Counted from the stretch's first letter, positions 1-64,000 are shown. The stretch: 64,000 nucleotides of DNA from an uncultured Planctomycetota bacterium (GCA_963823665.1 CAWGMQ010000010.1:1312001-1376000); one strand, 5' to 3'. The notes: generated by a model not told the origin, from the sequence alone. Numbers and translations are program-made.

Positions 1-668
1 CATGATGTCCCGAAGTACCAGCTTCGCACCTGACCCTGGACAACAAACGCAACCAGCCACACGAGAACCATCGTCAATCGGCCCGTGAACAACGCATGGA
101 CGATGATGCCCGTCGCCAGCACGAAGCCGGGCAGCGCCCAGTGCCACATCCCGGTCAGGTTCTCCGTGAAGTGATACGGTGGTGCCACTCCGATCGACGG
201 GAACAAAAGCAATGTGGCCACAATCCCAATGTTTGACGGGTTGAAGATGTGCTGCGTTTTGCCGTCACCCACAGGTGCACGGAAAATCACCTTCGAGCAA
301 ATGGCGACGCCGACGCCGAATATGATCGGCATCAGCCTCTCGTTGGGAAACAGAAGCATCGTGACTGCCAGGCCCGGGATGATGGCAGGCGGCAGAAAGT
401 TGATGAGGTCCCCCCACGAGCCGGCGAACCGCAGCTTGCGGTTGGCCGCTCGCGCGTCGATCCACTCCAGCAGGAATTGGAGGCCGATCGCCGTCGCTAG
501 CCCGACGAGCGGTTGGATATGCGACTGCTCGAAGCCGAGAAACACATGGCCGACGATGTTCCAGACAACGAGTAATAAGGTGAAGTACCAAAGGGCGAAA
601 TATCGACGCAAGGCGCTGCGCTTGGGGTAGAACTGCAGCGTGGTTATCGCGTCGGCCGTTGTCGTCAT
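1..668 (-). CDS. unbU: UnbU/E5-like enediyne-cassette membrane protein (runs off left edge)
   Basis: Hand translation from ATG 668, which overlaps the unbV stop (ATGA): MTTTTADAITTLQFYPKRSALRRYFALWYFTLLLVVWNIVGHVFLGFEQS...HIFNPSNIGI...APPYHFTENL. Multi-TM with UnbU-type motifs; not in the ORF track because it has no stop in the window. Confidence 0.8.
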   Translation of the reverse strand, partial: MTTTADAITTLQFYPKRSALRRYFALWYFTLLLVVWNIVGHVFLGFEQSHIQPLVGLATAIGLQFLLEWIDARAANRKLRFAGSWGDLINFLPPAIIPGLAVTMLLFPNERLMPIIFGVGVAICSKVIFRAPVGDGKTQHIFNPSNIGIVATLLLFPSIGVAPPYHFTENLTGMWHWALPGFVLATGIIVHALFTGRLTMVLVWLVAFVVQGQVRSWYFGTS

Positions 669-2665
669 CAAAGCGCTCTCTTCCCGTCTGCCGGCCAACC
701 GAGTCGGATCGTGTGCCAACCCGCCTTCAATTGAAAAGTCTCCTCATGCGGGTTGCCGTCGGGATCCCGCCAGCGAATCACGACGGGAGCTTCGGCGATT
801 GTACCGAGCCCCAGATGAACATCCGGGGCACGTTTTCCGGCATAGCCGCTTCCGCCGTCGACCTGGGCCACCCGCTTTTGCCCCTCCGGCAACTGGATGG
901 CCACTGCGGCGCCGATGGCCGGCCGGCCCGGGATTTCCCCGGCTGGATGACCGATACCCGGTAGGGCGAGCGTTGCCTTTCCCTTTTCCAGAGGGAGCAA
1001 CAGGTGCAGCCCCATGAAGTTGCCGGGCTTGGGACACTCGTTGTGGTAGAAGTAAGACGGCTGCCATTGATTCGCAACGGCGAAATCGAGCCGCCCGTCG
1101 CCATCGACGTCGGCCAGCGAGATTCCGCGCGTCACCATCGCCTCGGACATCGACTGACCGTCCTGCAACATCAGTTTAGGGGCCACGTCGTAATACCGGC
1201 CGTCCCTGGCCCTGACGAAGAAGGCAAAGGTGTCATGGCCGCTGACGTCGTCGCCAGGCTGAAGGCTCGGCCAGAACTTGGGATTGTGCAAGAGCTGGTT
1301 GTTGCTGGTGCCAAGGCTTTGCAGTTCGGGCCACTTGTTGATTCGCCCTTTGAGGAAGCCATTCGCCTGAAGCGCCTCGAGGACGCCGTCGTTGTTCAAA
1401 TCCGCCAGCCGGCAGTCCCACGACCAGCCACTGCGTGACAGCCCCAGTTCTTCGCTGGCTTGCCGGAACGGCGCGATCCCGTCGTGCATACGCGCTGTCT
1501 CGCCGGTGTTCAGCCACAGGAAATGGCTCTCGGTGAGGGCCCACCTGGACGTCAGATTGCTCACGTAGATATCCAGCAGTCCATCGCCGTTTATGTCGCC
1601 GAAGTCCACGCCCATACCTTTGAAAGAGTCCTGATTGATGACGCACGAGGCCGGCGTGCCCATCGTGCGCTCTCCCTGCAAGGCCACGAACTGAAAGTAA
1701 CCGGGGGTCGAGCGATTGTGCAGCAGGCGGTCAGGGCCGAAGTCGTTGGAAACGTAGATTTCCGGCAGCAAGTCACCGTCGAGATCAGCGGGCCCGATTG
1801 CAAAGCTCCAGCCGTGGGTCAGTTCCTCGGCGATCGCATCCTTCTGCTGGTCGAAGCGGACCGTCGGATGCCGGCCCGCGGTCGAGCTCACGAACCGGAA
1901 AAATCGGAGACCACCGCCGTTGCCGGACCTCGCCAGCGAGTCGTGCAAGGTTTCGTACCCCTGGGCATTCTCGTCGAACATTCGAGAGCCGTCAGGGAGG
2001 TAGTTGCCGATGATCAGATCGAGGTGCCCGTTGCCATCGAGGTCGGCCGCAGCCGCCGTTGAGGAGTACCAGCGGTCGCCCCCCTTGATCAGCTCCTGCG
2101 ATTCGAACTCGGCGGCCGAGGGCGGCGTCTTCGAGTCGGCCGGCGTTCTGCGCAGATAAACGATCGGGCTACGGCCCCACAGGACGACGAGCACGTCCAG
2201 GAGACCGTCCTCATTCAAGTCGGCGATCAGGGAGCTCTGAGGGCACATCGTCGCCGGGTTCCAGTTGGGGAACGACGATCCGGGGTCGAGTGCGAATGTT
2301 TCGTAACGCGCCCCGGTACCAGGCACAGGACCGCATATGACCTGGTCAGTGCGTGGATCGACCCAGACGACGTCGTTTTGCAGTCCGTCGCCGTCCAGAT
2401 CGCCCAGCGCCACACCGGCCCCGAGTGAGGACAAGTATGCTCGGATGTGCTGCACGCTGGGGTGCACCTTGCGGACGTACTTGTACGGCGGGTGGTTGGC
2501 CACTTCGGGCAACGGCGTTCGCGTAAACCGGAAGTTGTTGACGGCCGCTTCTGACTCGGTCCTCGAGAGCGCCCGCTCGCGAGTCATTACGTACAGGCTG
2601 ATGACAATCACCGCCGACACGAGCAAGGTGGCTCGGCGCCGCACCGATCCAGGCGGTCGGTTCAT
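668..2665 (-). CDS. unbV: ASPIC/UnbV (CRTAC1-like) FG-GAP repeat protein, enediyne E4-like
   Basis: Repeated GDLDGDG/ADLNEDG FG-GAP motifs; C-terminal AIGAAV...QVDGGSGYAGKR..VHLGLG ASPIC/UnbV domain; N-terminal hydrophobic stretch; GAGGAG RBS before ATG 2665. Confidence 0.85.
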   Translation of the reverse strand: MNRPPGSVRRRATLLVSAVIVISLYVMTRERALSRTESEAAVNNFRFTRTPLPEVANHPPYKYVRKVHPSVQHIRAYLSSLGAGVALGDLDGDGLQNDVVWVDPRTDQVICGPVPGTGARYETFALDPGSSFPNWNPATMCPQSSLIADLNEDGLLDVLVVLWGRSPIVYLRRTPADSKTPPSAAEFESQELIKGGDRWYSSTAAAADLDGNGHLDLIIGNYLPDGSRMFDENAQGYETLHDSLARSGNGGGLRFFRFVSSTAGRHPTVRFDQQKDAIAEELTHGWSFAIGPADLDGDLLPEIYVSNDFGPDRLLHNRSTPGYFQFVALQGERTMGTPASCVINQDSFKGMGVDFGDINGDGLLDIYVSNLTSRWALTESHFLWLNTGETARMHDGIAPFRQASEELGLSRSGWSWDCRLADLNNDGVLEALQANGFLKGRINKWPELQSLGTSNNQLLHNPKFWPSLQPGDDVSGHDTFAFFVRARDGRYYDVAPKLMLQDGQSMSEAMVTRGISLADVDGDGRLDFAVANQWQPSYFYHNECPKPGNFMGLHLLLPLEKGKATLALPGIGHPAGEIPGRPAIGAAVAIQLPEGQKRVAQVDGGSGYAGKRAPDVHLGLGTIAEAPVVIRWRDPDGNPHEETFQLKAGWHTIRLGWPADGKRAL

Positions 2666-3095
2666 CGTGCAAGCTCCTCTCTCAATCGCCCCGGCACGCT
2701 GCCGCAGCTTGCGAGCGAAGACGGACCCTTGTTCGAGGTGGGAGAACCCCACCTTCAAACGCGAAGCCCCGAATAGGATCAGTTTAATCCACGCTGGTTC
2801 GCGTCACAAGCAAAACGATGGGGACATCACCTGCGCTGTCGATGGGCTCGAACACAAGACTGAATCTCTCCGAGAGCGAAAGCCATTCGTCCGACACTCC
2901 GACGCGTTCTTCGACTCTGCCAGACCGGCTCGAATCGCTTGCAATCCATCTTGAGTCACGTCTATGATAATGGCTGGAGTGCGCTCCTCAAGGCGGGCGG
3001 CGCATCCAAGTCATGATGGCCCTATCGCTCGGAAACCCGGCGATAGGGCTTTTTTGTTTTCCTCGCAGGCAACTCCGTGCTGATCGGAACCGCCA

Positions 3096-4598
3096 ATGTC
3101 GGCTCTCGAAACCAACGTTCGCCGGTGCTCGGCCATCTCGCAATCGCTCCCACAGTTCGCCTCGGCCCGGGCTCGCCGCTCCCGGCGGCGGCAGAGCATC
3201 AGCCTGGAATGCCTCGAAGACCGCACCGCGCTTTCCAGCTTCAATCTGCCGGTCACATCGCTCGCCGATACCGGGCCGGGCACGCTGCGCTCGGCGATCT
3301 CCCAGGCCGACGTTGGCTCCGCCGCGCGAACCTACAACATCAAGTTCAAGGTGACCGGTACGATCACGCTGGAAAGCGCCTTGCCGGATCTGAGCAAGAG
3401 CATGAACTTGAGCGGTCCCGGCGCGAGCCGGCTTACGGTGCGACGCGATGGCAAGGCTTCCTCCTTCTTCGGCATCTTCGCAGTGGATTCAGGTGTGGAC
3501 GTCAAGATTTCTGGCATGACGATCACTGATGGATTCGCAATATACCCTGCTTCAGGCACCGGCATCGATAACGCTGGCACCCTCTCCATCAGTCACACCA
3601 CCATTTCGGACAACGAAGGCGGTGGCGGCATCCACAACATCGGAACCCTCGCCGTCAGTCACAGCACCATCACCCAGAATTCGGACGCTGACGGCGGCGG
3701 CATCTTCGACACCGGTACGCTCACCGTCAGCCTCACGACCATTTTCCACAACTCCGCCGGCGGCAATGGCGGCGCCATCGACAACACCGGATCGCTCACT
3801 GTCAATCGCTCGACCATCTTCTCCAACCAGGTCGGCTCAGGGATCATCGGGCCCGAGCCGATCTATCCCGAGGGCGGCGGTATCTATAACGACTCCAATG
3901 GCACGGTCGTCTTGAGCCGCACGACCGTCTCCCGCAACGCCGCCTACCGGGGCGCCGGCATCTTCAACAACGGGAACTTCACCGCCAACCTGGCGACGAT
4001 CTCCGGCAACTCGGCCGACGACTCCGGCGGCGGAGTCAGCAATTCTAGAACCTTCATCGTCAACCAAACGACAATCTCCGGCAACACGGCCATCACTTCC
4101 GGTGACGGCATCAACAACTCCGGGTCGCTCACCGTCAGCCACAGCACGATCTCACGCAACACCGGCGGCGATGGAAGCATGGGCGGCGGCATCAATAACT
4201 CCGGGTCGCTCATCCTCAGCCACAGCACGATCTCACGCAACACCGGAGCAGTCGGCAGCACGGGCGGCGGCATCAATAACTCCGGATCACTGACCCTGAG
4301 CGACACCAGTGTCTCGGGCAACACCGAAGGCGCCGGCAGCACCGGCGGCGGAATCAACAACTCCGGGCCGCTCACCATCAGCTCGAGCACCATCTCGCGC
4401 AACTCCGCGACCACCGGCGGCGGCCTGTATAACAGCCTGGGAGCCCAGGCGGTAGTCGACTTCTCGACGATTAACGACCCCGACGGGGGAGGAATCGTGA
4501 ACAACGCCGCCGCGATCGTGAATAAAGGCAGCACCGTCCGCCTCAAGAAGACGGTGGTGGACGGCGTTTCCTACAACCAATTCCAGTACGGACCTTGA
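3096..4598 (+). CDS. Planctomycete extracellular protein with PMP-like beta-helix repeats
   Basis: SLECLEDRTALS motif, VTSLADTGPGTLRSAI, many GGGIxNxGxLTxxxSTIxxN repeats. Confidence 0.85.
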   Translation: MSALETNVRRCSAISQSLPQFASARARRSRRRQSISLECLEDRTALSSFNLPVTSLADTGPGTLRSAISQADVGSAARTYNIKFKVTGTITLESALPDLSKSMNLSGPGASRLTVRRDGKASSFFGIFAVDSGVDVKISGMTITDGFAIYPASGTGIDNAGTLSISHTTISDNEGGGGIHNIGTLAVSHSTITQNSDADGGGIFDTGTLTVSLTTIFHNSAGGNGGAIDNTGSLTVNRSTIFSNQVGSGIIGPEPIYPEGGGIYNDSNGTVVLSRTTVSRNAAYRGAGIFNNGNFTANLATISGNSADDSGGGVSNSRTFIVNQTTISGNTAITSGDGINNSGSLTVSHSTISRNTGGDGSMGGGINNSGSLILSHSTISRNTGAVGSTGGGINNSGSLTLSDTSVSGNTEGAGSTGGGINNSGPLTISSSTISRNSATTGGGLYNSLGAQAVVDFSTINDPDGGGIVNNAAAIVNKGSTVRLKKTVVDGVSYNQFQYGP

Positions 4599-4645
4599 TC
4601 CCCAGCTTTGTTTACCTTGCAGGCACTTGCCAATCGGAACCCGCA

Positions 4646-6477
4646 ATGTCGATTCTAAGCGCCATCGTAGGTCGGTGCTCCACGATCCCGCGATCGCTTT
4701 CGCAGCTCCCACGAGACCGGAATCCTCGCCCGGTGCGGCGACTGAGCAAGAGCCTCGAGCAACTCGAGTGCCGCGTCGTGCCTTCAACGATCCTGGTCAC
4801 GAACTTGCTCGACTCGGGTCAAGGCTCGCTCCGGGCCGCTGTCGAAAAAGCAAACCCGGGCGCGAGCCATTCGGGGGGGCAAACGCATTCGTATACAATC
4901 AAGTTCGGACACTCCGTGAGAGGGACGATCCTCTTGGCGAGTCCAATGCCCGTCCTTTTGACCCGTATTGTGATCGCCGGGCCAGGGCCCTCCATGCTGA
5001 CGGTCGCCCGCAGTGATGCCTCGGGGACCGGTCAGTTCCGACCCTTCACCGTCGGGACAGGCGCCAGGATCGCGATGAGCGGACTGACCATCGCCGGCGG
5101 GCTTACCGTCGACGGAGCCGGTATCAACAACGCCGGTACACTATCACTCAAAAACATGTGGATCACAGGCAACTCCGCGGTCAACAATTTCGCCCCGGGT
5201 GTCACGGCTGGCGGCGGCATCTACAACACAGGCACGCTTTCCATCAACAACTCCAGATTCGCAAACAACACGACGACTGGCGCCAGCGCCCACCTTTCCG
5301 GCGACCCGGCTTCTGGCGGTGCCATCTGGAACTCCGGCAGGCTCTCGATAAAGAGCTCCACTTTCGTGGGCAATACAGCCACGGCCGGGGAAGGCGACCT
5401 GGGCGGCGGCTTGGCCCGTGGGGGCGCAATCGAGAACGCCGACGGCGGCCGGCTGTCAATCACCGGCGACTCCACGTTCATCAGCAACTCGGCCTTCGGC
5501 GAAGCCGGCGGCGGCGGCAACGCCGAGGGAGGTGCGATCGATAACTCCAATACGCTCTCGATCCAGGGCGCCGCGTTCAGCCTCAACTCCGCCACTGGCG
5601 GTTCCCAAGGTTCGCCATTCTCCGGCGAAGGTGAAGGCGGTGCAATCGAAAGCGGCCCCAACTTCTCGATCAGCAGCTCCACATTCAACGGCAACTCGGC
5701 CACAGGTGATAACGCCTATGGTGGCGCGATCCACATGGCCGGCAATCTCACGGTCACCAGGTCCACGTTCAGTGGCAACGCTGCGAGGAGCACGAACGGG
5801 AGTTTCGGCGGCGCAATCTACGTCCAGGCTATTCTCCCGGGCATACTCTCGGTCACCGGCTCCACGTTCAGCGGCAACATGGCCACGGGCGATTCCTTCA
5901 ATGTCGGCGGTGCGATCTTCAACCAAGGCACAGTCTCCGCGACCAACTCCACCTTCAACGGCAATTCGGCCGCGGCCGCTCCATACAGTTTCGGCGGCGC
6001 CATCGCTGCCGCGGGCGTGCTGCGCTCTCTTACGTCACGGTCGACAATAACTCCGCCGACACTGGCGGTGGCGTCGCAACGATCTTCGGGGCTCCAGCCG
6101 CGGGCACTTCGATCGATAGCATCTTTCAGAATTCGCAGGGCGGAAACGTCTCCGTCGTCAAAGGCAGCTTCTCATCGTTAGGCCACAATCTCTTTTCAGA
6201 CGCTCCCAGCATCAGCCTGAACCCCACCGACCTCGTCAACACCGACCCGTTGCTTGGTCCGCTCGCCAGCAACGGCGGGCCTACCCAGACTCAGGCCCTG
6301 GCCCCCGGCAGCCCCGCGATCAAGAAGGGAATTGCCGTTGCCCGCATCACAACCGACCAACGGGGAAAGCCCCGGCCACGGCATGGAGCCACGGACATCG
6401 GCGCATTTCAGGTGCAACGCACGAGGACGACGCCTTCCGATCGGTCACGTTTCGGGTCGCCACCGCCTCTGACATGA
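4646..6477 (+). CDS. Paralogous PMP-like beta-helix extracellular protein with choice-of-anchor-Q-like C-terminus (frameshift ~6022)
   Basis: SLEQLECRVVPS, VTNLLDSGQGSLRAAV and GGAI repeats; continues in another frame LSYVTVDNNSADTGGG...DPLLGPLASNGGPTQTQALAPGSPAI...DIGAFQ to the stop at 6477. Confidence 0.8.
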
Positions 6478-6530
6478 CGACCATGCCAAAACGGCTAGCC
6501 CGAAAGTTCGAGTTCCTGCTTATTCGTAGC

Positions 6531-7669
6531 TCACGTCGCCGATCCAACCGGAGCGATGCTCTCCACCAGCTCTGCGCGGTGGTTCTGCTTTTTCTGGTGA
6601 GTGAGAATCGTGAGGCCCATCTTCACCTTGTCCGTGATGGTCTTCTGCGATAGGCACGTGTACAGGCAAAGGCGGTCGCATTCCACCGTCTGGCGGCGTA
6701 TCTCCTGCGCCTTCGGCCCGTACCAGATCTCCCGGGCCGATTTTTCCTTGATGTTGCCGATCGATGGATAAAAAAAGCAGACTTCGATCTCGCCGTCGGT
6801 CTTGATAAAGAAATCGCGCATGCCGACCCGGCAGGGCATCACCTCAGGCGGTGCGGCCTCTTCGCGGAAGTGCCGCACAATCAGCCCGATCACCATCTCC
6901 GAGTTCATGATCGGCTCGCCGCTGCGCTTCAGCTCGAGCATCTTGTCGACGACTTTCTGAAGCTCCGCGTGCTCGTCTTGCTCGATCCAGAGCTCGTTAT
7001 ACGTTTCCGGCGTCCAGCGATCCATGGGCTGGAAGTTCGAGCGCCGTGGCGCCGACTTCCTTCACCCATTGCACCATGTCCGGCAGGTACTTGTAGTTCT
7101 TCTTGCCGATGGTCGGCTTGATGATGATCGGAAAGTCGAGCCCGCGCTTGTCGCGCTCTTCACGCACGTATTTGATTCCGTCGGAGAGCTTCTGGAATAG
7201 CCCCGGCCACCCTCGAAGGTAGTCGTGCAGATCGGCGTTGGGGGCGTCAACCGATACGTTCAAGTTCCACGGGTGCGCCTCGACGAATTTGATCGCATTC
7301 TTGCGATTGAGTGCCGACCCGTTCGTTGTCACTCCGGAGTGAATCCCGTTCTGATGGCAGAACGCCATGATGTCGATGAACCCGGGCTTGATGAACGGCT
7401 CGCCGCCGCTGAAGCTGATCGAATACGTGCCCACGAAGTCCTTGATGTAGCAGGAGCGCCCTCTGCCAGTCCTCGATGGACATCTCGTCGCGATATTTCG
7501 GTAGCCGCCAGTACTCGCAGTACCGGCACTTCACGTTGCAGTGCTCGTTCACGATTGCGTAGAACGTTACAGGCTTCGTGTAGTCATGGCCGGAATGAAT
7601 GTACAGCTCTTCGGCGAAGTGGTTGTATGTGTGTTTGAAAGCCAGTTGGGCAAGCGTCGAAGTCTTCAT
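6531..7669 (-). CDS. Radical SAM protein with SPASM/twitch C-terminus (two frameshifts, ~7445 and ~7030)
   Basis: CNVKCRYC (CxxxCxxC), FSGGEP and TTNG motifs, and C-terminal CRVG...DGEIEVC...IGNI...ECDRLC, spread over three overlapping frames. Confidence 0.85.
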
Positions 7670-7963
7670 AGCGGTTCCCAGGTGCGTCGCGCTCTGCGGT
7701 AAGTACAAATAGGCACAAGAACCGTAGCAGAACGCGCGCGTCGCGATCAAACAAATTTGGGCGAATGTCGCCAGAAACGAACATGGCCATGCCGGTCGCG
7801 CTAAGGGCAGACTTTCCAAGGACGCGCCCGACCTTGCCGCTCATGGCTTGACCACCGGCGCTCGATGGCGTTAACGTGTTGTCTGTCTTCAGCCTCGGGA
7901 GTCGGGGACACCGCCTGCCTGAAAACAAATATTGGTGCGCTTCACATTGGGGAGTTCCAGCCG

Positions 7964-9487
7964 ATGAAAGACAGTCCCAAGGTCAGTCGTCGCGGCTTCA
8001 TCGAGACAGCGGGTGTCGCGACCGGTGCCCTCGTCGCCGGCGGAGCATTCCCTCACCCGGCCATCGGCGCCGGGGTCAAAGGCGCCAATGAGAAGATCAA
8101 CATCGCGGTCTTGGGCTCGGGCGGCCGTGCGCAGGAGCACTTGCGAATCCTCCTGAAAATGAAGAACAAGGAGCAGAAGCTCGTCGACTTGATCGGCATC
8201 TGCGACGTGTGGGACGGCAACAAGGATGTCGGCCGCGGGTTGTACTATTCGGCCGAAAAATGCGGCCTCGACGCCCAGGGCAAAGACAAGGATCGCATCA
8301 CCAAGGACTACCGCAAGATCCTCGAGTGCAAGGACGTCGACGCAGTCCTGATCGCCACGCCCGACCACTGGCACGCCAAGATGTCGGTTGACGCCATGGA
8401 GGCCGGCAAGGACGTCTACTGCGAAAAACCGATGACGCACACGATTGACGAAGCCCACCAGGTCGCCGGCGCCGTCAAGCGCACCAAGCAGGTCTTCACC
8501 GTCGGTGTGCAGTCAACGGCTGATCCCCGCTGGCGCATGGCGAACCAGATGATCACCGACGGAAAGATCGGCCACGTCATGCAGGGCCAGACCAGCTACT
8601 ACCGCAACAGCGACGGCGGCCAGTGGCGCTATTACGCCCTCAGCAAGGATATGAACCCCAAGACCGTCGACTGGAAGATGTTTCTGGGGACGGATTTCGG
8701 CCTCGCGCCCACGATGCCGTTCAACCGCGCCAAGTACGCCCAGTGGCGCTGTTACTGGGATTTCGGCGGCGGCATGTACACCGACCTCTTCGTCCACCAG
8801 CTCACGCACTTGATCCAGGCGATGGGCGTCCGGTTCCCGAAGCGCGTCGTCGGGGCAGGTGGATTGTACATGGAATATGACGGCCGCGACGTTCCCGACA
8901 TGGCGACGGTCGTTGCCGACTACGACGAAGGCTGCCAGGTCTTGATCTCAGCCACCATGTGCAATGACGTCCAGTTGGGTGAGGTCATCCGTGGCCACAC
9001 CGGCAATATCCGCTTCCACGGAGACCCCGGCGGAGGCTTCGTCGTTGGAACACAGGATCACGCCCTCAAAGGCAAACCCGCGCCCGCCGGCGGCAACCTC
9101 GGTATGGAGGGCGAAAAGTTCGCACCGCCGCAGCCCAAGGAAGACACCTATGCCCTCTGGGAGCACTTCCTCGAATGCTGCCGCTCGCGCAACCCAGAAA
9201 CGCTCTGTCCGGCCGAGCTGGGCTACGCCGCGATCACGACGGTGAACCTGGGCGTCAAGTCGTACCGCGAAGGCAAGGCCTATTACTTCGACAAAGAGAC
9301 CGGCAAGGTCACCGACGCCGACGAGAGCTGGGCCAAGCGCTGGGAAGAGGTCAGCCACAAGCGGGGCAAGCCCAACCAGGTAGCCGGCTGGAAGGCCGGG
9401 GAAACAGGATCGCTGCTCAACCTCCCCGACTATCAAAAGCTGGAAGGCGACTGGGTAGACGGCCAGGACCCCGCCGCAAACGCGTGA
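7964..9487 (+). CDS. Tat-exported Gfo/Idh/MocA oxidoreductase
   Basis: SRRGFIE twin-arginine signal; IATPDHWH; GKDVYCEKP; WRCYWDFGGG. Confidence 0.92.
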   Translation: MKDSPKVSRRGFIETAGVATGALVAGGAFPHPAIGAGVKGANEKINIAVLGSGGRAQEHLRILLKMKNKEQKLVDLIGICDVWDGNKDVGRGLYYSAEKCGLDAQGKDKDRITKDYRKILECKDVDAVLIATPDHWHAKMSVDAMEAGKDVYCEKPMTHTIDEAHQVAGAVKRTKQVFTVGVQSTADPRWRMANQMITDGKIGHVMQGQTSYYRNSDGGQWRYYALSKDMNPKTVDWKMFLGTDFGLAPTMPFNRAKYAQWRCYWDFGGGMYTDLFVHQLTHLIQAMGVRFPKRVVGAGGLYMEYDGRDVPDMATVVADYDEGCQVLISATMCNDVQLGEVIRGHTGNIRFHGDPGGGFVVGTQDHALKGKPAPAGGNLGMEGEKFAPPQPKEDTYALWEHFLECCRSRNPETLCPAELGYAAITTVNLGVKSYREGKAYYFDKETGKVTDADESWAKRWEEVSHKRGKPNQVAGWKAGETGSLLNLPDYQKLEGDWVDGQDPAANA

Positions 9488-9636
9488 GCCAGTAGTAAGC
9501 CCACGCCTGCCCCAGAGGGGCGGGCCCGCGTTTAACCCCCCGAACCAACCCTCTCCCCCCCGGGGAGAGCGTGGCCGAAGGCCGGGTGACGGGGCGCGCT
9601 CGCGGACGACCCCCCGAACCCCGCTCCTGCGACACC

Positions 9637-9748
9637 CCGTTGGGCGCGGGTCTCCGGGCACCCGAAGCGTCGCCGCTCTCCCCGCGACCGAGGTCTCCGT
9701 TGGGCGCGGGTCTCCCGACCCCGCCCCTCCCCGCGACCGAAGGTCTCC
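9637..9748. repeat. Intergenic GC-rich repeat cluster
   Basis: ccgttgggcgcgggtctcc at 9637-9655 and 9697-9715 (60-bp spacing); ctccccgcgaccga at ~9678 and ~9727. Confidence 0.7.
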
Positions 9749-9779
9749 AAGTCGGGCGCGGGTTCGCCGATCGTTCAGT

Positions 9780-9883
9780 GTAGCAGGCACACTCCGTGTG
9801 CCGTCCGCCATATTCGCGGCTCATGCGCCACCAGCGCCGCAACGGTCTTGCTGTAGCAGGCACACGCCGTGTGCCGTCCGCCA
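9780..9883 (+). repeat. Two GTAG-type REP-like hairpins
   Basis: GTAGCAGGCACAC(t/g)CCGTGTGCCGTCCGCCA at 9780-9810 and 9853-9883; GGCACAC/GTGTGCC stem. Confidence 0.75.
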
Positions 9884-9940
9884 ATTTAACGGCAACGCGA
9901 ACACTATCCCACGCCCGTCGCCTCCTTCCGCGAACGCCCC

Positions 9941-10439
9941 TCACTTCGCATTCGCCTCCGCGACTCGTTCCCGCCAGAACTTTTCCGCGAGCAAGTGATA
10001 GCGCAGCACTTCATCCCCACCAAGCGAGCCGGTCCTCATCACTTCCTCCACGCGAACAGTACGCTTCACTTGACCATTCTCAACTATTTCCACGAATCGC
10101 ACCGGGTCCTGTGTCGTCAGCCGTGCCTCGAGCTTGAGCTTGATCTCTTCCCCCTCGCCTGCCTTGAACACGTGCCCGGGTCGTGTACTTGCCAGCCGTC
10201 AATTCGACCCTCGCCGTCCCCGGCGAAACGAAGTGATCAAACCAGAACGGCAGATCGCCCGCCCGCTTCGCCTGCCCCGTCGAATCCTTGACGTGAATCC
10301 GGCAGGGCAGTAGCTTTCCGCTCCCCTTTTCGCGAACGGTGATCTCCACAAGAGCGTCGTCCGCCGATGCTCGGCTCGCGGTACCCGAGAGGAGAAACAG
10401 AAGTGCAAGTACCATTCGAAAAGTAGGCGGTCGCTTCAT
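9941..10439 (-). pseudogene. Internally deleted secreted protein (CehA/McbA-like metallohydrolase remnant)
   Basis: Signal peptide plus LPCRIHVKD...PFWFDHFVSPG...GKY jumps at ~10180, in another frame, to PGHVFK...DPVRFVEIVENG. Family assignment is from recalled motifs. Confidence 0.5.
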
Positions 10440-11594
10440 CTTGGAGATCCTCCGCTGGAATTCAACACCTCCCGCCCGTCGACACAAACAGATACAAGGT
10501 CGAATTCATTCGCGTGAGAATGTCGAAAAACCACGATGCTGGCGGGCTCTCCTCTGGTCAGGCCAGGCACGCTCCGCCCCAGCAATCTGGCGGGGTTGGC
10601 CGTCACGGTGCGAATGCATTCCTCGAGGCTCCAGTTTGTGGCCTCAAGCAGCGTCCCCACGCCTTTTTCGAGCCCGTGATTCGCGCCGGCCAGATACGGC
10701 GTGCCGGCCACGACGATGCGCCCGGAAGGCTCAATCTCCCACTCGCCGTACCGCCCCGGCGGCAGCCCCGCCAGCGGGCTCGCGTCGCTAACCAGTATGG
10801 TGCGTGTAGGCCCCTTCGCCCGTGCGAGCACCCGCAGAGTCGCCGCGCTCAGGTGATGTCCGTCGGCAATGAAAGAAGCATCGAGGCTCGTCAACCGCTG
10901 CCTGTTCCCAGATTGGGTTCGGGTGTCGGGGCAGCATCCCGGCGATGCCGTTGCCCAGGTGCGTGCTCAGCTTCGCACCGGCCGCGACCGCCTTGCGAAT
11001 CACGCTCCCGTCGGCAGCCGTGTGCCCGAGTGCCACGACGATTCCGGCATCGCGCGCCCGGCGAATGAACTCGATCGCCCCGTTCCGTTCCGGCGCCAGC
11101 GTAACGATGGCAATTCGCCCGCCCGCCGCGCGTTGGAACTCTTCGAATAACGCCCAGCTCGGGTCACGAATCGCATCGGCCGGGTGAGCCCCGCGATAGC
11201 CGTCCTGCTCCGAGATGAACGGCCCTTCGACGTGGATGCCGACGACTCTTCGAGCGACCTCCGGATCAAGATCGCACGCCGCGGCGATCGTTCGCAGGCC
11301 GTGGACCATGTGGTCCACCGGCGCCGTGATGAGCGTGGGACAAAGCCTGGCCGTCCCCAGTTTGCCCTGATAATGCACAATCTCTTGAACCTGCTCGACC
11401 GTGAGCTCCGGACTTGAGAACGAACGCCCCCCGTGGCCGTTCATCTGAATGTCCCAGAACGCCGGCGCGACCCACAGATCGGTGGGTTCGACGAGATCGG
11501 GGCCGTCGGCCGGCCCGATCGCCTCGATGTGCCCGCCGCGAAGCTCCAGCTCGACCCAGGACGAGCTCGCGTAATTGCGCGCCACCAGTCTCAT
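10436..11594 (-). CDS. nagA: N-acetylglucosamine-6-phosphate deacetylase (frameshift ~10890)
   Basis: DIQMNG, PTLIT, GIHVEGPFI, TLAPE, LGHT and THLGNG motifs; second frame IADGHHL, LVSDA, TANPARLLG. Confidence 0.88.
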
Positions 11595-11647
11595 GAGAAA
11601 TACTGCTCTCGCTTGCGCGCTGGTCGTGCAATTGGAGCCCGGCACGC

Positions 11648-12196
11648 TCAGTCGCGCGTGAGCGTGACCGTATACGCCAACACGGTCAATTGCCCTGTGG
11701 AAATGCTGACCGTTCCATAAGCCTGCAAGCTCCCCGATGCCTTCGCGAAACGGCCGGAGCCGCCTGCGACGGTTCCGCTCCAGGAGAACGCGTAGCCCGG
11801 CCCGCTCTCGTAAATCGCCCCGGTGAATTGAATATCGAGCTTGGCGCCGCTCGAGTCGACAAGAGTCCCGGTTCCGTTCACCAGGTCGTATCCGACGATC
11901 GCCCCATTCTCGAGCGCAGCCCTGTATCGGGACTTGCCGTTGAAAGTGCCCGTTCCGAGAGGTGCCTCCGGACCCGCCGCCAAGAACTTGTCTGTTCCCT
12001 GGCCAGGTTTCCCCGCCTGGACCATTTGACCTTCGAGCGATCCGTAGACCTGATGGATCCCGGTCGCTTTTGCGACCCGCTTGAGCTCCGCCGCCGGCCG
12101 ATCGGCAACTGCAATGGCGCTCATCAGGTCGCGTGATTCAAGGGTCTCGACCCGCAAAGCTTGATGGCGACACGGCTTCCGCTTGTGGAGCGACAT
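11648..12196 (-). CDS. Small planctomycete extracellular protein
   Basis: LRVETLESRDLMS motif followed by a beta-rich domain (WSGTVAGGSGRFAKASG); GGAGG RBS before ATG 12196. Confidence 0.75.
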   Translation of the reverse strand: MSLHKRKPCRHQALRVETLESRDLMSAIAVADRPAAELKRVAKATGIHQVYGSLEGQMVQAGKPGQGTDKFLAAGPEAPLGTGTFNGKSRYRAALENGAIVGYDLVNGTGTLVDSSGAKLDIQFTGAIYESGPGYAFSWSGTVAGGSGRFAKASGSLQAYGTVSISTGQLTVLAYTVTLTRD

Positions 12197-13514
12197 CGAT
12201 CGACCCTCCAGATTGGTCGTTCCGCGGTCGGGGCAACGGGACCGCCGCAAAAGATACGCACTCTTGTGCCGATGCTACCTCGTCTTGCGACGATACCATT
12301 TGCAGCACTTGAACTTGCGTCGAATCGTCCGCTCCGTTTTCCCGGGTTAAGGGAGCAATTCGGGTAGCACCCTCGGTTCCGGTCGCCGCTAGGGCTTCTG
12401 CTTCCGGCCGCGGCTTGGGAGCCAGGTCCGGAAGTGCCTGCACAGCACCGTCGATATCGAACCTGGACGCTTTGGCGTAGATACCGATGGTCAGCTTCGG
12501 GTCAGAGTGCCGGGCAAGCACCTGGCAAGTCTTTACCGACGCTCCGGACGCGACGATATACGAGATGTAGCAACCCCGCAAGCTGTGAAAATCAACCACC
12601 CCGGAATCGGTCTCGTAGGGAATGCTGGCAGCTTCCAGGTCGATCCGCAGCATTTCGGCCGTCCGATTCGTCAACGTCCCGAAGATCGCCTCTCCTGGTG
12701 CCTTCTGGGCCAGCCACGGGCGAACTTGATCGGCCAGAGCTTGCGCCAACGGCTGCACAGCTTCCTGTCCGTTCTTCGTGTAAGCAGCCCGGCAGCGAAC
12801 GGTAGGAGGCGACGCGACAAGTTTGAAGTCCTCGGGTGTCAGGGATCGCAGTTCATCGGCTCTGAACCCGGTTCCGAGTGCCAAGCTGTACAGCACGGCG
12901 CGCTCAGGGCCTTCGATACCTCGGAAGATTGGCCCGCGCTCCGCTGCCCGCACCACCCGTGCGGCTTCCTCTGGAGTCATAGCCCGGCGAACCCGCCGCC
13001 GGTCGCCCTCCGAACTCGTGGTGGCGAGGTGTGCAAGGTGGTGATCTCGAGCCCGTCCATCCTTCCAGAGCCATCGGCTGAACGCCTTGACCGAGCGGAT
13101 GTAGTGATTGATGGTTTCGGTACTTAGCCCTTCACTACGAAGTACCACGGTCGCGTCAAGGGCCTTCGAGAGCGACAAGTCAGATATCCGCCGGCTCTTG
13201 GTCAGCTCGAGCATCCGGCTGACTTGCGTCGTCGTCGTGAGCGCGTGTCCGCTGTTGCTGCCTTTGGCTGCCAGGTATCGCCCATAATCCGCGGCGTGCT
13301 CCGCCAGGGGCTTGGCCTCGTGCTTCTGGTAGGCAAGATCCCGCGGGTCGATCTGTCCGTTCTTGATCTTGCGGGCTTCCGTCTCGAGCTTGACCGCCAG
13401 CTCTTGTGACGCTCGCTTGTCGGTGTAGCCCTTTTTCTTCCGCCGGTCGCCGTTGGCGTCGAAGTAAAGAATCGTGTAGCAGTCTGCGCCCTTGGCCTTG
13501 AAAACCGATGCCAT
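12138..13514 (-). CDS. int: Tyrosine recombinase/integrase (458 aa as integrated; last 37 aa host-derived)
   Basis: GTGFRADEL (R), TKN (K), DFHSLR (HxxR), LARHSDPKLTIGIY (H, Y); N-terminal arm-binding-like MASVFK...YTILYFDANGDRRKKKG. Confidence 0.95.
   Translation of the reverse strand: MASVFKAKGADCYTILYFDANGDRRKKKGYTDKRASQELAVKLETEARKIKNGQIDPRDLAYQKHEAKPLAEHAADYGRYLAAKGSNSGHALTTTTQVSRMLELTKSRRISDLSLSKALDATVVLRSEGLSTETINHYIRSVKAFSRWLWKDGRARDHHLAHLATTSSEGDRRRVRRAMTPEEAARVVRAAERGPIFRGIEGPERAVLYSLALGTGFRADELRSLTPEDFKLVASPPTVRCRAAYTKNGQEAVQPLAQALADQVRPWLAQKAPGEAIFGTLTNRTAEMLRIDLEAASIPYETDSGVVDFHSLRGCYISYIVASGASVKTCQVLARHSDPKLTIGIYAKASRFDIDGAVQALPDLAPKPRPEAEALAATGTEGATRIAPLTRENGADDSTQVQVLQMVSSQDEVASAQECVSFAAVPLPRPRNDQSGGSIDVAPQAEAVSPSSFAGRDP
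12253..12270 (+). repeat. Left attachment site
   Basis: GATACGCActcttGTGCC, 15/18 identical to 28139-28156; lies inside the 3' end of int. Confidence 0.75.
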
Positions 13515-13515
13515 G

Positions 13516-13719
13516 TCACTTCGCCTTTCTCGTGGTTGTGATCCGCAGGCCCAGTAATTCGGCCAGCTTGTCAAGATTCGCCAGCGATAGCCCAGCTTGC
13601 CCGTTGACGAATCGAGACATCGACGCCCCGTCAATGCGCGTCCGCCGGCAGATTTCGTAGTGCGTCAAACCTGATTGCTTGACCGCTTCCCGGATTTGGT
13701 CAGTCAACGTATCGCTCAT
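13516..13719 (-). CDS. Cro/XRE-like HTH regulator
   Basis: LTDQIREAVKQSGLTHYEICRRTRIDGASMSRFVNGQAGLSLANLDKLAELLGL; stop lies 1 bp before the int start. Confidence 0.85.
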   Translation of the reverse strand: MSDTLTDQIREAVKQSGLTHYEICRRTRIDGASMSRFVNGQAGLSLANLDKLAELLGLRITTTRKAK

Positions 13720-13826
13720 CTCAGCACCATCCACATCGCGCCAGCCACTCCCACCAGTAGCGACAACAGCGTCAGGTCAACCCCCACGTCGATGATTGCC
13801 AGGGTTGCACACTTCAGAATTCGCAT
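13716..13826 (-). CDS. 36-aa single-TM peptide
   Basis: MRILKCATLAIIDVGVDLTLLSLLVGVAGAMWMVLR; GAGAGGGGG RBS; ATGA overlap with the HTH gene. Confidence 0.55.
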   Translation of the reverse strand: MRILKCATLAIIDVGVDLTLLSLLVGVAGAMWMVLR

Positions 13827-13868
13827 TTCCGCCCCCTCTCGTTTCGTTATTCTCACTGCCATGATGGA

Positions 13869-13897
13869 AGTCTATGCTTTGCTTGTTTGAAAATCAA
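13869..13897 (-). promoter_or_regulatory. Candidate sigma70 promoter for the peptide-cro-int operon
   Basis: TTGATT-17 bp-TAGACT on the minus strand. Confidence 0.45.
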
Positions 13898-14298
13898 CGG
13901 TGCAGCGATGGAATTCCGCCCGATTTTTCGGACTCCTTCCAGATCGGTTAGAATGTGCACGTGATTATACTATCATACATAGTGAGCGTACACGTGTACT
14001 CCCCCGTAAACGGGCATTTCTTGCCACTAAGTGCACACCATTTCGCCACCCCCTTAGAGCGCAAGGGGGTCGCGCAATTGGCTTGGCATCCGCCCTCCAA
14101 TCGGCGAAACTGACCACCATGAAAGCGCTCAAAGGGTCGGCGGTTTTGCTGCCATCGTCGGCAGTATGATCTTCTACGCGTGGCTGCGCCGCGGCATCCG
14201 TGGCTCTGGCTTGGGATTTTCGCCCCGGCGCCGCAGGTAAAGCGCCCGCCTCAACCAGCTCGAGCGCGGGCACCTCGACCCTTGCTTTTCTAAGGCAC

Positions 14299-14790
14299 TC
14301 AATCGGCCGATGGATCGAACATCGATGCCGGCTTGCCCAGAGCCTTAGCAATCTTGGAAATCGTAGCGTGCGATGGGCTGTGCTTTCCGGTTTCAAGTCG
14401 GCTGATGTGGCTTTGAAGCAACCCCGCCTTCTGTGCAAGCTGCGCCTGCGTTAGACCGGCGGCTTGACGCTCCTTGGCGATCCGCTTGCTGATGAATGAA
14501 ATCCACGCCAAGAGCCCCGACTTCGGCGAATTCGGCTCCGATGGGCAGTCCATCTTTCGCGAACCTGATGGCGCCTGTTCCAGGATTTCGCGCATCGTCA
14601 CGACGCAGCTTTCAAATTCCTCAGGATCTGCGGTCGGCAGTACCTTGACCAACTCGAAAAGATCGTCCCTGTCATTCTGGTTGAGACGCTGCACGCGATC
14701 CAACACGATCGCGACGGCCATCGTCAAAGCCTCATGGCTAAGATTGGACTGCGCAGAATCTAGTGGTCCGTGAAGCTCCTTGGTAGGCAT
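14299..14790 (-). CDS. HigA-like XRE antitoxin
   Basis: C-terminal RQAAGLTQAQLAQKAGLLQSHISRLETGKHSP HTH; downstream of a RelE-like gene. Confidence 0.8.
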   Translation of the reverse strand: MPTKELHGPLDSAQSNLSHEALTMAVAIVLDRVQRLNQNDRDDLFELVKVLPTADPEEFESCVVTMREILEQAPSGSRKMDCPSEPNSPKSGLLAWISFISKRIAKERQAAGLTQAQLAQKAGLLQSHISRLETGKHSPSHATISKIAKALGKPASMFDPSAD

Positions 14791-14845
14791 GCTATCCCTT
14801 CCGAATTCAATATAATCGAATAATCTTGCGTGGGGCTCGCGCGGG

Positions 14846-15259
14846 TCACGCCGCCGAATAGCCGCCATTTCGATAGTTTCTGGCCCTCCTTCGCATCCGA
14901 ATCTTCGCACCGTTCGGAGTCGGTCCGTCATTCTGTTTCTTGATCCCGCCCAACACGACGATGATGGTTCTGTGCTTGTCGAGCAGAAAGAATATGCGGA
15001 CGTTCATCCCTCCCAAGATACCGCCCTTGTCACGTAGCTCGAAGTAGTCTTCGATTGCACGGATGTCGGCGGTAACGCTATGTGAAGGATCATTTTCCGT
15101 AGCCAACTCCTTGAATTGGAGTGCCAAGTGGTGATATTGGGCTCGGTTCACGAATCCCATTACTTCGTGGTACCCCTCGTTGAGAATCCGGACGCTCCAC
15201 CGATAGCCAGGCGGCGGTCCGCCCCCCTGCGTCACGCCAACCTTGACCTCTTTCGCCAT
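14846..15259 (-). CDS. RelE/HigB (Gp49-like) toxin
   Basis: DYFELRDKGG..NVRIFF....IIVVLGGIKKQNDGPTP pattern; toxin-first gene order. Confidence 0.8.
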   Translation of the reverse strand: MAKEVKVGVTQGGGPPPGYRWSVRILNEGYHEVMGFVNRAQYHHLALQFKELATENDPSHSVTADIRAIEDYFELRDKGGILGGMNVRIFFLLDKHRTIIVVLGGIKKQNDGPTPNGAKIRMRRRARNYRNGGYSAA

Positions 15260-15292
15260 ATTAATCGTCCTTTATCCCCAGGCGCCTTGAGG

Positions 15293-15362
15293 ATTATACA
15301 ACAATCATAGTGCGCTTCAACAGTGTTCGCTACATATTATACAACGCAACGGTGCTACTCAA
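15293..15362 (-). promoter_or_regulatory. Duplicated -10 elements upstream of the TA operon
   Basis: GTTGTATAAT twice on the minus strand (15293-15302, 15336-15345), each preceded by TTGA(AG/GT). Confidence 0.55.
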
Positions 15363-15557
15363 GATTCTCGCCTGTTCGTTGTGCGCCCTTGAATTCGAGC
15401 CCGATGGCGAGCCGCCTACCCCTTCTCGTGCCCCGTCACGTAAACCCCGGTCCGCGCGAGCTTCGATATCGGCGCGCTCTCGGTCGCCCGTCCAATCCCT
15501 CGACCGAAGCGCCGCGGGCTTCACAGCGAGGCGTCTAGGCGATGGAATCCACGTCAT
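15330..15557 (-). CDS. Hypothetical protein
   Basis: ATGA-coupled to the upstream gene; no recognisable motif. Confidence 0.3.
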   Translation of the reverse strand: MTWIPSPRRLAVKPAALRSRDWTGDRERADIEARADRGLRDGAREGVGGSPSGSNSRAHNEQARILSSTVALYNM

Positions 15558-15757
15558 CGTCGCTTGCTCTTGGCTGCGTGCCGGAATGGTAACGGTTTCG
15601 CCGTTCCACAATCTGGGCAGACTGCCCGCGGCCCGTTGTCGCTGGCCCGGATCACAGTCACCGCCCCGCACTGGCACGGCGACCCGGAATCGCGCCGCGG
15701 GTCCACCGTCCCTGTCGCCCTCTGGCCGCTCCGGCGTTTCCCCAGGATGATCTTCAC
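15554..15757 (-). CDS. Small Zn-ribbon protein
   Basis: CQCG...CPDCG; GTGA overlap with the upstream stop. Confidence 0.55.
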   Translation of the reverse strand: MKIILGKRRSGQRATGTVDPRRDSGSPCQCGAVTVIRASDNGPRAVCPDCGTAKPLPFRHAAKSKRR

Positions 15758-16032
15758 CGCCGGCGCTCCCATCCCCGAATCCAAAAGCAAACTGCCAGGT
15801 TTATGAGGCACACCGCCGCGCTTCCGATGAAAAACGTCCACGCGATCGGTCCCTGTCCGTTGCGCTGTTGCAGCCAGAGCCCCGCCAGTGCCATTGCCAT
15901 TGAAGCCGTTGACGTCATTTCAAGCACCAATCCAATCCGGTCGCTCCGGCCCGCGGTTTCGGGCAGCGCTTCGACCAGTTCGTCCACTTTCGCCTGGCTG
16001 TTGCTCTCTGAACTGGTTTCGATAATCCGCAT
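15754..16032 (-). CDS. Two-TM membrane protein (possibly holin-like)
   Basis: GAGGAGG RBS; two hydrophobic segments and a basic C-terminus (RGWERRR). Confidence 0.6.
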   Translation of the reverse strand: MRIIETSSESNSQAKVDELVEALPETAGRSDRIGLVLEMTSTASMAMALAGLWLQQRNGQGPIAWTFFIGSAAVCLINLAVCFWIRGWERRR

Positions 16033-16064
16033 GGAAAGCACCTCCTCGTGGTTGTGAACAAACC

Positions 16065-16364
16065 TCAGTCTGGAATCATCCCAGGATATGGCGGGCATGC
16101 CACCGGCTCCGTGGGGGCATCGCACTCCCCGCCCCCGCACCGTTGGCATTTCTTCACCACCGGCGTAGGCAGTCCGAGCGCCGCGGCCGCTTCCTGCACC
16201 TCGGCATCCGTGGTCGTGATTTCGCCCTTCGCTCCGTGCCACTGCTTGACGAACAATGCCGCGTAAGCAGCCTGGCTCCAATGGTCGCCCAGCTCGTGGA
16301 CGAGTCGCTGAAAGTGCGGCTGATGCGCGACTGCCTTTTCGATTTCAGGTAGCGTGATCGTCAT
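16065..16364 (-). CDS. Hypothetical element protein
   Basis: 99-aa ORF, ATGA-coupled to the upstream gene. Confidence 0.6.
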   Translation of the reverse strand: MTITLPEIEKAVAHQPHFQRLVHELGDHWSQAAYAALFVKQWHGAKGEITTTDAEVQEAAAALGLPTPVVKKCQRCGGGECDAPTEPVACPPYPGMIPD

Positions 16365-16762
16365 GATTCAACCCTCTCAAACCTGCCGATTGGGCAACGC
16401 TCGGTTGAGGCCCATAACTTCAGAGACCCGCAGCCACAAATTCGACATCGTTGCGAATCGGCGTTGTAATGCTCGCATGCCTGGCATAACGCTAAACGTT
16501 GCTCATGGATTTCTGGCGAGACTTTGACTGCATGGCCAGTCAGAACAGCACCCGCCACTCGAGCGGCTGCGCCCAGAGCGTTTACGGCCATCTGCGCCAT
16601 GGTCGGAAACTCCTGCGGTGCACCCGTGGCGATCTCGAGAACGATTTCCCGATAGCGACCGCGCTGCCATTCGTCCGGATTCTCATCCGAGCAAAGCCAG
16701 CGATAACGCTCGTGTTTTGTTTTTCCGACCACGATGTCTAGGGCTTCGGGTAGTGTCATCAT
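16361..16762 (-). CDS. Cys-rich Zn-binding phage-type protein
   Basis: RLALCQACEHY...RCRICGC..KL...ERCPIGRF; ATGA-coupled on both sides. Confidence 0.7.
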   Translation of the reverse strand: MMTLPEALDIVVGKTKHERYRWLCSDENPDEWQRGRYREIVLEIATGAPQEFPTMAQMAVNALGAAARVAGAVLTGHAVKVSPEIHEQRLALCQACEHYNADSQRCRICGCGSLKLWASTERCPIGRFERVES

Positions 16763-17583
16763 TGGGTCACCGTGACGCCAATAGTCGGTCCCGTGCAATT
16801 CCCATACACCGTGCAGAAACCACCGTCTCCAGCACCATTGGCGCAGCCGCTGCCAATCAAAAAACTTCCGGTTTCGTTTACTGGGTAGCAGGAGCTTTGT
16901 TCCGGCCCCACCCCGGTCATATTGGTGGATATCTCGCTGCTGAAACTCGAGCCGCTCGTATCGGGGCACCCGTTCGAATCGGTTGGGTAATTGTGCGGAC
17001 AATACACGGACGCTCTATCAATGCTGGCGCTTATGCAGGGATTGTAGCTGTACTGTAATTCCACCGTTCCGCCCACGCATCCGCATGCCGCGCCATAGGT
17101 GTAATTGATGCTGCCGATGTAATTCAACGAGCTTCCCGTACCAACGATACTTAATGTTCCGTAGGGGTAAAGTGTGACTGCTCCGACAACGGCGTCGGTA
17201 AGTGTGAGTTGATCGGGGTACATTAACAGAAGGGCTTTGTTTGGTGACGCTGTGCTCCCTGTTACGGTAATGTGCTGTGTCGTCGGAGTCGTGAGATAGC
17301 CAGACGGCGCCGACATCGAAAAGTAATATGTGCCCGTGCTTGACACTTCCCAAACAAACTGGCCGCTCGAGTTAGTCGTCCCTGACGCAACGACGGTACC
17401 GCCTGAATTGTTTTGCTGGACAGTTATCGTGATCCCTGAGAATCCGCATATCTTTGTGCTGTCACACCACCATACCTGAACGGTGTGATTCGCACCGCAC
17501 CCACAACACGTCCCAATCGACCAGGCGCCGTAGGCGGCATAGAGTAGGCAGACGAGACCAATGATCAACAGGTAGACCATCAT
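16759..17583 (-). CDS. Cys/Thr/Gly-rich beta protein with N-terminal hydrophobic anchor (putative virion or surface protein)
   Basis: MMVYLLIIGLVCLLYAAYGAWSIGTCCGCG, then prealbumin-like VVASGTTNSSGQF...GTYY; A/T-richer codons. Confidence 0.7.
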   Translation of the reverse strand: MMVYLLIIGLVCLLYAAYGAWSIGTCCGCGANHTVQVWWCDSTKICGFSGITITVQQNNSGGTVVASGTTNSSGQFVWEVSSTGTYYFSMSAPSGYLTTPTTQHITVTGSTASPNKALLLMYPDQLTLTDAVVGAVTLYPYGTLSIVGTGSSLNYIGSINYTYGAACGCVGGTVELQYSYNPCISASIDRASVYCPHNYPTDSNGCPDTSGSSFSSEISTNMTGVGPEQSSCYPVNETGSFLIGSGCANGAGDGGFCTVYGNCTGPTIGVTVTQ

Positions 17584-17801
17584 CGCCCCTGCTGCTCCTG
17601 CTGGCCAGTCTGGTAGATGCCAGCGCCCTTCACCTGATCGGTCGGCACCACGAGAACGTTGCCGGCCTTCAGTTCCACGAGACAGAGAATCGGGTGATCG
17701 GGTCCGCGGTCAAGAATTCCGAGCCAGAGCCCCGGCCCCTTGTCGGTGACCTCGACTGACCGCGGCGTGTTGAAGATGCCGTGTTGCGTGATCACTTCCA
17801 T
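17580..17801 (-). CDS. Small beta-rich hypothetical protein
   Basis: 73-aa ORF with GAGGT RBS, coupled to the next gene. Confidence 0.6.
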   Translation of the reverse strand: MEVITQHGIFNTPRSVEVTDKGPGLWLGILDRGPDHPILCLVELKAGNVLVVPTDQVKGAGIYQTGQQEQQGR

Positions 17802-17827
17802 ACCTCAAATCCGGCCCGCCGTTCATT

Positions 17828-18088
17828 TCATTCCGATTCAAGCATATCCCTGACGTCTCCGATCAACGCGAGCGCTTCGGCGAGCACCGACTCTGCTTCC
17901 GTCGGACCCTCGTTCAGCCTCCGGCGGAGACGGTCGTTCTCAGCCTTCAGTGTCTCGTTTTCCGAAATGAGCTGGTTAATTGCAACCAGCGCCTTGCCCG
18001 GCTGCGTCGCGATTGCCCGAAACATCTCCTTGATCTCTCGCTCGCGCGACTTGCTCACGATGTCGGTCATCTTGGCGGGGATCACCAA
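17828..18088 (-). CDS. Coiled-coil hypothetical protein
   Basis: LISENETLKAENDRLRRRL heptads; GGAGG RBS. Confidence 0.6.
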   Translation of the reverse strand: MVIPAKMTDIVSKSREREIKEMFRAIATQPGKALVAINQLISENETLKAENDRLRRRLNEGPTEAESVLAEALALIGDVRDMLESE

Positions 18089-18564
18089 TGTCCTCCTTCT
18101 CGCTCCCGCTGCCGCGCTGCGGCATCTTCTGCATAAGCCGCTTTCCGCTCGCGGTGTTCGACTGCTGAGTCCACCTTGTTCTGCGTGATCAAATAGCCAT
18201 AGATCGCTTCGAGCCTGGCTGTATCTCGTCTGAGCTCCGCAACGGACATGTTGAGCATCCCGGCAATCTTCCTGTCGAGCGCGTCAGTCCCCGCGATTTC
18301 GCCCGCTGCAAGCGCTCGTGCGATTGCTTGATCCGAGCCGGGGGTAACAATGCCCGCCCGGTCTCGCATGCGATCAAAGCGAGCTTTCGTTGCAGCCCTC
18401 TGGAGATTTACTTCGTATGTCGCGATTGCCTGTTTTTTCACCGGCTCAAGCGAGGTCAGAAGCGAGGCGACTTCGGCCATTGCTTCCGTTCGTTTCTGCT
18501 CAGCCACTTCCCGCGCGATGGTCATCATCTGCGCCGGAGTGAGTGCCGCCGTTCGATAGCTCAT
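18082..18564 (-). CDS. Helical hypothetical protein
   Basis: 160-aa Ala/Glu/Arg-rich ORF; GGAGGGGG RBS; ATGA overlap. Confidence 0.65.
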   Translation of the reverse strand: MSYRTAALTPAQMMTIAREVAEQKRTEAMAEVASLLTSLEPVKKQAIATYEVNLQRAATKARFDRMRDRAGIVTPGSDQAIARALAAGEIAGTDALDRKIAGMLNMSVAELRRDTARLEAIYGYLITQNKVDSAVEHRERKAAYAEDAAARQREREGGHW

Positions 18565-18743
18565 TTCCCCCTCCGTTGTGACTGGCGTAGAAAGGCCCCC
18601 AATGGCCCGATGGATTCCACGGTGCTATCGCTGGCCTCTTGACGCTCTTGCTCGAGCCGATGACGCTTCTCAGCTTCGCGCCGAGCCCAGCGCCTGTTTT
18701 CCTTCGGCCGCGTGTCAATTGCCCGGCAGAATTTGTTGTCCAT
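18561..18743 (-). CDS. Small hypothetical protein
   Basis: 60-aa ORF with GAGGT RBS, directly after the capsid gene. Confidence 0.5.
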   Translation of the reverse strand: MDNKFCRAIDTRPKENRRWARREAEKRHRLEQERQEASDSTVESIGPLGAFLRQSQRRGK

Positions 18744-18752
18744 TGGATCACC

Positions 18753-19976
18753 TCAACGCTGGGCAATCGTGACTGCCCACCCGACTGTTGAACCATCCGT
18801 CGTGGTAAGCGTGCTTGGCCAGATGCTGCGCCCATCCCCTCTAAGCTTGAGCCGCACCGCGACCTCGTCAGATAGGAAAAAGACGTCCTCCGAGTAGGAT
18901 CGCTCCATCACACCCTCGGGTAGCGCGATGATTCCAGTGTGCCCCTCATCGCGCGGCAGACTGATGTCGAACGACAGAGTGCTAAGATCGTTCTTCGTCA
19001 CCCTGCGAACACATAAGTGATATTGTGACCAGTCCGCCAAGACGAGATCCGCCGGAGTCCCAATGGCGGAGCAATTTTCGTTCACAATGCATGGCCTTCC
19101 CTTGATCAAAGGAAATTCATTCCCCGCCACCCCCTGCGGAAGGTAGATCGCTGATGGCCAATTCGCTGCCGACGCTACTTCATCGATGCTGCCCAGAGTC
19201 GCGTCCGTGCAAGACCAGATCGCGTTCCGCTTGCACGGCCCGTACAAACTTTTCCACATATTTGTGATATTGGTTTCGCTTATGGTGCCGCTGCTTTGCC
19301 CGCTGTCCTTTGCGATCTGCACAACCCCGGCCGCGGGCAGTCCGCTGCCTGGCACCACCACGCCGGAAGGCCCCGCGATAATCCCTTGGATCATGGCTTG
19401 CTCAAGCTGGAAACGGATTTCCGACTCGGCCGAATAATCCAAGAGAGGCATAATCAAATCCGTGTCCGCGAACAGGTCGCGAGACATGGGCGGAAATTGC
19501 ACGATCAATCGCGAGCAGGAAAAATTCACCCGCGCTGCCGATGGTTGCGATTGGAACTTCGATTGCGAAAGATCGGCCGTTTCTGACGTCGCCCAAACCC
19601 CCAGCACACCACCCCACCGGCTCCCGGCCGCTCTCGAAGATTCCCCGTAGACTGGCAACACAAAATCGCGCTGATTCACGGTGATGATTCGACAGCGCGC
19701 GAGCGGACCGTCAACCGTCCGGGCTTTGTCCCAAACTGCCGTTGCCCACTCGGGCTTGAGCGTGAAACCGTAGTCCTGTCCCTGATACCCGACACCGGTT
19801 CTGATTTGCAGGTCCTCAAGGTTCATCAAGCGTTCGGTCGAATCGAACGTCAGCAATGAACGCGCGGCCGTCGCTGCGAAAAAGCCGAATGGCGTAACGT
19901 CGTCCGCTGCGATCGGACGCAACATGGCTCGCGACTTGCGCGGTTTCGGCATTTCGATCGTAGTGCCGTGCAACAT
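18753..19976 (-). CDS. HK97-fold major capsid protein
   Basis: YGFTLKPEWATAVWDKA (GGxLVP-equivalent), MSRDLFAD, IKGRPCIVNE, DLVLADWSQY, FLSDEVAVRLKLRGDG. Confidence 0.85.
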   Translation of the reverse strand: MLHGTTIEMPKPRKSRAMLRPIAADDVTPFGFFAATAARSLLTFDSTERLMNLEDLQIRTGVGYQGQDYGFTLKPEWATAVWDKARTVDGPLARCRIITVNQRDFVLPVYGESSRAAGSRWGGVLGVWATSETADLSQSKFQSQPSAARVNFSCSRLIVQFPPMSRDLFADTDLIMPLLDYSAESEIRFQLEQAMIQGIIAGPSGVVVPGSGLPAAGVVQIAKDSGQSSGTISETNITNMWKSLYGPCKRNAIWSCTDATLGSIDEVASAANWPSAIYLPQGVAGNEFPLIKGRPCIVNENCSAIGTPADLVLADWSQYHLCVRRVTKNDLSTLSFDISLPRDEGHTGIIALPEGVMERSYSEDVFFLSDEVAVRLKLRGDGRSIWPSTLTTTDGSTVGWAVTIAQR

Positions 19977-19978
19977 CG

Positions 19979-20413
19979 TTATTCGCCCTCCGGAAAGCGT
20001 CGCGTGAATTCTGAAATGAGCTCGTGAACGGGCGTTGGCGCGGAGCGTTCAACCAAAATTGGCGGAGCGCCGAGCCTCTGAAGTAGACCATCGGCATTCG
20101 CCGCGCGCTGCAATTCACATCTGAGCTCGTGCGCATCGCGGTGGTTGCCCGCGCGTTCGAGCCGGTCGATTTCGCGCCAGATCGGAGACGGCTTACCATG
20201 CGAGGCGAGCCGGTCGCCAATCGCTCTCTGACTGACGAAACAAGCGAACCCCTCGCGCACTCCGTTCAACTCGCCACCGCGCACAAGGCTTCGCACTTCG
20301 GCAACAGTCACGCCAAGAATCTCAGCCGCCTTGCAATCCGGCAGATACCCCCGCGACTGCATTTCGCGGTCGTGGGAATCTTCCTCCCAGTATGGCCCGA
20401 ATTTCCATCCCAT
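19979..20413 (-). CDS. Excisionase-like HTH domain protein
   Basis: KAAEILGVTVAEVRSLVRGGELNGVREG. Confidence 0.7.
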   Translation of the reverse strand: MGWKFGPYWEEDSHDREMQSRGYLPDCKAAEILGVTVAEVRSLVRGGELNGVREGFACFVSQRAIGDRLASHGKPSPIWREIDRLERAGNHRDAHELRCELQRAANADGLLQRLGAPPILVERSAPTPVHELISEFTRRFPEGE

Positions 20414-20578
20414 GTAGCACCCCTTTCGATGGTCGAATACTAGAGCGAGCCGCGATATCGAATCAAGTGAAGGCGCGAGCAATTCCACTTAATGCTTATG
20501 GAATTTTTGGACACACGCGAGCCGTTTTCGCCGTGTTTTTCGTGGCTCGGATGTGTGATTCGTCCAGAAAATCGCCCC

Positions 20579-20827
20579 CTAAACTGGCGGATTATTGGAC
20601 GTTCCATCTCGTTCAGCGAGCAATTCGGCGAGCCGCCGGAAACGTTCGTCGGTCTTGAACGTCCCCGCGTTCAGCCAGTTATAGAGCGTCGATCGGCTGA
20701 TTCCCGCAGTGTCGGCAGCTTCGTTGATGCTCAAGCCGCGGCCGAATGCGAAACCGAGAAGCAACATCGTCTCGCCGTCGCAAGCCGATGGTCTGCCGCG
20801 TCTGTTTTTCGTTTTCGCTTGTGGCAT
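20579..20827 (-). CDS. Small HTH DNA-binding protein
   Basis: RGRPS...GLSINEAADTAGISRSTLYNWL. Confidence 0.75.
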   Translation of the reverse strand: MPQAKTKNRRGRPSACDGETMLLLGFAFGRGLSINEAADTAGISRSTLYNWLNAGTFKTDERFRRLAELLAERDGTSNNPPV

Positions 20828-20839
20828 GGCGTCGCGCCC

Positions 20840-21181
20840 TTACATGATCTTCGTGAACATCGGATGGTCGTCATCGGCTTGCATGAACATCCGCCATCTA
20901 TACTCTGCTTCTATGGCCCTTATGAGCTTTCCCATAGCGTCGGGATCATCGATGGGTATACGTTCGGCTCGACTGTCACACTTGGCCCAGCACACGTCGC
21001 AGCACTCGCAGAAGCAAATGATTTGACCTTCTATCACTTTGCTCGAGCACTTCGCGACCGATCCGCAGACTGCGCAATAATCCTTTGCTGGTTTGACCGG
21101 CCGTGCCGGCGCGGGTTCGGGTTCGGGCGCACGCGGTTTAGGCGCCCCTTTGAGTCTGTGCCGCCATGTCAGGTTATTCAT
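20840..21181 (-). CDS. Zn-finger hypothetical protein
   Basis: CAVC...CFCECCDVC. Confidence 0.6.
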   Translation of the reverse strand: MNNLTWRHRLKGAPKPRAPEPEPAPARPVKPAKDYCAVCGSVAKCSSKVIEGQIICFCECCDVCWAKCDSRAERIPIDDPDAMGKLIRAIEAEYRWRMFMQADDDHPMFTKIM

Positions 21182-21184
21182 GGT

Positions 21185-22027
21185 TCAATCCTCATCCCAG
21201 AGTGAAGGGTCACGAAGGTTGCCCACCGCGGCGGGGTTGTGCCGGACGGCATAAGGGGGAATGAAACGCGGGTCTAGTTCGTCGTCGTCGTCGTTTTCTT
21301 GCTCGAGCTCGCGCTTACGCTCCGCCACCTTCTCGACCTCGAGCGCTCTGGCTTCCCAGGGTTGCAGATTCGTTGTGTCGGCCGTGATTGTCATGGCCAT
21401 CCATCGTTGACGTCCAAGCCAGAGCGCGAGGCTCACACTCATAACGCAGTCGTCATGATCCGAATTGAACGCTTCGGCAGAAGTGTTGCCGGTTTTGGCG
21501 CTCACCCGGATTTTAAAATCCCTCAATTCTTTTTTGAGCAATCTAGCGTGCTCCTGATGCTTTCCGTTCCGCATCGGGCATATCTTTACCCGACGATTGC
21601 CGAGTGCTTCGGCCAATGCGCTCACGAGCTCAACCTTGGCGACGTTCCACATGCGCCGGCCGCGTGGCGCCGATGTTGCGCCCCCGGTTATGTTGATCCC
21701 GTAGACTCGGATGTGCTCGTATGGCGCGAATGCGGTAACGCACTGCTCAAACACCGCCGTTCCACAGCCGGACATATCGATCACCACAATGGGAGCCGGT
21801 CGAATGTCGCTTCTGGTTGCGATGCGTACCAGGTCTTTTACCACGGCGCCGTACTCTGTTTTTAACGGCCAGCGACGTAGGCCCACGATCTGAAACGAAT
21901 AGATGGAATTCCCCCGGCTATCGCGTTCGGGAAGGCCCTGCGCGTCCACGGCCAGGCTGCGAGCCATTACAGACAACGCGGAAAAGTCCCGGAACTGGCC
22001 TAAGTCCAGCGTGACAAAGTTGTCCAC
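21185..22027 (-). CDS. terL: Terminase large subunit, stand-alone RNase H-like nuclease domain
   Basis: TLDLGQFRDFSAL, VIDMSGCG and DHDDCVMSVSLA acidic motifs; GAGGGG 8 nt before the GTG. Confidence 0.8.
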   Translation of the reverse strand: MDNFVTLDLGQFRDFSALSVMARSLAVDAQGLPERDSRGNSIYSFQIVGLRRWPLKTEYGAVVKDLVRIATRSDIRPAPIVVIDMSGCGTAVFEQCVTAFAPYEHIRVYGINITGGATSAPRGRRMWNVAKVELVSALAEALGNRRVKICPMRNGKHQEHARLLKKELRDFKIRVSAKTGNTSAEAFNSDHDDCVMSVSLALWLGRQRWMAMTITADTTNLQPWEARALEVEKVAERKRELEQENDDDDELDPRFIPPYAVRHNPAAVGNLRDPSLWDED

Positions 22028-22029
22028 GA

Positions 22030-22797
22030 TTAGAGCCCCTCGAGTGCTGTGAGTAATGGCATGCCAGGCGGATACTCGGTTAAAGCCTCAATCGCATCAT
22101 CACCTATTAATTGGTCGCCGTCCTCTATAAAAGCGTTTTCATGTTCCTGTCTGTACAGTGCAGGCCCCAGGATCTTGAGCTCATCGTCCAGGAATCCCGG
22201 CTTTACACGATGCGGATAGTCGACGCGTCGGGCGGAGATGCGTTCCCAGGTCTGCTCCTGATCTTCCCAGCATGCGTAGAAGAACCCCCGCCGGCCCGCG
22301 GGTGTGGAGAGCAGGATTAGGTCGCCGTCTGTCTCCGCCAGCATCGGACGCACCGCAGCCAGCATGCCCTCATCTATACGTGATGCTTCGTCTAATATAA
22401 CCAAGTGTGGAGTGTACCCGCGTGCAGTAGCCGGATCGCCTGGCAAGGCAACCAGCTTGCTACCGTTGGCGAAGTGCAGTTCAGTTCTGAGTTGCTTGAC
22501 CAGCTCAACGGGCTTGGTGCGCTCGTAATACTGAACAGTGCGGTCAAACAGCAACAGCGATTGCCTTTCCCCGATGCTAGTCAGGAGACATTCCGAGCCC
22601 GCGGTGAAGCAAACACGGTGCAAGGCTTTCACCGCAGATACGCTGGTTTTCCCAAGTTGCCGGCCGCAAAGCATAAGCAATCGTTTGCTTGTCGACTGCA
22701 AAGCTTGGCGCTGCCATAAATCTGGTTCAAGCCCCGTCGCCGCGCGAAACAAGTATGTCGGGTCCAGTGCCGCCTTCAACAATGCTTTCCTGTCCAT
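22030..22797 (-). CDS. terL: Terminase large subunit, stand-alone ATPase domain
   Basis: DLWQ (Q motif), GRQLGKT (Walker A), VILDEA (Walker B), LSTP (motif III), YRQEHENAF. Confidence 0.9.
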   Translation of the reverse strand: MDRKALLKAALDPTYLFRAATGLEPDLWQRQALQSTSKRLLMLCGRQLGKTSVSAVKALHRVCFTAGSECLLTSIGERQSLLLFDRTVQYYERTKPVELVKQLRTELHFANGSKLVALPGDPATARGYTPHLVILDEASRIDEGMLAAVRPMLAETDGDLILLSTPAGRRGFFYACWEDQEQTWERISARRVDYPHRVKPGFLDDELKILGPALYRQEHENAFIEDGDQLIGDDAIEALTEYPPGMPLLTALEGL

Positions 22798-23389
22798 CGG
22801 TGCTACCCTCCGAGTGCTCGAGTTGCTCCATCTGGTCGATAACCGCGGCGAGGCGATAACGGTCTTCTGGTGTCTTCACAGCGTCAAGGAGGGCCGCGCC
22901 TTGCAACCCGAACATCGCGACGCTGATGTTCTGGGTAGACCCGCCGATCTTGTTGATGGTCTTGTGCTCTCGCAGTTTGCCCCAGTAGCGATCCATCAAC
23001 AGTTGGATGGCCTTCAGCCGGTCGCCGTGCGTCTCGCCCTCGAGAGCGATATGGGCGAGCTCTTTGACCGCGTCGGCGAGCAGGGTTGGGTGCTCGTCAT
23101 CGATCAGTTGCTTGAACCGGCGTTTGATCCTGACACCTGCTGCGATCCGCGCCGGATCGGGGGTCGCGCAGCTATTGCCCACAGCGAACATGCCGTTCTC
23201 ACCCCGGCCTTCACCCGTGCCGGCCCAGCTCGAGGCGTCCAGAGCGGTCTGCGGGTCCTGCTGTTCGGAGAACACCCGCGGCGCAGGGCGGGCGGGCTTG
23301 GCTGGCTTGGCGCCCTTGACCTTGCGCGGGCCCCGGTACCCTCGAGCGGTACCATGCCAGCGAGGCAACGGCGAGGTGTCAGTGCTCAT
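22727..23389 (-). CDS. Putative terminase small subunit-like protein
   Basis: Immediately upstream of terL; RGENGMFAVGN motif and helical DRLKAIQLLMDRYWGK segment. Confidence 0.5.
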   Translation of the reverse strand: MSTDTSPLPRWHGTARGYRGPRKVKGAKPAKPARPAPRVFSEQQDPQTALDASSWAGTGEGRGENGMFAVGNSCATPDPARIAAGVRIKRRFKQLIDDEHPTLLADAVKELAHIALEGETHGDRLKAIQLLMDRYWGKLREHKTINKIGGSTQNISVAMFGLQGAALLDAVKTPEDRYRLAAVIDQMEQLEHSEGSTDGQESIVEGGTGPDILVSRGDGA

Positions 23390-23404
23390 GGTGGTTGTCC
23401 CCGG

Positions 23405-23761
23405 TTAGTTCCTGGCGCACAGCATGGCCGTTCCTTGTGCTATCCGACGCGCTTCCTCGACCTTCTCCCGAATCTGGTCGATGCGTTGTTCCTGCGCAGC
23501 GAGCGCTTGCTCCCGCGCGACAACGCGACGTTCGTTCTCAGTCTGGGCCCGTATCAGCTCAGTCGAGCCGCACGCGATGGCGCGAACCTCGAGCCCCAGG
23601 GCCCGTACATCGGCCGCCACTCTTTGCACATCCGCAGCCAGTTCGGCTGTCTCGTGCTCAACGTCGGCCAAAGCACACTCAGCCGCGTAGAGTGCCTCAG
23701 ACGCCCTGCGCTGGTCATCTCTCAGGTCGATCAACACGTCTGCCCAGTTCACTGCCGTCAT
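23405..23761 (-). CDS. Coiled-coil hypothetical protein
   Basis: Ala/Glu/Arg heptad-rich; GAGAGGG RBS. Confidence 0.55.
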   Translation of the reverse strand: MTAVNWADVLIDLRDDQRRASEALYAAECALADVEHETAELAADVQRVAADVRALGLEVRAIACGSTELIRAQTENERRVVAREQALAAQEQRIDQIREKVEEARRIAQGTAMLCARN

Positions 23762-23928
23762 GGTGCCCTCTCTCGTTGGGTAAGGGGTCATTTATGGGAA
23801 ACCGGTCCAAGTGCTACTTGGGATGCTGCCGTATAACCGGAATCGTCACAAGTGTCACTGCGTGAATTACTTGCGTCTGTCGGCATCGGATTCTCTCTCC
23901 GATGTTGATTGGTTATCTGTACGATCGA

Positions 23929-24201
23929 TCAGTCATGCCGCTCGCGGATCGCGCTGGCCAGGTCGTGAATCGCGCTGGCGATGGTTGTCGCCGCTTCCTT
24001 GATGGCCTCGCCATGAGCTTCCATTGCGTTCGGGCGAGTCCTCGGATCGGAGCGGAATGAAACACCGAACCAGACAGCCCGTGCCAGGTCATCAAGCGTG
24101 TCGACGATGTTTGCGGCCTCGCCGTTGGCGTCGCTCACATTCGGCGAGGTAAGCGCCGCGGCGAGGGTGTCTGCCAGTCTGTCACTCTTGGATGCGTTCA
24201 T
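23929..24201 (-). CDS. Hypothetical protein
   Basis: 90-aa ORF with AAGGAG RBS. Confidence 0.6.
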   Translation of the reverse strand: MNASKSDRLADTLAAALTSPNVSDANGEAANIVDTLDDLARAVWFGVSFRSDPRTRPNAMEAHGEAIKEAATTIASAIHDLASAIRERHD

Positions 24202-24639
24202 GCGTTAAACTCCTTGCATGCATGACGGTATGGGCCGACGATGGTGAGCCCGGCTGAACGGCCAGAGACTGGCCTTCCACGCTGATCTGCTCAAAAGCCT
24301 GCTGCTCATGGTCAGGCCACGGGATACCATCTGCCTCGAGGCGATTGGCGAGTTCACCCCATCGTTGCCGGCGCTCAATCGGCCATCCAGCGAGATCAGA
24401 AGGTCTCGACCACTTCAAGCCTACAAAACCTACGGAACCGGTTTTGTCTGGTTTCGTAGGTAGCGGGGGGTATCTATCTATAAGAATTTCACTGGCGCAG
24501 AAATACACTCACTCACACCATCATTGATGTACTCTTTAGGGTCTGAATTTTCTGTGTACCTATGGGGTGGATTGCCTACGAAACCTACAAAAGCATCCAC
24601 TGGCTTGATCTGCTGCTTGAATGCATTCAAGTATTTCAT
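24182..24639 (-). CDS. Small replication-associated protein overlapping the origin (probably frameshifted)
   Basis: MKYLNAFKQ...FVGFVG (ATGA-coupled to the DUF3987 gene), then in another frame PTKPDK...WPIERRQRWGELANRLEADGIPWPDHEQQAF. Confidence 0.45.
24420..24592. repeat. Iteron-like 9-bp repeats, candidate replication origin
   Basis: CCTACAAAA 24420, CCTACGGAA 24429, inverted TTTCGTAGG 24452, CCTACGAAA 24575, CCTACAAAA 24584, flanking an A/T-rich core. Confidence 0.7.
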
Positions 24640-26588
24640 GCTTGCGACCACACTTCCTTGGATGGCAGAACCGGATTGATCCACACTTTCTTGGATGGTC
24701 TGCCACCGAACGCGCTCTCTGACGGAACCTCGACCACCTTCACCCATCCGCGGTCTTCAAGGATGCCGATGGCGGTTTCGACGTCATCGACCATCCGCAG
24801 GCCTGACCATCCCTTCTGCGCGACCTCCCGCGGAGTGAACGGATTTGGAAGCGATCCCTTGATCCGCTCGGATAGCGCGACCGCGATCGAGATGTCGCCG
24901 TCCGCGCAGGCCATGTACACCCGCCTGGCGTGCGCCTCGAGCAGGTCACACCATGCCGCGGCCGCTTGAGCTGCCTCGAGGGACACCGGTCCTATCTCCC
25001 ATGCCCTGCATGTCTCGACCAAATGGAAGATCAGTGCCAGCGAGGCCATGAGCGAGCCATATTTCGATAGGTGGTTCTTCATCAGGTCTGAGAGAGCACC
25101 ACCCCGGAGTCGCTGTTGCAGTTCTGTATACCACTGGTTGAAGAACGCTTGAGCGTCATCGGCGAAATTGACGTAGGCCAAGCCGCTATCCTGATCGACC
25201 TTGCATCCCTTATCCGCTGCGTTCATCTGGTCGATCGCCTTGAAGACGTCATAGGCTTCATTCTTCGCCGCGGTATCTGGCCACTGGTCGACATGCACGT
25301 AATCGTCCGGCGGATCCGGATACACCATCACCTGGAAGCGGGGAACGAAACCGTCCGCTTCCTCTCCACTGACGGTGCGTTTCATGTACTGCGCGAGCGG
25401 TCCGGGCTGGATGGTTCCGAGCACCGCCAGACACGCCGCTTCAATGTGCGTCGTGCCGCGCTGGATTCGATCGAATGTGAAAGAGCCGTTTCCATTCCAG
25501 CACTCAAGCAGGAAACCCCGGTCCGATTGGTGACCTTCCCGCTCGAGGCTCTTGAGCAGTCCAAGCAGTTCGTCCCGAAAGACCGTCAACCCGTTCGGAT
25601 TCTCCGCCATGAGCTCGCCAAGCTTCTCGACCGTGAAATCGTTCACGAGATACCGCCGGCACTTCGGCTGATCTTCCTGACTGGTGGCCATCGCATCGAC
25701 CGCGAGCCGCTTTAGTTCGTCCTCCGTCGTCCCCTCCACCTTCGCCGCTTTCTTCAGCGTGCTCTTGGCTGCGTCCTTGCGTGCCGCGGCAACAAGCTGG
25801 CGAGCGGTGTAATCGTTCATCTGTTGGGCGAAGGCGTCCATCGCATCGGCCACGAGTCGCTTGAGCGGACGCATGACGGCCTCGACTGCCGGGGTCTTCA
25901 AGAATCCGGGTGGCCCGACGATGATTCCCCAGAGATTCACCACCACCACCCAGTCATCGTAGCGCTTCGGTCTTATCGCCACCTTCCGGCCGATCACCCC
26001 GCTGAGAGCGACAATCAGCGTCGCCGCAACGTACTCAAACGGAAAACAGCCACGCGTTGCGATATCGCGCAGCCACCCGCGGAAAACCTCTGGCACCATC
26101 TCCGGCACGATGGCAGGGACCGGCTCGAGGTTTGCCGTTATCGGGCGGGGTGGCAGAAGGAAGATAGGGCTTCGAGCCGAAACCTCTTTATCCCTCCATT
26201 TGGTCCGCTTGGCCGCTTCATTCACGAAGTCGTCGCCGTCCACATACTCGCCATCGGCGACCTTCTCGTTAAACCACGCTTTGAGTTGATCGCCGTTGCC
26301 AGCGATTCCGAACGCTTCGCGCAGGTTCAAAGTCCCCACCTGGCTGGCGAAGTAATGGTTGCCGTTCCCTTCGCACCACACCGCCGCCGCGGTCGCCGAT
26401 TCTGGTTCGCTATAGGCAAAGATGATCCGCCGCCGGTCCGCGAACTTCGCAAGCTGGCCCTTCGCCGTGAAGACCTCGATCGCCGGAATGCCGAGCTCCC
26501 GCACCGCGGCTGCAACCCGCAGTTCAATGCACCCGAAAACAATGTCGCCGGGCTTGCCATTCGGGACATGGCCGTTTGATTCGCTCAT
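24636..26588 (-). CDS. DUF3987/YfjI-family P-loop replication protein
   Basis: NLWGIIVGPPGFLKTP, DFTVEKL, FRDELLG, FDRIQRG, GTIQPG, DGFVPRF; C-terminal wHTH with GGRPS. Confidence 0.85.
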   Translation of the reverse strand: MSESNGHVPNGKPGDIVFGCIELRVAAAVRELGIPAIEVFTAKGQLAKFADRRRIIFAYSEPESATAAAVWCEGNGNHYFASQVGTLNLREAFGIAGNGDQLKAWFNEKVADGEYVDGDDFVNEAAKRTKWRDKEVSARSPIFLLPPRPITANLEPVPAIVPEMVPEVFRGWLRDIATRGCFPFEYVAATLIVALSGVIGRKVAIRPKRYDDWVVVVNLWGIIVGPPGFLKTPAVEAVMRPLKRLVADAMDAFAQQMNDYTARQLVAAARKDAAKSTLKKAAKVEGTTEDELKRLAVDAMATSQEDQPKCRRYLVNDFTVEKLGELMAENPNGLTVFRDELLGLLKSLEREGHQSDRGFLLECWNGNGSFTFDRIQRGTTHIEAACLAVLGTIQPGPLAQYMKRTVSGEEADGFVPRFQVMVYPDPPDDYVHVDQWPDTAAKNEAYDVFKAIDQMNAADKGCKVDQDSGLAYVNFADDAQAFFNQWYTELQQRLRGGALSDLMKNHLSKYGSLMASLALIFHLVETCRAWEIGPVSLEAAQAAAAWCDLLEAHARRVYMACADGDISIAVALSERIKGSLPNPFTPREVAQKGWSGLRMVDDVETAIGILEDRGWVKVVEVPSESAFGGRPSKKVWINPVLPSKEVWSQA

Positions 26589-26791
26589 GGGCCCGCCCTC
26601 CGTGGTTGCCGATGGTCGATTACCTCAGTTGGGTTTCCGCAGACCGGACATTCCCAAATCTGCACCTGTCCGCGCACCCCCCGGAGTCGAAGCCGCTCCC
26701 AACATCCGCAGTAGCTTTGTGGCTCCTCGAGTGCACCGTCATCGTCGGTAGGAAATGCCAGGTCACGCTGGCCGCGCAGGGGCTCGCTCAT
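26585..26791 (-). CDS. Small Zn-ribbon protein
   Basis: YCGC...WECPVCG; ATGA overlaps on both sides. Confidence 0.55.
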   Translation of the reverse strand: MSEPLRGQRDLAFPTDDDGALEEPQSYCGCWERLRLRGVRGQVQIWECPVCGNPTEVIDHRQPRRAGP

Positions 26792-27083
26792 GATGGCTCG
26801 CCCCTTTCCTGTTCGGCCCACTCGCGAACAATGCGCGGTGACCATAGGCGCGCCGGCCGACACTTCTATCCGGCCGCGGAAACTCGCCGGTCGATATCCG
26901 CTCCTCAATCAGCCGCCTGGATAGCGGGATGACGGCGAGAATCTGATCCCAACCCCAGAGAAGCATTTCCGAAGGGGGGATTGATCGAACTTTGGGCAAT
27001 TTGCTAGGATCGGGTTCCTGGATAACCTGATCGTTCGCGAGGCCCGGAGTCGCCAGCTCCGGGTCCTTGCTTGCGCACTGCAC
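26788..27083 (-). CDS. AlpA-like regulator/excisionase (1-bp frameshift ~26850)
   Basis: WDQILAVIPLSRRLIEERISTGEFPRPDRSVGR, continuing in another frame as RLWSPRIVREWAE to TGA 26788. Confidence 0.65.
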
Positions 27084-27086
27084 CGA

Positions 27087-27293
27087 TCAGGCCCCCTTGC
27101 TCATGGGAGCCATGGCGCGGGCGATATCGCCCGCGGAATAGCGTGGTGGCACACCCGGCTGCAAATCGATGGCGACGGCGCCGATCGCAGCGAGGCGATA
27201 GAGCTTTGTAGGGCTTAGTCCCGGATGGCGCCGAGTTGCTTCGGCTGCCGAAATGAAATCGGCTTGGGCGGGTTCAAGTGTCGCTGTCGACAT
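27087..27293 (-). CDS. Xis-like winged-helix protein
   Basis: FISAAEATRRHPGLSPTKLYRLAAIGAV...PRYSAGDI. Confidence 0.6.
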   Translation of the reverse strand: MSTATLEPAQADFISAAEATRRHPGLSPTKLYRLAAIGAVAIDLQPGVPPRYSAGDIARAMAPMSKGA

Positions 27294-27422
27294 TGCGGTT
27301 TCCCGGAAGGATGCATAGGCGCGATTCACCAGAGCACCTGGTTGAAACCAGTGCTCACGAGTGAGTCGACTTCCTATGCGGTCCGTCTCCGGCCGCAGTC
27401 AGACTCTGACATTCAGTCTTCG

Positions 27423-27451
27423 ATCATAGAATGACTACTAAGCCATTTCAA
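27423..27451 (-). promoter_or_regulatory. Candidate sigma70 promoter for the xis-rep operon
   Basis: TTGAAA-17 bp-TATGAT on the minus strand. Confidence 0.55.
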
Positions 27452-27453
27452 GA

Positions 27454-27861
27454 TCACATCGGTTGTTTCGGCCAGTACGGCAATTTATCTCGCAAATGCC
27501 ATATCGCGTGGCGGATTTCAAACTGTGGATTATCTGGTCGGCATGAATGGCATGTCGCGTCCGCTCTTTCCATCAGCCAATTGAAGGCGCCCTCGAAGTC
27601 CTCATCGGAGAATTGCCGAGCCGTCCGCCCACTCGTCTGGTTCAAGGTCGGATTGCGCTTGTACCTCATCAACCAAATCGAAATTGTGCGGTACGCTTTC
27701 GCAAAACGCGGTTCATGCTTCTGGAAGTCCTCGTCGCTGGAAGATTGAAGCAGGCCCATCAAGACCCACCAGCTCAATCCCCAGGGTCGCCGCTTCACTC
27801 TACCGAGCAATCGTGACGCTTCGTCTTGAATCAGTGCCTGCACCCGCTTCCGATCGATCAT
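27454..27861 (-). CDS. Hypothetical protein (possible regulator)
   Basis: 135-aa ORF starting 6 bp after the stop of the stranded integrase tail. Confidence 0.6.
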   Translation of the reverse strand: MIDRKRVQALIQDEASRLLGRVKRRPWGLSWWVLMGLLQSSSDEDFQKHEPRFAKAYRTISIWLMRYKRNPTLNQTSGRTARQFSDEDFEGAFNWLMERADATCHSCRPDNPQFEIRHAIWHLRDKLPYWPKQPM

Positions 27862-27867
27862 CTCAGC

Positions 27868-28140
27868 TCACTCCGTTTTGGCCGCGTTCACCACCGCCAG
27901 AATCGCCCGACGCTGCTCCGCAGACAGCCGTCCCCAGGATTCCCGCACCAGCTCGAAGTCCGAATCGTCAGGGAGCATTTTGGGAGCACTTGAGCCACGC
28001 TCCGACGCGTTTCCATGCGTGTCTGTGCGTGATAATACCGCACTGCCAGGCTCGGAAACAACGGAGAATGAAGGCTTCCCGCGTGTCCCCGCGTTTCCGT
28101 GCGCGTCAGTGCGTTCTGACGTGAAAACGTCAAGATCTGA
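27868..28140 (-). other. Stranded 3' fragment of the integrase gene (89 aa)
   Basis: Stop-free frame in phase with int at the att core: (ECVS)DLDVFTSERTDAHG...PDDSDFELVRESWGRLSAEQRRAILAVVNAAKTE*. Confidence 0.7.
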
Positions 28141-28156
28141 TACGCATTCCAGTGCC
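28139..28156 (+). repeat. Right attachment site
   Basis: GATACGCAttccaGTGCC, matching 12253-12270. Confidence 0.75.
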
Positions 28157-28159
28157 AGT

Positions 28160-28712
28160 CAGCAAGCCAGGTTGGCCGTGCACCAGTTCCGTGCATCGGT
28201 GTGGCTCGCAGATTGGCCAGCTTGGGGTCGTCCTTGAGCGCCCGAGTTTCGCGCACGACCTCGCCGTACCGCCCCACCGCGTCAATTGCCAATTGCTCGC
28301 GAATCTGGGCTCGCTGCTGCACTGCCTTCGCCGAGATCTCTGCTTTGGTCGCGCGGGCCTTTTCAGTCTGTACGACCCCGACGGCGGCCCCGCTTCGACG
28401 GCGTCGCCGGCAAGATGGCGCTCGATGTCCCTGGCTAGCGCGGTCGCTGTTTCGTAACGCAGTGCCCGGTCCTTCTCGAGGGCCTTGCACGTCTCGATCA
28501 TCGCCCTGGCCTTGAGCAACTGCTCGAGCTTCTGGCGCAGATCGATATCACCGCCGCACTGACGATCCAGGAAAGCGGCGCAGTCTTCCGGCGAAGTGAG
28601 CTCGAGGGCATCCCAGAAAATGCGGTCGACGCTCTTCGGTTCCATGAAGCTTCTCGACGGCGTTCGGATCTCCCTGCTCGATCGCCGAAAACATCCGCGT
28701 GCCTTCGCTCAA
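28160..28712 (-). pseudogene. Collapsed ECF sigma + Ser/Thr kinase operon remnant
   Basis: LSEGTRMFSAIEQGDPNAVEKL (ECF N-terminus, 28647-28712) abuts IFWDALE...AFLDRQCGGDIDLR (kinase N-terminus), which jumps to KALEKDRALRYETATALARDIERHL (subdomain XI). Catalytic core is absent. Confidence 0.75.
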
Positions 28713-28737
28713 CAATTCGATACGCTGTTACTTCACC

Positions 28738-30363
28738 CTACCGCTCGGCCGTTCGACTTGCCTGGCGCCGCACGAGGGCGGCCGCGACAAAGTCGCGGAA
28801 CAGCGGATGGGCCTTGGTTGGCTTCGACTTGAATTCCGGGTGGAACTGCACAGCCAGAAACCACGGGTGCTCCGGCCGCTCCATGATCTCGACGATCGTG
28901 CCGTCCGGGCTGACCCCCGTCGCCACCAGCCCTCCCTCCTGAAACGCCTTGCGATACGCGTTGTTCAGCTCGTACCGATGCCGGTGGCGTTCGTGAATGA
29001 GCCCGGTGCTGTAAGCCCGATGGGCAAGGCTTCCGGGAGACAAGACACACGGGTAAGAACCCAGTCTCATCGTGCCCCCCCGATTCTTGACCGCCTGCTG
29101 TTCCTCCATGATCGCAATCACCGGATGGGGCGTATTCGCATCAAACTCGTTGCTGTTGGCATCCTTGAGTGCCAGTTCGTTGCGGGCAAATTCGACGACC
29201 GCGCACTGCATGCCCAGGCAAATCCCGAAGTAGGGAATGCGCTCCATCCTCGCATAGCGAATCGCCTCGATCTTGCCCTCGATCCCCCGCATGCCGAATC
29301 CACCCGGAACCAGGATGCCGTCCACTCCGGCGAGCAACGCGTCAGCGCCCTGGCTGTCGACTTCCTCGGCCTCGACTCGCTCGATCGCCACCCGTGTGCG
29401 GTTGGCAATTCCCGCATGATCGAGCGCTTCGTAGACCGACTTGTACGCGTCGCGAATCTTCATGTATTTGCCCACGAGCGCAATCCGCACTTCGTGCTTC
29501 GGCTTCTTGATTCGCTCGACGATCTCGCGCCACTCGGTCAAGTCGAGCGGTATGGCACGCAGCCGAAGCCGCTGCACCAGGATCTCGTCCAGCCCGTGGT
29601 CCACCAGCGAGAGCGGCACTTCGTAAATGCTGAACTGCTTGTCCCGCTCTTCAATCACGGCCTTCCGCTCGACATTGCAAAAGAGCGCGATCTTGTCTTT
29701 CTCTTCGGCGGGAATTGGATGCTCGGTGCGGCAGATCAGCACGTCCGGCTGGATGCCGATCTGGCGCAGCATCCCCACGGAGTGCTGTGTCGGCTTCGTC
29801 TTGAGCTCACCGGCTGCCTTCAGGAATGGGATAAGCGTCAAGTGGATGTACAAGCAATTCTCGCGGCCAACGTCCAGCGCGAACTGGCGGATCGCCTCCA
29901 GAAACGGCTGGCCCTCGATATCGCCGACCGTGCCGCCAATTTCGGTGATCACCACATCCACGTCGTCGCGCGCCAGCGCGTGGATCGCCGACTTGATCTC
30001 ATCGGTGACGTGCGGGATCACCTGGACGGTCTTGCCCTCGTAAAACTTCCCGGAGCGCTCCTTCTCGATGACCGACAGGTAAATCCTTCCCGTCGTGTGG
30101 TTACTGTCCCGAGTCAGCGGCGCGTGCGTGAACCGCTCATAGTGGCCCAGATCCAGGTCGGTCTCCGAGCCGTCTTCGGTGACGTAAACTTCCCCGTGCT
30201 GGTGGGGGCTCATCGTCCCCGGGTCGACGTTGATGTAGGGATCGAACTTCTGGAGCCTGATCCGCAGCCCTCGCTGCTCCAGAAGCATCCCGATCGAGGC
30301 GCACGTCAGTCCCTTGCCCAGCGAGCTGACGACCCCGCCCGTTACGAATATGTGCTTGGCCAT
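28738..30363 (-). CDS. pyrG: CTP synthase
   Basis: [47 protein letters not shown]. Confidence 0.99.
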
Positions 30364-30555
30364 CGCGTCCCTATCCATGTTGTGTTCATCTGTACGGCGA
30401 CCTCCAAGCGAAGTAGTATAACATCCCGCCGCTATTTCGCGACACCGCCCCTCGAACTTCCTTGAGCAACCCTCTACAATAGACTCTGTTCCTCCATCCA
30501 CGCGCTTTCCGATTCATCTCGGAGCGCTTGAACGTCGGATTCCGAGCTCTGAGCT

Positions 30556-30613
30556 TTCGAGTTTCGGATTTCGAGCTTCGAGCTTCGGATTTCGAGCTTC
30601 GAGTTTCGGATTT
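30556..30613. repeat. Heptamer tandem repeat with 21-bp super-period
   Basis: Runs of TTCGAG(T/C) and TTCGGAT: ttcgagtttcggatttcgagc-ttcgagcttcggatttcgagc-ttcgagtttcggattt. Confidence 0.85.
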
Positions 30614-30633
30614 CCCCCCATCAGGATCTTCCC

Positions 30634-31785
30634 ATGCCTCCCACCCAGCTCAACCGTCGCCGATTCTTGAGCTGTTCCGCCGCGGCGAGCCTGGCGCTTT
30701 CCCAGGGGAATCTGGCTGAGGCCGCTGCGGTCGAGCGTGATTCCAAGCCCCTCCGCTTGGGTGCAGTGGGAATCGGCAACCGGGGCACTGCCCTGCTGCG
30801 AAGCCTGCTCGAGCTGCCGGGTACCGAGATCCTGGCAGTGTGCGACCTTGAACGAAAGCACCGCCAACGCGGCGAAGGAATCGTCGAAAAAGCGCGCGGT
30901 CGGCGCCCCGAGTCCTTTAGCGATCCGCGCAAAGTCTTCGACCGTACGGACATCGACGCCGTCGTGGTTGCCCTTCCGTGTGATGCCCACGACCAGGTGC
31001 ACGCCGAGGCTCTCGCCGCCGGCAAGCATCTCTACGCCGAGAAGCCCCTTTCAATGACGCTCGAGGGTTGCGATCGCCTGATTGCCGCCGGGGCGCTTTC
31101 GCCGTCCCTGGTCATCCACGTCGGGTTCCAGCGCCGCTCGAATCCTCGCTTCTGCCAGGGCGTCGAGTTGATCAGCCGCGGCGACTTGGGCCCGCTCATC
31201 GAAGCACGCGCGAGCTGGACCAGCAGTAACGGACCGATGAGTGGCCACGACGGCTGGCTCGCCCGCCGCGAGCGCTCGGGCGATTGGATGGTCGAGCAGG
31301 GCGTCCACATCTGGGATGTCTTTCACTGGCTCAAGGGCTCACTTCCCGTGAGAGCCACCGGTTGGGGCCGCCGCGATCTATTCGCGTCGATCGATCCCAA
31401 GCGCAACGTCACGGATCATTACTCGATCGACCTGGAGTGGGCCGACGGCTTCCGCGCCTCGTTCGTCCAGAGCTGGATTTCCCCCGCCGCTGAGGGTTTC
31501 ACCGGCTCGTCGCTCCGCGTCCTCGGAGAGCAGGGGGGGTTCGACTTCACTTCAGGCGCCCTCACGTTCCGGGACCGCAACCAGCCCGCTCGCACCGTTG
31601 CCCCGGGCCCTCAGCCCGACACCAGGCTTGCCCTCGAGTCCTTCCTCACCGCCGTGCGCTCGAGCACGCCGCTGCCGGCGCCGCTCTCCCTCGCCGATGC
31701 CCGGGCCGCAACCCGCATCGGCCTCCTGGTCCGCAAATCTGTCGACGAGCACCGCACCGTTCAGATGGATGAGATCGAAGTCTGA
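30634..31785 (+). CDS. Tat-exported Gfo/Idh/MocA oxidoreductase
   Basis: NRRRFL, GIGNRG, GKHLYAEKP, VGFQRR, EQGVHIWD. Confidence 0.92.
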   Translation: MPPTQLNRRRFLSCSAAASLALSQGNLAEAAAVERDSKPLRLGAVGIGNRGTALLRSLLELPGTEILAVCDLERKHRQRGEGIVEKARGRRPESFSDPRKVFDRTDIDAVVVALPCDAHDQVHAEALAAGKHLYAEKPLSMTLEGCDRLIAAGALSPSLVIHVGFQRRSNPRFCQGVELISRGDLGPLIEARASWTSSNGPMSGHDGWLARRERSGDWMVEQGVHIWDVFHWLKGSLPVRATGWGRRDLFASIDPKRNVTDHYSIDLEWADGFRASFVQSWISPAAEGFTGSSLRVLGEQGGFDFTSGALTFRDRNQPARTVAPGPQPDTRLALESFLTAVRSSTPLPAPLSLADARAATRIGLLVRKSVDEHRTVQMDEIEV

Positions 31786-31812
31786 GACCGATCAGCCGAA
31801 CGGGTCGTAACC

Positions 31813-32421
31813 ATGTCCACTGTCTCGCCGCCCCCACCGATGATATCAACTCCGCCGACGTCGGCACCTTTTACGCCGCGCCGTATCACCGTCGATGAGT
31901 ACGAACGGATCGAAGCATCAGGGGCGCTGAACGATCCCAAAAAAATCGAGCTGATCGATGGATACCTGGTGACGAAGATGCCCAAGAGCCCCGAACACGC
32001 TTTTTCGACGAAGGCAGTTCTCAATCGCCTCGAGAAAACCGTGCCACCAGGATGGACCGGGCGGCAAGAACAGCCTGTGCGCATTCCCGAATATGACGAG
32101 CCCGAGCCCGACATCTGCATAGTCCGGGGTTCCGACGGCGACTACCGGCACCGCCACCCCGACGCAACTGACGTGGGCCTGTTGGTCGAAGTCTCCAGGA
32201 AAAACCCAATTGCCGATCGCCAGCAGGGCAATATTTATGGGCGCAGCGGTATCCCCATTCACTGGATCGTCAACCTGGTCGACCGCCGCGTTGAAGTGTA
32301 CACCGATCCGGGCCCGGGAGGGTATGCATCCCGAACCGACTTCGGGTCCGGGCAGAGTGTTCCTGTGGTGATCGACGGCACGCCATGCGGCCAGATCGCC
32401 GTCGACGACATCCTACCGTGA
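31813..32421 (+). CDS. Uma2/DUF820 family endonuclease-like protein
   Basis: ELIDGYL, PEPD, LLVEVS, GIPIHWIVNL. Confidence 0.9.
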   Translation: MSTVSPPPPMISTPPTSAPFTPRRITVDEYERIEASGALNDPKKIELIDGYLVTKMPKSPEHAFSTKAVLNRLEKTVPPGWTGRQEQPVRIPEYDEPEPDICIVRGSDGDYRHRHPDATDVGLLVEVSRKNPIADRQQGNIYGRSGIPIHWIVNLVDRRVEVYTDPGPGGYASRTDFGSGQSVPVVIDGTPCGQIAVDDILP

Positions 32422-32453
32422 CGAGCCCATCGCCGCGAAACTTGTGAGACCCG

Positions 32454-34087
32454 TCACCTCAGCTTCACCCGTTCGCCCGCCACCATCGCACCCTCATTCG
32501 GCACGAACTCGCACACCACATACACGAGCGCGGGCTCGACAGCAGAGCCCCGCGTCGCCGGGTAACCTTGCACAGACTTGAGCGTGTAAAGGTCTCGATG
32601 CTTCTCGATCCACGCCGCAAAGCCCGGCACTTCCTCGGGCCGCCGCGAAAGCAGCACGCACCGTAACGGATGCTGCGCCGAGACGCGGTCCCATCGCGGG
32701 CGATCCCCCTCGCGATGCCGCCGTGAGTAGATCCGCTGGTAACACAGGTACTGGTCGGCCCCGTCGTAGCACCACCGCTTGGGTCCAAACGAGATCCCCA
32801 GGTCACTCCGCACGCACACCACCTCGCCGCTGGCCGACATCTCCTCCCAGAACCAGCGAGCAAATTCACGTCCGGTTCGGTCCCAAGGTGCGCGGTAGGG
32901 ATGGCCCAGGTCGCTGCCCAGCCTGCCGACCGCGAACAGCGCCAGGAGGCATCCGCACGCGACCACGATCCGCCGTCGGACCACCACCCGCGGAATCTTG
33001 GACCAGATCCATGACATCCCCGCCGCAGCCAGAATGAGCACGGCCGGAACCAGGTACAAATTCACCCGCGCACTCAGCCCGAACGGATACTGCCGCAGCG
33101 CCGCCGCAAAGAGCGTCAGCAAAATGGGAAGAGCAAGCACAGCCGCCAACCGCCGGCGCTGCGCAACAGGATCATCGTACCGAGCGCAAAGCAGCCGAAA
33201 ATCACAGGTGTCAGCCACGCCAGCCGAAGATCGCCTCCATGTGGAAACGCGAAGAGCGGTCCGGTCGCCATTCGCAGCAGCCACCGCCAGAGCGCGCCCG
33301 GGTCCAGAATCGAGGGTGGAAACGCGCCGGCCCAGAACTTGAGGAAATACGCACGGTCGTCCGGGGAAACCCGGTATTGCCCGAGAGCGGCCATCAACCC
33401 GACAGAAATGCCCGTGGTCGCCACAAATGCAGCCAGCGGCAGCCCGATCGAGGCCGAGCGTTTCTTGAACAATTCCCAGACAGCGACCACGCCGATCGCG
33501 GCAATCGTGAACAGCGATGGTAACGAAACACCGATTGCCAGCGGCACCACTCCCGCAATCAGCCAGAGCCCCCATCTCGTCCCCGGCGACGAGATCCACC
33601 GCGCGCAGAGCCAGAGAAGCACCAGGCTCACGAGCAAGTCGCTCTCGTACGGCTTCGCCTCGCCCGCATAGCGGATGAGCGGCTCAGAGACCGCGAAGAA
33701 CGCAACCGCCAGAAACGTGCCCGGTGTTCCGCGGCCGAGGTAGCGTCGCGACAACCAGTAGAAGAACGGCACACTCGCCACGCTGGAGCAGAGCGGAAAA
33801 AGCCGCAGTGCAAGCTCTGAGAATCCCACCAATCGCGCCGCAATCCACTCGATCGCCAGAAAACCCAGCGGGCACACCTGACGATAGTCCAGCGGTTGGG
33901 CCAGCTCGCTCCAGTTACGGTCGAGCAGATTCGCCGCGAGCATCGTCTCGTCGCACCACATCGGGTAATTCTGGATCGCTCGCACCAGCCGCAGGATCAC
34001 CGCCACGGCCAGAAACCCCGCGATTCCACGCGTCAATCGCCGCTGCAAAGCGTGTCCGTCGTCGGACGCCGCCGAAGAGTCTTCCAT
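32454..34087 (-). CDS. GT-C (ArnT/PMT-like) membrane glycosyltransferase (frameshift ~33150)
   Basis: MWCDE, ELALRLFP and YAGEAKPY motifs, many TM segments; second frame YPFGLSARVNLY. Confidence 0.8.
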
Positions 34088-34565
34088 CGCTTCCCGGTTT
34101 CCACGCGCAGAGGGCCGTCCATCACGCCCACCAACCTCTTATTGGTCATCGGCAGCGGCGGGATTCTAGTCCAGCAAAACTCCGAGCGTCATTCGCCGCG
34201 ACTTACCGTTTCTGCGGCTTTTTGGGCGGCTTCAGCTTGATGACTTCCTTCAGTGTCGCGGACGTGCTCGCCCCGAAGTCCGCGCTGCCGCCGCGCGGGA
34301 CGCTGATCGCACGCAGCCCGAGCGCAAGCGGTGCGTTTCTGCCCGCCGGTCAGGTCGAGTGTCGCAATTGCCGTCGCAATGCGTGTCGTCTACTACTGGT
34401 GCTTGCACCGATTCGCAGCTTTGCCGAAGCGTGCGATACCGCCAACCGAGGCCGGCTTGGTCGGGCCAAGAATCGTTGGCATCGCGTTTGAGTCGGAATG
34501 CAACGCGCGGGTTTCCGATCGTACGCGGCGGCCTTGGCCGTCCGGGGCCTTCCAGGAGCTTCACG

Positions 34566-36122
34566 ATGGCACTCGACAAGAAGTACTACGTCCACACCAC
34601 CGACGATGGTGCCCTGGGTGACACCACCCCGGCCGACATCAACGCGCTGGTGGCCTCATTGGCCTCAGCCAAGCGCGTGGCGGTGGTCTTGCACGGCGGG
34701 CTCGTCTCGAAGAGTGCGGCGCTGGCTACGGCGGAAGGTCTCGTGCAACCGCTTATCGAATCCGAAGTCCATCCCATTTTCGTCATCTGGGAAACCGGGT
34801 TCCTGGAAACGCTCCGCGACCTTCTGCAGAAAGTCTGGGACGAAGATCTGTTCAAGGACCTGGTGAAGAAGCTTTTGCAACACATGGCGGCGACGGTCGC
34901 CGACGAGTATCTGCTGGGCGCGCGGGATGCTCTGGGTTTACCCCAACCGCCCGACGACCTGGAAGTCTCGCGTGAATACCGCAAGTTGAAGCACAACGAG
35001 GAGCCATTCGCTGATGCAAAGACTGCGCAGGCCGCGTGCTGCGTCAAATGACGAGATCCGGCGCCTGCAAGACGATCTCCAGAGCGACCCGCGCTTCAAT
35101 CTCGAAGTGGAGGCGGCTGCCCGCTGGATCGAAGACAAGCAGGACGAGCAGGCCGGCGTCCCGGCCGCGGCGCGGCTTCCGGCGGGGCCGGCGAAGCCGA
35201 CTCTGGCAGACCCGGAAGCGCTCCTCGAACCGATGCCTGCCGGAAGCGCCCGGGAACGGCGAGGCCCCGGGGTTTCTTGTCGGTTGCCAAGGCCGCCTGG
35301 AGCGCGGCTCAGGTCTTCCGCCGCGTCGTTAGCCGCTATCGGGAGGGACGGGACCACGGCGTCTACGCGACGGTGGTCGAGGAGGTGCTGCGCCAGTTCT
35401 ATGGAACCAACGTCGGCAGCGCCATGTGGGGGACTATGAAGCGGCAGGCCCGGGCAGCCTTCACCGACCCCGGCCAGGCGCCAGTTCGCTGCGGCTGGTA
35501 TTTGTGCGAACGCCTCGGGATGATGGTTAGCGGCGGGCACGCTCCGCAGATCTCGATCGTGGCACACAGTGCCGGTGCGAATTACGCCTGTCACATGGTC
35601 GATTACGTCGGAACGACGCGCGGCCCTGTCTTCCCCGACGGCTTCGCGTTCAAAAACCTGCTACTGATGGCGCCGGCCTGCAACTTCGGGCTCTTTGACG
35701 CCATCACCACCGCGCAACCGCCTGTCTTCGAGAACTTCCGCCTGTTCGCCCTTAAGGACGAGCTCGAACGCGGCTACTGGGAGGTTCCGGTTATCTACCC
35801 TCGCTCACTGCTCTATCTGGTGGCCGGGGCATTCGAGAAGGAATCCGACGGTAGCACGGGCGCCTACGACCTGCCGCTGCTAGGCATGGAGCGTTATTAC
35901 ACTCAGTCCGAGACTTACAAGCAGCCGGAGATCGACCGCGTGCGCCGATTTCTCGGGACTACGCCGCCGGGCCGCCAGGTCTGGTCCGTTAGCGCCGGGG
36001 GGGGCCTGGGTTTGGAGGCGGACAGCCGGACTCACGGCCGCTTCTTCCTCGACGCGGAAGATCCGCCACGGCCCACACAGACAATGCGAAGCGTCTTGCA
36101 CGTGCTCAAGAACGGCGTGTGA
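34566..36122 (+). CDS. Alpha/beta-hydrolase-fold protein (frameshifts ~35035 and ~35265)
   Basis: VVLHGGLVS, FVIWETG, WGTMK, IVAHSAGA nucleophile elbow, LMAPA, RSLLYLV, THGRF. Confidence 0.75.
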
Positions 36123-36131
36123 TCCTCATTC

Positions 36132-36647
36132 ATGAATGACACCCATTTCGCAATCGTCGTCGGAATCGATCGTTATCCGCGCCTGGGACGGCATTTGACG
36201 GCAGCGCGCAAAGACGCCGAGGCCTTCGACGCCTGGTTGGCGGATCCCGCCGGAGGTGCGGTACCGAAGGCCAACCGGAAGCTGATCGTTGCCGACCTCC
36301 CAGTGGATGCCACGCCGGAGCAGGCCAAACCGCTCCTTTCGGAAGTCAAATCGGCTCTGTTGGAGGTGAGGGCGGCCTCCGACGCCATCTCCGCGGCGGA
36401 CGAGGCAAGAGACCAGAATCGCTGGGAACAGACGCGTCTCTACCTTTACGTTTCCGGCCACGGCATGGCGCTGCGGTCCGAGGAGGCCGCCCTGCTCACG
36501 GCCAACGCCGGGGTTGATTGGTGGCAGGAGCGCGTCAATTGCGCCGACGTTCACAATCACCTGGAAGTCGATTACAATGGTGGTACAACGGCTGGTGGCT
36601 CAGGTCGAGCAACTCTACACGTTCGCGCTGGACCGCCGTCAGTTTGA
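36132..36647 (+). pseudogene. Truncated caspase-like (C14) protein
   Basis: FAIVVGIDRYP, ARKDAEAF and LYLYVSGHG (catalytic His); no DxC cysteine motif follows. Confidence 0.7.
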
Positions 36648-37386
36648 GAAAATCCGCACGCTTACGCTGGCACAACTGTCCCGTATGATCGACTTGTCCC
36701 GCACCGCCGTGGCTCGGGCGGTGACACCGTCGCTGGCTTTGCCGGGGCCTCCCCGCCACCAACCGGCCCGGGCGCCGATCGATATCAGCAAATGGTCAGC
36801 CGAAGCATCGCTCAGCGCCGCCAAATCCAGGACGATCGGCTCGGGCGCGGAGGTCAACCTTCCACATGCTGGTTCCAGGGCGCGTTGGCCACCCCAGAAC
36901 GGGCGTGACTATGTCCGCAGCGATGCGTTCGGACGGCTGCTGCTAGACGTGATCGAGCCGCTCGCGCGCGAGTACTCCAGCCACGACTTCGTCGATGCCG
37001 CGGCGGAAATCTTCACTTGGTTGGACACGAAGCTACGCACGAACCGGCGGTTCATCAACGCCCGCCGCTTTCCGACGGAAGCCGACTTCCGTGCGTATCT
37101 TCGCCAGGCCGCCTGGAATGCCGCCCGGATGGCAGCGCGTCGCCTCAAAGCGCACGAGACGCTGCCCGCGGCAGCGTTCGAAATCGACCTGTCGCTCGAC
37201 CCGGTGACCCAAGCCTGCCTTCAAGAAAGCCTCGAGCGGCTGGTTGAGCCACACAAGACTGTGCTCGAGCGATTGTTCTTCGAGAACGACGACCTGGAAA
37301 TGGTCGCCAGCATTCTCGGCAAGACGCCAACCGAGGTCGAAACGCTCTACGCGGAGGCAATCGACCTGCTGAAGCTCGAGCCATAA
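36577..37386 (+). CDS. ECF-like sigma factor with N-terminal extension
   Basis: Sigma2-like FRAYLRQAAWNAARMAARR; sigma4-like LERLVEPHKTVLERLFFENDDLEMVASILGKTPTEV. Start uncertain. Confidence 0.7.
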   Translation: MVVQRLVAQVEQLYTFALDRRQFEKIRTLTLAQLSRMIDLSRTAVARAVTPSLALPGPPRHQPARAPIDISKWSAEASLSAAKSRTIGSGAEVNLPHAGSRARWPPQNGRDYVRSDAFGRLLLDVIEPLAREYSSHDFVDAAAEIFTWLDTKLRTNRRFINARRFPTEADFRAYLRQAAWNAARMAARRLKAHETLPAAAFEIDLSLDPVTQACLQESLERLVEPHKTVLERLFFENDDLEMVASILGKTPTEVETLYAEAIDLLKLEP

Positions 37387-37401
37387 AAGCCCGCCTGAGC
37401 G

Positions 37402-37599
37402 TTACTCGCTATCCGTCCCGACGCCCACGTCCTCCGGCTCGAGAGCTTCCTTGAGTAAGAAAAGGGCGTTAAGCTTCTGCGCCCGGTCCAGGAAAACGTG
37501 GTCCTTGGTGTGCTTTTCGACGAATTCTTGCACCTGCCGAGCCTGTGGGTCACCGTACTCTCGCAGGAGCCTGGTGTACTCGAACAGTTGATTTGCCAT
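37402..37599 (-). CDS. 65-aa hypothetical protein
   Basis: AAGGAG RBS before ATG 37599; MANQLFEYTRLLREYGDP... Confidence 0.65.
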   Translation of the reverse strand: MANQLFEYTRLLREYGDPQARQVQEFVEKHTKDHVFLDRAQKLNALFLLKEALEPEDVGVGTDSE

Positions 37600-37737
37600 A
37601 GCGATTTCTCCTTTGCGCGGCAGCCCCGCGCGCCCCGGGGAAGTTTTCTCTACCACTGAGTGCACCGCGGTCAGAATTATTGTGTAAATGGAAGTTCTCA
37701 AAAGAGTTAGGGCCAATCACCCGCGCGCCGGGCGACC

Positions 37738-39356
37738 TCACACGCCCGCCAGCGCGCTCAGCAGCTTCGCACCGTCCGGCACACCCCACCCGGAGGCCGC
37801 GTCAAACCCCGCCTTCGCGGCATAGCCGACGCCCGGGTCCGGATGTGAGGCGTTGTTGCCCGAGGTGACGTCGCGCAATGCGCCCTTGCCGACAGGCTCA
37901 CCGTTTCCACCGTTCTTGTAGAGCAGCGGCGTGAGGAATCGCCGTTGCTTGGCCTGGGGTAACGACGCATTCACCCGAGCGATCAGCGCAGCCCACAGCG
38001 GAGCCGAGGCGCTCGTCCCACCGTTCGGTTGGCGCCTGGTCATGAACACGAGGTCGTAGAGAGGCGGCCCGGCGAGCGCCGCGACGTCGGGCACAACCCG
38101 CCCGTCAATGCTTCCGGAATTGATCGAGGCAACGTGAACCTTCTGCCACGACGGACGATCGAAGACCCTGCTCACTCCGCCCCCGGTCGCTCCACCGCCC
38201 TGGTTCTGAGTCCGGAAACCCGGCGACTCCCACCAGACAACTTCGGAGACGCTTGCGCCGGAACTCTTGAGCATCGTACCCCCAACCGCCAGCACGTGCG
38301 GGCTGCTGCCTGGAAAGTCCACGTGCCCGTGGCCGTCATTCCCGTCGTCGCCCGAGCCGTCGTCTCCCGCGGCGACGCACGTGGTGATGCCGAGCAATCG
38401 GATGGCGTTGAGCCGCTCATTGATCGCTTGAACGGCATTTCCCGACCACCCCACGTCGTCTTCGGCCGATCCCCAACTGATCGAGAGCACGGTCGGATTC
38501 GCCGTGATCACCGCGTTCAGCAAGTCAACCCACCCTCGCTGATCGAACGTCGAGAAATAAACCGAGATCGTCCCCGCGGGGCAGAGCCCGGCGACAATCT
38601 CGATGTCCATCATCACCTCGATGCTTGCGACGAGCTGATCGTTACGTTGGTTGGGAGGAAGCGCAGAAATCTGCTCCTGCGTGAACGCCGGCGCATCGAC
38701 TGAGATCGCCTGCACGTTCGGGACCGCGCGCCGAACTTTTTGCAAAAAGTCGTGACGTCGTCGGCGAAATAGCCGCCGCCGAACTCGGCAATCGCGATGG
38801 TCTGGCCGGCACCGTCCCCGGGTGGAAAGTTGTAGCGGTGCTCGAGATCTGCCGGTGCCACGGGTACCAAGGCGCTGCCGGCGCCGGCGCGGGCCTTGCG
38901 GTGGGCCATGCACCGCTGGTCGAGTCCGAACACGCCGGTCACGATTCCCTTGAGCTCGGCGGGAATCGACAGCGTTCCCTTCCGGCCGCGAAACTCCCCG
39001 TGCTTTGCCGACCGCATGATCGCCATGCCGGGCTTGAACGCCGCTTCCATCGTTTTCGCCGTGCCGCTGACGCACATGCTGCGATTCTCCAGCGACGTAG
39101 TATCAACCTTGAGGCCAAACGCCTTCAGCGACTTCGCCACCTTGTCGGCATCGGATTTCTTGGCACCGAATTTCTCCGCAAGCTCCGCCGGCGTCATCCG
39201 CTGCCCGACGTAGTCATCCGGACCAGGAAGCTTGGGCCCCGAAAGCGTGATCGTCACCACGATCTTCTCGTTGGGGTCGACATCGCGCACGCGGATCGTA
39301 CCGGCCTGCACCCCGCGCTTGCTGCCGGACAAGACCACGTGAGTTTTCGTTGCCAT
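37738..39356 (-). CDS. Sedolisin/kumamolisin (S53) peptidase with prodomain (frameshift ~38735)
   Basis: GAGQTIAIAEFGGG, IEVMMDIE (E/D), AAGDDGS, VPDVAA, GGTSASAP (Ser), GFDAASGWGVP; no obvious signal peptide. Confidence 0.92.
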
Positions 39357-39501
39357 CTTGGTGCCCTTGGAATGGGAGTGCGCATCCTAGTCGTTGACCG
39401 GGCCTGGTGGAATATGGTACTCGCAACGAGCGACCCGATACCCACGCCGGCCACAGTCGTCGCCTGGAACGAATGGAGTTCTTTGGATCAATTCGAAAGG
39501 C

Positions 39502-40542
39502 TCAGGCTCTCATCTCCTCATGACGAGGAAAGTTCTCGACGGGACGCAATCCCTCGCCAAGCTTGTCACGCTCCGCGAGCAACGCACCAGTACACTCGCG
39601 GGCGCTCTGGCACTCGACGATCCACTTCGCGATGAAAGATCTCCGGGCGACGCAATCGACATCGAACGCCCAGAGAACAGCCATGAGCGGCCAGAGGAAC
39701 AATTCTCCTTCCTTCACCCGGCCGTAAACCAACGGCGGGACCACGTCCCGTCCAAACCAGCCCTCCGTGGCTGAAGCAATCGTTCCGGAAAGCACGGAAC
39801 GAAATCCCTGCCATTGGTAGATGTGTTCCAGGCAGTCACGATAGAACCGATAGCCTGGGTTCGATGGTTCCAGACTCACGGCCCCGAGGAAGCCCCCCAT
39901 TTTCGTCAGCTCCGCAATGGCCCTCAGCGACGCGGCGTCGGACACGTGGTTATAACGGTCAGTGCCAAGGCCGACGCTCACGAGAATCTTGACGATCCGC
40001 GGGTCGAGCGATGCCACAGAGGTGACAGAGACCGCGTCTTCGATGGGATCTCCCAGTCCTTCTTCATCGCCCGCCATGAGCGAGTCCGACCCGCCATCGA
40101 CAATCACGATCGCATCGATCTCGTGAGCTTCGCACAATTGCTCGTACAGCCGGCTGAGCAGAGGGACCGAGAACGCCCTGGCATAATAGGCATAGACGGA
40201 GTGCGGAGCAGTCGCGGGGTAGATCGCGTCGAGGTACGTACAGACATGGACCTCAGGTCCGTAATAGGGATCGGGTTGACTGGCACCCGTGACACGCTTG
40301 GCCACCGCTCCGCCGCTGTCGAAAATGGTCTCGGTTTCGCCGGTGATTTCGTTCGGGTCGCCGAAGGAATAACTTCCAATGACGACCGACTTACCGAGCC
40401 GTTGCAACTCGGGATAAAGCAGCAGGCTATGTACAAAGTCAAACCCACCGCCGCAGCCACACAGCATGACGGACTTCACCGAGGGGTCGGCGAGCTGACG
40501 CAGGAACGGGGGCAGAAATAAGGAATGTTCCGTACTCGGCAT
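39502..40542 (-). CDS. DUF1152 family protein
   Basis: GCGGGFD, VDGGSDSLMAGDEEGLG, LWPLM motifs. Confidence 0.75.
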   Translation of the reverse strand: MPSTEHSLFLPPFLRQLADPSVKSVMLCGCGGGFDFVHSLLLYPELQRLGKSVVIGSYSFGDPNEITGETETIFDSGGAVAKRVTGASQPDPYYGPEVHVCTYLDAIYPATAPHSVYAYYARAFSVPLLSRLYEQLCEAHEIDAIVIVDGGSDSLMAGDEEGLGDPIEDAVSVTSVASLDPRIVKILVSVGLGTDRYNHVSDAASLRAIAELTKMGGFLGAVSLEPSNPGYRFYRDCLEHIYQWQGFRSVLSGTIASATEGWFGRDVVPPLVYGRVKEGELFLWPLMAVLWAFDVDCVARRSFIAKWIVECQSARECTGALLAERDKLGEGLRPVENFPRHEEMRA

Positions 40543-40712
40543 AACATAATCCGTCCTATGCGCATATCGGCTTTCATGGCGCGCGATCTGCGTCAGCTCA
40601 TAAAGGGCAAGCAGTGAGTAGCCAGTCTACGCTCACTAACCTTGGAGTAATCGTCCCCGGCGCAAACGCCCTGATTGACCTGGTCTCCCCGCGCGTGACC
40701 GCGGACCATCGC

Positions 40713-41387
40713 TCAGTGCTTGGACTCTGAAAGCTTCTTGACGAAGTTTGCATGCGCTGCCGATTTGAGCCCGCGCTCGAGCGCTCGCACGTGGCGGGCG
40801 ATATCGTCTTCCCAGAGTGCCGATCCGTCGAGCCAGAGGCCAGGAAACGCCTTGGAGCGGAAAATCCCCCGGGAATCGGGCCGAACCAGTTCGTATCTAC
40901 CCTTCACCAGGCGGTGCCATCGCACGGCCTTCTCCTCGATCAGAACGGCGACGTAATCACGCACTGTGGCTGCTTCATAGAGGGCTTTCTTGACGCCGAG
41001 ATCGTACGCCGCACTCGTGACGCAAATTTCGGCCGCCAGCTCGGGAGCACCGGCATGATACTTACCTTGGATTGTCGATTGGCCTCCGTACTCAGGACGG
41101 ATCCACAGGTAGTTGTCGGGCTGCGGTGCGCTCTGGCGCATCAGCCATGTCGACTGACTGCCTGCGGCACAGCCCGGAGTGTTCAGGATGTAGATTCCCA
41201 ACCACATCGCAATCCAGAGTTCGGTGCGCCCGTGATCGCTCGATAGCGGGGAAGGCATGTAAACCACTCCATCGATTAGCTCGGCAAACTTGACTTCCGG
41301 CATGGCCTCCCAGCGACGCAGGAATTCCTGAACCGCCAGTCGTTGTCCGGCTCGAAGCGGCTGGTGGGCGCGATGGGCGATTGACAT
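40713..41387 (-). CDS. Uma2/DUF820 family endonuclease-like protein
   Basis: AELIDGVVYMPSP, PQPD, GAPELAAEI, FPGLWLD. Confidence 0.9.
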   Translation of the reverse strand: MSIAHRAHQPLRAGQRLAVQEFLRRWEAMPEVKFAELIDGVVYMPSPLSSDHGRTELWIAMWLGIYILNTPGCAAGSQSTWLMRQSAPQPDNYLWIRPEYGGQSTIQGKYHAGAPELAAEICVTSAAYDLGVKKALYEAATVRDYVAVLIEEKAVRWHRLVKGRYELVRPDSRGIFRSKAFPGLWLDGSALWEDDIARHVRALERGLKSAAHANFVKKLSESKH

Positions 41388-41581
41388 GAACGGGCGCTCC
41401 TATGGCTCAACGAAACCATTGTAACGCCGTGCGCCCAAACGCAGAAGATCGCAGGCCGGTAGCCGGATTAGACTAGCCTTTCGCTCTGCGAAAGAACAAC
41501 ATGGTCGTACGACCCCCGTCGAACGGGCCCTCGACCGCGAGCGTTCGTTCACACTTGAGACTCACGATGGCCACGACATAA

Positions 41582-42226
41582 TTGGCCATCGGGGTGGCCG
41601 ACTTGACTAGCGAAGCACCCAACAGAGCGATTTCACCAGCAACGCCGGCACTCGTGCGCAAGTTCGGCGTCGCCGATGCGATGATCCTGCTCGCCGGGTT
41701 CGGTTTCGCGCTTGCGGGTGGACTCAAGCTTCTCGTGGCTCTCGCTGAGCAGTGCTATTACTTGTGCGAAGTAATCGCCGCGTATAACAGTCCGTTCTAT
41801 GCCAATAGGCCAGCATTCTGGAGATCGTGGGTCGCAATTTACTGGTCTAGCACACTGTATTTGGCGATTCGAGTGTTCGGAATCTTCCTCCTGGGAATGA
41901 CCCCAGCGTTCTTGTTCGTGCGCTTGAGGCGGCCACGCCAGCCCATTCGCGCGTTGTTCAAACAGCCCGGTTTCGTCGCGGGTCTGGCGATCATCTTCGG
42001 TCAGTTCTGGCTGACCGGTTGGCTTCACCGCCTGTACTTCGGCAGGCTCACGGACGCGACGGTGACTGGCGTCGTCGTCGGCGCCATGGTCGCCGTTGCA
42101 TGGGCCGCGTTAATCCTGAGCCGGCAGTGGAAAACAGAGCCGGGCTGGATCGACAGGATGGGGCGAGTGCTCGGAGCCAGCGCGATCGCCGTTGGAGCGA
42201 TTTCCTTCGCGCTCGCTGGGATTTGA
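41582..42226 (+). CDS. Multi-TM membrane protein
   Basis: Five hydrophobic segments; RLRRPR, QPG and WIDRMGR motifs. Start uncertain. Confidence 0.7.
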   Translation: MAIGVADLTSEAPNRAISPATPALVRKFGVADAMILLAGFGFALAGGLKLLVALAEQCYYLCEVIAAYNSPFYANRPAFWRSWVAIYWSSTLYLAIRVFGIFLLGMTPAFLFVRLRRPRQPIRALFKQPGFVAGLAIIFGQFWLTGWLHRLYFGRLTDATVTGVVVGAMVAVAWAALILSRQWKTEPGWIDRMGRVLGASAIAVGAISFALAGI

Positions 42227-42284
42227 GCCAAGAACGTTCGGCGAACATCAAGGACTGACAGCCCCTCAGCCGGTCGTCCCTGCG

Positions 42285-43484
42285 TCAGCTCCGCAGCACA
42301 GGAAGCCGTACCAAAGACTCCCCCAGCACGGCCTGGGAGTCGAGGCCGAGCCACTCCTCGAGCACGGTCGCGTAGACCTGACGAAAATCGACCAGCCATT
42401 TCAGGTCGCCATCCGCCAGGTCGCAGAGCGACGGATAACGACCGACCACACCAGCCCGCACCGATGGCCCCGCCAGCAGGACCAGCCCGGCTGTACCATG
42501 GTCAGTCCCGGCTGTGCCATTCTCGGCCACCCGGCGCCCGAATTCGCTGAAGCAGACGACCAACACCCTCTCGGCTAGCTTGGCGGCGGCCAGGTCATCG
42601 AGGAAGGCCCGAAGCGCACCGGACAGCTCGGTCACCAGGTCGAAATGCGTCGACAACTGGTACGCGTGAGTGTCATAGCCGGATTGAGACGTATAGAGGA
42701 TCCTTGCGGCCAAGCCTCCCTTGAGCAAACGAGCGACCAGCCGAAGCCGCTCGCCCAGCGCCGTCGCCGGGTAGCCCGCGCCGGCGTCCTTGACGCGCGC
42801 CACGTTCGCAAGCCGGTCGGCCGACGTGTAAGCGTCGAGCGTGCTGCGGCGGACGAAAGCAAGCAGGCCGTCGCCTGGTTCGGCCGACGCGAAGGCACGC
42901 GCCGGCTCGATTCGCGGATTGGGAAGTAGGTCGTCGATCCGCTCCAAGGTCGAGGCGATCGAGCGGCGGCCCCGGATCGCGAGTGGAACAGAGCCGGTGC
43001 CGACAAAGACCGCCGAGGATCGGCTAGGGCCCATGGCGTCGATCCCGCGACCCAGCCAGCCCGATTCGTCGTGGCCTTCCGGTACCAGCCGCGCCGTGTG
43101 CCAGATCCTGGTCGAGCGGAAGTGCGAACGATCGGGATTGGGATAGCCGACGCCGGGGACGATCGCCAGCCGGCCCGATTGCAGCAGCCGCGCGGCCTCG
43201 CGCATTCCAGGGTGCAGTCCCAGCTCGCCGTCGAGCTTGATCAAATCATTCGCCGGCAGGCGGAAGTCGCGCCGATGCCTTGCGTAGCCTTGATCGGCGA
43301 AAGGCACGACCATGTTGATCCCATCATTCCCTCCGTCGAGCTGGATGACGACCAGCACGCGGCCCTCGCGATCTGGCCCAGCCGCCCGCGCCGCGGGGAC
43401 CAGAAAGCCGGGGACCGTTGGCGCCAGAGCGATCAGCGACGAGCCACGGAGCGAGCTTTTCAAAAAGGCACGGCGGGTCCGCAT
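42285..43484 (-). CDS. DUF1501 family protein (Tat signal)
   Basis: TRRAFLK, QLDGGNDG, RSHF, YDTH, SEFGRR, GTDHG. Confidence 0.92.
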   Translation of the reverse strand: MRTRRAFLKSSLRGSSLIALAPTVPGFLVPAARAAGPDREGRVLVVIQLDGGNDGINMVVPFADQGYARHRRDFRLPANDLIKLDGELGLHPGMREAARLLQSGRLAIVPGVGYPNPDRSHFRSTRIWHTARLVPEGHDESGWLGRGIDAMGPSRSSAVFVGTGSVPLAIRGRRSIASTLERIDDLLPNPRIEPARAFASAEPGDGLLAFVRRSTLDAYTSADRLANVARVKDAGAGYPATALGERLRLVARLLKGGLAARILYTSQSGYDTHAYQLSTHFDLVTELSGALRAFLDDLAAAKLAERVLVVCFSEFGRRVAENGTAGTDHGTAGLVLLAGPSVRAGVVGRYPSLCDLADGDLKWLVDFRQVYATVLEEWLGLDSQAVLGESLVRLPVLRS

Positions 43485-43524
43485 GAAAAACCTCCGGAAT
43501 GCTGGAATCGATGATGCGAATGCG

Positions 43525-44889
43525 TTAACCAACTTGGGCCGCGGGGCTGGCCAGGATGATGGCGACCGCGTGCCGGGCTGCCCCTGGTCCCCAGGCTGAC
43601 GGAGTCCCCTGAAGGCTGGCAATTCGGTCGAGCCACCCGGGTTCCGGCTCGCCGCCGAAAACCAGGTCAGCGAAGAAGCGGAGGACCATCTCGCGGCCCG
43701 CGGGAATGCCATGCCGCCGGGCCAGGGCCAGAGCATCAAACGCCTTTGCCCGGCCGATTCCACGTCCCGAAACGAGGGTCGCGGCATAATTGGCCCTGCC
43801 GATCAGGCCGCGGGACGAGAGCCATGCGCGACCACCCGGCCACCCCCCGACGTTCGGCGGGTAGAACAAGTCCTGGCCCAGCTTAGCAATCCATTCGCCT
43901 ACGATCAGCGTGCTCGGGGGCGGGTCCAACAGCTCGAGCGCCCGTAGCGAGCCGACAACCAGCTCAACCGGCCCCAGCACACGCGAACGCAGGTTGGCAC
44001 GATCCCAGAAAGCCCTCGACCGCAGCACCGTGGCGACCGCCCAGCCGATGTCGAGATCGTGGGCGCGAAGCCCGTCAGCGAGCGCGGCGATCGCTGTCTC
44101 CGAGACCGCGTTCTCTCCCATCAGCCAGTCGCAGAGTCGTCGGGCCAGCCGTTTCGATGCAGCCGGTCGGTGTGTCAAGATCCTTAAGAGATCAAGACCG
44201 GTTAGCTCGCCCGTGTGCCCAAGGATTGTTTTCTTCCCATCGTCGTGTCGGCGGGCATTCTCGTGGAACAGTTCGTCGTCGACCGTCCATCCGGAGAGCG
44301 CCCGTGCGGCCTCTTTCACATCCGACTCGCTGAACTCACCGATTCCCAGCGTGAACAGCTCCAGGAGCTCCCGCGCGAGGTTCTCGTTGGGATGGCCCTT
44401 GCGGTTGCTCGAGGCGTCGAGCCAGATCAACATGGCAGGGTCGCGCACGACCGCTTCGAGCAGCCCGCCAAACGGACCCCGCCCGTGCCGGCGGAACACG
44501 TCGTTCTGCCGTCTCATGGCCGCCAGGTTGTTCACCTTGAGGTTGCTGGTGGCAAAGTGATCGTGCCACAACAGCGTCAGCCGCTCGCCCAGCGGATCCG
44601 GACTGAAGAGCAGGCGAAAGACCCACCACGCTTTCAGCCGCGCGGGATCGTTGGAAGCGACGGCGGCATCGGCCAGGATCGCTGCGGTCGACTCGAAGTC
44701 CGGGGCAACGCCTGCTGATCGTGCCTTCCCGTGCAGCACGCGTTGGATGCTGGCGTCAGGGCCGTCGGCCAGATCACGCTGCAGTTCGTCCCACGTGGCG
44801 GCGAATCCAGCGCGGCGATGGAGGTGAACGACCCGCCGCAGGTCCCACGGAGCCAATTCATCGGGAACGTAGGGTAGCCACGAATCCAT
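43525..44889 (-). CDS. DUF1800 family protein
   Basis: HLHRRAGF, LWHDHFATS, PNENLARELLELFTLG, PPNVGGW. Confidence 0.92.
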   Translation of the reverse strand: MDSWLPYVPDELAPWDLRRVVHLHRRAGFAATWDELQRDLADGPDASIQRVLHGKARSAGVAPDFESTAAILADAAVASNDPARLKAWWVFRLLFSPDPLGERLTLLWHDHFATSNLKVNNLAAMRRQNDVFRRHGRGPFGGLLEAVVRDPAMLIWLDASSNRKGHPNENLARELLELFTLGIGEFSESDVKEAARALSGWTVDDELFHENARRHDDGKKTILGHTGELTGLDLLRILTHRPAASKRLARRLCDWLMGENAVSETAIAALADGLRAHDLDIGWAVATVLRSRAFWDRANLRSRVLGPVELVVGSLRALELLDPPPSTLIVGEWIAKLGQDLFYPPNVGGWPGGRAWLSSRGLIGRANYAATLVSGRGIGRAKAFDALALARRHGIPAGREMVLRFFADLVFGGEPEPGWLDRIASLQGTPSAWGPGAARHAVAIILASPAAQVG

Positions 44890-44941
44890 GGGTCGTCCGC
44901 CAATCAGTGAATGAGGAGAACTGTAAAGTTCTTTCGACCGG

Positions 44942-47861
44942 TCACCGTGGCTGGATTTTCAGATCGCCCAGGTCACGAGTTTCGCCAGGCTGAAGCGCGA
45001 GTCCCTGGACCCACCTGCTGAGGAATGTGGCACCGACGCGGAAATTCAGGTCGTAGACCACGCCGGGAATCAGCCCTTCGACCCGGAATCGCCCGTCCTT
45101 CCCGAGGGCGGGTTCCAGCAGGGTGAAATAGTAGGGGATGTCCGCGAACTGCCCAGGGCCATACCCGACACTGATGACGATGCCGGTCGGGGGCCGGCCC
45201 TCCTCGTCGACTAGGCGGCCGATGAGCGTGCCCGCGGGCTGCAGGCGAACGGAGATCGGCCCTTTTCCGCCTCCCGCGGCCATGACCACCGCGGCGAGCT
45301 TCTTCTCGTGGTGGCGGAAGAACAAGTGCCGCCCGTGTCTCGGGTCGAGGGCCATCGCGGTGAACGCTTCAGAGGCGAGTGTGTCCATGTGTTGACTCAT
45401 CGTCGCGGGACAAAGGTTGACCGCGACGCAGCCCGCCAGGGGCTTACCGTCGGAGTCGAGTACGGTCCCCGCCTGCGAGTTTCCCGGATCGAGAGCCAGA
45501 TCGCACGTGAACGAGTCAGCCCCCTCGGCAGGATCGATCGCAACGATCGCGTGGAAAAACTCCGGCTGGCACAGATGGGGATCCGTATGGAACCAGCCCC
45601 GTTCGTCGGCACCGGGGATCGCGGTGGCACCCTGGCCGACGAGATAATGGTCCTTGGCGGCCCGAGCCGCAACCAGACCGCGGCCGGGGAGCCCGACTAG
45701 CTCGAATGAGCCATCGGGCCCAGTGGTGACTTCCCCTCCGGGCAGTTGACCTACTTCCGCACGATGAGGGTTGTCTCCGAACAGGAAGTATTCGACGACA
45801 GCGGGCACGGGTTTTCCCGTCGCCTTGTCGGCGACCTTGCCGCGGATCGCGACTCCGCGCTTCAAGGCGAAGTCAAGTGCGGCTGGGTCAGGCGCTGTCC
45901 CGGCCGGAGCCTCGGTGCTGGCTCCCAGGTAAGGCTGTCCTCGGCCGGGGTTGGCGGTGATCACGTTCCCGGGCCCGACGGGCAGACCGACCAGGCGGTA
46001 TCGGCCATCTGCGCCGGAGGTCGTCCGCGCAGCTACCCTGATCTCTTCCGCAAGCGATGCTCGGATCGAGACCCCCGCGAGCGGCTTGCCCGTGTCCTTG
46101 TCGCGGACCGTCCCTTCAATCGGGCGCGTCGGTGCCGCCACGTGATCGACCGTCGCGCCGTGGAAGACGAGCGTGCCGAATTCAGGCTTATCCCGCTGCA
46201 TGGCCAGGCGATAAGCTGGACCGGACCGGGTCCGCGCCGAGGTGCCGCCGAAGGATGTAGCGATCGTGGGTCCTTCGATCCAGAGCGAGACGACCCGCTC
46301 CCGGCCGATCCCTGAAAGGCGAAATCTTCCTTCGGCATCAGTAGAGACAGCAAGTTGATCGCGCCATCGGAACAGCTCCAGACTCTTGGATGGCAAGCGC
46401 ATCGCCTCGTTGCTGTCGATGTCCTTCGCCCTGGCCATCGCGGCCTCCCAGGGAGTGAGGTCTTCATTGGGGTAAGCAGAGAGCCAGGACCGGGCGGATG
46501 GTCACGCCGCTAACGGGAAGACCCTCCAGGTCGAGCACCCGGCCGGTGATGGGCACGTCGTCGCGGACCAGCCTGAGCGTCAGGTCCTTGGCGTCGTTGA
46601 TGCTGGTAATCGTGGCCCAGGCCGGTCCGAATCCATGGGCCAGGGCCACGACAATCGGGTTCTTCCACGTCTCCTGCACTTCCAAGGTCTGAAGCCGCGG
46701 GTCGTCAAAGTGATACTGGAATTCTCCGCCGGCGCCGCTCGTGGCGGCCAGCACCGGCGGGCCCTCGAAGAAGAAATCGTCGCGCGGGCCGAGTGGCCGA
46801 TAGCAGTAGACCTTGGCCCCGACCAATGGCTTGCCGCCGGGGTCGAGCACGCGGCCGTGCACACTGAGAAGTCGTTCTGGTTCGTTCGTGACAGCGGGGT
46901 GCGGCGGCCTGGATGCCGGTGCCTGGGGAGTCGAGTCCCCGGTGTGGGTCGACTGGATCGATCCCTCGGGTCCGGCCTTCGCAGGCCCTGCCTGGGACCA
47001 GATGCGGGCCGACAAGACCGGCCGCGACGAGCAAGGCCGCCGCTGTCGTCAGATTCCGGATCTTTCCTACGAGCAGACTCCGCACCAGCGTGTCGGCCAG
47101 CCGGGCCGAGGCCGCGGAGACCCCACCTCGAACAGCGGCCTCGCCTGTGGCCAGACGGCCGGCGAGCTGGGTCAGGGCATCGATCCAGCCGGGTGGAACC
47201 GCGGCCGATACCTCTCGCGCCGAGCGCTGCCGACAGCCCGCCACTGGTGAGTGCCACTCCGCGCCGGGTCAGCCGTGAACGGAGTAGGTCACGAGCAGCA
47301 GCCAGACGGCGGCGGACCGTCGCTTCGCCCGAGCGCAGCTCGAAGGCTGCCTGCGCATGCGTCTTGCCCTCGAGGTAGCAAAGCACGACCGGCAGGCGAA
47401 ACTTCTCGGGCAGCCGCGCGACCTCCTCGTGCAACGGAGCGCGCCAATCTTCGTCACGAGGAGCTCTCCTCGCGCCCGACGAGCGCAGACAGGTCATCCA
47501 CGTGGCCCGTCAAGGAACTCCGCCGCGAGCGGTCGAGACTCGCCTGGACGGCAACCCGATGCGCGACGCGATGCAGCCAGCCCCCGACCGCCTCCCGGCG
47601 CCAGATCGTGCCGGCCCTGCGAATGAGCACCAGAAACGTCGCCTGGAACGCATCCTCGACGTCGGACGAATCTTGCAAGACGGTTCGGCAGACCGCCAAG
47701 ACCATCGGCCCGTGCCGCCCCACCAGTGCCGTGAACGCGCTCTCGTCCCGCGTTGACAGGAACCGCTCGATGAGCTGGCCGTCGGTCAAGCCCGCAACGG
47801 TCCCTGCTTCGAACAACCGATGAATTTGCCGCAGCGCGGCCACCAGGTGTGCACCAGCCAT
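44942..47861 (-). CDS. Large ECF sigma factor with C-terminal carboxypeptidase-regulatory-like repeats (about four frameshifts)
   Basis: RHGPMVLAVCR, EDAFQATFLVL (sigma2); LPEKFRLPVVLCYLEG (sigma4); repeated GRVLD..GKP modules over five frames. Confidence 0.82.
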
Positions 47862-47941
47862 GTCTTGCCCTCCCTCGTCGAAATCAAGTCTCTATCTTAT
47901 ATTGAGGGTTGGGCGACGCCTCGACGATCAACTTTTTACCA

Positions 47942-49348
47942 TTAAATAATCCGCCTGACCCACTTCTTCTTCGCTTCGTTATACGGCGGATAGAAGAACC
48001 ACGGATCGAGCCACGTCCGCTTGACGAGCACCGACTTCTTGTGACTGAAGGTTTCAAACGTTGCTCGGCCGTGATACGCGCCCATGCCGCTTGGGCCGAC
48101 GCCTCCGAACGGAAGCGAGTGGTTCACCAGGTGCATCAAAGTATGATTCACTGTCATTCCTCCGGAGGTCGTGCGCGCGATAACCTTGGCCTGAACCGCC
48201 GGGTCGGCGCTGAAGAGATAAAGCGCCAGCGGTTTGGGCCGCGAGTTCACCATGGCAATCGCATGGTCGATGTCCTGAACTCTGAGCACCGGTAGGATGG
48301 GCCCGAAGATCTCATGCTCCATGACCGGCGCTTCGCTCGGGACGTTCGTGAGGATCGTCGGGGCGATGTACTTCTCCGCGGGAATCCCGGTTCCCCCCGT
48401 GACGATCTCGCCGCTGCCGTCCAGCAGCTTCATCAGCCGATCGTAGTGCCGGCCGTTGATGATCCGGCCAAAGTCGCGCCCGGCGTGCGGGTCGTCGCCG
48501 AAAAAGTCGTGCAGCGTCTGTTTCATCCTCGCCAGCAGCGGCGCTTCGATTTCCTTGTGTGCCAGCACATAGTCGGGGGCAACGCAGGTCTGGCCGGCGT
48601 TGTAGAATTTCCCCCACATGATCCGCCGGGCGGCGACCTCCAGATCGGTGTGCTGGTCGACGATGCACGGGCTCTTGCCGCCCAGCTCGAGGGTCACGGG
48701 GGTCAAGTGCTTGGCCGCCGCCTCCATCACGATGCGGCCGACCGTCTCACCTCCCGTGAAGAAGATGTAGTCGAAACGCTCCGCGAGCAGAGCCGTCGTT
48801 TCCTCGGGCCCTCCCTGGACGATCTGCACGGACGCCCCGTCCAGATACTGCGGCAGCACTCCGGCGATCAGTCCGCTGGTGGCCGGCGCAAGCTCGCTCG
48901 GCTTCAACACGGCACAGTTCCCGGCAGCGATCGCTCCGACCAACGGCAGCAGCAAGAGCTGGAGCGGGTAGTTCCACGGCCCGATGATCAGCACCACGCC
49001 CAGCGGCTCGCGATAGATGTAGCTTCGCCCAGGCTGGCAGGCGATGGCCGTCGGCACTCGCTCCGGCTTGGTCCACGACCCCAGTTTCTTTCGAGTGAGG
49101 GCCAGCTCGGCCACGATCAGCGCGATTTCCGACGGATACACCTCGAATGCGGGCCGCCCCATGTCGTGGTGCAGAGCATGCCCGATGTCGTGCTCTCGTT
49201 CCTTGAGGAACCGCCCCAGGCCGTCAAGCTGCTTCTGGCGGTACTCCAGCGGACGCGTACGGCCGCTTTCGTAGCGTGCTCGAAGCATTTGCACGAGCGC
49301 TCCCGGCGTTGCGTGAGACGTCTTATCCTCGAGAACCGCACTGCTCAT
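47942..49348 (-). CDS. NAD(P)-dependent aldehyde dehydrogenase (ALDH3-like)
   Basis: PWNYP, LKPSE, FTGG, LELGGKSP, NAGQTCVAPDY, EIFGP. Confidence 0.96.
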   Translation of the reverse strand: MSSAVLEDKTSHATPGALVQMLRARYESGRTRPLEYRQKQLDGLGRFLKEREHDIGHALHHDMGRPAFEVYPSEIALIVAELALTRKKLGSWTKPERVPTAIACQPGRSYIYREPLGVVLIIGPWNYPLQLLLLPLVGAIAAGNCAVLKPSELAPATSGLIAGVLPQYLDGASVQIVQGGPEETTALLAERFDYIFFTGGETVGRIVMEAAAKHLTPVTLELGGKSPCIVDQHTDLEVAARRIMWGKFYNAGQTCVAPDYVLAHKEIEAPLLARMKQTLHDFFGDDPHAGRDFGRIINGRHYDRLMKLLDGSGEIVTGGTGIPAEKYIAPTILTNVPSEAPVMEHEIFGPILPVLRVQDIDHAIAMVNSRPKPLALYLFSADPAVQAKVIARTTSGGMTVNHTLMHLVNHSLPFGGVGPSGMGAYHGRATFETFSHKKSVLVKRTWLDPWFFYPPYNEAKKKWVRRII

Positions 49349-49533
49349 CGCTTTATTCCCCGGCTCTGGTCGAACGAAAGTGTCACGATAAAGAGCTCGC
49401 GCGACACCGTCGAGCGACGGGAGGTTTGTGGCTGCTCGCCGTGATCGTCTGTTGATCGTAATATAGAGTCCCGCGGCGAATCAAAGTAGTGGGCTACCTG
49501 TTGTGCCGCCGGCTTCGACACGGAGTGACTCGA

Positions 49534-50542
49534 ATGAGCCTGGTCAACCATCAGTTCCGCCTGGCGGGCCGTCCCACCGGTATGCCCGTTCGACTTGACT
49601 GGTCATACACCGAGGAGCCCGTTCCAGAACCGGGCGAAGGCCAGATCCTGGTCCAGGTGCTGTACATTTCGCTCGACCCCGCGATGCGCGGCTGGATGAA
49701 CGAGGGCCGGTCATATATCGCCCCGGTGAAAATCGGTGAGGTCATGCGTGCGCTCGGAGCAGGCCGGGTGGTCGCATCCAGAAATCCTGCCTTCGCGGTC
49801 GGCGACCACGTCACCGGTGTCTTCGGCGTGCAGGAATTTGCGATCTCGAGCGGCGAGGGCGTGATGAAGGTCGACGTTCAATTCGCGCCCCTTCCTCGCT
49901 ATCTCAGCGCCCTCGGGATGCCCGGACTCACTGCCTACTTCGGCTTGCTCGAGGTTGGTCAAGCAAAGGCGGGCGAGACGGTGGTCCTCTCGGGCGCGGC
50001 CGGCGCCGTCGGCGCGGTTGCCGGTCAGATCGCCAAGATCAAAGGCTGCCGTGTGGTCGGCATTGCCGGCGGCCCCGCGAAGTGCAATTACGTCGTAGAC
50101 GAACTTGGCTTTGATGCCAGCATCGACTACAAGGCGGAAGACGTGAAGGCAGCCCTGGCGAAGCACTGCCCCAAGGGCGTCGACGTCTATTTCGATAACG
50201 TCGGCGGCGAGATTCTCGACGCCACGCTGCTCTTTCTCAACCGCCGCGCGCGTCGTCATCTGCGGCGCGATCTCCCAGTACAACAACACCACGCCGATCA
50301 AAGGCCCGTCCAACTATCTGTCCCTGCTCGTCAATCACGCCCGGATGGAAGGATTCGTGGTCTTCGACTACGTCACGAAATACAGCGAGGGGCTCCGCGA
50401 AATGGCCGGCTGGCTCGGTGCCGGCAAGCTCAAGTCGCGCGAGGATATCGTCAAGGGCTTCGAGAGCTTCCCCGAAACTCTGCTCAAGCTTTACACGGGC
50501 GAGAATTTCGGGAAGCTGATCCTGCAAGTTGGTGACGAATAA
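49534..50542 (+). CDS. NADP-dependent alkenal/prostaglandin reductase-like oxidoreductase (frameshift ~50245)
   Basis: SLDPAMRGWM, LGMPGLTAYFGL, GAAGAVG, YFDNVGG; second frame GENFGKL. Confidence 0.9.
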
Positions 50543-50574
50543 TAAGCAGAGCCTTTACACACTCGCGGGATCTA

Positions 50575-50805
50575 CTACTCGCAAAGCGATTCCCTCGAGA
50601 GGGCAGAATCAGACGGCGAAACACCGCATTCCCTCGCCAACCCCATTAGCTGACGCTCCCACTCATCGCGTGGAAGCACCGGGAGAGCAGTCTGCAGGAA
50701 ACGCTGTCGCAGCGTGTCGAGCGCCAGTACCTCGGGACCCACCCCGCGGTCGCGGGCCGCCTTATTCAAGGCGTCCTCCAGTTCCGGTTCAAGACTGATG
50801 ACCAT
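50575..50805 (-). CDS. Small antitoxin-like protein (no adjacent toxin)
   Basis: MVISLEPELEDALNKAARDRGVGPE...SDSALSRESLCE. Confidence 0.5.
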   Translation of the reverse strand: MVISLEPELEDALNKAARDRGVGPEVLALDTLRQRFLQTALPVLPRDEWERQLMGLARECGVSPSDSALSRESLCE

Positions 50806-50944
50806 TGGCGCCTCCCACTCCGCCGACGGCTTCAGGAAACCCGGACTTATGGAGCTTCGCGGCGATGAACATCCCAATTGAAGATGCTAGCACGGTTCGC
50901 CGATAATTCTCAATGACGACAAGCGAATTTCGGACGCGAAAGTC

Positions 50945-51775
50945 ATGACTGTATTCCTCGGGCACTCATCCAACGACACCGAGCCCACCCTCAACCTCCC
51001 CGCCTATCTCGCGCGCATAGGATACAAAGGAAGCCTCGATCCGACGCTGGAGACGCTCAAGGCGCTCCATTTCGCCCACGCCTCCACCATCCCGTTCGAG
51101 AATCTCGACATCCTCCTCGGTCGCGGCATCTCGCTTGACCTGGCCGATTTGCAGGCGAAGCTCGTCACAGCGCGGCGGGGCGGATACTGCTTCGAGCAGA
51201 ATGCCCTTTTCGCCGCCGTGCTCGAATCGCTCGGATTCAAGCTGCGTCGCCTGGCCGCCCGGGTTCAGTTCGGCGCCACCGAGATCCGCCCGCGCACGCA
51301 CATGAGCCTTGAAGTCGAGGTTGAGAACGAGCCGTGGCTGGCCGACGTCGGCTTCGGAAGCTCCGGGCCGCGATATCCCATCGCGCTGCTCCGGGGTGAG
51401 CCCGACCAGCACGGCGTGTGGACTTACCGCATCAGGAGCGAGGGCGAAGGATTCGTGCTCGAGTCGCAAGAGCCCGCCGGCTGGGTCGATCTCTACGTCT
51501 TCACCCGCGAGCCTCAATACGCAGTCGACTACGTGGTTGGCAACCATTACACAGCAACTCACCCTCACTCGCCGTTCGTGCAGAACCTGATCGTGCAGAA
51601 GGGCGGATTGAGCTCGCGGCTGAACCTGCTCAACGGCGAGCTGACCGAAGTGACGCCGGTTGGTGCAACGGTGACATCGCTCGCCGAGGACGACGGCCTG
51701 CTCGATCTGCTGGCAGATCGCTTCGGCCTGGAGTTTCCCCATGGAACGCGCTTCCCCCGGCGCACAACGCCCTGA
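50945..51775 (+). CDS. Arylamine N-acetyltransferase
   Basis: IPFENLD, RRGGYCFEQN (Cys), THM (His), ADVGFG (Asp). Confidence 0.95.
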   Translation: MTVFLGHSSNDTEPTLNLPAYLARIGYKGSLDPTLETLKALHFAHASTIPFENLDILLGRGISLDLADLQAKLVTARRGGYCFEQNALFAAVLESLGFKLRRLAARVQFGATEIRPRTHMSLEVEVENEPWLADVGFGSSGPRYPIALLRGEPDQHGVWTYRIRSEGEGFVLESQEPAGWVDLYVFTREPQYAVDYVVGNHYTATHPHSPFVQNLIVQKGGLSSRLNLLNGELTEVTPVGATVTSLAEDDGLLDLLADRFGLEFPHGTRFPRRTTP

Positions 51776-51941
51776 CCGCTGTTGCCGCACCGCCGCGATC
51801 GGTAATCGGTGAAGCGTCGTTCTTCCCGCCCCTCGACCGATGATGCCGCAATTCGACACGGCTCCCATCGTCCCTGGACCGTTTTTAAGCGGGGCCGTTA
51901 GAATGATTTTCGCACATTCCCCCAGGGGTCGGAGCGACAAC

Positions 51942-54900
51942 ATGATCCTGAAGCTTTCTGGTCGCGTGCTCGGTCGTAGCGCCGGGCACGTGCGAGGCCG
52001 CCGCAACGACCGCGGAGCAAGGGAATTCTGGCTCTCCGCCGAGTTTCTCGAGCAACGCTGCCTCTTGAGCGATCTGCCTTTGCAAGCACCGTCCGTCGCC
52101 ACTTCTGCCTACACACTTCCGATCGCCTTCGAGCCCAACCAGGGCCAGACCGATCCGCAAGTCAATTACCTTGCGCACGGCGCCGGCTACACGCTCTTTC
52201 TTTCAGAAAGTGCCGCCACGCTCACGCTGCAAGCCGGAAACGACACGTCCGAGGGCATCGCCCTGCGCATGCAGCTTCTGGGCGCCAGTGCCGCCGCCGA
52301 GTCCGCCGCACTTGTTCCCACCGGCGGGATGAGCAACTACTTCATCGGCAACGATCAATCACAGTGGCATACGAATATTCCAACTTACGGCAAGGTGGAG
52401 TACCAGAATGTATATCCTGGTGTGAGCCTCGACTATTACGGCAACCAGGGGATGCTCGAATATGATTTCACGGTCTCGCCCGGCATCTCTCCCGGCGTGA
52501 TCAGGTTCGCCATCCAAGGGGCCCAGTCCGTCACGCTCGACGCGCAGGGAGAACCTCGTCCTCGGCCTGCCGGGCGGCCCTCTGATCGAGCATGCGCCAC
52601 CCTGTATCAGACGATCGATGGCGTCCCGCACGACGTGCCCGGCGGATTCGTGCTTTCCGCCGGCGATCAGGTCGGCTTCCAGGTCGGCGCCTACGACACG
52701 GCGCTGCCTCTCGTGATTGACCCCACACTCGCCTACTCGACCTATCTGGGCGGCAGCCTGGGCGACAAGGCCACGGCCGTCGCGGTCGACCAGGCCGGAG
52801 ACGCCTACGTCACCGGCGAGACCGGCTCAAACGACTTCCCGATCACGACGGGCGCCTATGACAACAAGCTCAACGGCAGCGGCACACCGGGAAACACCGT
52901 GACCGACGTCTTTGTCACCAAGTTCAACCCCTCCGGCCAACTGGTTTATTCGACATACCTCGGGGGTGGAGACCGACGACCACGGCACCGGAATCGCAAT
53001 TCTCAACGGCAACGCGTACGTGACCGGCTGGACCGACTCCACCGATTTCCCCACGACGTCCGGCGTACTCGAGCGGTCCTTCAGCGGTGGCACCGCGCCC
53101 GGCGATGGCTTCGTGACCGAGCTGAACTCCACCGGCACCGCCCTTGTCTATTCAACCTACTTGGGCGGCAGCGACTCCGACCAGCCCAATGCAATCGCCG
53201 TGGATAGCGCGGGCGACGCCTATGTGGTCGGAGAGACCGAGTCGGACAACTTCCCGACCAAGAACCCGCTCCAGACATCCAACGGCGACGAGGACGGCTT
53301 TCTGGTGAAGCTGAACCCGACCGGCACTGCCCTCGTCTATGGGACCTACATAACAGGAATCGGCGACGACGCAGTGAACGCCGATGCGTACGGCGTCGCC
53401 GTCGATCCCAGCAACGAGGCGATCGTCGTCGGTGGCACACAATCCGCCGTCTTCCCCATCACGCCCAATGCCTACCAGACCACGAACAACGGGGCAAGTA
53501 ACGCCAGTGACAACGCGTTCGTGACCAAGTTCAACGCCGCCGGCACCGGCCTTATCTATTCGACCTTCCTGGGTGGATCGGTCATGGACGACGCCTACGC
53601 CGTCGCAACCGACAGTTCTGGTGACGCGTACGTCACCGGCGAGACCTTCTCGTCCGATTTCCCGGTCACTCCCGACGCCGCCCAGAGCGTCTTCAGTTAC
53701 ATCGATACGTTCGGGCTCTCCAACGCCTTCGTGGCCAAACTCGCCCCCTATGGCGGGCTGCTCTACTCCACATTCCTGGGCGGCGGCGGTCTGGATTCCT
53801 CTGCCGGAGGCCAGGCGATCGCCGTCGATAGCCAGGGCGACGCCTACGTGACCGGCTTCACCGCCGACACATCGACTCCGTTCCCGACCGTGAACGCCTT
53901 CGAGCCCGACAAGCCCGGCGACTACGACGCGTTCGTGACAGAGGTTAGTCCCGACGGCTCAAACTTCCTCTATTCGAGCTATCTCGGCGGCGTGACCGCT
54001 GACTACGGCTTCGGAATCGGCGTGGACGGGAACGGCAACGCCTACGTCGTGGGCGAGACGACGAGCACTGCACAGGCGGACGGCGGCACGCTCGCCACTT
54101 TTCCAACGGTCAATGCGATCAAGACGACGCCACCCCCCGCTGGCGAAACCAACGGCTTCGTCACCCGCGTCAACCTGCTCGATCCCGGAGCGGGCACCTT
54201 CCGGTACAGCGTGGACGGCGAGGCAATCTTCCAGACCACCGAAGCCGCCGGATTCGTGACGATCGAGGTTACACGCTCCGGTGGCGACACCGCGGCGGCG
54301 GATGTCAGCTATTCGACCAGCAATGGTACCGGAACAGGCGCCGCCAAGGCCGGCACCAACTACACCGCGACGTCGGGCACGCTCGATTTCGCCCAGGGCC
54401 AGACGACCGCGACATTCAATGTTCCCATCCTGGACGACGGCAAGAACGACGGCGTGCCATACCTTGTTTTCAACGTGGCGCTCTCGGGAGCGACCAACGG
54501 CGCCACGATCGACTCGACGTACGGCACCGGCAAGGTCTGGGTCTACGACATCGAAACGACCAACACCGACAACGACCTCTACGAAGACGCAATCCCGCTT
54601 GCCGGAAGTGTCGTGACAGCCACCGGGTCCAACGTGGGCTACACCTCGAACACGGGATTGGAGTCCGGCGGCGACCCCTACGACATCTACGACTATCCGG
54701 TCACCGACTCCAAGAGCGTCTCCAACCCCAAGAACGACGGCGGAGCCTCCGCCTGGTGGATCTGGTCGCCCCCCGCAAGCGGTATCGCCACCATCGACAC
54801 ATTCGGCAGCAACTTCGACACGCTGCTCACCGTGGCAGAGACAGACCTCACCGTGGAATCGAATCTGGGCGGCGGCCACTTGATCGAGAATGACGACGCC

Positions 54901-57900
54901 CCGGGCATCGGCGACGGCACCAGCGAAGTCACATTTTTCGCCCAGCAAGGCGTTGCGTACCGGATCGACGTCCAGGGCTACGACTCAGGCGGCGGGCCGG
55001 CTGAGGGCAACATCGTCCTCCATATCAACGGGCAAGCGCCGGGCTCGGTGCAGTTCACGGAGCCGTCGTACGACATCGGCGAAAACGACGGCGAGATCGC
55101 CATTCCGGTCACACGCTCAGGCGGCAGCGCAGGCGCCGTCTCTGTGCAGGTGGTCACCGGCAGCAGCAGCGACACCGCCGTGGCTGGTGTCGACTACACC
55201 GCCGTCACGCAGACCCTCACCTGGGCAGCGGGTGATATGAGCACTCAGGATATCGTGATTCCCATCCTCAATCATCACGCCTCCGGCAATAGCCCGACGT
55301 TTACCGTCACACTGGAGAACCCAACCGGTGATGTCGGAATCGGCTCTCCCAGTTCCACGCAAGTCGTTATTTTCCAGCCTTCCTTCCCAGCCGGAACGAT
55401 CTCTCTGGGCGGCACCAGCTTCACGGTGAATGAAGACGCTGGCAGTGTCGAGATTCCCGTCGATCGTTCCAATGAAGGCGAAGAGATCGCGGTTTCCGTG
55501 CAGATCGCGACGGGCGGTGGTACGGCCGTGGCCGGCACCGACTACTCGAGTGTCAGCCAGACACTCTTCTGGACCGATGCCGTTCCGAACGGCGTCGACA
55601 CGATCACGATTCCCATCCTTGATCGCGGTCTGACCAGCGGATCGAAAACCGTCAATATCACCATCTCGAGCCCGACCGACGGCGCAGCTCTCGCCGCGCC
55701 CACCACGGCTGTCTTGACGATCAACGACAACGACCCCGCCGCCGGCACGATCGCGCTCGGTCAGGCGACGTTCAGCGCCAACGAAAACGCCGGTAGCATC
55801 TCCATCCCCGTCACGCGCAAAGCCGGCAGCACCGGTGCCGTCTCGGTCCAGCTCAGCACCAGCGACGGAACGGCCGTTGCTGGCCTCGACTACACCGCCG
55901 TCAGCCAGACCATCAACTGGGCCGCCGGCGATTCAAGCACCAAGACCGTGAGCATTCCGATCACCGATCGCGGTCTCTCAACCGGATCGAAGACATTCAA
56001 CATCACGCTGACAAATCTGATCGGAGGCGCTGTTTCCGTCAATCCCAGCACGGCGGTCTTGACCATCGCCGATAACGACACCGCCTCAGGCGCAATCGCG
56101 CTCGGCTCCGCAACCTACAGCGTGAACGAAAACGGCGGCAGCATCTCGATCCCGGTGTCGCGCACCGGCGGCACAAGCGGCGCGGTCTCGGTCAAGTTCA
56201 GCACGAGCGACGGCACCGGCGTCGCGGGCACCGATTACACGGCTGTCACCCAGACCCTCAACTGGGCGGCCGGCGTTTCGAGCACACAAAACGTCAGCAT
56301 TCCTATCTTGGATCGCGGCCTCACCAGTGGCTCGAAAACCGTCAACATCACGCTTTCAAGCGCCTCGGGCGGCGCCACGCTCGGCAGCCCGAGCACCGCT
56401 GTCCTGACCATCGCGGACAACGATCCCACGCCCGGCGCGCTGGCGCTGGGCGCCGCCACCTACAGCGTGAACGAGAACGGCGGCAGCATCTCGATCCCGG
56501 TGTCGCGCACCGGTGGCTCCAGCGGCGCGGTCTCGGTCAAGTTCAGCACGAGCGACGGCACCGGCGTCGCGGGCACCGATTACACGGCTGTCACCCAGAC
56601 CCTCAACTGGGCGGCCGGCGTTTCGAGCACACAAAACGTCAGCATTCCTATCTTGGATCGCGGCCTCACCAGTGGCTCGAAAACCGTCAACATCACGCTT
56701 TCAAGCGCCTCGGGCGGCGCCACGCTCGGCAGCCCGAGCACCGCTGTCTTGACCATCATGGACAACGATCCCACGCCCGGCGCTGGCGCTGCGGCGCCGC
56801 CACCTACAGCGTGAACGAGAACGGCGGCAGCATCTCGATCCCGGTGTCGCGCACCGGCGGCACAAGCGGCGCGGTCTCGGTCAAGTTCAGCACGAGCGAC
56901 GGCACCGGCGTCGCGGGCACCGATTACACGGCTGTCACCCAGACCCTCAACTGGGCGGCCGGCGTTTCGAGCACACAAAACGTCAGCATTCCTATCTTGG
57001 ATCGCGGCCTCACCAGTGGCTCGAAAACCGTCAACATCACGCTTTCAAGCGCCTCGGGCGGCGCCACGCTCGGCAGCCCCAGCACCGCTGTCTTGACCAT
57101 CATGGACAACGACCCCGCGCCCGGCGCACTTGCGCTCGGTGCCGCCACGTACAGCGTGAACGAGAACGGGGCCAGCATCTCGATCCCGGTCTCGCGCACC
57201 GGCGGCTTGAGCGGCGCCGTGTCGGTCAAGTTCAGCACCAGCAACGGCACCGGCGCGGCGGGCACCGACTACACCGCCGTCACCCAGACCCTCAACTGGG
57301 CCGCCGGTGATTCGAGCACCCAAAACGTCAGCATTCCCATCCTCGACCGCGGTTTGACCAGCGGCTCGAAGACAGTGAACCTCACGCTCTCGAGCGCCAC
57401 CGGCGGTGCCACGCTCGGCAGCCCCAGCACCGCTGTCTTGACCATCATCGACGATGACGGCGCGCCCGGCTCGCTCGCACTCAGCGCCGCCACGTTCAGC
57501 GTGAACGAGAACGGGGGCAGCGTCTCGATCCCGGTTTCGCGCACCGGCGGCTCAACCGGCGCGGTCTCGGTCGACTTCACCACGAGCAACGGCACGGGCG
57601 TGGCAGGCACCGATTACACGACTGTCACCCAGACTCTCAACTGGGCCTCCGGTGACGCGAGCACGAAGAACGTCAGCATTCCGATCCTCGACCGCGGACT
57701 GACCAGCGGGTCGAAGACCGTGAACATCGCGATTTCGACTCCCAAGGGAGGCGCAACACTCGGAAGTCCGAGCACGGCCGTTCTGACGATCGCGGATAAC
57801 GACGTCGCCCACGGCGCCCTCGCGCTCGGCGCCGCCACCTACAGCGTGAACGAAAACGGCGGCAGCATCTCGATCCCGGTTTCGCGCACCGGTGGCAGCG

Positions 57901-59258
57901 GTGGCGCGGTCTCTGTGCAGTTCAGCACCAACAACGGCACAGGCGCGGCGGGCACGGATTACACGAGCGTCACCCAGGTCCTCAACTGGGCCGATGGTAA
58001 TTCCAGCACACAGAACGTGACCATTCCGATCCTCGATCGCGGACTCACCAGCGGGTCGAAAACCGTCAACATCACGCTCAAGAGCCCGACCGGGGGAGTA
58101 ACGCTCGGCAGCCCGAGCACGGCTGTCCTGACTATCAATGATAATGACGCCGTTCCCGCATCGCTCCAGTTCAGCGCTTCCACGTACAGCGTGAGCGAAG
58201 ACGCAGGGAGCATCACAATTCTGGTGACTCGCACCCAGGGCAGCACCGGCGCCGTCTCGGTTCAGTTCCACACGAGCAACGGCACAGCGCAGGCCGGCAT
58301 CGACTATACGGCGGTCACCCAGACCCTCAACTGGTCCGCCGGCGACACGAGCACGAAACAGGTCAGTATCCCCGTCCTCGACAACCCCCAGGCCACCGGC
58401 GACGAGACCATCAACTTGAATCTGAGCAACCCCGCGTCGGGCGCATTCCTCGGCACGCCCAGTGCCGCCACCTTGACGATCCACGCCGTGAAAGCCGTGC
58501 TCCAGTTCGCTCACAGCCAATTCAGCGCAAACGTATTGGACGGTGACGCGACATTGTCGCTCTCCCGCACAGGCAACCTTCTCGACGCGGTAACCGTGGT
58601 TGTGCAGAGCCCCGGCGGGTCGGCGATCGCCCCCTTCCAGAAGTCGATCACCTTCGCCGCCAACGCACAGACCGCGACCTTCACGGTCCCGATCCAGAAC
58701 AACGGCGTGCCCGGCCAGAGCGACGTCACCGTTCCGCTCTCACTCTCATCTCCGGGTTCGGGCGCATCGCTCGGCACCACGGTTTCCGCCAGCCTGGTCA
58801 TTCACGACAACAACCCGTTCCCGCCGCCCGTGACGGCCTCCCTCCAACTGGCGACGGCGGCGATCAAGATGGGCAAAGGGAAGAAGGCGAAGACGAAGAA
58901 GGAGACCGTGCTCGAGCTCACGTTCACAGGCCCCGTCTCGGGCGCCGGCAACCTGGGCGCATATCAGCTCTTCTCCGGCAAGACGAACAAGAAGCACGTC
59001 ACGACATTCAACAAACGCGTGACTCTGAGTTCGGCTCTCTTCACCGCCGGGACCGCAAGCTCGAGCGTGATGCTCATCCCCAAGAGCGCGCTCAACCTCG
59101 CCGTGCCCGAGCAACTGACCGTTATCTCAGCAGACCTCACCGACTCCTTCGGCCGCCCCCTCGATGGCGGCCAGAACTTCATCGCCACCTTCAGCAAGAA
59201 GACGGGCGTGACCGTCACCGCCGCGCGGCTCGAAAGCAGCCCGCCAGCCTCTCCGTAG
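51942..59258 (+). CDS. Giant surface protein with SBBP beta-propeller repeats and multiple Calx-beta repeats (frameshifts ~52550, ~52595, ~52970, ~56785)
   Basis: EFLEQRCLLS, FEPNQGQ, LVIDP, YSTYLGG and AVDxxGDAYVTG repeats; then YSVNENGG...AGTDYT...IPILD repeats; Lys-rich C-terminal domain. Confidence 0.88.
55771..58500 (+). repeat. 345-bp tandem Calx-beta coding repeats
   Basis: Unit starts at 55771, 56116, 56461, 56805, 57150, 57495, 57840, 58185; units 56116-57150 are nearly identical. Confidence 0.92.
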
Positions 59259-59748
59259 GGTCCGCCTTTGCGGACCGTCTTGATCCAACGATGCGCAGAT
59301 CTATCGAATCGCCAGCAAGTACACCAGGAGCGCCAGGCAGACCATCACGATGACGACGCGCGAACCCCATTTCGTGAGTCCCTTTGCGCGGAAGTCTCTG
59401 AGTGACCGGGCAGTTCCCGCTCGATGAATTCATCGTATTCAAGATCATCGTCATCATCACCGCCGTAGCCGGCCGGGATACCCGCCTCCCACACATGAGC
59501 GTCTTCGCTCCATCCGGTTCTCGTTATCCGAGCCGCACTCGCGACAAGCGGCCGCGCTCACTGACACGTCAGCCCCACAATGCGGGCAAACGAAGAAGTC
59601 TTCCTTGCGTTTGCGGCGATTCATCACGATCCGCCCTTCCGTTCTTCCAACCCATGATTCTGGTTCATCCACCAGGTTTGCGCGACATCTGATCATACCA
59701 AGATCATCCCGGCGACAGGCGATGTCGTAGGGTCCGCCGTTGCGGACC
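59255..59748 (+). repeat. Pair of GTAG-type REP-like hairpins
   Basis: GTAGGGTCCGCC(t/g)TTGCGGACC at 59255-59276 and 59727-59748. Confidence 0.8.
59301..59624 (-). CDS. Small Zn-ribbon membrane protein (frameshifted)
   Basis: FVCPHCGA..AAACRECGSD, then in other frames TGWSED...YDEFIERE and a hydrophobic C-terminus. Confidence 0.6.
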
Positions 59749-59803
59749 ATCTGCTAAGATGTGTTACAAATCGATCCGCCGTCACGGTCGAGGAGGATGT
59801 CCC

Positions 59804-60994
59804 ATGAGCACCCAACGGCTGTCAACATTCGGATTCGCCGCGGCCCTTTGCCTGGTCCTCACACCCGCAGCGATCGGAATGTTCGCGCTGCTGGAAATCC
59901 AGAAGGTTCCGGTGGAGCGACTCGTGACCAATCTGGAAGCGAAGATCAAGAATGATCCAACGGACGCCAAGAGCGTCATGAATCTGGCGCGAGTGCACGG
60001 CATGGCGTACGCGCTCAAGACCGAGAGTGCCGACCTGGTCAAAGACCATGAAGATTGGGGGCCCTGGTTCGGCTACCTGCCGAAATCTGTCCCGTTCAAC
60101 AAGATCAAGCAAACCGAAGATAAGGAACAACAACGAGCGGCCAAGCTGCATCTGTCCAAGGCAATCCTGGGCTTCCGTGAGGCGATCAAGCTCGAGCCCG
60201 ACAACATGGTGGCACGCCTCGGTCTGGCCTGGACCCTCGAAAAATCGGGTGAGAAGTCCATCGCGATCAAGCAATACCGCGCGCTCATCGCGGATGCCTG
60301 GAAAAAAGAGAAGTCCTTGCGCTCCATCCCGATGAACGGCGAAACCATCGTCAGCGAGGCTTCCGACTACCTCATCCCGCTCCTCGACAAGGAGAAGGAC
60401 GAGGACGAAATCGCCACGCTCCGGACGCGAGCCGCGGGGCTGCGAAGGTTGCCGCGCCCCATCACGCCTGTCGCCGTGCCGCTGCGCGATGGATTGCGGG
60501 CGGGCGACATCCTCGATCCCCACGCAGCCGTCGCCTTCGACGCCGACGGGTCCGGTCTGAAAGGGCGCTGGACCTGGATCACCAAAGACGCAGGCTGGCT
60601 AGTTTATGACCCCAAGAACGAGCGCCGGATCACCTCCGGATTGCAGCTCTTCGGCAGTGTGACCTTCTTCCTCTTCTGGAACACCGGCTACGACGCGCTC
60701 TCAGCACTCGACGATAATCGCGATGGCTCGCTCACCGGCAGCGAGCTAACCGGCCTTGCGATCTGGGAAGATTCGCGCAACCCCGGCGTCTGCGACCCCA
60801 GCGAGGTGAAACCGCTTTCGGAATATGGGATCGTCGCCGTCTCATGCCGCTTCGATCGCGACCCAAGTCATCCCGACCGGATCGCTTTCTCCCCAGGTGG
60901 CGTGACTTTCCGTGACGGCAGCACGCGTCCAACGTTCGACGTCATTCTGAAGCCAATCGACCGACCTGTTGCAAGTGTAAAGGCGCACCGATAA
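59804..60994 (+). CDS. Exported TPR protein with FrpC self-processing-module-like C-terminal domain
   Basis: Signal peptide; FREAIKLEPDNMVARLGLAW TPR; TPVAVPL...FDADGSG..W..DAGWLV..ITSGLQLFG..GYDALSALDDNRDG..LAIWED..GI. Confidence 0.75.
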   Translation: MSTQRLSTFGFAAALCLVLTPAAIGMFALLEIQKVPVERLVTNLEAKIKNDPTDAKSVMNLARVHGMAYALKTESADLVKDHEDWGPWFGYLPKSVPFNKIKQTEDKEQQRAAKLHLSKAILGFREAIKLEPDNMVARLGLAWTLEKSGEKSIAIKQYRALIADAWKKEKSLRSIPMNGETIVSEASDYLIPLLDKEKDEDEIATLRTRAAGLRRLPRPITPVAVPLRDGLRAGDILDPHAAVAFDADGSGLKGRWTWITKDAGWLVYDPKNERRITSGLQLFGSVTFFLFWNTGYDALSALDDNRDGSLTGSELTGLAIWEDSRNPGVCDPSEVKPLSEYGIVAVSCRFDRDPSHPDRIAFSPGGVTFRDGSTRPTFDVILKPIDRPVASVKAHR

Positions 60995-61159
60995 CACTTG
61001 CGATGTTCCGATCTGATCCTCGTTGGCTGGCCCGTAACCGCCAGCCGGCTCTTCTGCGTAATTGAGCGAGGTCGACGCCATGCCCTCAAGCGAGATCACC
61101 TGTTGCTTTTGTCAGGCCACCTTCCCTGCGCCTCCCGGGAAACGGGGCACCACTTTCAA

Positions 61160-64000
61160 ATGTCCGAAATGCGGAGGGCGCTCGCGCGAGCGCCGGAAGA
61201 GCTGAGCAAGGGCGCCAAGGGGCGCTCCGCAGCGATTCGACTCGCTCTCGTTGTCGTCGCAGTGCCTGCACTGGCCGTTGCCGGGATCAAGATCTACACG
61301 ACCATTGCGGAGGAACTCAAGAAGCCGGAGCCGCCTCCCAGGCCCGCCGCGCCAGGTACAGCCGGCTTCGACAGGCAAACCGGCCCAAGCGACGGACAAA
61401 CCGGCCCAAGCGACTCGGGAATGGTCACGGCCCGCAGCCGCGTGTCGGTCTACCCGCCGGCGGCCGGCACGGCAGCGCCAGCAACGATCGCGCTCGGAAT
61501 GCCGTTCGCCGCCCAGGCGCCCGGGTTCAGCAGGAGCGCACGGGCAGGAATTCTGGAGCGCGAGCTGATCCGGCAAGCTTTCCTGCTCGCGGCCCGCGAC
61601 GAGCTGGGCCTGCTCACCCGGGACGAGGTGCTGGGAGAACGGTCGAACCCCGCGGCGCAAGAGACTCCGGTGCCGATATCTCCACGATCTCATGGCAAGG
61701 CGGATTGATCCGTCTCGTCATCCGCCCGTCGGAGGGACTTGAGAGCGAATCGCTGCTCGACCGCGATCTGACCAAAACGGCCGCCGCAGCCGGCGAGCCT
61801 TCAAGCGGCGACCCGGCTCCCGAAGACCTGGCCAATCTGACCGAACGGACCGAGGAGCTCTCGCGAAAGGAGCTGCCTGCAGTCCTGCAAAAGCTCGGCC
61901 TCCGCGGCAAGCCGAACCTGGTGAAGCCTGACGCAGCAGTGCCCTTTTTGATCGAGAATCGACTCTCCGGCCTCGGGTTCACCGAGGTCTTCGCGGCAAT
62001 TAAAGATCTGCATGCGCTGATCCGTGCCGATGGTGAATCGCCCGTTCGCGTGGGGGCCCTGGTTCGCGGCTACGCCCTCCTGGGTTTGCTGTCCGAGTTC
62101 CAGTGGCATCCCGCGCACAAGGCCTACAAAGCCCGTTCGCTCTTGTATGCTCAGCGGCTCTTCGCGCGCGGGCCGAAAGATCCATGGGGGCTTTGGCACA
62201 GGGCTTTTGCCGAAGCGATTGTGGGACTGCACAAGGACGCGATCGCGGACCTGAGGGCTGCCGAGACAGCGCACGAGGCGTCCGGGAAAACGCTTCGACC
62301 TTCCTGGGTCGACGCAATCTCCGCACTCGCACGCTGTGATGCCACGGCGCTGCAAGCCAGGGGAGGTCCACATTCGAAGCTTCAGTCCCTTCTCCGAATG
62401 ACGTTGCTCGAATTCCCCGCGGCGCCCAACGTCACGCTGCCGGCTGCTTCCGACGTCATCAAGCTCGAGCCCGACTGCTATCGGGCGATCGACGCCATGT
62501 GTGCGATCCGGGCGGTATCGACCCTTCACGTCGTGACGCTGCTCGGCCCTCAAACACTTGAAGAAGCGCTGCCGAAAAAGCTCAGCGCGATCGAGTCGCT
62601 GCCGCCTGCCGTACAGGCATTCCTGAAAAAGCCGGAGGGTGGCTCGATCGAGCTGGCGGGGCTGCTCGAGCAAGCCGCCGCACGGGGCCAGGATGCCGGC
62701 GAGTTGTCATGGAGCGCGCTCGGGCACCTGATCCGCGAAACCCAGTTCATCCACGTCTATCGCCGGCTTCTGTTCATGAAGGTCATCTGGAGCGTGCCGG
62801 TCGATGATTTCTGGTCCGAGGCGCGGGGCTGGGTCGCCGGCCATCCGCTCGAGCCTTTGCTCGCGGCACTCGCTAGAGCCTCGGTCCCTGCGAGTCAGCA
62901 ATTCAGTTCTCTGAGTATGGAAAATCTTGAACCGCCAGCAGCCGAGCTGTTTCGGCTCAATGACAGGGTGCTCAGCCCCCGCACGCCTCTATTTACCGCG
63001 TCGACGGACAATCATTCCGACCACGTCGTGCGCGACATCTCGCTCAGAATGCGTAACTTCCTGGAGGGACAGGGTGCCCTTGATATCGCCGCATCCGCCA
63101 GGTTGCTTCTGGCCGTCAGCCCGCACTCGCAGTATGCCAGAGGCAACCTGATCGAACACGACTGGGAACTCGCGAAGTCGCACCTGGCGGAATGGGAAAA
63201 GGAAGCCGCTGGCTCGCCGACACTCCTGGGTGCGATCGCCCGACGCTATCAGGCCATGGGAAAGACCGACGCCGCCGAGCGATTGCTCGCCGAGTACATC
63301 AAGCTGTCGCCCGACTACTGGGCGTTCGAGATGCTGGCCGCGATCTTCAAGAAAAAGGGCGATGAGGCCCGCTGGCTCGAAGTCCTCGAGAAGTTTCTGA
63401 AGGAAGGGGGCGACCCCGGTCTTGATCAGGCCCGCGTCCGCGTCGAGCTCGCCAATCACTACATGAGCCAAAAACAGTGGGACAAGGCCAGGCCCTATGC
63501 AGACGCCGCCGCCACCACCGGTGCGGGCTGGGCGATGATTTGCGCTCAAACCTGCGCGGAAGGCCGTAAGGATTGGGCCCAGGCAGAGCAGTGGGCCCGC
63601 GCGACCAGCGAGCGTTACCCGGCAGAGGCCTGGGATCGTTGGTACGTTCTGTGCAAGGCAAGCGGCACCGGCGACGTTGAAGCGGCCTTCGCGTTCACCA
63701 ATCAGTGGGTCACCGACAACGTCCAGGGAGCCTCGCCCGACTCTCTCGCTCGAATCGCCTCGTTCTACGTGGCCAGCGAAGAGCCCCAGAAAGCCCTGCC
63801 GATCTTTCGCCAGTTATACGCGTCGTCGCCGTCAACCGCGGGTTGCGCGATCGCCTGGCTCATTGCCGACCTGGTCGACGATCAAGCCGCCCGCGACGAG
63901 TATTTCTCGTTCATGGAAAACCGCCACAAGACCGATTCTCCCCACACGGCGGCGACCTGGCGGTTCTTTCGCCAGGCGCTCGATCGCGATGGTGGAAAAT
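61160..64000 (+). CDS. Large membrane-anchored TPR protein (frameshift ~61675; runs off right edge)
   Basis: TM segment IRLALVVVAVPALAVAGI; long helical frame from 61681 with TPR-like AERLLAEYIKLSPDYWAFEMLA. Start uncertain. Confidence 0.7.

Follow-up and report, generated by a model that had tools for sequence, protein, structure and literature searches.

In phage Mx8, attP is situated inside the int gene, and integration gives this gene a new 3' end and altered properties (PMC6070905). In SSV-type elements, the recombination site also lies within the integrase gene, which is partitioned by integration; a 2021 review describes this type as exclusively archaeal and lists the pNOB8 type as classical, i.e., unsplit (PMC8371274). 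In mycobacteriophage BPs, attP is found inside the repressor gene, and integration removes a C-terminal ssrA-like degradation tag (PMC4557955). Our literature search found no description of attP inside int in planctomycetes.

We analyzed a stretch of 64,000 nucleotides from an uncultured Planctomycetota bacterium (the window). An earlier interpretation, made without database searches (the sequence-only reading), had placed attP inside the integrase gene of an integrated element and had named SSV1/pNOB8 and Mx8 as precedents. Judged by the accounts in PMC8371274 and PMC6070905, SSV-type elements and Mx8 are apt comparisons, whereas pNOB8, which the former treats as classical and unsplit, is not.

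The architecture matches that of Mx8, with its phage form intP and prophage form intX, but belongs to a different integrase family, which is seen across Planctomycetota. As in Mx8, the att site is within int after the catalytic region, and int acquires a new 3' end on integration (PMC6070905). A small gene is located directly upstream of int (the regulator/excisionase gene uoi in Mx8, an HTH gene here), and by our own reading the last ~110 residues of Mx8 Int are preceded by translated tRNA-like sequence. However, BLASTP aligns only the N-terminal 266 residues, at 22% identity (pairwise E 3e-4), Mx8 Int does not have the C-terminal hairpin motif described below, and Mx8 attB is at a tRNA 3' end, whereas attB in the window is intergenic, although relatives of the element do target tRNA genes. 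A tblastn search of an unsplit family member against 50,697 phage records retrieved only Geobacillus phage GBK1, and Mx8 gave no match at E ≤ 1e-5. Close kinship to Mx8 Int is not supported, the similarity being generic and N-terminal only.

SSV1/2, pTN3 and pT26-2 resemble the element in that integration splits their own integrase gene; there, however, the N-terminal part is cut from the catalytic part, leaving two inactive pieces (PF16795; PMC8371274), whereas here the PF00589 domain stays whole and a C-terminal module is detached. In BPs, too, integration shortens the C-terminus of the product of the att-containing gene, switching its behavior, but the parts involved are a repressor gene and an ssrA-like tag (PMC4557955), not int and a folded hairpin. 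With the lambda-type heterobivalent tyrosine integrases of tRNA-targeting islands, the element shares a predicted fold that matches lambda Int over residues 1-344 (Z 14.6), tRNA 3'-end integration in relatives, and candidate arm-type repeats; in the lambda type, however, att is beside int and little protein follows the catalytic Tyr region, whereas here att is inside int.

The integrated element and its empty site

The window contains a prophage-like element (Table 1) with Pfam matches to capsid, the N-terminal part of a terminase, DUF3987, HTH proteins and an integrase. Its G+C content is 0.56-0.60 versus 0.62-0.67 in the flanking DNA, and its gene order on the minus strand runs from the tail (right end) to int (left end). 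The element is bounded, as had been claimed, by two 18-nt sites, attL and attR, which share an 8-bp crossover core, GATACGCA. The att-site pattern has two matches only in the 64-kb window; it should be noted that the pattern is data-derived, so that a shuffle control is not independent. A search of the window found no long direct repeat at the element ends, and no tRNA genes were found in the 64 kb.

A genome of the same genus, G001, represents the empty site. In this genome, the left flank (window positions 10521-12269) adjoins the right flank (28139-28181 and, further on, pyrG from 28732), the two flank alignments overlap over the core region only, homology breaks exactly at the core, and a single core copy is present (...CAAAC-GATACGCA-TTCCTTTGC...). 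The match to window positions 28139-28181 is 86%, with TTCC after the core, like in attR. The junction is thus at the core that had been proposed, and not elsewhere, which the sequence-only reading had named as the contrary outcome; this empty site shows the element ends at the att sites to be the true recombination junctions. The attB of the window is intergenic, between the pyrG region and the extracellular-protein gene; the host-coded end of int overlaps the first ~19 codons of the latter gene in a different frame. The integrated form of attR is also covered by two Logan soil-metagenome contigs, the short side having only 28 and 26 letters; no circle junction appeared among these contigs, which are uninformative on excision.

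Table 1. Features of the element and its flanks (window coordinates)
Feature	Position	Strand	Basis or remark
Host gene with planctomycete extracellular N-terminal motif	11648..12196	-	PF07595, weak; kept beside attB in G001
int in prophage, 458 aa + stop	12138..13514	-	Translation; PF00589 at aa 179-349
Integrated prophage-like element, ~15.9 kb	12253..28146	-	Absent from G001; lower G+C
attL, GATACGCACTCTTGTGCC	12253-12270		Core 12253-12260, then element-side CTCTT-GTGCC; G001 left-flank homology reaches and crosses attL
72-aa Cro/C1-type HTH gene	13516..13734	-	Pfam HTH_31/HTH_26/HTH_3; ends 1 nt before int ATG
First element gene after tail, 135 aa, no family	27454..27861	-	ATG 6 bp past tail stop
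Detached int 3' end, 89 codons + TGA (27870-27868)	27868..28137	-	In phase with int across core
Conserved C-terminal hairpin module, last 36 aa, MLPDDSDFELVRESWGRLSAEQRRAILAVVNAAKTE	27871..27978	-	Alignments A1/A3
24-bp repeat cluster, GCGTTTCCRTGCGYGTCWGTGCGT	28007..28114		Perfect at 28007, 28091; degenerate at 28081 (+), 28038 (-)
attR, GATACGCATTCCAGTGCC	28139-28156		Core 28139-28146, then host-side TTCCA-GTGCC
Host pyrG (CTP synthase), right flank marker	28738..30501	-	Syntenic in G001, G008, G015, G021

The integrase gene across the att sites

The PF00589 match (E 3.9e-11) identifies Int as a tyrosine recombinase, for which we found 731 homologues at E ≤ 1e-10. Residues R218, K247, R312, H335 and Y345 (numbering of the homologue P0069) are invariant across 71 sequences, including the window Int. 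Translated from the ATG at 13514, the prophage Int consists of element-coded residues 1-421 and 37 host-coded residues (12251-12141), followed by a stop (12140-12138), and the core occupies codons 419-421. The minus strand reads ...SAQECVSFAAV... in Int at attL and ...LALECVSDLDVF... in the tail at attR; E-C-V-S is encoded at both att sites in the same phase, as had been noticed before. The tail frame (28137-27871) contains no stop in 89 codons, and scripted joining of the ends at the core produces an open frame of 510 aa and then a stop, i.e., the composite of 421 and 89 residues that the sequence-only reading had described. Its other statements on this gene also agree with our translations: the tail stop is 6 bp before the next element gene, the integrated Int ends in 37 host residues, and the catalytic residues are kept after integration, since R, K, HxxR, H and Y are all N-terminal of residue 421. 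The catalytic domain and the helix after Tyr are intact in the prophage Int. With these reading frames and the empty site, attP falls within the 3' portion of the tyrosine-integrase gene, beyond the codon for the catalytic Tyr, and integration swaps 89 element-coded residues for 37 host-coded ones. The adjacent HTH gene is not crossed by att and has counterparts beside int in relatives (78% identity in locus L038, 47% in L041 and 52% in L125).

The C-terminal hairpin and the linker

The last ~35 residues of the tail have the family consensus DLAxVxxAWxxLPEAIRAGIxAMVxAA, with W, L, R, I and A invariant in alignment A3, and are followed by 2-25 variable residues in the family. Judged from the alignments, this hairpin is among the most conserved parts of Int across the phylum. 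The window has a divergent version of the motif, which matches the hairpin profile in a search of its own genome (E 9.8e-13) and shows coding-like GC1/2/3 values (0.72/0.44/0.78). The N-terminal part of the tail has a GC pattern that is not coding-like and carries DNA repeats, so that selection may act here on the DNA and not on the encoded protein. The 24-bp repeats in the tail linker encode an RTD(A/T)HGNA repeat; allowing ≤7 mismatches, there are six matches window-wide, four of them in the tail cluster and none on the int-side arm. We infer that these repeats are candidate arm-type protein-binding sites; the predicted structure of the Int family aligns to lambda Int from residue 1, and the repeats are located on one arm only.

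In predicted structures of family members, the hairpin forms two helices with pLDDT of 90-96. The AF2 model of the unsplit P0069 has pLDDT >90 in the core, ~33 in the linker (370-477) and 90-96 in the hairpin; the hairpin folded by itself reaches 90, so that the high value in the full P0069 model is uninformative on docking. Structural comparison of the core of this model retrieves Xer, lambda, HP1 and Tn1549 integrases, with Z scores of 14-17. No Pfam or NCBIfam family matched the tail, and a Protein Atlas search with the hairpin returned only hypothetical clusters of 34-38 aa.

Unsplit and split relatives

Seven of the 120 listed Int homologues (513-554 aa) combine the catalytic domain, a tRNA-like translated stretch and the hairpin in one protein. 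In addition, int is unsplit in L059, a circular contig of 8171 bp with a terminal repeat of 55 bp, where the hairpin follows the tRNA-like stretch; in L138 and L139, the hairpin is joined through a linker of only ~20 aa and is never detached. Since unsplit homologues carry the tail contiguously, the distal tail is the real C-terminus of this integrase family. A profile of its last ~35 aa, which had been suggested as a check, indeed located the hairpin distally and in frame with int in other planctomycete elements.

Among 20 other testable integrated elements, there are 15 in which Int, when read across the att direct repeat, stays open and in phase into the far-end hairpin, compared to the 1/3 expected by chance (binomial p 1.7e-4). 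The tally comprises L038 and L041, six of eight loci in a second set, seven of nine loci in an Int-first set, and L125, which is not in phase; the composites are open for ~130-190 codons across perfect 44-94-bp repeats. The tail is thus usually in frame with int in homologous elements, whereas the sequence-only reading had regarded an out-of-frame tail as a reason to abandon it. The other five lack a clean in-phase reading: stops interrupt the linker of L085; L092 has a repeat of only 16 bp, which is probably the wrong repeat; L125 (own genome) and L145 are one base out of phase before the motif; and L162 is open with one of two repeat copies only, the copies differing by 1 nt. These cases may be due to decay, assembly indels or real exceptions. 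Locus L039 (genome G012) was left out of the count, as its Int and tail are on opposite strands around two tRNA-Met repeat copies in a frameshift-ridden assembly, an arrangement that we interpret as tandem or remnant elements; also left out were two loci of the own genome, L126 and L127, having tails but an Int fragment at most (L126) or none (L127). It should be noted that 28 of the 40 loci in the Int-first sample had no repeat within ~17 kb and three had a repeat without the tail motif; thus, the trait is not established for all family members.

A translated tRNA fragment is present in 63 of the 120 homologues (19 sense and 44 antisense), and of 31 further loci, 14 have an Int ORF that continues into an intact antisense tRNA. 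The att repeats of relatives are tRNA-derived and 44-187 bp long, and integration at the tRNA 3' end regenerates the gene. In most family members, att corresponds to the 3' portion of a tRNA gene, which is translated in frame in one orientation or the other; the window element is atypical, with no tRNA segment, an 8-bp core only and an intergenic attB. Six-frame tail relatives adjoin att sites in other genomes. Tails were confirmed in 111 cases in genome contigs, and 80 were kept, one of which is contiguous with Int; these 80 loci come from the closer subset A2 (A1 was too diverse), resulting in a bias toward the LPEA[IL]RAGI form. The hairpin profile matched 9042 representative proteins, the best 150 all being 35-286 aa long; 52 of 60 same-family genomes contained such an Int, and viral contigs contained two tails with no Int nearby. 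These distributions indicate that attP inside int characterizes a large planctomycete integrase family.

Proposed mechanism and alternative explanations

In the circular form, int encodes a protein of 510 aa composed of an N-terminal arm-type domain, a core-binding domain, a catalytic domain, a linker and the hairpin, with the crossover core within the long low-complexity linker. Recombination with attB at the 8-bp core carries the final 89 codons away to the opposite end of the prophage; the linker would serve as a disordered spacer able to accommodate any att sequence that has to be encoded. The hairpin would be detached on integration and restored on excision, altering Int activity, assembly or stability. 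That it is a functional Int module is suggested by its conservation even where it is never split, and we infer that the arrangement may act as a directionality or stability switch. Taken as a whole, this account of the locus is highly probable. The chance that loss and restoration of the hairpin change Int, in a gene-level switch analogous to Mx8 intP/intX, is somewhat below even.

The tail might instead be an independent gene, started, e.g., from the Met at 27978, with its phase relative to int being coincidental. This Met precedes the last 36 residues of the window tail, and thousands of proteins of 35-286 aa with the motif at their end are predicted by gene callers; however, the unsplit proteins and the circular contig exist, the 15 of 20 in-phase elements have long open composites, the number of residues separating the predicted N-terminus from the motif ranges from 2 to 128 (best 150 of 9042), i.e., there is no conserved start, and tail-tail similarity extends upstream of the Met. 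We consider an independent gene very improbable. A more serious alternative is a neutral architecture, in which attP occupies a dispensable disordered extension of int, the truncated Int is equally good, and directionality is set elsewhere, e.g., by the HTH protein. Such neutrality would be consistent with the survival of the catalytic domain and post-Tyr helix in the prophage Int, the predicted disorder of the linker, the tight coupling of the HTH gene to int in all relatives examined, and the statement in PMC6070905 that the change in Mx8 did not inactivate Int. Conversely, the hairpin is highly conserved phylum-wide and retained in the never-split L138 and L139, which argues for a function removed by integration; neutrality has an appreciable probability that is well short of even.

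The third explanation concerns the window element itself, which could be a tRNA-targeting element that entered a secondary, intergenic site via 8-bp identity and may excise poorly. The 8-bp core without a tRNA, versus the long tRNA-derived repeats of relatives, the split appearance of the terminase-like gene and the divergence of the window hairpin all fit a stranded insertion. It is nevertheless less likely than not: Int, HTH gene and tail all retain open reading frames, a preprint on mv4 states that heterobivalent tyrosine integrases require an identical overlap of 7-8 bp, and the closest Int homologues (P0003-P0007) also have no recognizable tRNA-derived ends, suggesting a subclade that uses non-tRNA sites.

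Implications

If the switch mechanism is true, att could change (from one tRNA to another and on to an intergenic 8-mer such as that of the window) without disrupting the enzyme. It is doubtful, though conceivable, that elements throughout the phylum use att as a translated linker and detach and re-attach the hairpin as a DNA-level switch of Int activity or directionality, complementing or replacing a separate directionality factor. The Mx8 intP/intX arrangement would become a widespread design, given >9000 hairpin proteins and its presence in 52 of 60 host-family genomes, and the finding bears on the statement in the 2021 review (PMC8371274) that only archaea have integrases containing their own target. 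Thousands of "hypothetical proteins" of 35-150 aa represent detached integrase ends, and int models in prophages end in host- or tRNA-derived peptides; the pair of an Int 3' end and a hairpin marks both element ends to the base. The family would also provide a natural test of C-terminal control of tyrosine recombinases, and of the tolerance of a reading frame to tRNA sequence in either orientation.

Junctions of the element and the exchanged end of the integrase gene

The sequence-only reading proposed that attP of the prophage-like element lies inside the gene of its tyrosine integrase (Int), and that integration exchanges a C-terminal tail; junctions and translations confirmed this observation. 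Both 18-nt sites claimed as bounds are present, and both are translated as E-C-V-S in the same codon phase on the minus strand. Residues 1-421 of the 458-aa Int are element-coded, and translation from the ATG places the last 37 residues outside the element, as had been claimed. The distance from the stop of the detached tail to the ATG of the next ORF is 6 bp, as also claimed, and scripted joining of both ends at the core reproduced the 510-aa composite followed by a stop. Integration exchanges the 3' end of int at the gene level.

The 8-bp repeat by itself is weak evidence of element ends. A repeat search detected no longer repeat bounding the element region in the window, and ARAGORN detected no tRNA in the window. 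It should be noted that heterobivalent tyrosine integrases require 7-8 bp of identical overlap, according to an mv4 preprint; on that account an 8-bp core is mechanistically sufficient.

The source genome (G000, with the window at C10:1312001-1376000) comprises 16.5 Mb; in a genome of the same genus (G001), the left flank and pyrG are only about 200 bp apart. BLAST comparison of this locus (L014) with the window yielded three blocks, and the overlap between the second and the third is confined to the core region. In a three-way alignment, G001 has a single copy of the site, with the left side homologous to the host side of attL and the right side (TTCC...GAGTCAGCAAGG) homologous to the host side of attR; the homology switches from the attL-type to the attR-type flank at GATACGCA. 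The switch falls at the core, the place claimed for the junction, and by this comparison the element junctions are real. In three more distant genomes of the same family (G008, G015 and G021), pyrG also neighbours the gene at 10788-11645. The G+C content changes from 0.62-0.67 outside to 0.56-0.60 inside the element.

A 550-bp stretch (28182-28731) is also missing from G001, as a difference separate from the element. Within it lies a fragment similar to the final part of a Ser/Thr kinase domain, and about 110 bp of a 171-aa ORF there have dozens of matches (70-80% identity) in G000, G001, G008, G009 and G021. At the other end, the downstream host gene shares its first ~19 codons, read in a different frame, with the host-coded end of the prophage int (12138-12196); the element is inserted directly upstream of the start of this gene, which is the expected promoter position.

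Pfam products between the att sites include a capsid protein, the N-part of a terminase, a DUF3987 protein, three HTH proteins, a Gp49-like protein and the integrase. Either a frameshift or a genuine division may account for the two ORFs of the terminase-like gene, and the element itself could be a satellite or a defective copy.

The last 36 codons of the tail are coding-like in composition (GC1/2/3 of 0.72/0.44/0.78), unlike the 53 codons before them, in which 24-bp repeats are clustered. Of six matches to this repeat across the window, four fall in that first part of the tail and none on the int side; the repeats are candidate arm-type sites. They encode a recurring RTD(A/T)HGNA peptide, and like peptides follow att in three related loci (L038, L039 and L041).

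Coordinates of the analyzed features (window positions unless a locus or protein is named)
Sequence	Feature	Position	Strand	Remarks
Window	attL and attR sites	12253-12270; 28139-28156		
Window	int	ATG at 13514	-	
Window	Last 37 Int residues, beyond core	12251-12141	-	Stop 12140-12138
Window	Tail, 89 open codons	From 28137	-	TGA 27870-27868
Window	ATG of next ORF	27861	-	
Window	24-bp repeat cluster	28007-28114		Tail side only; 25-140 bp from core
Window	171-aa ORF	28130-28645	-	No Pfam hit; kinase-like end especially 28363-28486
Window	Terminase-like gene	21185-22797	-	22030-22797, ATPase N-part, 255 aa; 21185-22027, 280 aa, no family
L014	pyrG block	3-1301		Window 30027-28732; 84% identity
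L014	Second block	1457-1499		Window 28181-28139; 86% identity
L014	Third block	1483-3242		Window 12269-10521; 78% identity
L125 (G000:C8:355800-375799)	Repeat	4087-4138 = 18206-18257		
L138 (G084:C2), L139 (G101:C1)	Family integrases	About 18485-18621		No att inside
P0043, P0045, P0051, P0054, P0069, P0073, P0096	Unsplit homologues			513-554 aa
P0069 AF2 model	Core	Up to residue ~335		pLDDT >90
P0069 AF2 model	Tyr segment, flexible	336-351		pLDDT <50
P0069 AF2 model	Linker	370-477		pLDDT ~33
P0069 AF2 model	Hairpin, two helices	483-510		pLDDT 90-96

Unsplit integrases and the hairpin module

Scoring of 8000 candidates produced 731 Int homologues at E<=1e-10. Seven of the best 120 (352-650 aa long) end in ...DLAxVIDAWPxLPEAIRAGIVAMVKA..., alignable to the tail in the window, and all seven have a translated-tRNA-like stretch ahead of this motif. 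Translated tRNA-derived stretches occur in at least 63 of the 120 homologues (19 sense and 44 antisense), a lower bound from tblastn of the homologue C-terminal parts against 41 tRNA genes of the fetched loci.

In L059, an 8171-bp contig whose ends share a 55-bp direct repeat, as is usual for a circular molecule, int is unsplit and includes both the tRNA-like stretch and the hairpin, i.e., the conserved module ending the tail. This circular-looking small element has an actinobacterial bin label and is probably mis-binned. In two loci of well-assembled genomes (L138 and L139), the catalytic domain is joined to the hairpin by only ~20 residues (the hairpin of L139 was recognised by eye); the hairpin is therefore integral to the family even where it was never detached. 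This variant, W-P-R/G-L-S/A-x-E-x-R, resembles the hairpin of the window, and the L138/L139 type may be the ancestral, never-split form.

A hairpin profile retrieved 9042 representative proteins (E<=0.001). Lengths among the best 150 all fall within 35-286 aa, and the motif lies at differing distances from the predicted start, which agrees with detached Int ends annotated as small genes rather than with a gene whose start is fixed.

The core of the P0069 model matched archaeal XerA, HP1, lambda, Brujita and Tn1549 integrases (Z 14-17). The match to lambda Int begins at residue 1 of the model, suggesting an Int with an arm-binding domain. The hairpin is also predicted confidently when folded alone, and for this reason the pLDDT it has in the full model is uninformative on docking.

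Phase of the integrase and the tail in split elements

A six-frame search with the tail of the window detected relatives in G008 and G012. The tRNA-Cys of L038 is repeated perfectly over 52 bp, 15.7 kb downstream, just past an HTH-int pair, and for the tRNA-Ser of L041 a 60-bp copy (58/60) lies 11.3 kb downstream; in both loci, a composite that follows Int across the repeat into the opposite end of the element has no stop before the hairpin. Another locus, L039 (G012:C82:25000-44999), has a 54-bp tRNA-Met repeat twice (10519-10572 and 16814-16867), with Int on the left on one strand and the tail on the right on the other, in a frameshift-rich assembly; it looks like back-to-back or tandem elements.

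We also performed a pattern scan using one genome per species, in which 236 candidate stretches gave 111 confirmed and 80 kept loci. These are mostly from Planctomycetota (Isosphaeraceae, Gemmataceae, Pirellulales and Phycisphaerae), including the isolates Paludisphaera soli and Aeoliella sp.; six bins are labelled otherwise. The tail is contiguous with Int in one locus (L059), Int is downstream on the same strand in 12, and no Int is within reach in 67. Among the eight tail loci in which Int is whole, six keep the phase and stay open over perfect tRNA-derived repeats of 44-78 bp; the exceptions are L085, whose linker contains stops, and L092, where the repeat is only 16 bp. A second member in the source genome, L125, combines a perfect 52-bp tRNA-Met repeat with a hairpin one base out of phase. 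A further tail (671-760) and a copy of the repeat at 94% (2140-2187) in this locus suggest a tandem remnant.

To avoid selecting loci by the tail, we sampled Int matches at E<=1e-40 in genomes of the host's family. Such matches were present in 52 of 60 genomes, at 128 places, 40 of which were fetched, all in long contigs. No repeat of >=18 bp was found within about 17 kb at 28 of these loci, and no tail motif at three despite a repeat. The composite was open to the hairpin in seven of the nine testable loci; L162 has two copies of the repeat with a 1-nt difference and is open with only one of them, and L145 is out of phase immediately before the motif. Among the other 31, there are 14 in which the Int ORF enters an intact antisense tRNA 160-330 nt beyond the catalytic domain, suggesting elements longer than the fetched stretch.

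Overall, 15 of 20 elements, excluding that of the window, are clearly in phase (binomial p 1.7e-4 versus a chance of 1/3, calculated for kin that are not independent, though their att targets differ). The proposed in-frame position of the tail across att thus recurs in other planctomycete elements, and the tail as Int's own C-terminus is supported by the unsplit homologues, L059 and the in-phase split elements.

Known systems and implications

The closest architectural precedent is Mx8, as described in PMC6070905; its Int and that of the window are not close relatives, and their C-termini differ. In SSV-type archaeal integrases, which belong to another Pfam family, integration splits off the catalytic part, according to a review (PMC8371274). 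The same review gives pNOB8 as a classical type, so this precedent, named in the sequence-only reading, did not hold. The BPs system has attP within the repressor gene (PMC4557955), whereas attP is within int in the present element. The literature searched contained no description of this integrase family or of attP-in-int in planctomycetes.

The finding reaches beyond this element to a large family of integrases with a translated att site in int; the element in the window is an atypical member, distinguished by a core of 8 bp, an attB outside tRNA genes and a divergent hairpin. Loss of the conserved module might alter Int activity, assembly or stability, for which we would allow slightly less than an even chance, and a regulatory role of the swap would be plausible.

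Follow-up and report, generated by a model that had tools for sequence, protein, structure and literature searches.

Boundaries, composition and gene content of the island

The window, a 64-kb stretch of DNA from a soil planctomycete, contains a mobile island of 15,886 bp between two unstranded 8-bp att cores of sequence GATACGCA, one at the integrase end (12253..12260) and one at the distal end (28139..28146). Both att ends had been proposed in an earlier, sequence-only reading. The core is only 8 bp and the repeat finder did not list the pair; its position was fixed by a vacant site in a same-genus genome (G029:C4), in which both flanks join at GATACGCA, the left flank aligning at 78% over 1.47 kb and the right at 37/43 nt. 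GC content was 58.6% for the island versus 63.1% for the flanks. Unstranded pairs of GG(G/T)AGCA repeats at ~12354/12365 (12354..12371) and 27974/27985 (27974-27991) are probable integrase arm sites, and no tRNA integration site was found in the 64-kb window. Contig pieces from two soil runs matched flank and island with zero letter differences at a depth of 2-4, which is too low for the absence of an att joint among these pieces to bear on excision.

The minus strand carries all assigned genes and all ORFs listed below. Between the TerL ATPase gene and position 16065 there are 12 junctions, of which 10 show gaps of -7 to +12 nt and two are wider (90 and 26 nt), in agreement with the co-oriented, tightly coupled arrangement described earlier. 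Promoter and terminator counts were not higher than in shuffled sequence.

The tyrosine integrase (12138..13514; PF00589 5e-11, phrog_1 9e-27) has an ORF that crosses the att core, with its stop codon in host DNA. It is followed by a Cro/C1-type HTH regulator (13516..13734; HTH_3/26/31), a 52% homolog of which adjoins a related integrase at G000:C8, and by a probable HigBA-type toxin-antitoxin pair (14299..15259), in which a Gp49/RelE-like ORF (14846-15259; PF05973 3e-4, under the cut-off) would be partnered by an HTH ORF (14299-14931; HTH_3 2e-14). At the operon start (26763..27861) are an AlpA/excisionase-like gene, a small HTH-like gene and a 135-aa ORF; an 80-aa ORF of this region has a 51% homolog in the related island L008. 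The replication protein (24636..26588; PF13148 2e-89, phrog_2373 helicase 2e-30) contains a DUF3987 helicase/primase module. The integrase and DUF3987 parts of the integrase/AlpA/replication module proposed earlier were upheld by these matches; the AlpA label is tentative and comes from a 44% homolog elsewhere in the genome that matches phrog_597 and phrog_66, with no direct family match for 26763-27083 itself.

The remaining ORFs outside the capsid and terminase genes are mostly small. Two at 15330..16281 (15330-15677 and 15754 onward) gave no Pfam, PHROGs or NCBIfam match, the first having a 55% partial homolog in G029:C5. A coupled trio at 16065..17583 consists of a Cys-rich ORF with an Ig/prealbumin fold (16759-17583), a DUF6171-like CxxC ORF (16361-16762) and a 99-aa ORF (16065-16364), with matches to SdrD_B (1.5e-6) and DUF6171 (7e-4); Atlas leads for the Cys-rich ORF were all below 0.9. 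The same trio (47-77%) sits after a tail-completion gene in another G029 island and may be an accessory for the tail tip or adsorption. Behind the capsid gene, four short coupled ORFs (17580..18743; 60, 160, 86 and 73 aa) had no significant Pfam, PHROGs or NCBIfam matches, and none was recognizable as neck or portal; no homolog was found for the 160-aa ORF, and the 73-aa ORF has 80% identity in two G029 islands. At 23405..24639 are a 128-aa coiled-coil ORF, a 90-aa ORF and the gene at 24182-24639, with homologs in G029 islands; the last looks frameshifted relative to a 132-aa homolog.

Capsid and terminase genes and the portal slot

The HK97-fold capsid protein named in the sequence-only reading is present (407 aa, 18753..19976; PF05065 7e-11, TIGR01554 3e-15), with a leader of ~64 aa versus ~107 in the HK97 model. 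Its AF2 model (pLDDT 74.7) gave a Foldseek match of 1e-13 to the RcGTA capsid, and its best structural matches were phage and GTA capsids. Family 3 encapsulins (PF05065) are stand-alone shell genes beside enzymatic cargo, without a terminase; on the grounds of these structural matches and of its position in the terminase operon of an integrated island, the capsid gene was not assigned to them. The HTH gene reported directly before the capsid gene is real and coupled to it (19979..20488; excisionase-type HTH_17, weak at E 0.007), occupies the same position in the related islands L008 and L010, and has a similar N-terminus fused to capsid P0012.

Members of this capsid clade are also found in complete phage heads, where a long capsid gene is accompanied by a second, short one of the clade, which fits a protein working alongside another capsid protein. 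These phage short capsids group with those of the window, L008 and L010 (100/99). Island capsid monophyly was rejected by the AU test (p 0.0075), and grouping of phage short capsids with phage long capsids was not (p 0.078), so that there is an indication, but no proof, of the direction in which the capsid gene moved.

TerL was recovered intact as two genes, an ATPase half (22030..22797; phrog_7579 2e-46) with intact Walker A and B motifs and invariant R46, Q47, G49, K50, D136 and E137, and a 280-aa nuclease half in its own gene (21185..22027; phrog_27743 2e-28) with an intact acidic triad, invariant catalytic Asp residues and best Foldseek matches to terminase nuclease domains. For the TerL pairs dS was near saturation; dN/dS was ~0.2 for the ATPase pair and likewise for the capsid and 73-aa ORF pairs. 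Fusion of the halves by programmed frameshift was rejected, as the frame relation across 18 loci was -1, +1 or 0, the halves are separated by 0.6-1.1 kb at 3 of the 18, and their overlap in the window contains no slippery heptamer. There are two small-terminase candidates, a TerS-like protein (22727..23389) assigned by position and weak similarity (Atlas 0.93-0.94 to viral clusters including DUF5681; a weak E of 0.012 against an HMM of relatives' pre-TerL genes) and an 82-aa HTH protein resembling the TerS DNA-binding domain (20579..20827; phrog_4102 6e-10).

TerL motors act at the portal. Straight after TerL, in the portal's usual slot, is a 113-aa CxxC-CxxC protein (20840..21181), whose counterpart at that position in G029:C4 is a 31% homolog, and the genes across the slot are tightly coupled (gaps of 3, 12, 90 and 2 nt). 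The reported lack of portal, protease, tape measure and lysin was borne out: remnants of portal, protease, tape-measure, tail-tube or tail-completion genes were not found by tblastn with 20 query proteins (best E 0.053), portal and protease HMMs gave nothing significant on all six frames (capsid control 2e-75), and lysins had no match in Pfam, PHROGs or NCBIfam. The two portal searches likewise left no remnant of a frameshifted or cryptic portal, which the sequence-only reading had named as an alternative among the small ORFs. Head-tail adaptors or connectors and HNH proteins had no match in the same three databases, a comparison in which the small post-capsid ORFs were covered by family profiles only, and no release or entry genes were found in the island. 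An intact prophage was rejected, with only 15.9 kb between the att sites and no portal, tail or lysis modules among them.

Related islands and distribution of the two-gene terminase

Portals were found in 0 of 7 assessable family islands (six relatives and the window), a count in which the ORF-based absence calls are weakened by the frameshift-rich assemblies of most relatives; G064 (a 3.6-kb contig ending in TerL) and G013 (one weak match) were left out beforehand. The capsid clade of the window is present in 5/7 islands, a protease in 3/7 and a tape-measure-like gene in 2/7, and 2/7 have TerL without a capsid gene. TerS-like, ATPase and nuclease genes occur together in 6/7; the TerL slot of one island is occupied by another family (phrog_979), and here too there is no portal. 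The island ATPases group as a single clade (SH-aLRT 94) of five rows, one of them taken from a truncated contig, and are 33-59% identical to that of the window. The missing protease is accordingly a property of the window and not of the family, as 3 of the 6 relatives carry one. The terminase may be the constant part across the family, with capsid, protease, tape-measure-like and tail-completion genes as exchangeable hijacking accessories.

Patchy gene content of this kind could also be erosion, in which a cf-PICI-like or prophage head module has lost portal, protease and tail and its remaining genes are on the way out. Relatives retain differing subsets of phage late genes, the window gene at 24182-24639 looks frameshifted, and loci with the same TerL in G557, G561 and G528 have portal and capsid. 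Among two-gene-TerL loci of other planctomycete families, portal and capsid were annotated in 2 of 11 and an unannotated portal-sized ORF lies in the portal slot in 2 more, so that portal loss from a fuller module is possible. Against erosion are the empty six-frame search, the tight coupling across the portal slot, and a portal absence common to seven islands at the TerL divergence given above and with low dN/dS. Recent decay is unlikely, since the related portal-less islands vary in capsid, protease, tape-measure-like gene and TerL family; nor are the islands simple deletion products of related phages, since proteases follow the capsid gene in L008 and L010 and precede it in the phages. No close relative has the portal by which, as the sequence-only reading had proposed, a decayed prophage might be recognized, and erosion is considered unlikely.

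The cargo-like variation of capsid, protease, tape-measure-like and tail-completion genes would also suit an interference or defense function, in which phage assembly would be poisoned by the capsid and the terminase halves, the island itself spreading by other means or passively, and assembly-blocking defenses are on record (PMC10884400, PMC11364771). A decoy would not need both TerL active sites, yet both are conserved, and TerS-like, ATPase and nuclease genes are kept together as in a working packaging module; defense was judged quite unlikely.

Split TerL was rejected as a satellite marker, as true phage contigs and portal-bearing islands share it. In IMG/VR, 47 of 80 loci were scored as split, and 16 of 28 split loci tested had an annotated portal downstream (18 counting phrog_332). 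In viral contigs the TerL family has neighbors from at least six portal families, so that it is not confined to a single portal type. Salinibacter (pSR11 and pSR14, each of which has a tape-measure gene) and Streptomyces have small portal-less replicons that carry this two-gene TerL. No loci came up when viral contigs were scanned with the TerL halves of the window itself, a phylum-wide phrog_27743 search gave weak matches, mostly to long frames, and the nuclease profile had no match in five genomes from other groups.

Probable source of the portal and comparison with known satellites

Because capsid and motor occur without portal or tail, also in divergent relatives, the island is most likely a phage parasite acting on a helper's portal. 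On balance it is probably a PICI-type satellite that remodels the helper head, takes portal, neck and tail from the helper, and relies on its own motor for packaging, a reading consistent with the invariant catalytic residues of both TerL halves and the low dN/dS (~0.2). Upon infection by an HK97-type planctomycete siphophage, the island would excise and replicate; its short-leader capsid would co-assemble with, or partly replace, the helper capsid around the helper portal, giving a small head as with SaPIbov5 Ccm; TerS and the two-chain TerL would cut island DNA and dock on the borrowed portal, with no dependence on the helper's terminase; and the helper would supply neck, tail and lysis. No precedent for a satellite TerL acting on a foreign portal was found in the literature searched. 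Searches of G000, G029, G042, G044 and G045 (completeness 72-93%) found no HK97-type portal (phrog_12 or the L044 portal), so a matching helper would be an incoming phage.

Portal, neck and tail might instead come from a domesticated, GTA-like particle system of the host. An intact 649-aa phrog_145 portal is present in G000 (C2:89763-91712), syntenic in G029, with a dN/dS of 0.056/0.636, similar to a neighboring host gene. Of 121 family genomes, 94 have this resident portal and 90 an SU10-type capsid gene, the two usually separated by ~2.5 kb; the set is family-wide, selected and a possible candidate helper. No description of such a cluster was found in a literature search whose coverage excluded most subscription journals. 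An ORF immediately behind the resident portal shares 41-52% identity (E 1e-11 to 1e-14) with the N-terminus of the ORF at 16361-16762, and a Rhodobacteraceae island pairs the same TerL family with a phrog_145 portal. Genomes of 6 of the 7 portal-less islands have the resident portal, a co-occurrence expected by chance because the resident set is in ~3/4 of the family. The resident capsid, however, is SU10-type, whereas that of the island is HK97/phrog_10-type, with phage relatives that use phrog_12/2662 portals; in the G000 assembly the resident capsid gene is broken into three pieces; and G045 has an island with neither resident gene found (87% complete). This source was likewise thought unlikely. 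If true, the island, supplying its own capsid protein and two-chain motor, would need no infecting phage to spread, and its capsid gene would have been taken up by phages to provide a second head protein.

For the satellite with a borrowed portal, the closest likeness is to classical PICIs, the core of which includes a capsid-morphogenesis gene and TerS and no portal (PMC10085698; Ccm, PMC8569155). Of the five PICI core parts, four can be recognized and TerS is a probable fifth: integrase, primase-replicase and capsid-morphogenesis gene were found, together with a putative AlpA-type regulator, and, as in classical PICIs, portal, tail and lysis genes were not (PMC10085698, PMC8569155). Island size is within the range reported for PICIs (PMC10085698), and the leader is shorter than a helper's, as for Ccm (87 vs 128 aa; island ~64; PMC8569155), so that by analogy the capsid may have a Ccm-like size-redirection role. 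Unlike classical PICIs, as described in PMC10085698, which typically have no phage packaging or structural genes beyond these core parts and use the helper's TerL, the island has a complete two-gene TerL of its own and genes on one strand, and Planctomycetota is not among the host phyla named for PICIs in these accounts (PMC10085698, PMC8569155). The sequence-only reading of a satellite that borrows portal and neck remains the best one, but its comparison with cf-PICIs alone was too narrow: since classical PICIs normally have a capsid gene and no portal, the oddity is the island's own TerL.

As described, cf-PICIs share with the island an own capsid and TerL, probably also TerS, and the lack of a tail; unlike them, the island has no portal or protease and a split TerL that precedes the capsid gene (bioRxiv 10.1101/2022.09.08.507074, PMC10085698), and their head-tail connectors and HNH protein were not seen by family profiles (bioRxiv 10.1101/2022.09.08.507074). 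The 11-kb Mycolicibacterium EPIPs, with TerS, major capsid protein, tape measure and no portal listed, are alike in gene content and form small capsids, as the island may; they differ in a serine integrase, a head-tail adaptor and stopper and no listed TerL, and their description contradicts itself as to whether they encode capsid proteins (PMC12822802). MulchRoom and MiniFlayer have their own TerS, TerL and capsid, with a tyrosine integrase in MulchRoom, but encode portal, scaffold and head-tail adapter (PMC10690885). Haloarchaeal SRCE satellites combine a replication module with a capsid protein, an ATPase or both, but are plasmid-derived, belong with spindle-shaped viruses that have an AAA+ ATPase, and do not involve HK97-fold/portal biology as described (bioRxiv 10.1101/2025.02.15.638363).

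A self-sufficient particle with neither tail nor portal, also suggested earlier, gained no support and is highly improbable. Small portal-less HK97-fold genomes with an integrase and no tail have been described, but have encapsulin-like capsids and ~9-kb genomes, with no terminase in the dominant group (PMC13669383). The HTH domain coupled or fused to the capsid protein would suit such a particle; a TerL that acts at a portal, its occurrence without capsid in two of the seven islands and the lack of detected release or entry genes would not.

A literature search, from which most subscription journals were outside coverage, gave no description of a portal-less satellite with TerL and capsid. 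Satellite TerL in the accounts cited has come from the helper (classical PICIs) or with its own portal (cf-PICIs, MulchRoom, MiniFlayer), and a satellite that combined a motor and capsid of its own with a borrowed portal would be intermediate between these two kinds. The nuclease profile matched 2,867 metagenome clusters at E<=1e-10, versus no match for a Salinibacter member among 50,697 isolated phages, which points to a large unstudied pool, part of it true phages. Neither the core-gene model of PICIs nor that of cf-PICIs accommodates such islands, which may end up classed as prophage debris. A satellite of this kind would test how strictly portal must match terminase and capsid, and whether a TerL that is split in nature functions in two-chain form.

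Boundaries and gene content of the island

The window (G000:C10:1312001-1376000, from a 16.5-Mb genome that is 91.9% complete) contains the word GATACGCA at positions 12253 and 28139. In G029, a genome of the same genus, an empty site was found at which both window flanks join at this word, so the island ends are real and the two att sites proposed by the sequence-only reading were borne out. The island is 15,886 bp long (GC 58.6% vs 63.1%); as that reading described, its genes are co-oriented and tightly coupled, every assigned gene being on the minus strand and most being coupled. Pfam, PHROGs and NCBIfam assigned an integrase, HTH regulators, an HK97-type capsid protein, a TerL ATPase, DUF3987 and, from weak matches, a Gp49/HTH toxin-antitoxin pair. 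Portal, protease and tape-measure genes had been reported missing, and six-frame searches with 20 proteins and three HMMs detected no remnants of these or of tube or tail-completion genes (best E 0.053; control capsid query, E 2e-75).

Just beyond the right att site, window 28130-28645 holds a degenerate fragment that is not present at the G029 empty site, has many look-alikes at 70-78% in these genomes and presumably resembles planctomycete Ser/Thr kinase genes. Host intergenic DNA contains imperfect 20-42-nt repeats spaced 52-74 nt apart (window 9500-9900) and three copies of a 21-nt tandem repeat (window 30556-30618).

Searches of 121 Isosphaeraceae genomes and the fetched stretches yielded six further assessable islands, leaving out those in G064 (truncated) and G013 (a single weak match). 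The G029:C5 island encodes a TerS-like protein, split TerL, capsid and a tape-measure-like protein (so named from matches of 36-39% with tail genes of prophages); the island near 1.76 Mb of G029:C4 has split TerL, protease and a tape-measure-like gene and lacks a capsid gene, and that near 2.98 Mb has a capsid gene and a TerL of another family. The G042 and G045 islands carry split TerL, HTH and capsid genes followed by protease, and the G044 island only TerS-like and split TerL genes. Island TerL ATPases formed a single clade (SH-aLRT 94, quick tree), and pairs of capsid, ATPase and small-ORF genes gave a dN/dS of ~0.2; for TerL, dS was saturated. Portals in close relatives would have meant a decayed prophage; a portal was found in none of the seven family islands, and we consider an eroded head module unlikely. 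The architecture is real, intact and repeated; its anatomy, conservation and distribution are demonstrated. That it forms a self-sufficient tailless particle is highly improbable.

Two other islands were observed. One (G029:C4:1733000-1748434), in tandem with a TerL-bearing island, is a sister island (DUF3987, 64%). It shares the Cys-rich trio with the window island and also has a tail-completion gene (PF11367) and two TerS-like genes, but TerL and capsid are absent. The second G000 island (C8:358000-374059) has a related integrase (34%), DUF3987, AlpA-like and TerS-like HTH genes, and neither TerL nor capsid gene.

Capsid protein and two-gene TerL

The island capsid adopts an HK97 fold in its AlphaFold model (pLDDT 74.7), for which the best structural match was the RcGTA capsid (1e-13). 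Its leader is short, since residue 65 aligns to TIGR01554 position 108. The HTH gene noted directly before the capsid gene is of HTH_17 type by a weak match, with the same order in three islands; a similar domain is fused to the capsid in P0012. The closest viral-contig relatives are a second, short capsid gene of portal-bearing phage heads, located between the protease and long capsid genes. Of 12 phage loci, L009, L043-L050, L123 and L124 among them, 9 have HK97-fold capsid genes in tandem, a short one (island clade) and then a long one, the rest ending too soon or having no second match; family prophages in G098, G107 and G120 have the long gene only. In trees, short phage capsids grouped with those of the window and the G042 and G045 islands (100/99), and long ones with family prophage capsids. 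Monophyly of island capsids was rejected (AU test, p-AU 0.0075). A tree with the short and long phage capsids placed together could not be rejected (p 0.078), so capture of the short gene by phages from islands is suggested only.

The 280-aa ORF following the ATPase has a predicted fold resembling terminase nuclease domains, and active-site residues of both halves were invariant across alignments. TerL is encoded by two separate genes, since across 18 loci the frame relation of the halves was not constant, in three they were 0.6-1.1 kb apart, and no slippery site lies between them in the window. The nuclease profile matched 2,867 clusters at E<=1e-10, the best 150 being mostly stand-alone proteins of about 200-300 aa; a Salinibacter member had 0 matches in 50,697 isolated phages. 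TerL was scored split in 47/80 IMG/VR loci. As a satellite marker, split TerL was rejected: an annotated portal, from six portal families, lay downstream in 16/28 split IMG/VR loci tested. At G540:C1:7600045-7617485 the halves are ~16 kb apart, and within 1.1 kb in another copy.

In other families of the class, 85 ORFs were scanned, mostly picked from a list of 140. Portal and capsid genes occurred at 2 of 11 two-gene-TerL loci, which counts against a clean portal-less class; two more had an unannotated portal-size ORF in the portal slot (one a prophage), and in seven neither was seen. A Rhodobacteraceae island had a portal and no recognised capsid. Salinibacter pSR14 and pSR11, a 16.3-kb Streptomyces virginiae circle with an integrase, and two viral contigs carry two-gene TerL as in the window with no recognised portal or capsid, four of the five having a tape-measure gene, and are probable unrecognised satellites. 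Two cf-PICI-like islands, G561:C1:5102749-5108842 (with an HNH gene between the TerL halves) and G557:C1:7353625-7368823, encode a portal and a capsid protein along with two-gene TerL.

Helper and relation to known satellites

Genome-wide six-frame searches detected no phrog_12 or L044-type portal (L044, a phage contig) in G000, G029, G042, G044 or G045; phrog_12 portals matched in 35/121 family genomes. G000 encodes elsewhere, on C2, an intact 649-aa phrog_145 portal, syntenic in G029 (90% identity; dN/dS about 0.09). It belongs to a resident set found across the family (portal in 94/121, SU10-type capsid in 90/121 genomes) that also has TerL, scaffold and probable tail genes. This set is dispersed in G000 (C2:82119-91712, C4:163117-165031, C8:1999337-2020000) and in both G044 and G120 lies after the same host gene; its adaptor, tail tube, chaperones and tape measure were read from position and had no family matches. 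Parasitism by the island of this domesticated, GTA-like particle system is rather improbable: an island ORF shares its N-terminus with the ORF just downstream of the resident portal, but the resident capsid is of a different type, its gene is in three pieces in the G000 assembly, and G045 carries an island with no resident-set copy detected.

The island is probably a PICI-type satellite with its own capsid protein and motor that borrows portal, neck, tail and lysis from a helper; that such islands are interference modules is doubtful. We infer every step of the life cycle. With a helper present, the island would excise and replicate; its short capsid protein may act beside or instead of the helper's, around the helper portal, as does SaPIbov5 Ccm (as described in PMC8569155). 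Its TerS and two-chain TerL would package island DNA through that portal, and neck, tail and lysis would come from the helper.

PMC10085698 gives classical PICIs five core parts, a capsid-morphogenesis gene and TerS among them, and assigns TerL specifically to cf-PICIs; the island resembles the Ccm type but breaks the expectation of no TerL. For cf-PICIs a portal, a protease and connectors are described (10.1101/2022.09.08.507074), and the island, with neither portal nor protease, falls outside them. The main text on EPIPs lists capsid and TerS, and not portal or TerL (PMC12822802). MulchRoom and MiniFlayer, unlike the island, are described with portals (PMC10690885), and the portal-less small HK97 genomes, also unlike it, as lacking terminase (PMC13669383). 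In archaea, SRCEs are presented as built on the same principle, carrying a capsid gene, an ATPase gene or both (10.1101/2025.02.15.638363). Literature searches found no paper describing a satellite with TerL and capsid and without portal. The contrast with cf-PICIs drawn by the sequence-only reading holds for portal and protease as those elements are described, but a portal-less capsid is not itself surprising; the surprise is a packaging motor of its own in an island without its own portal.
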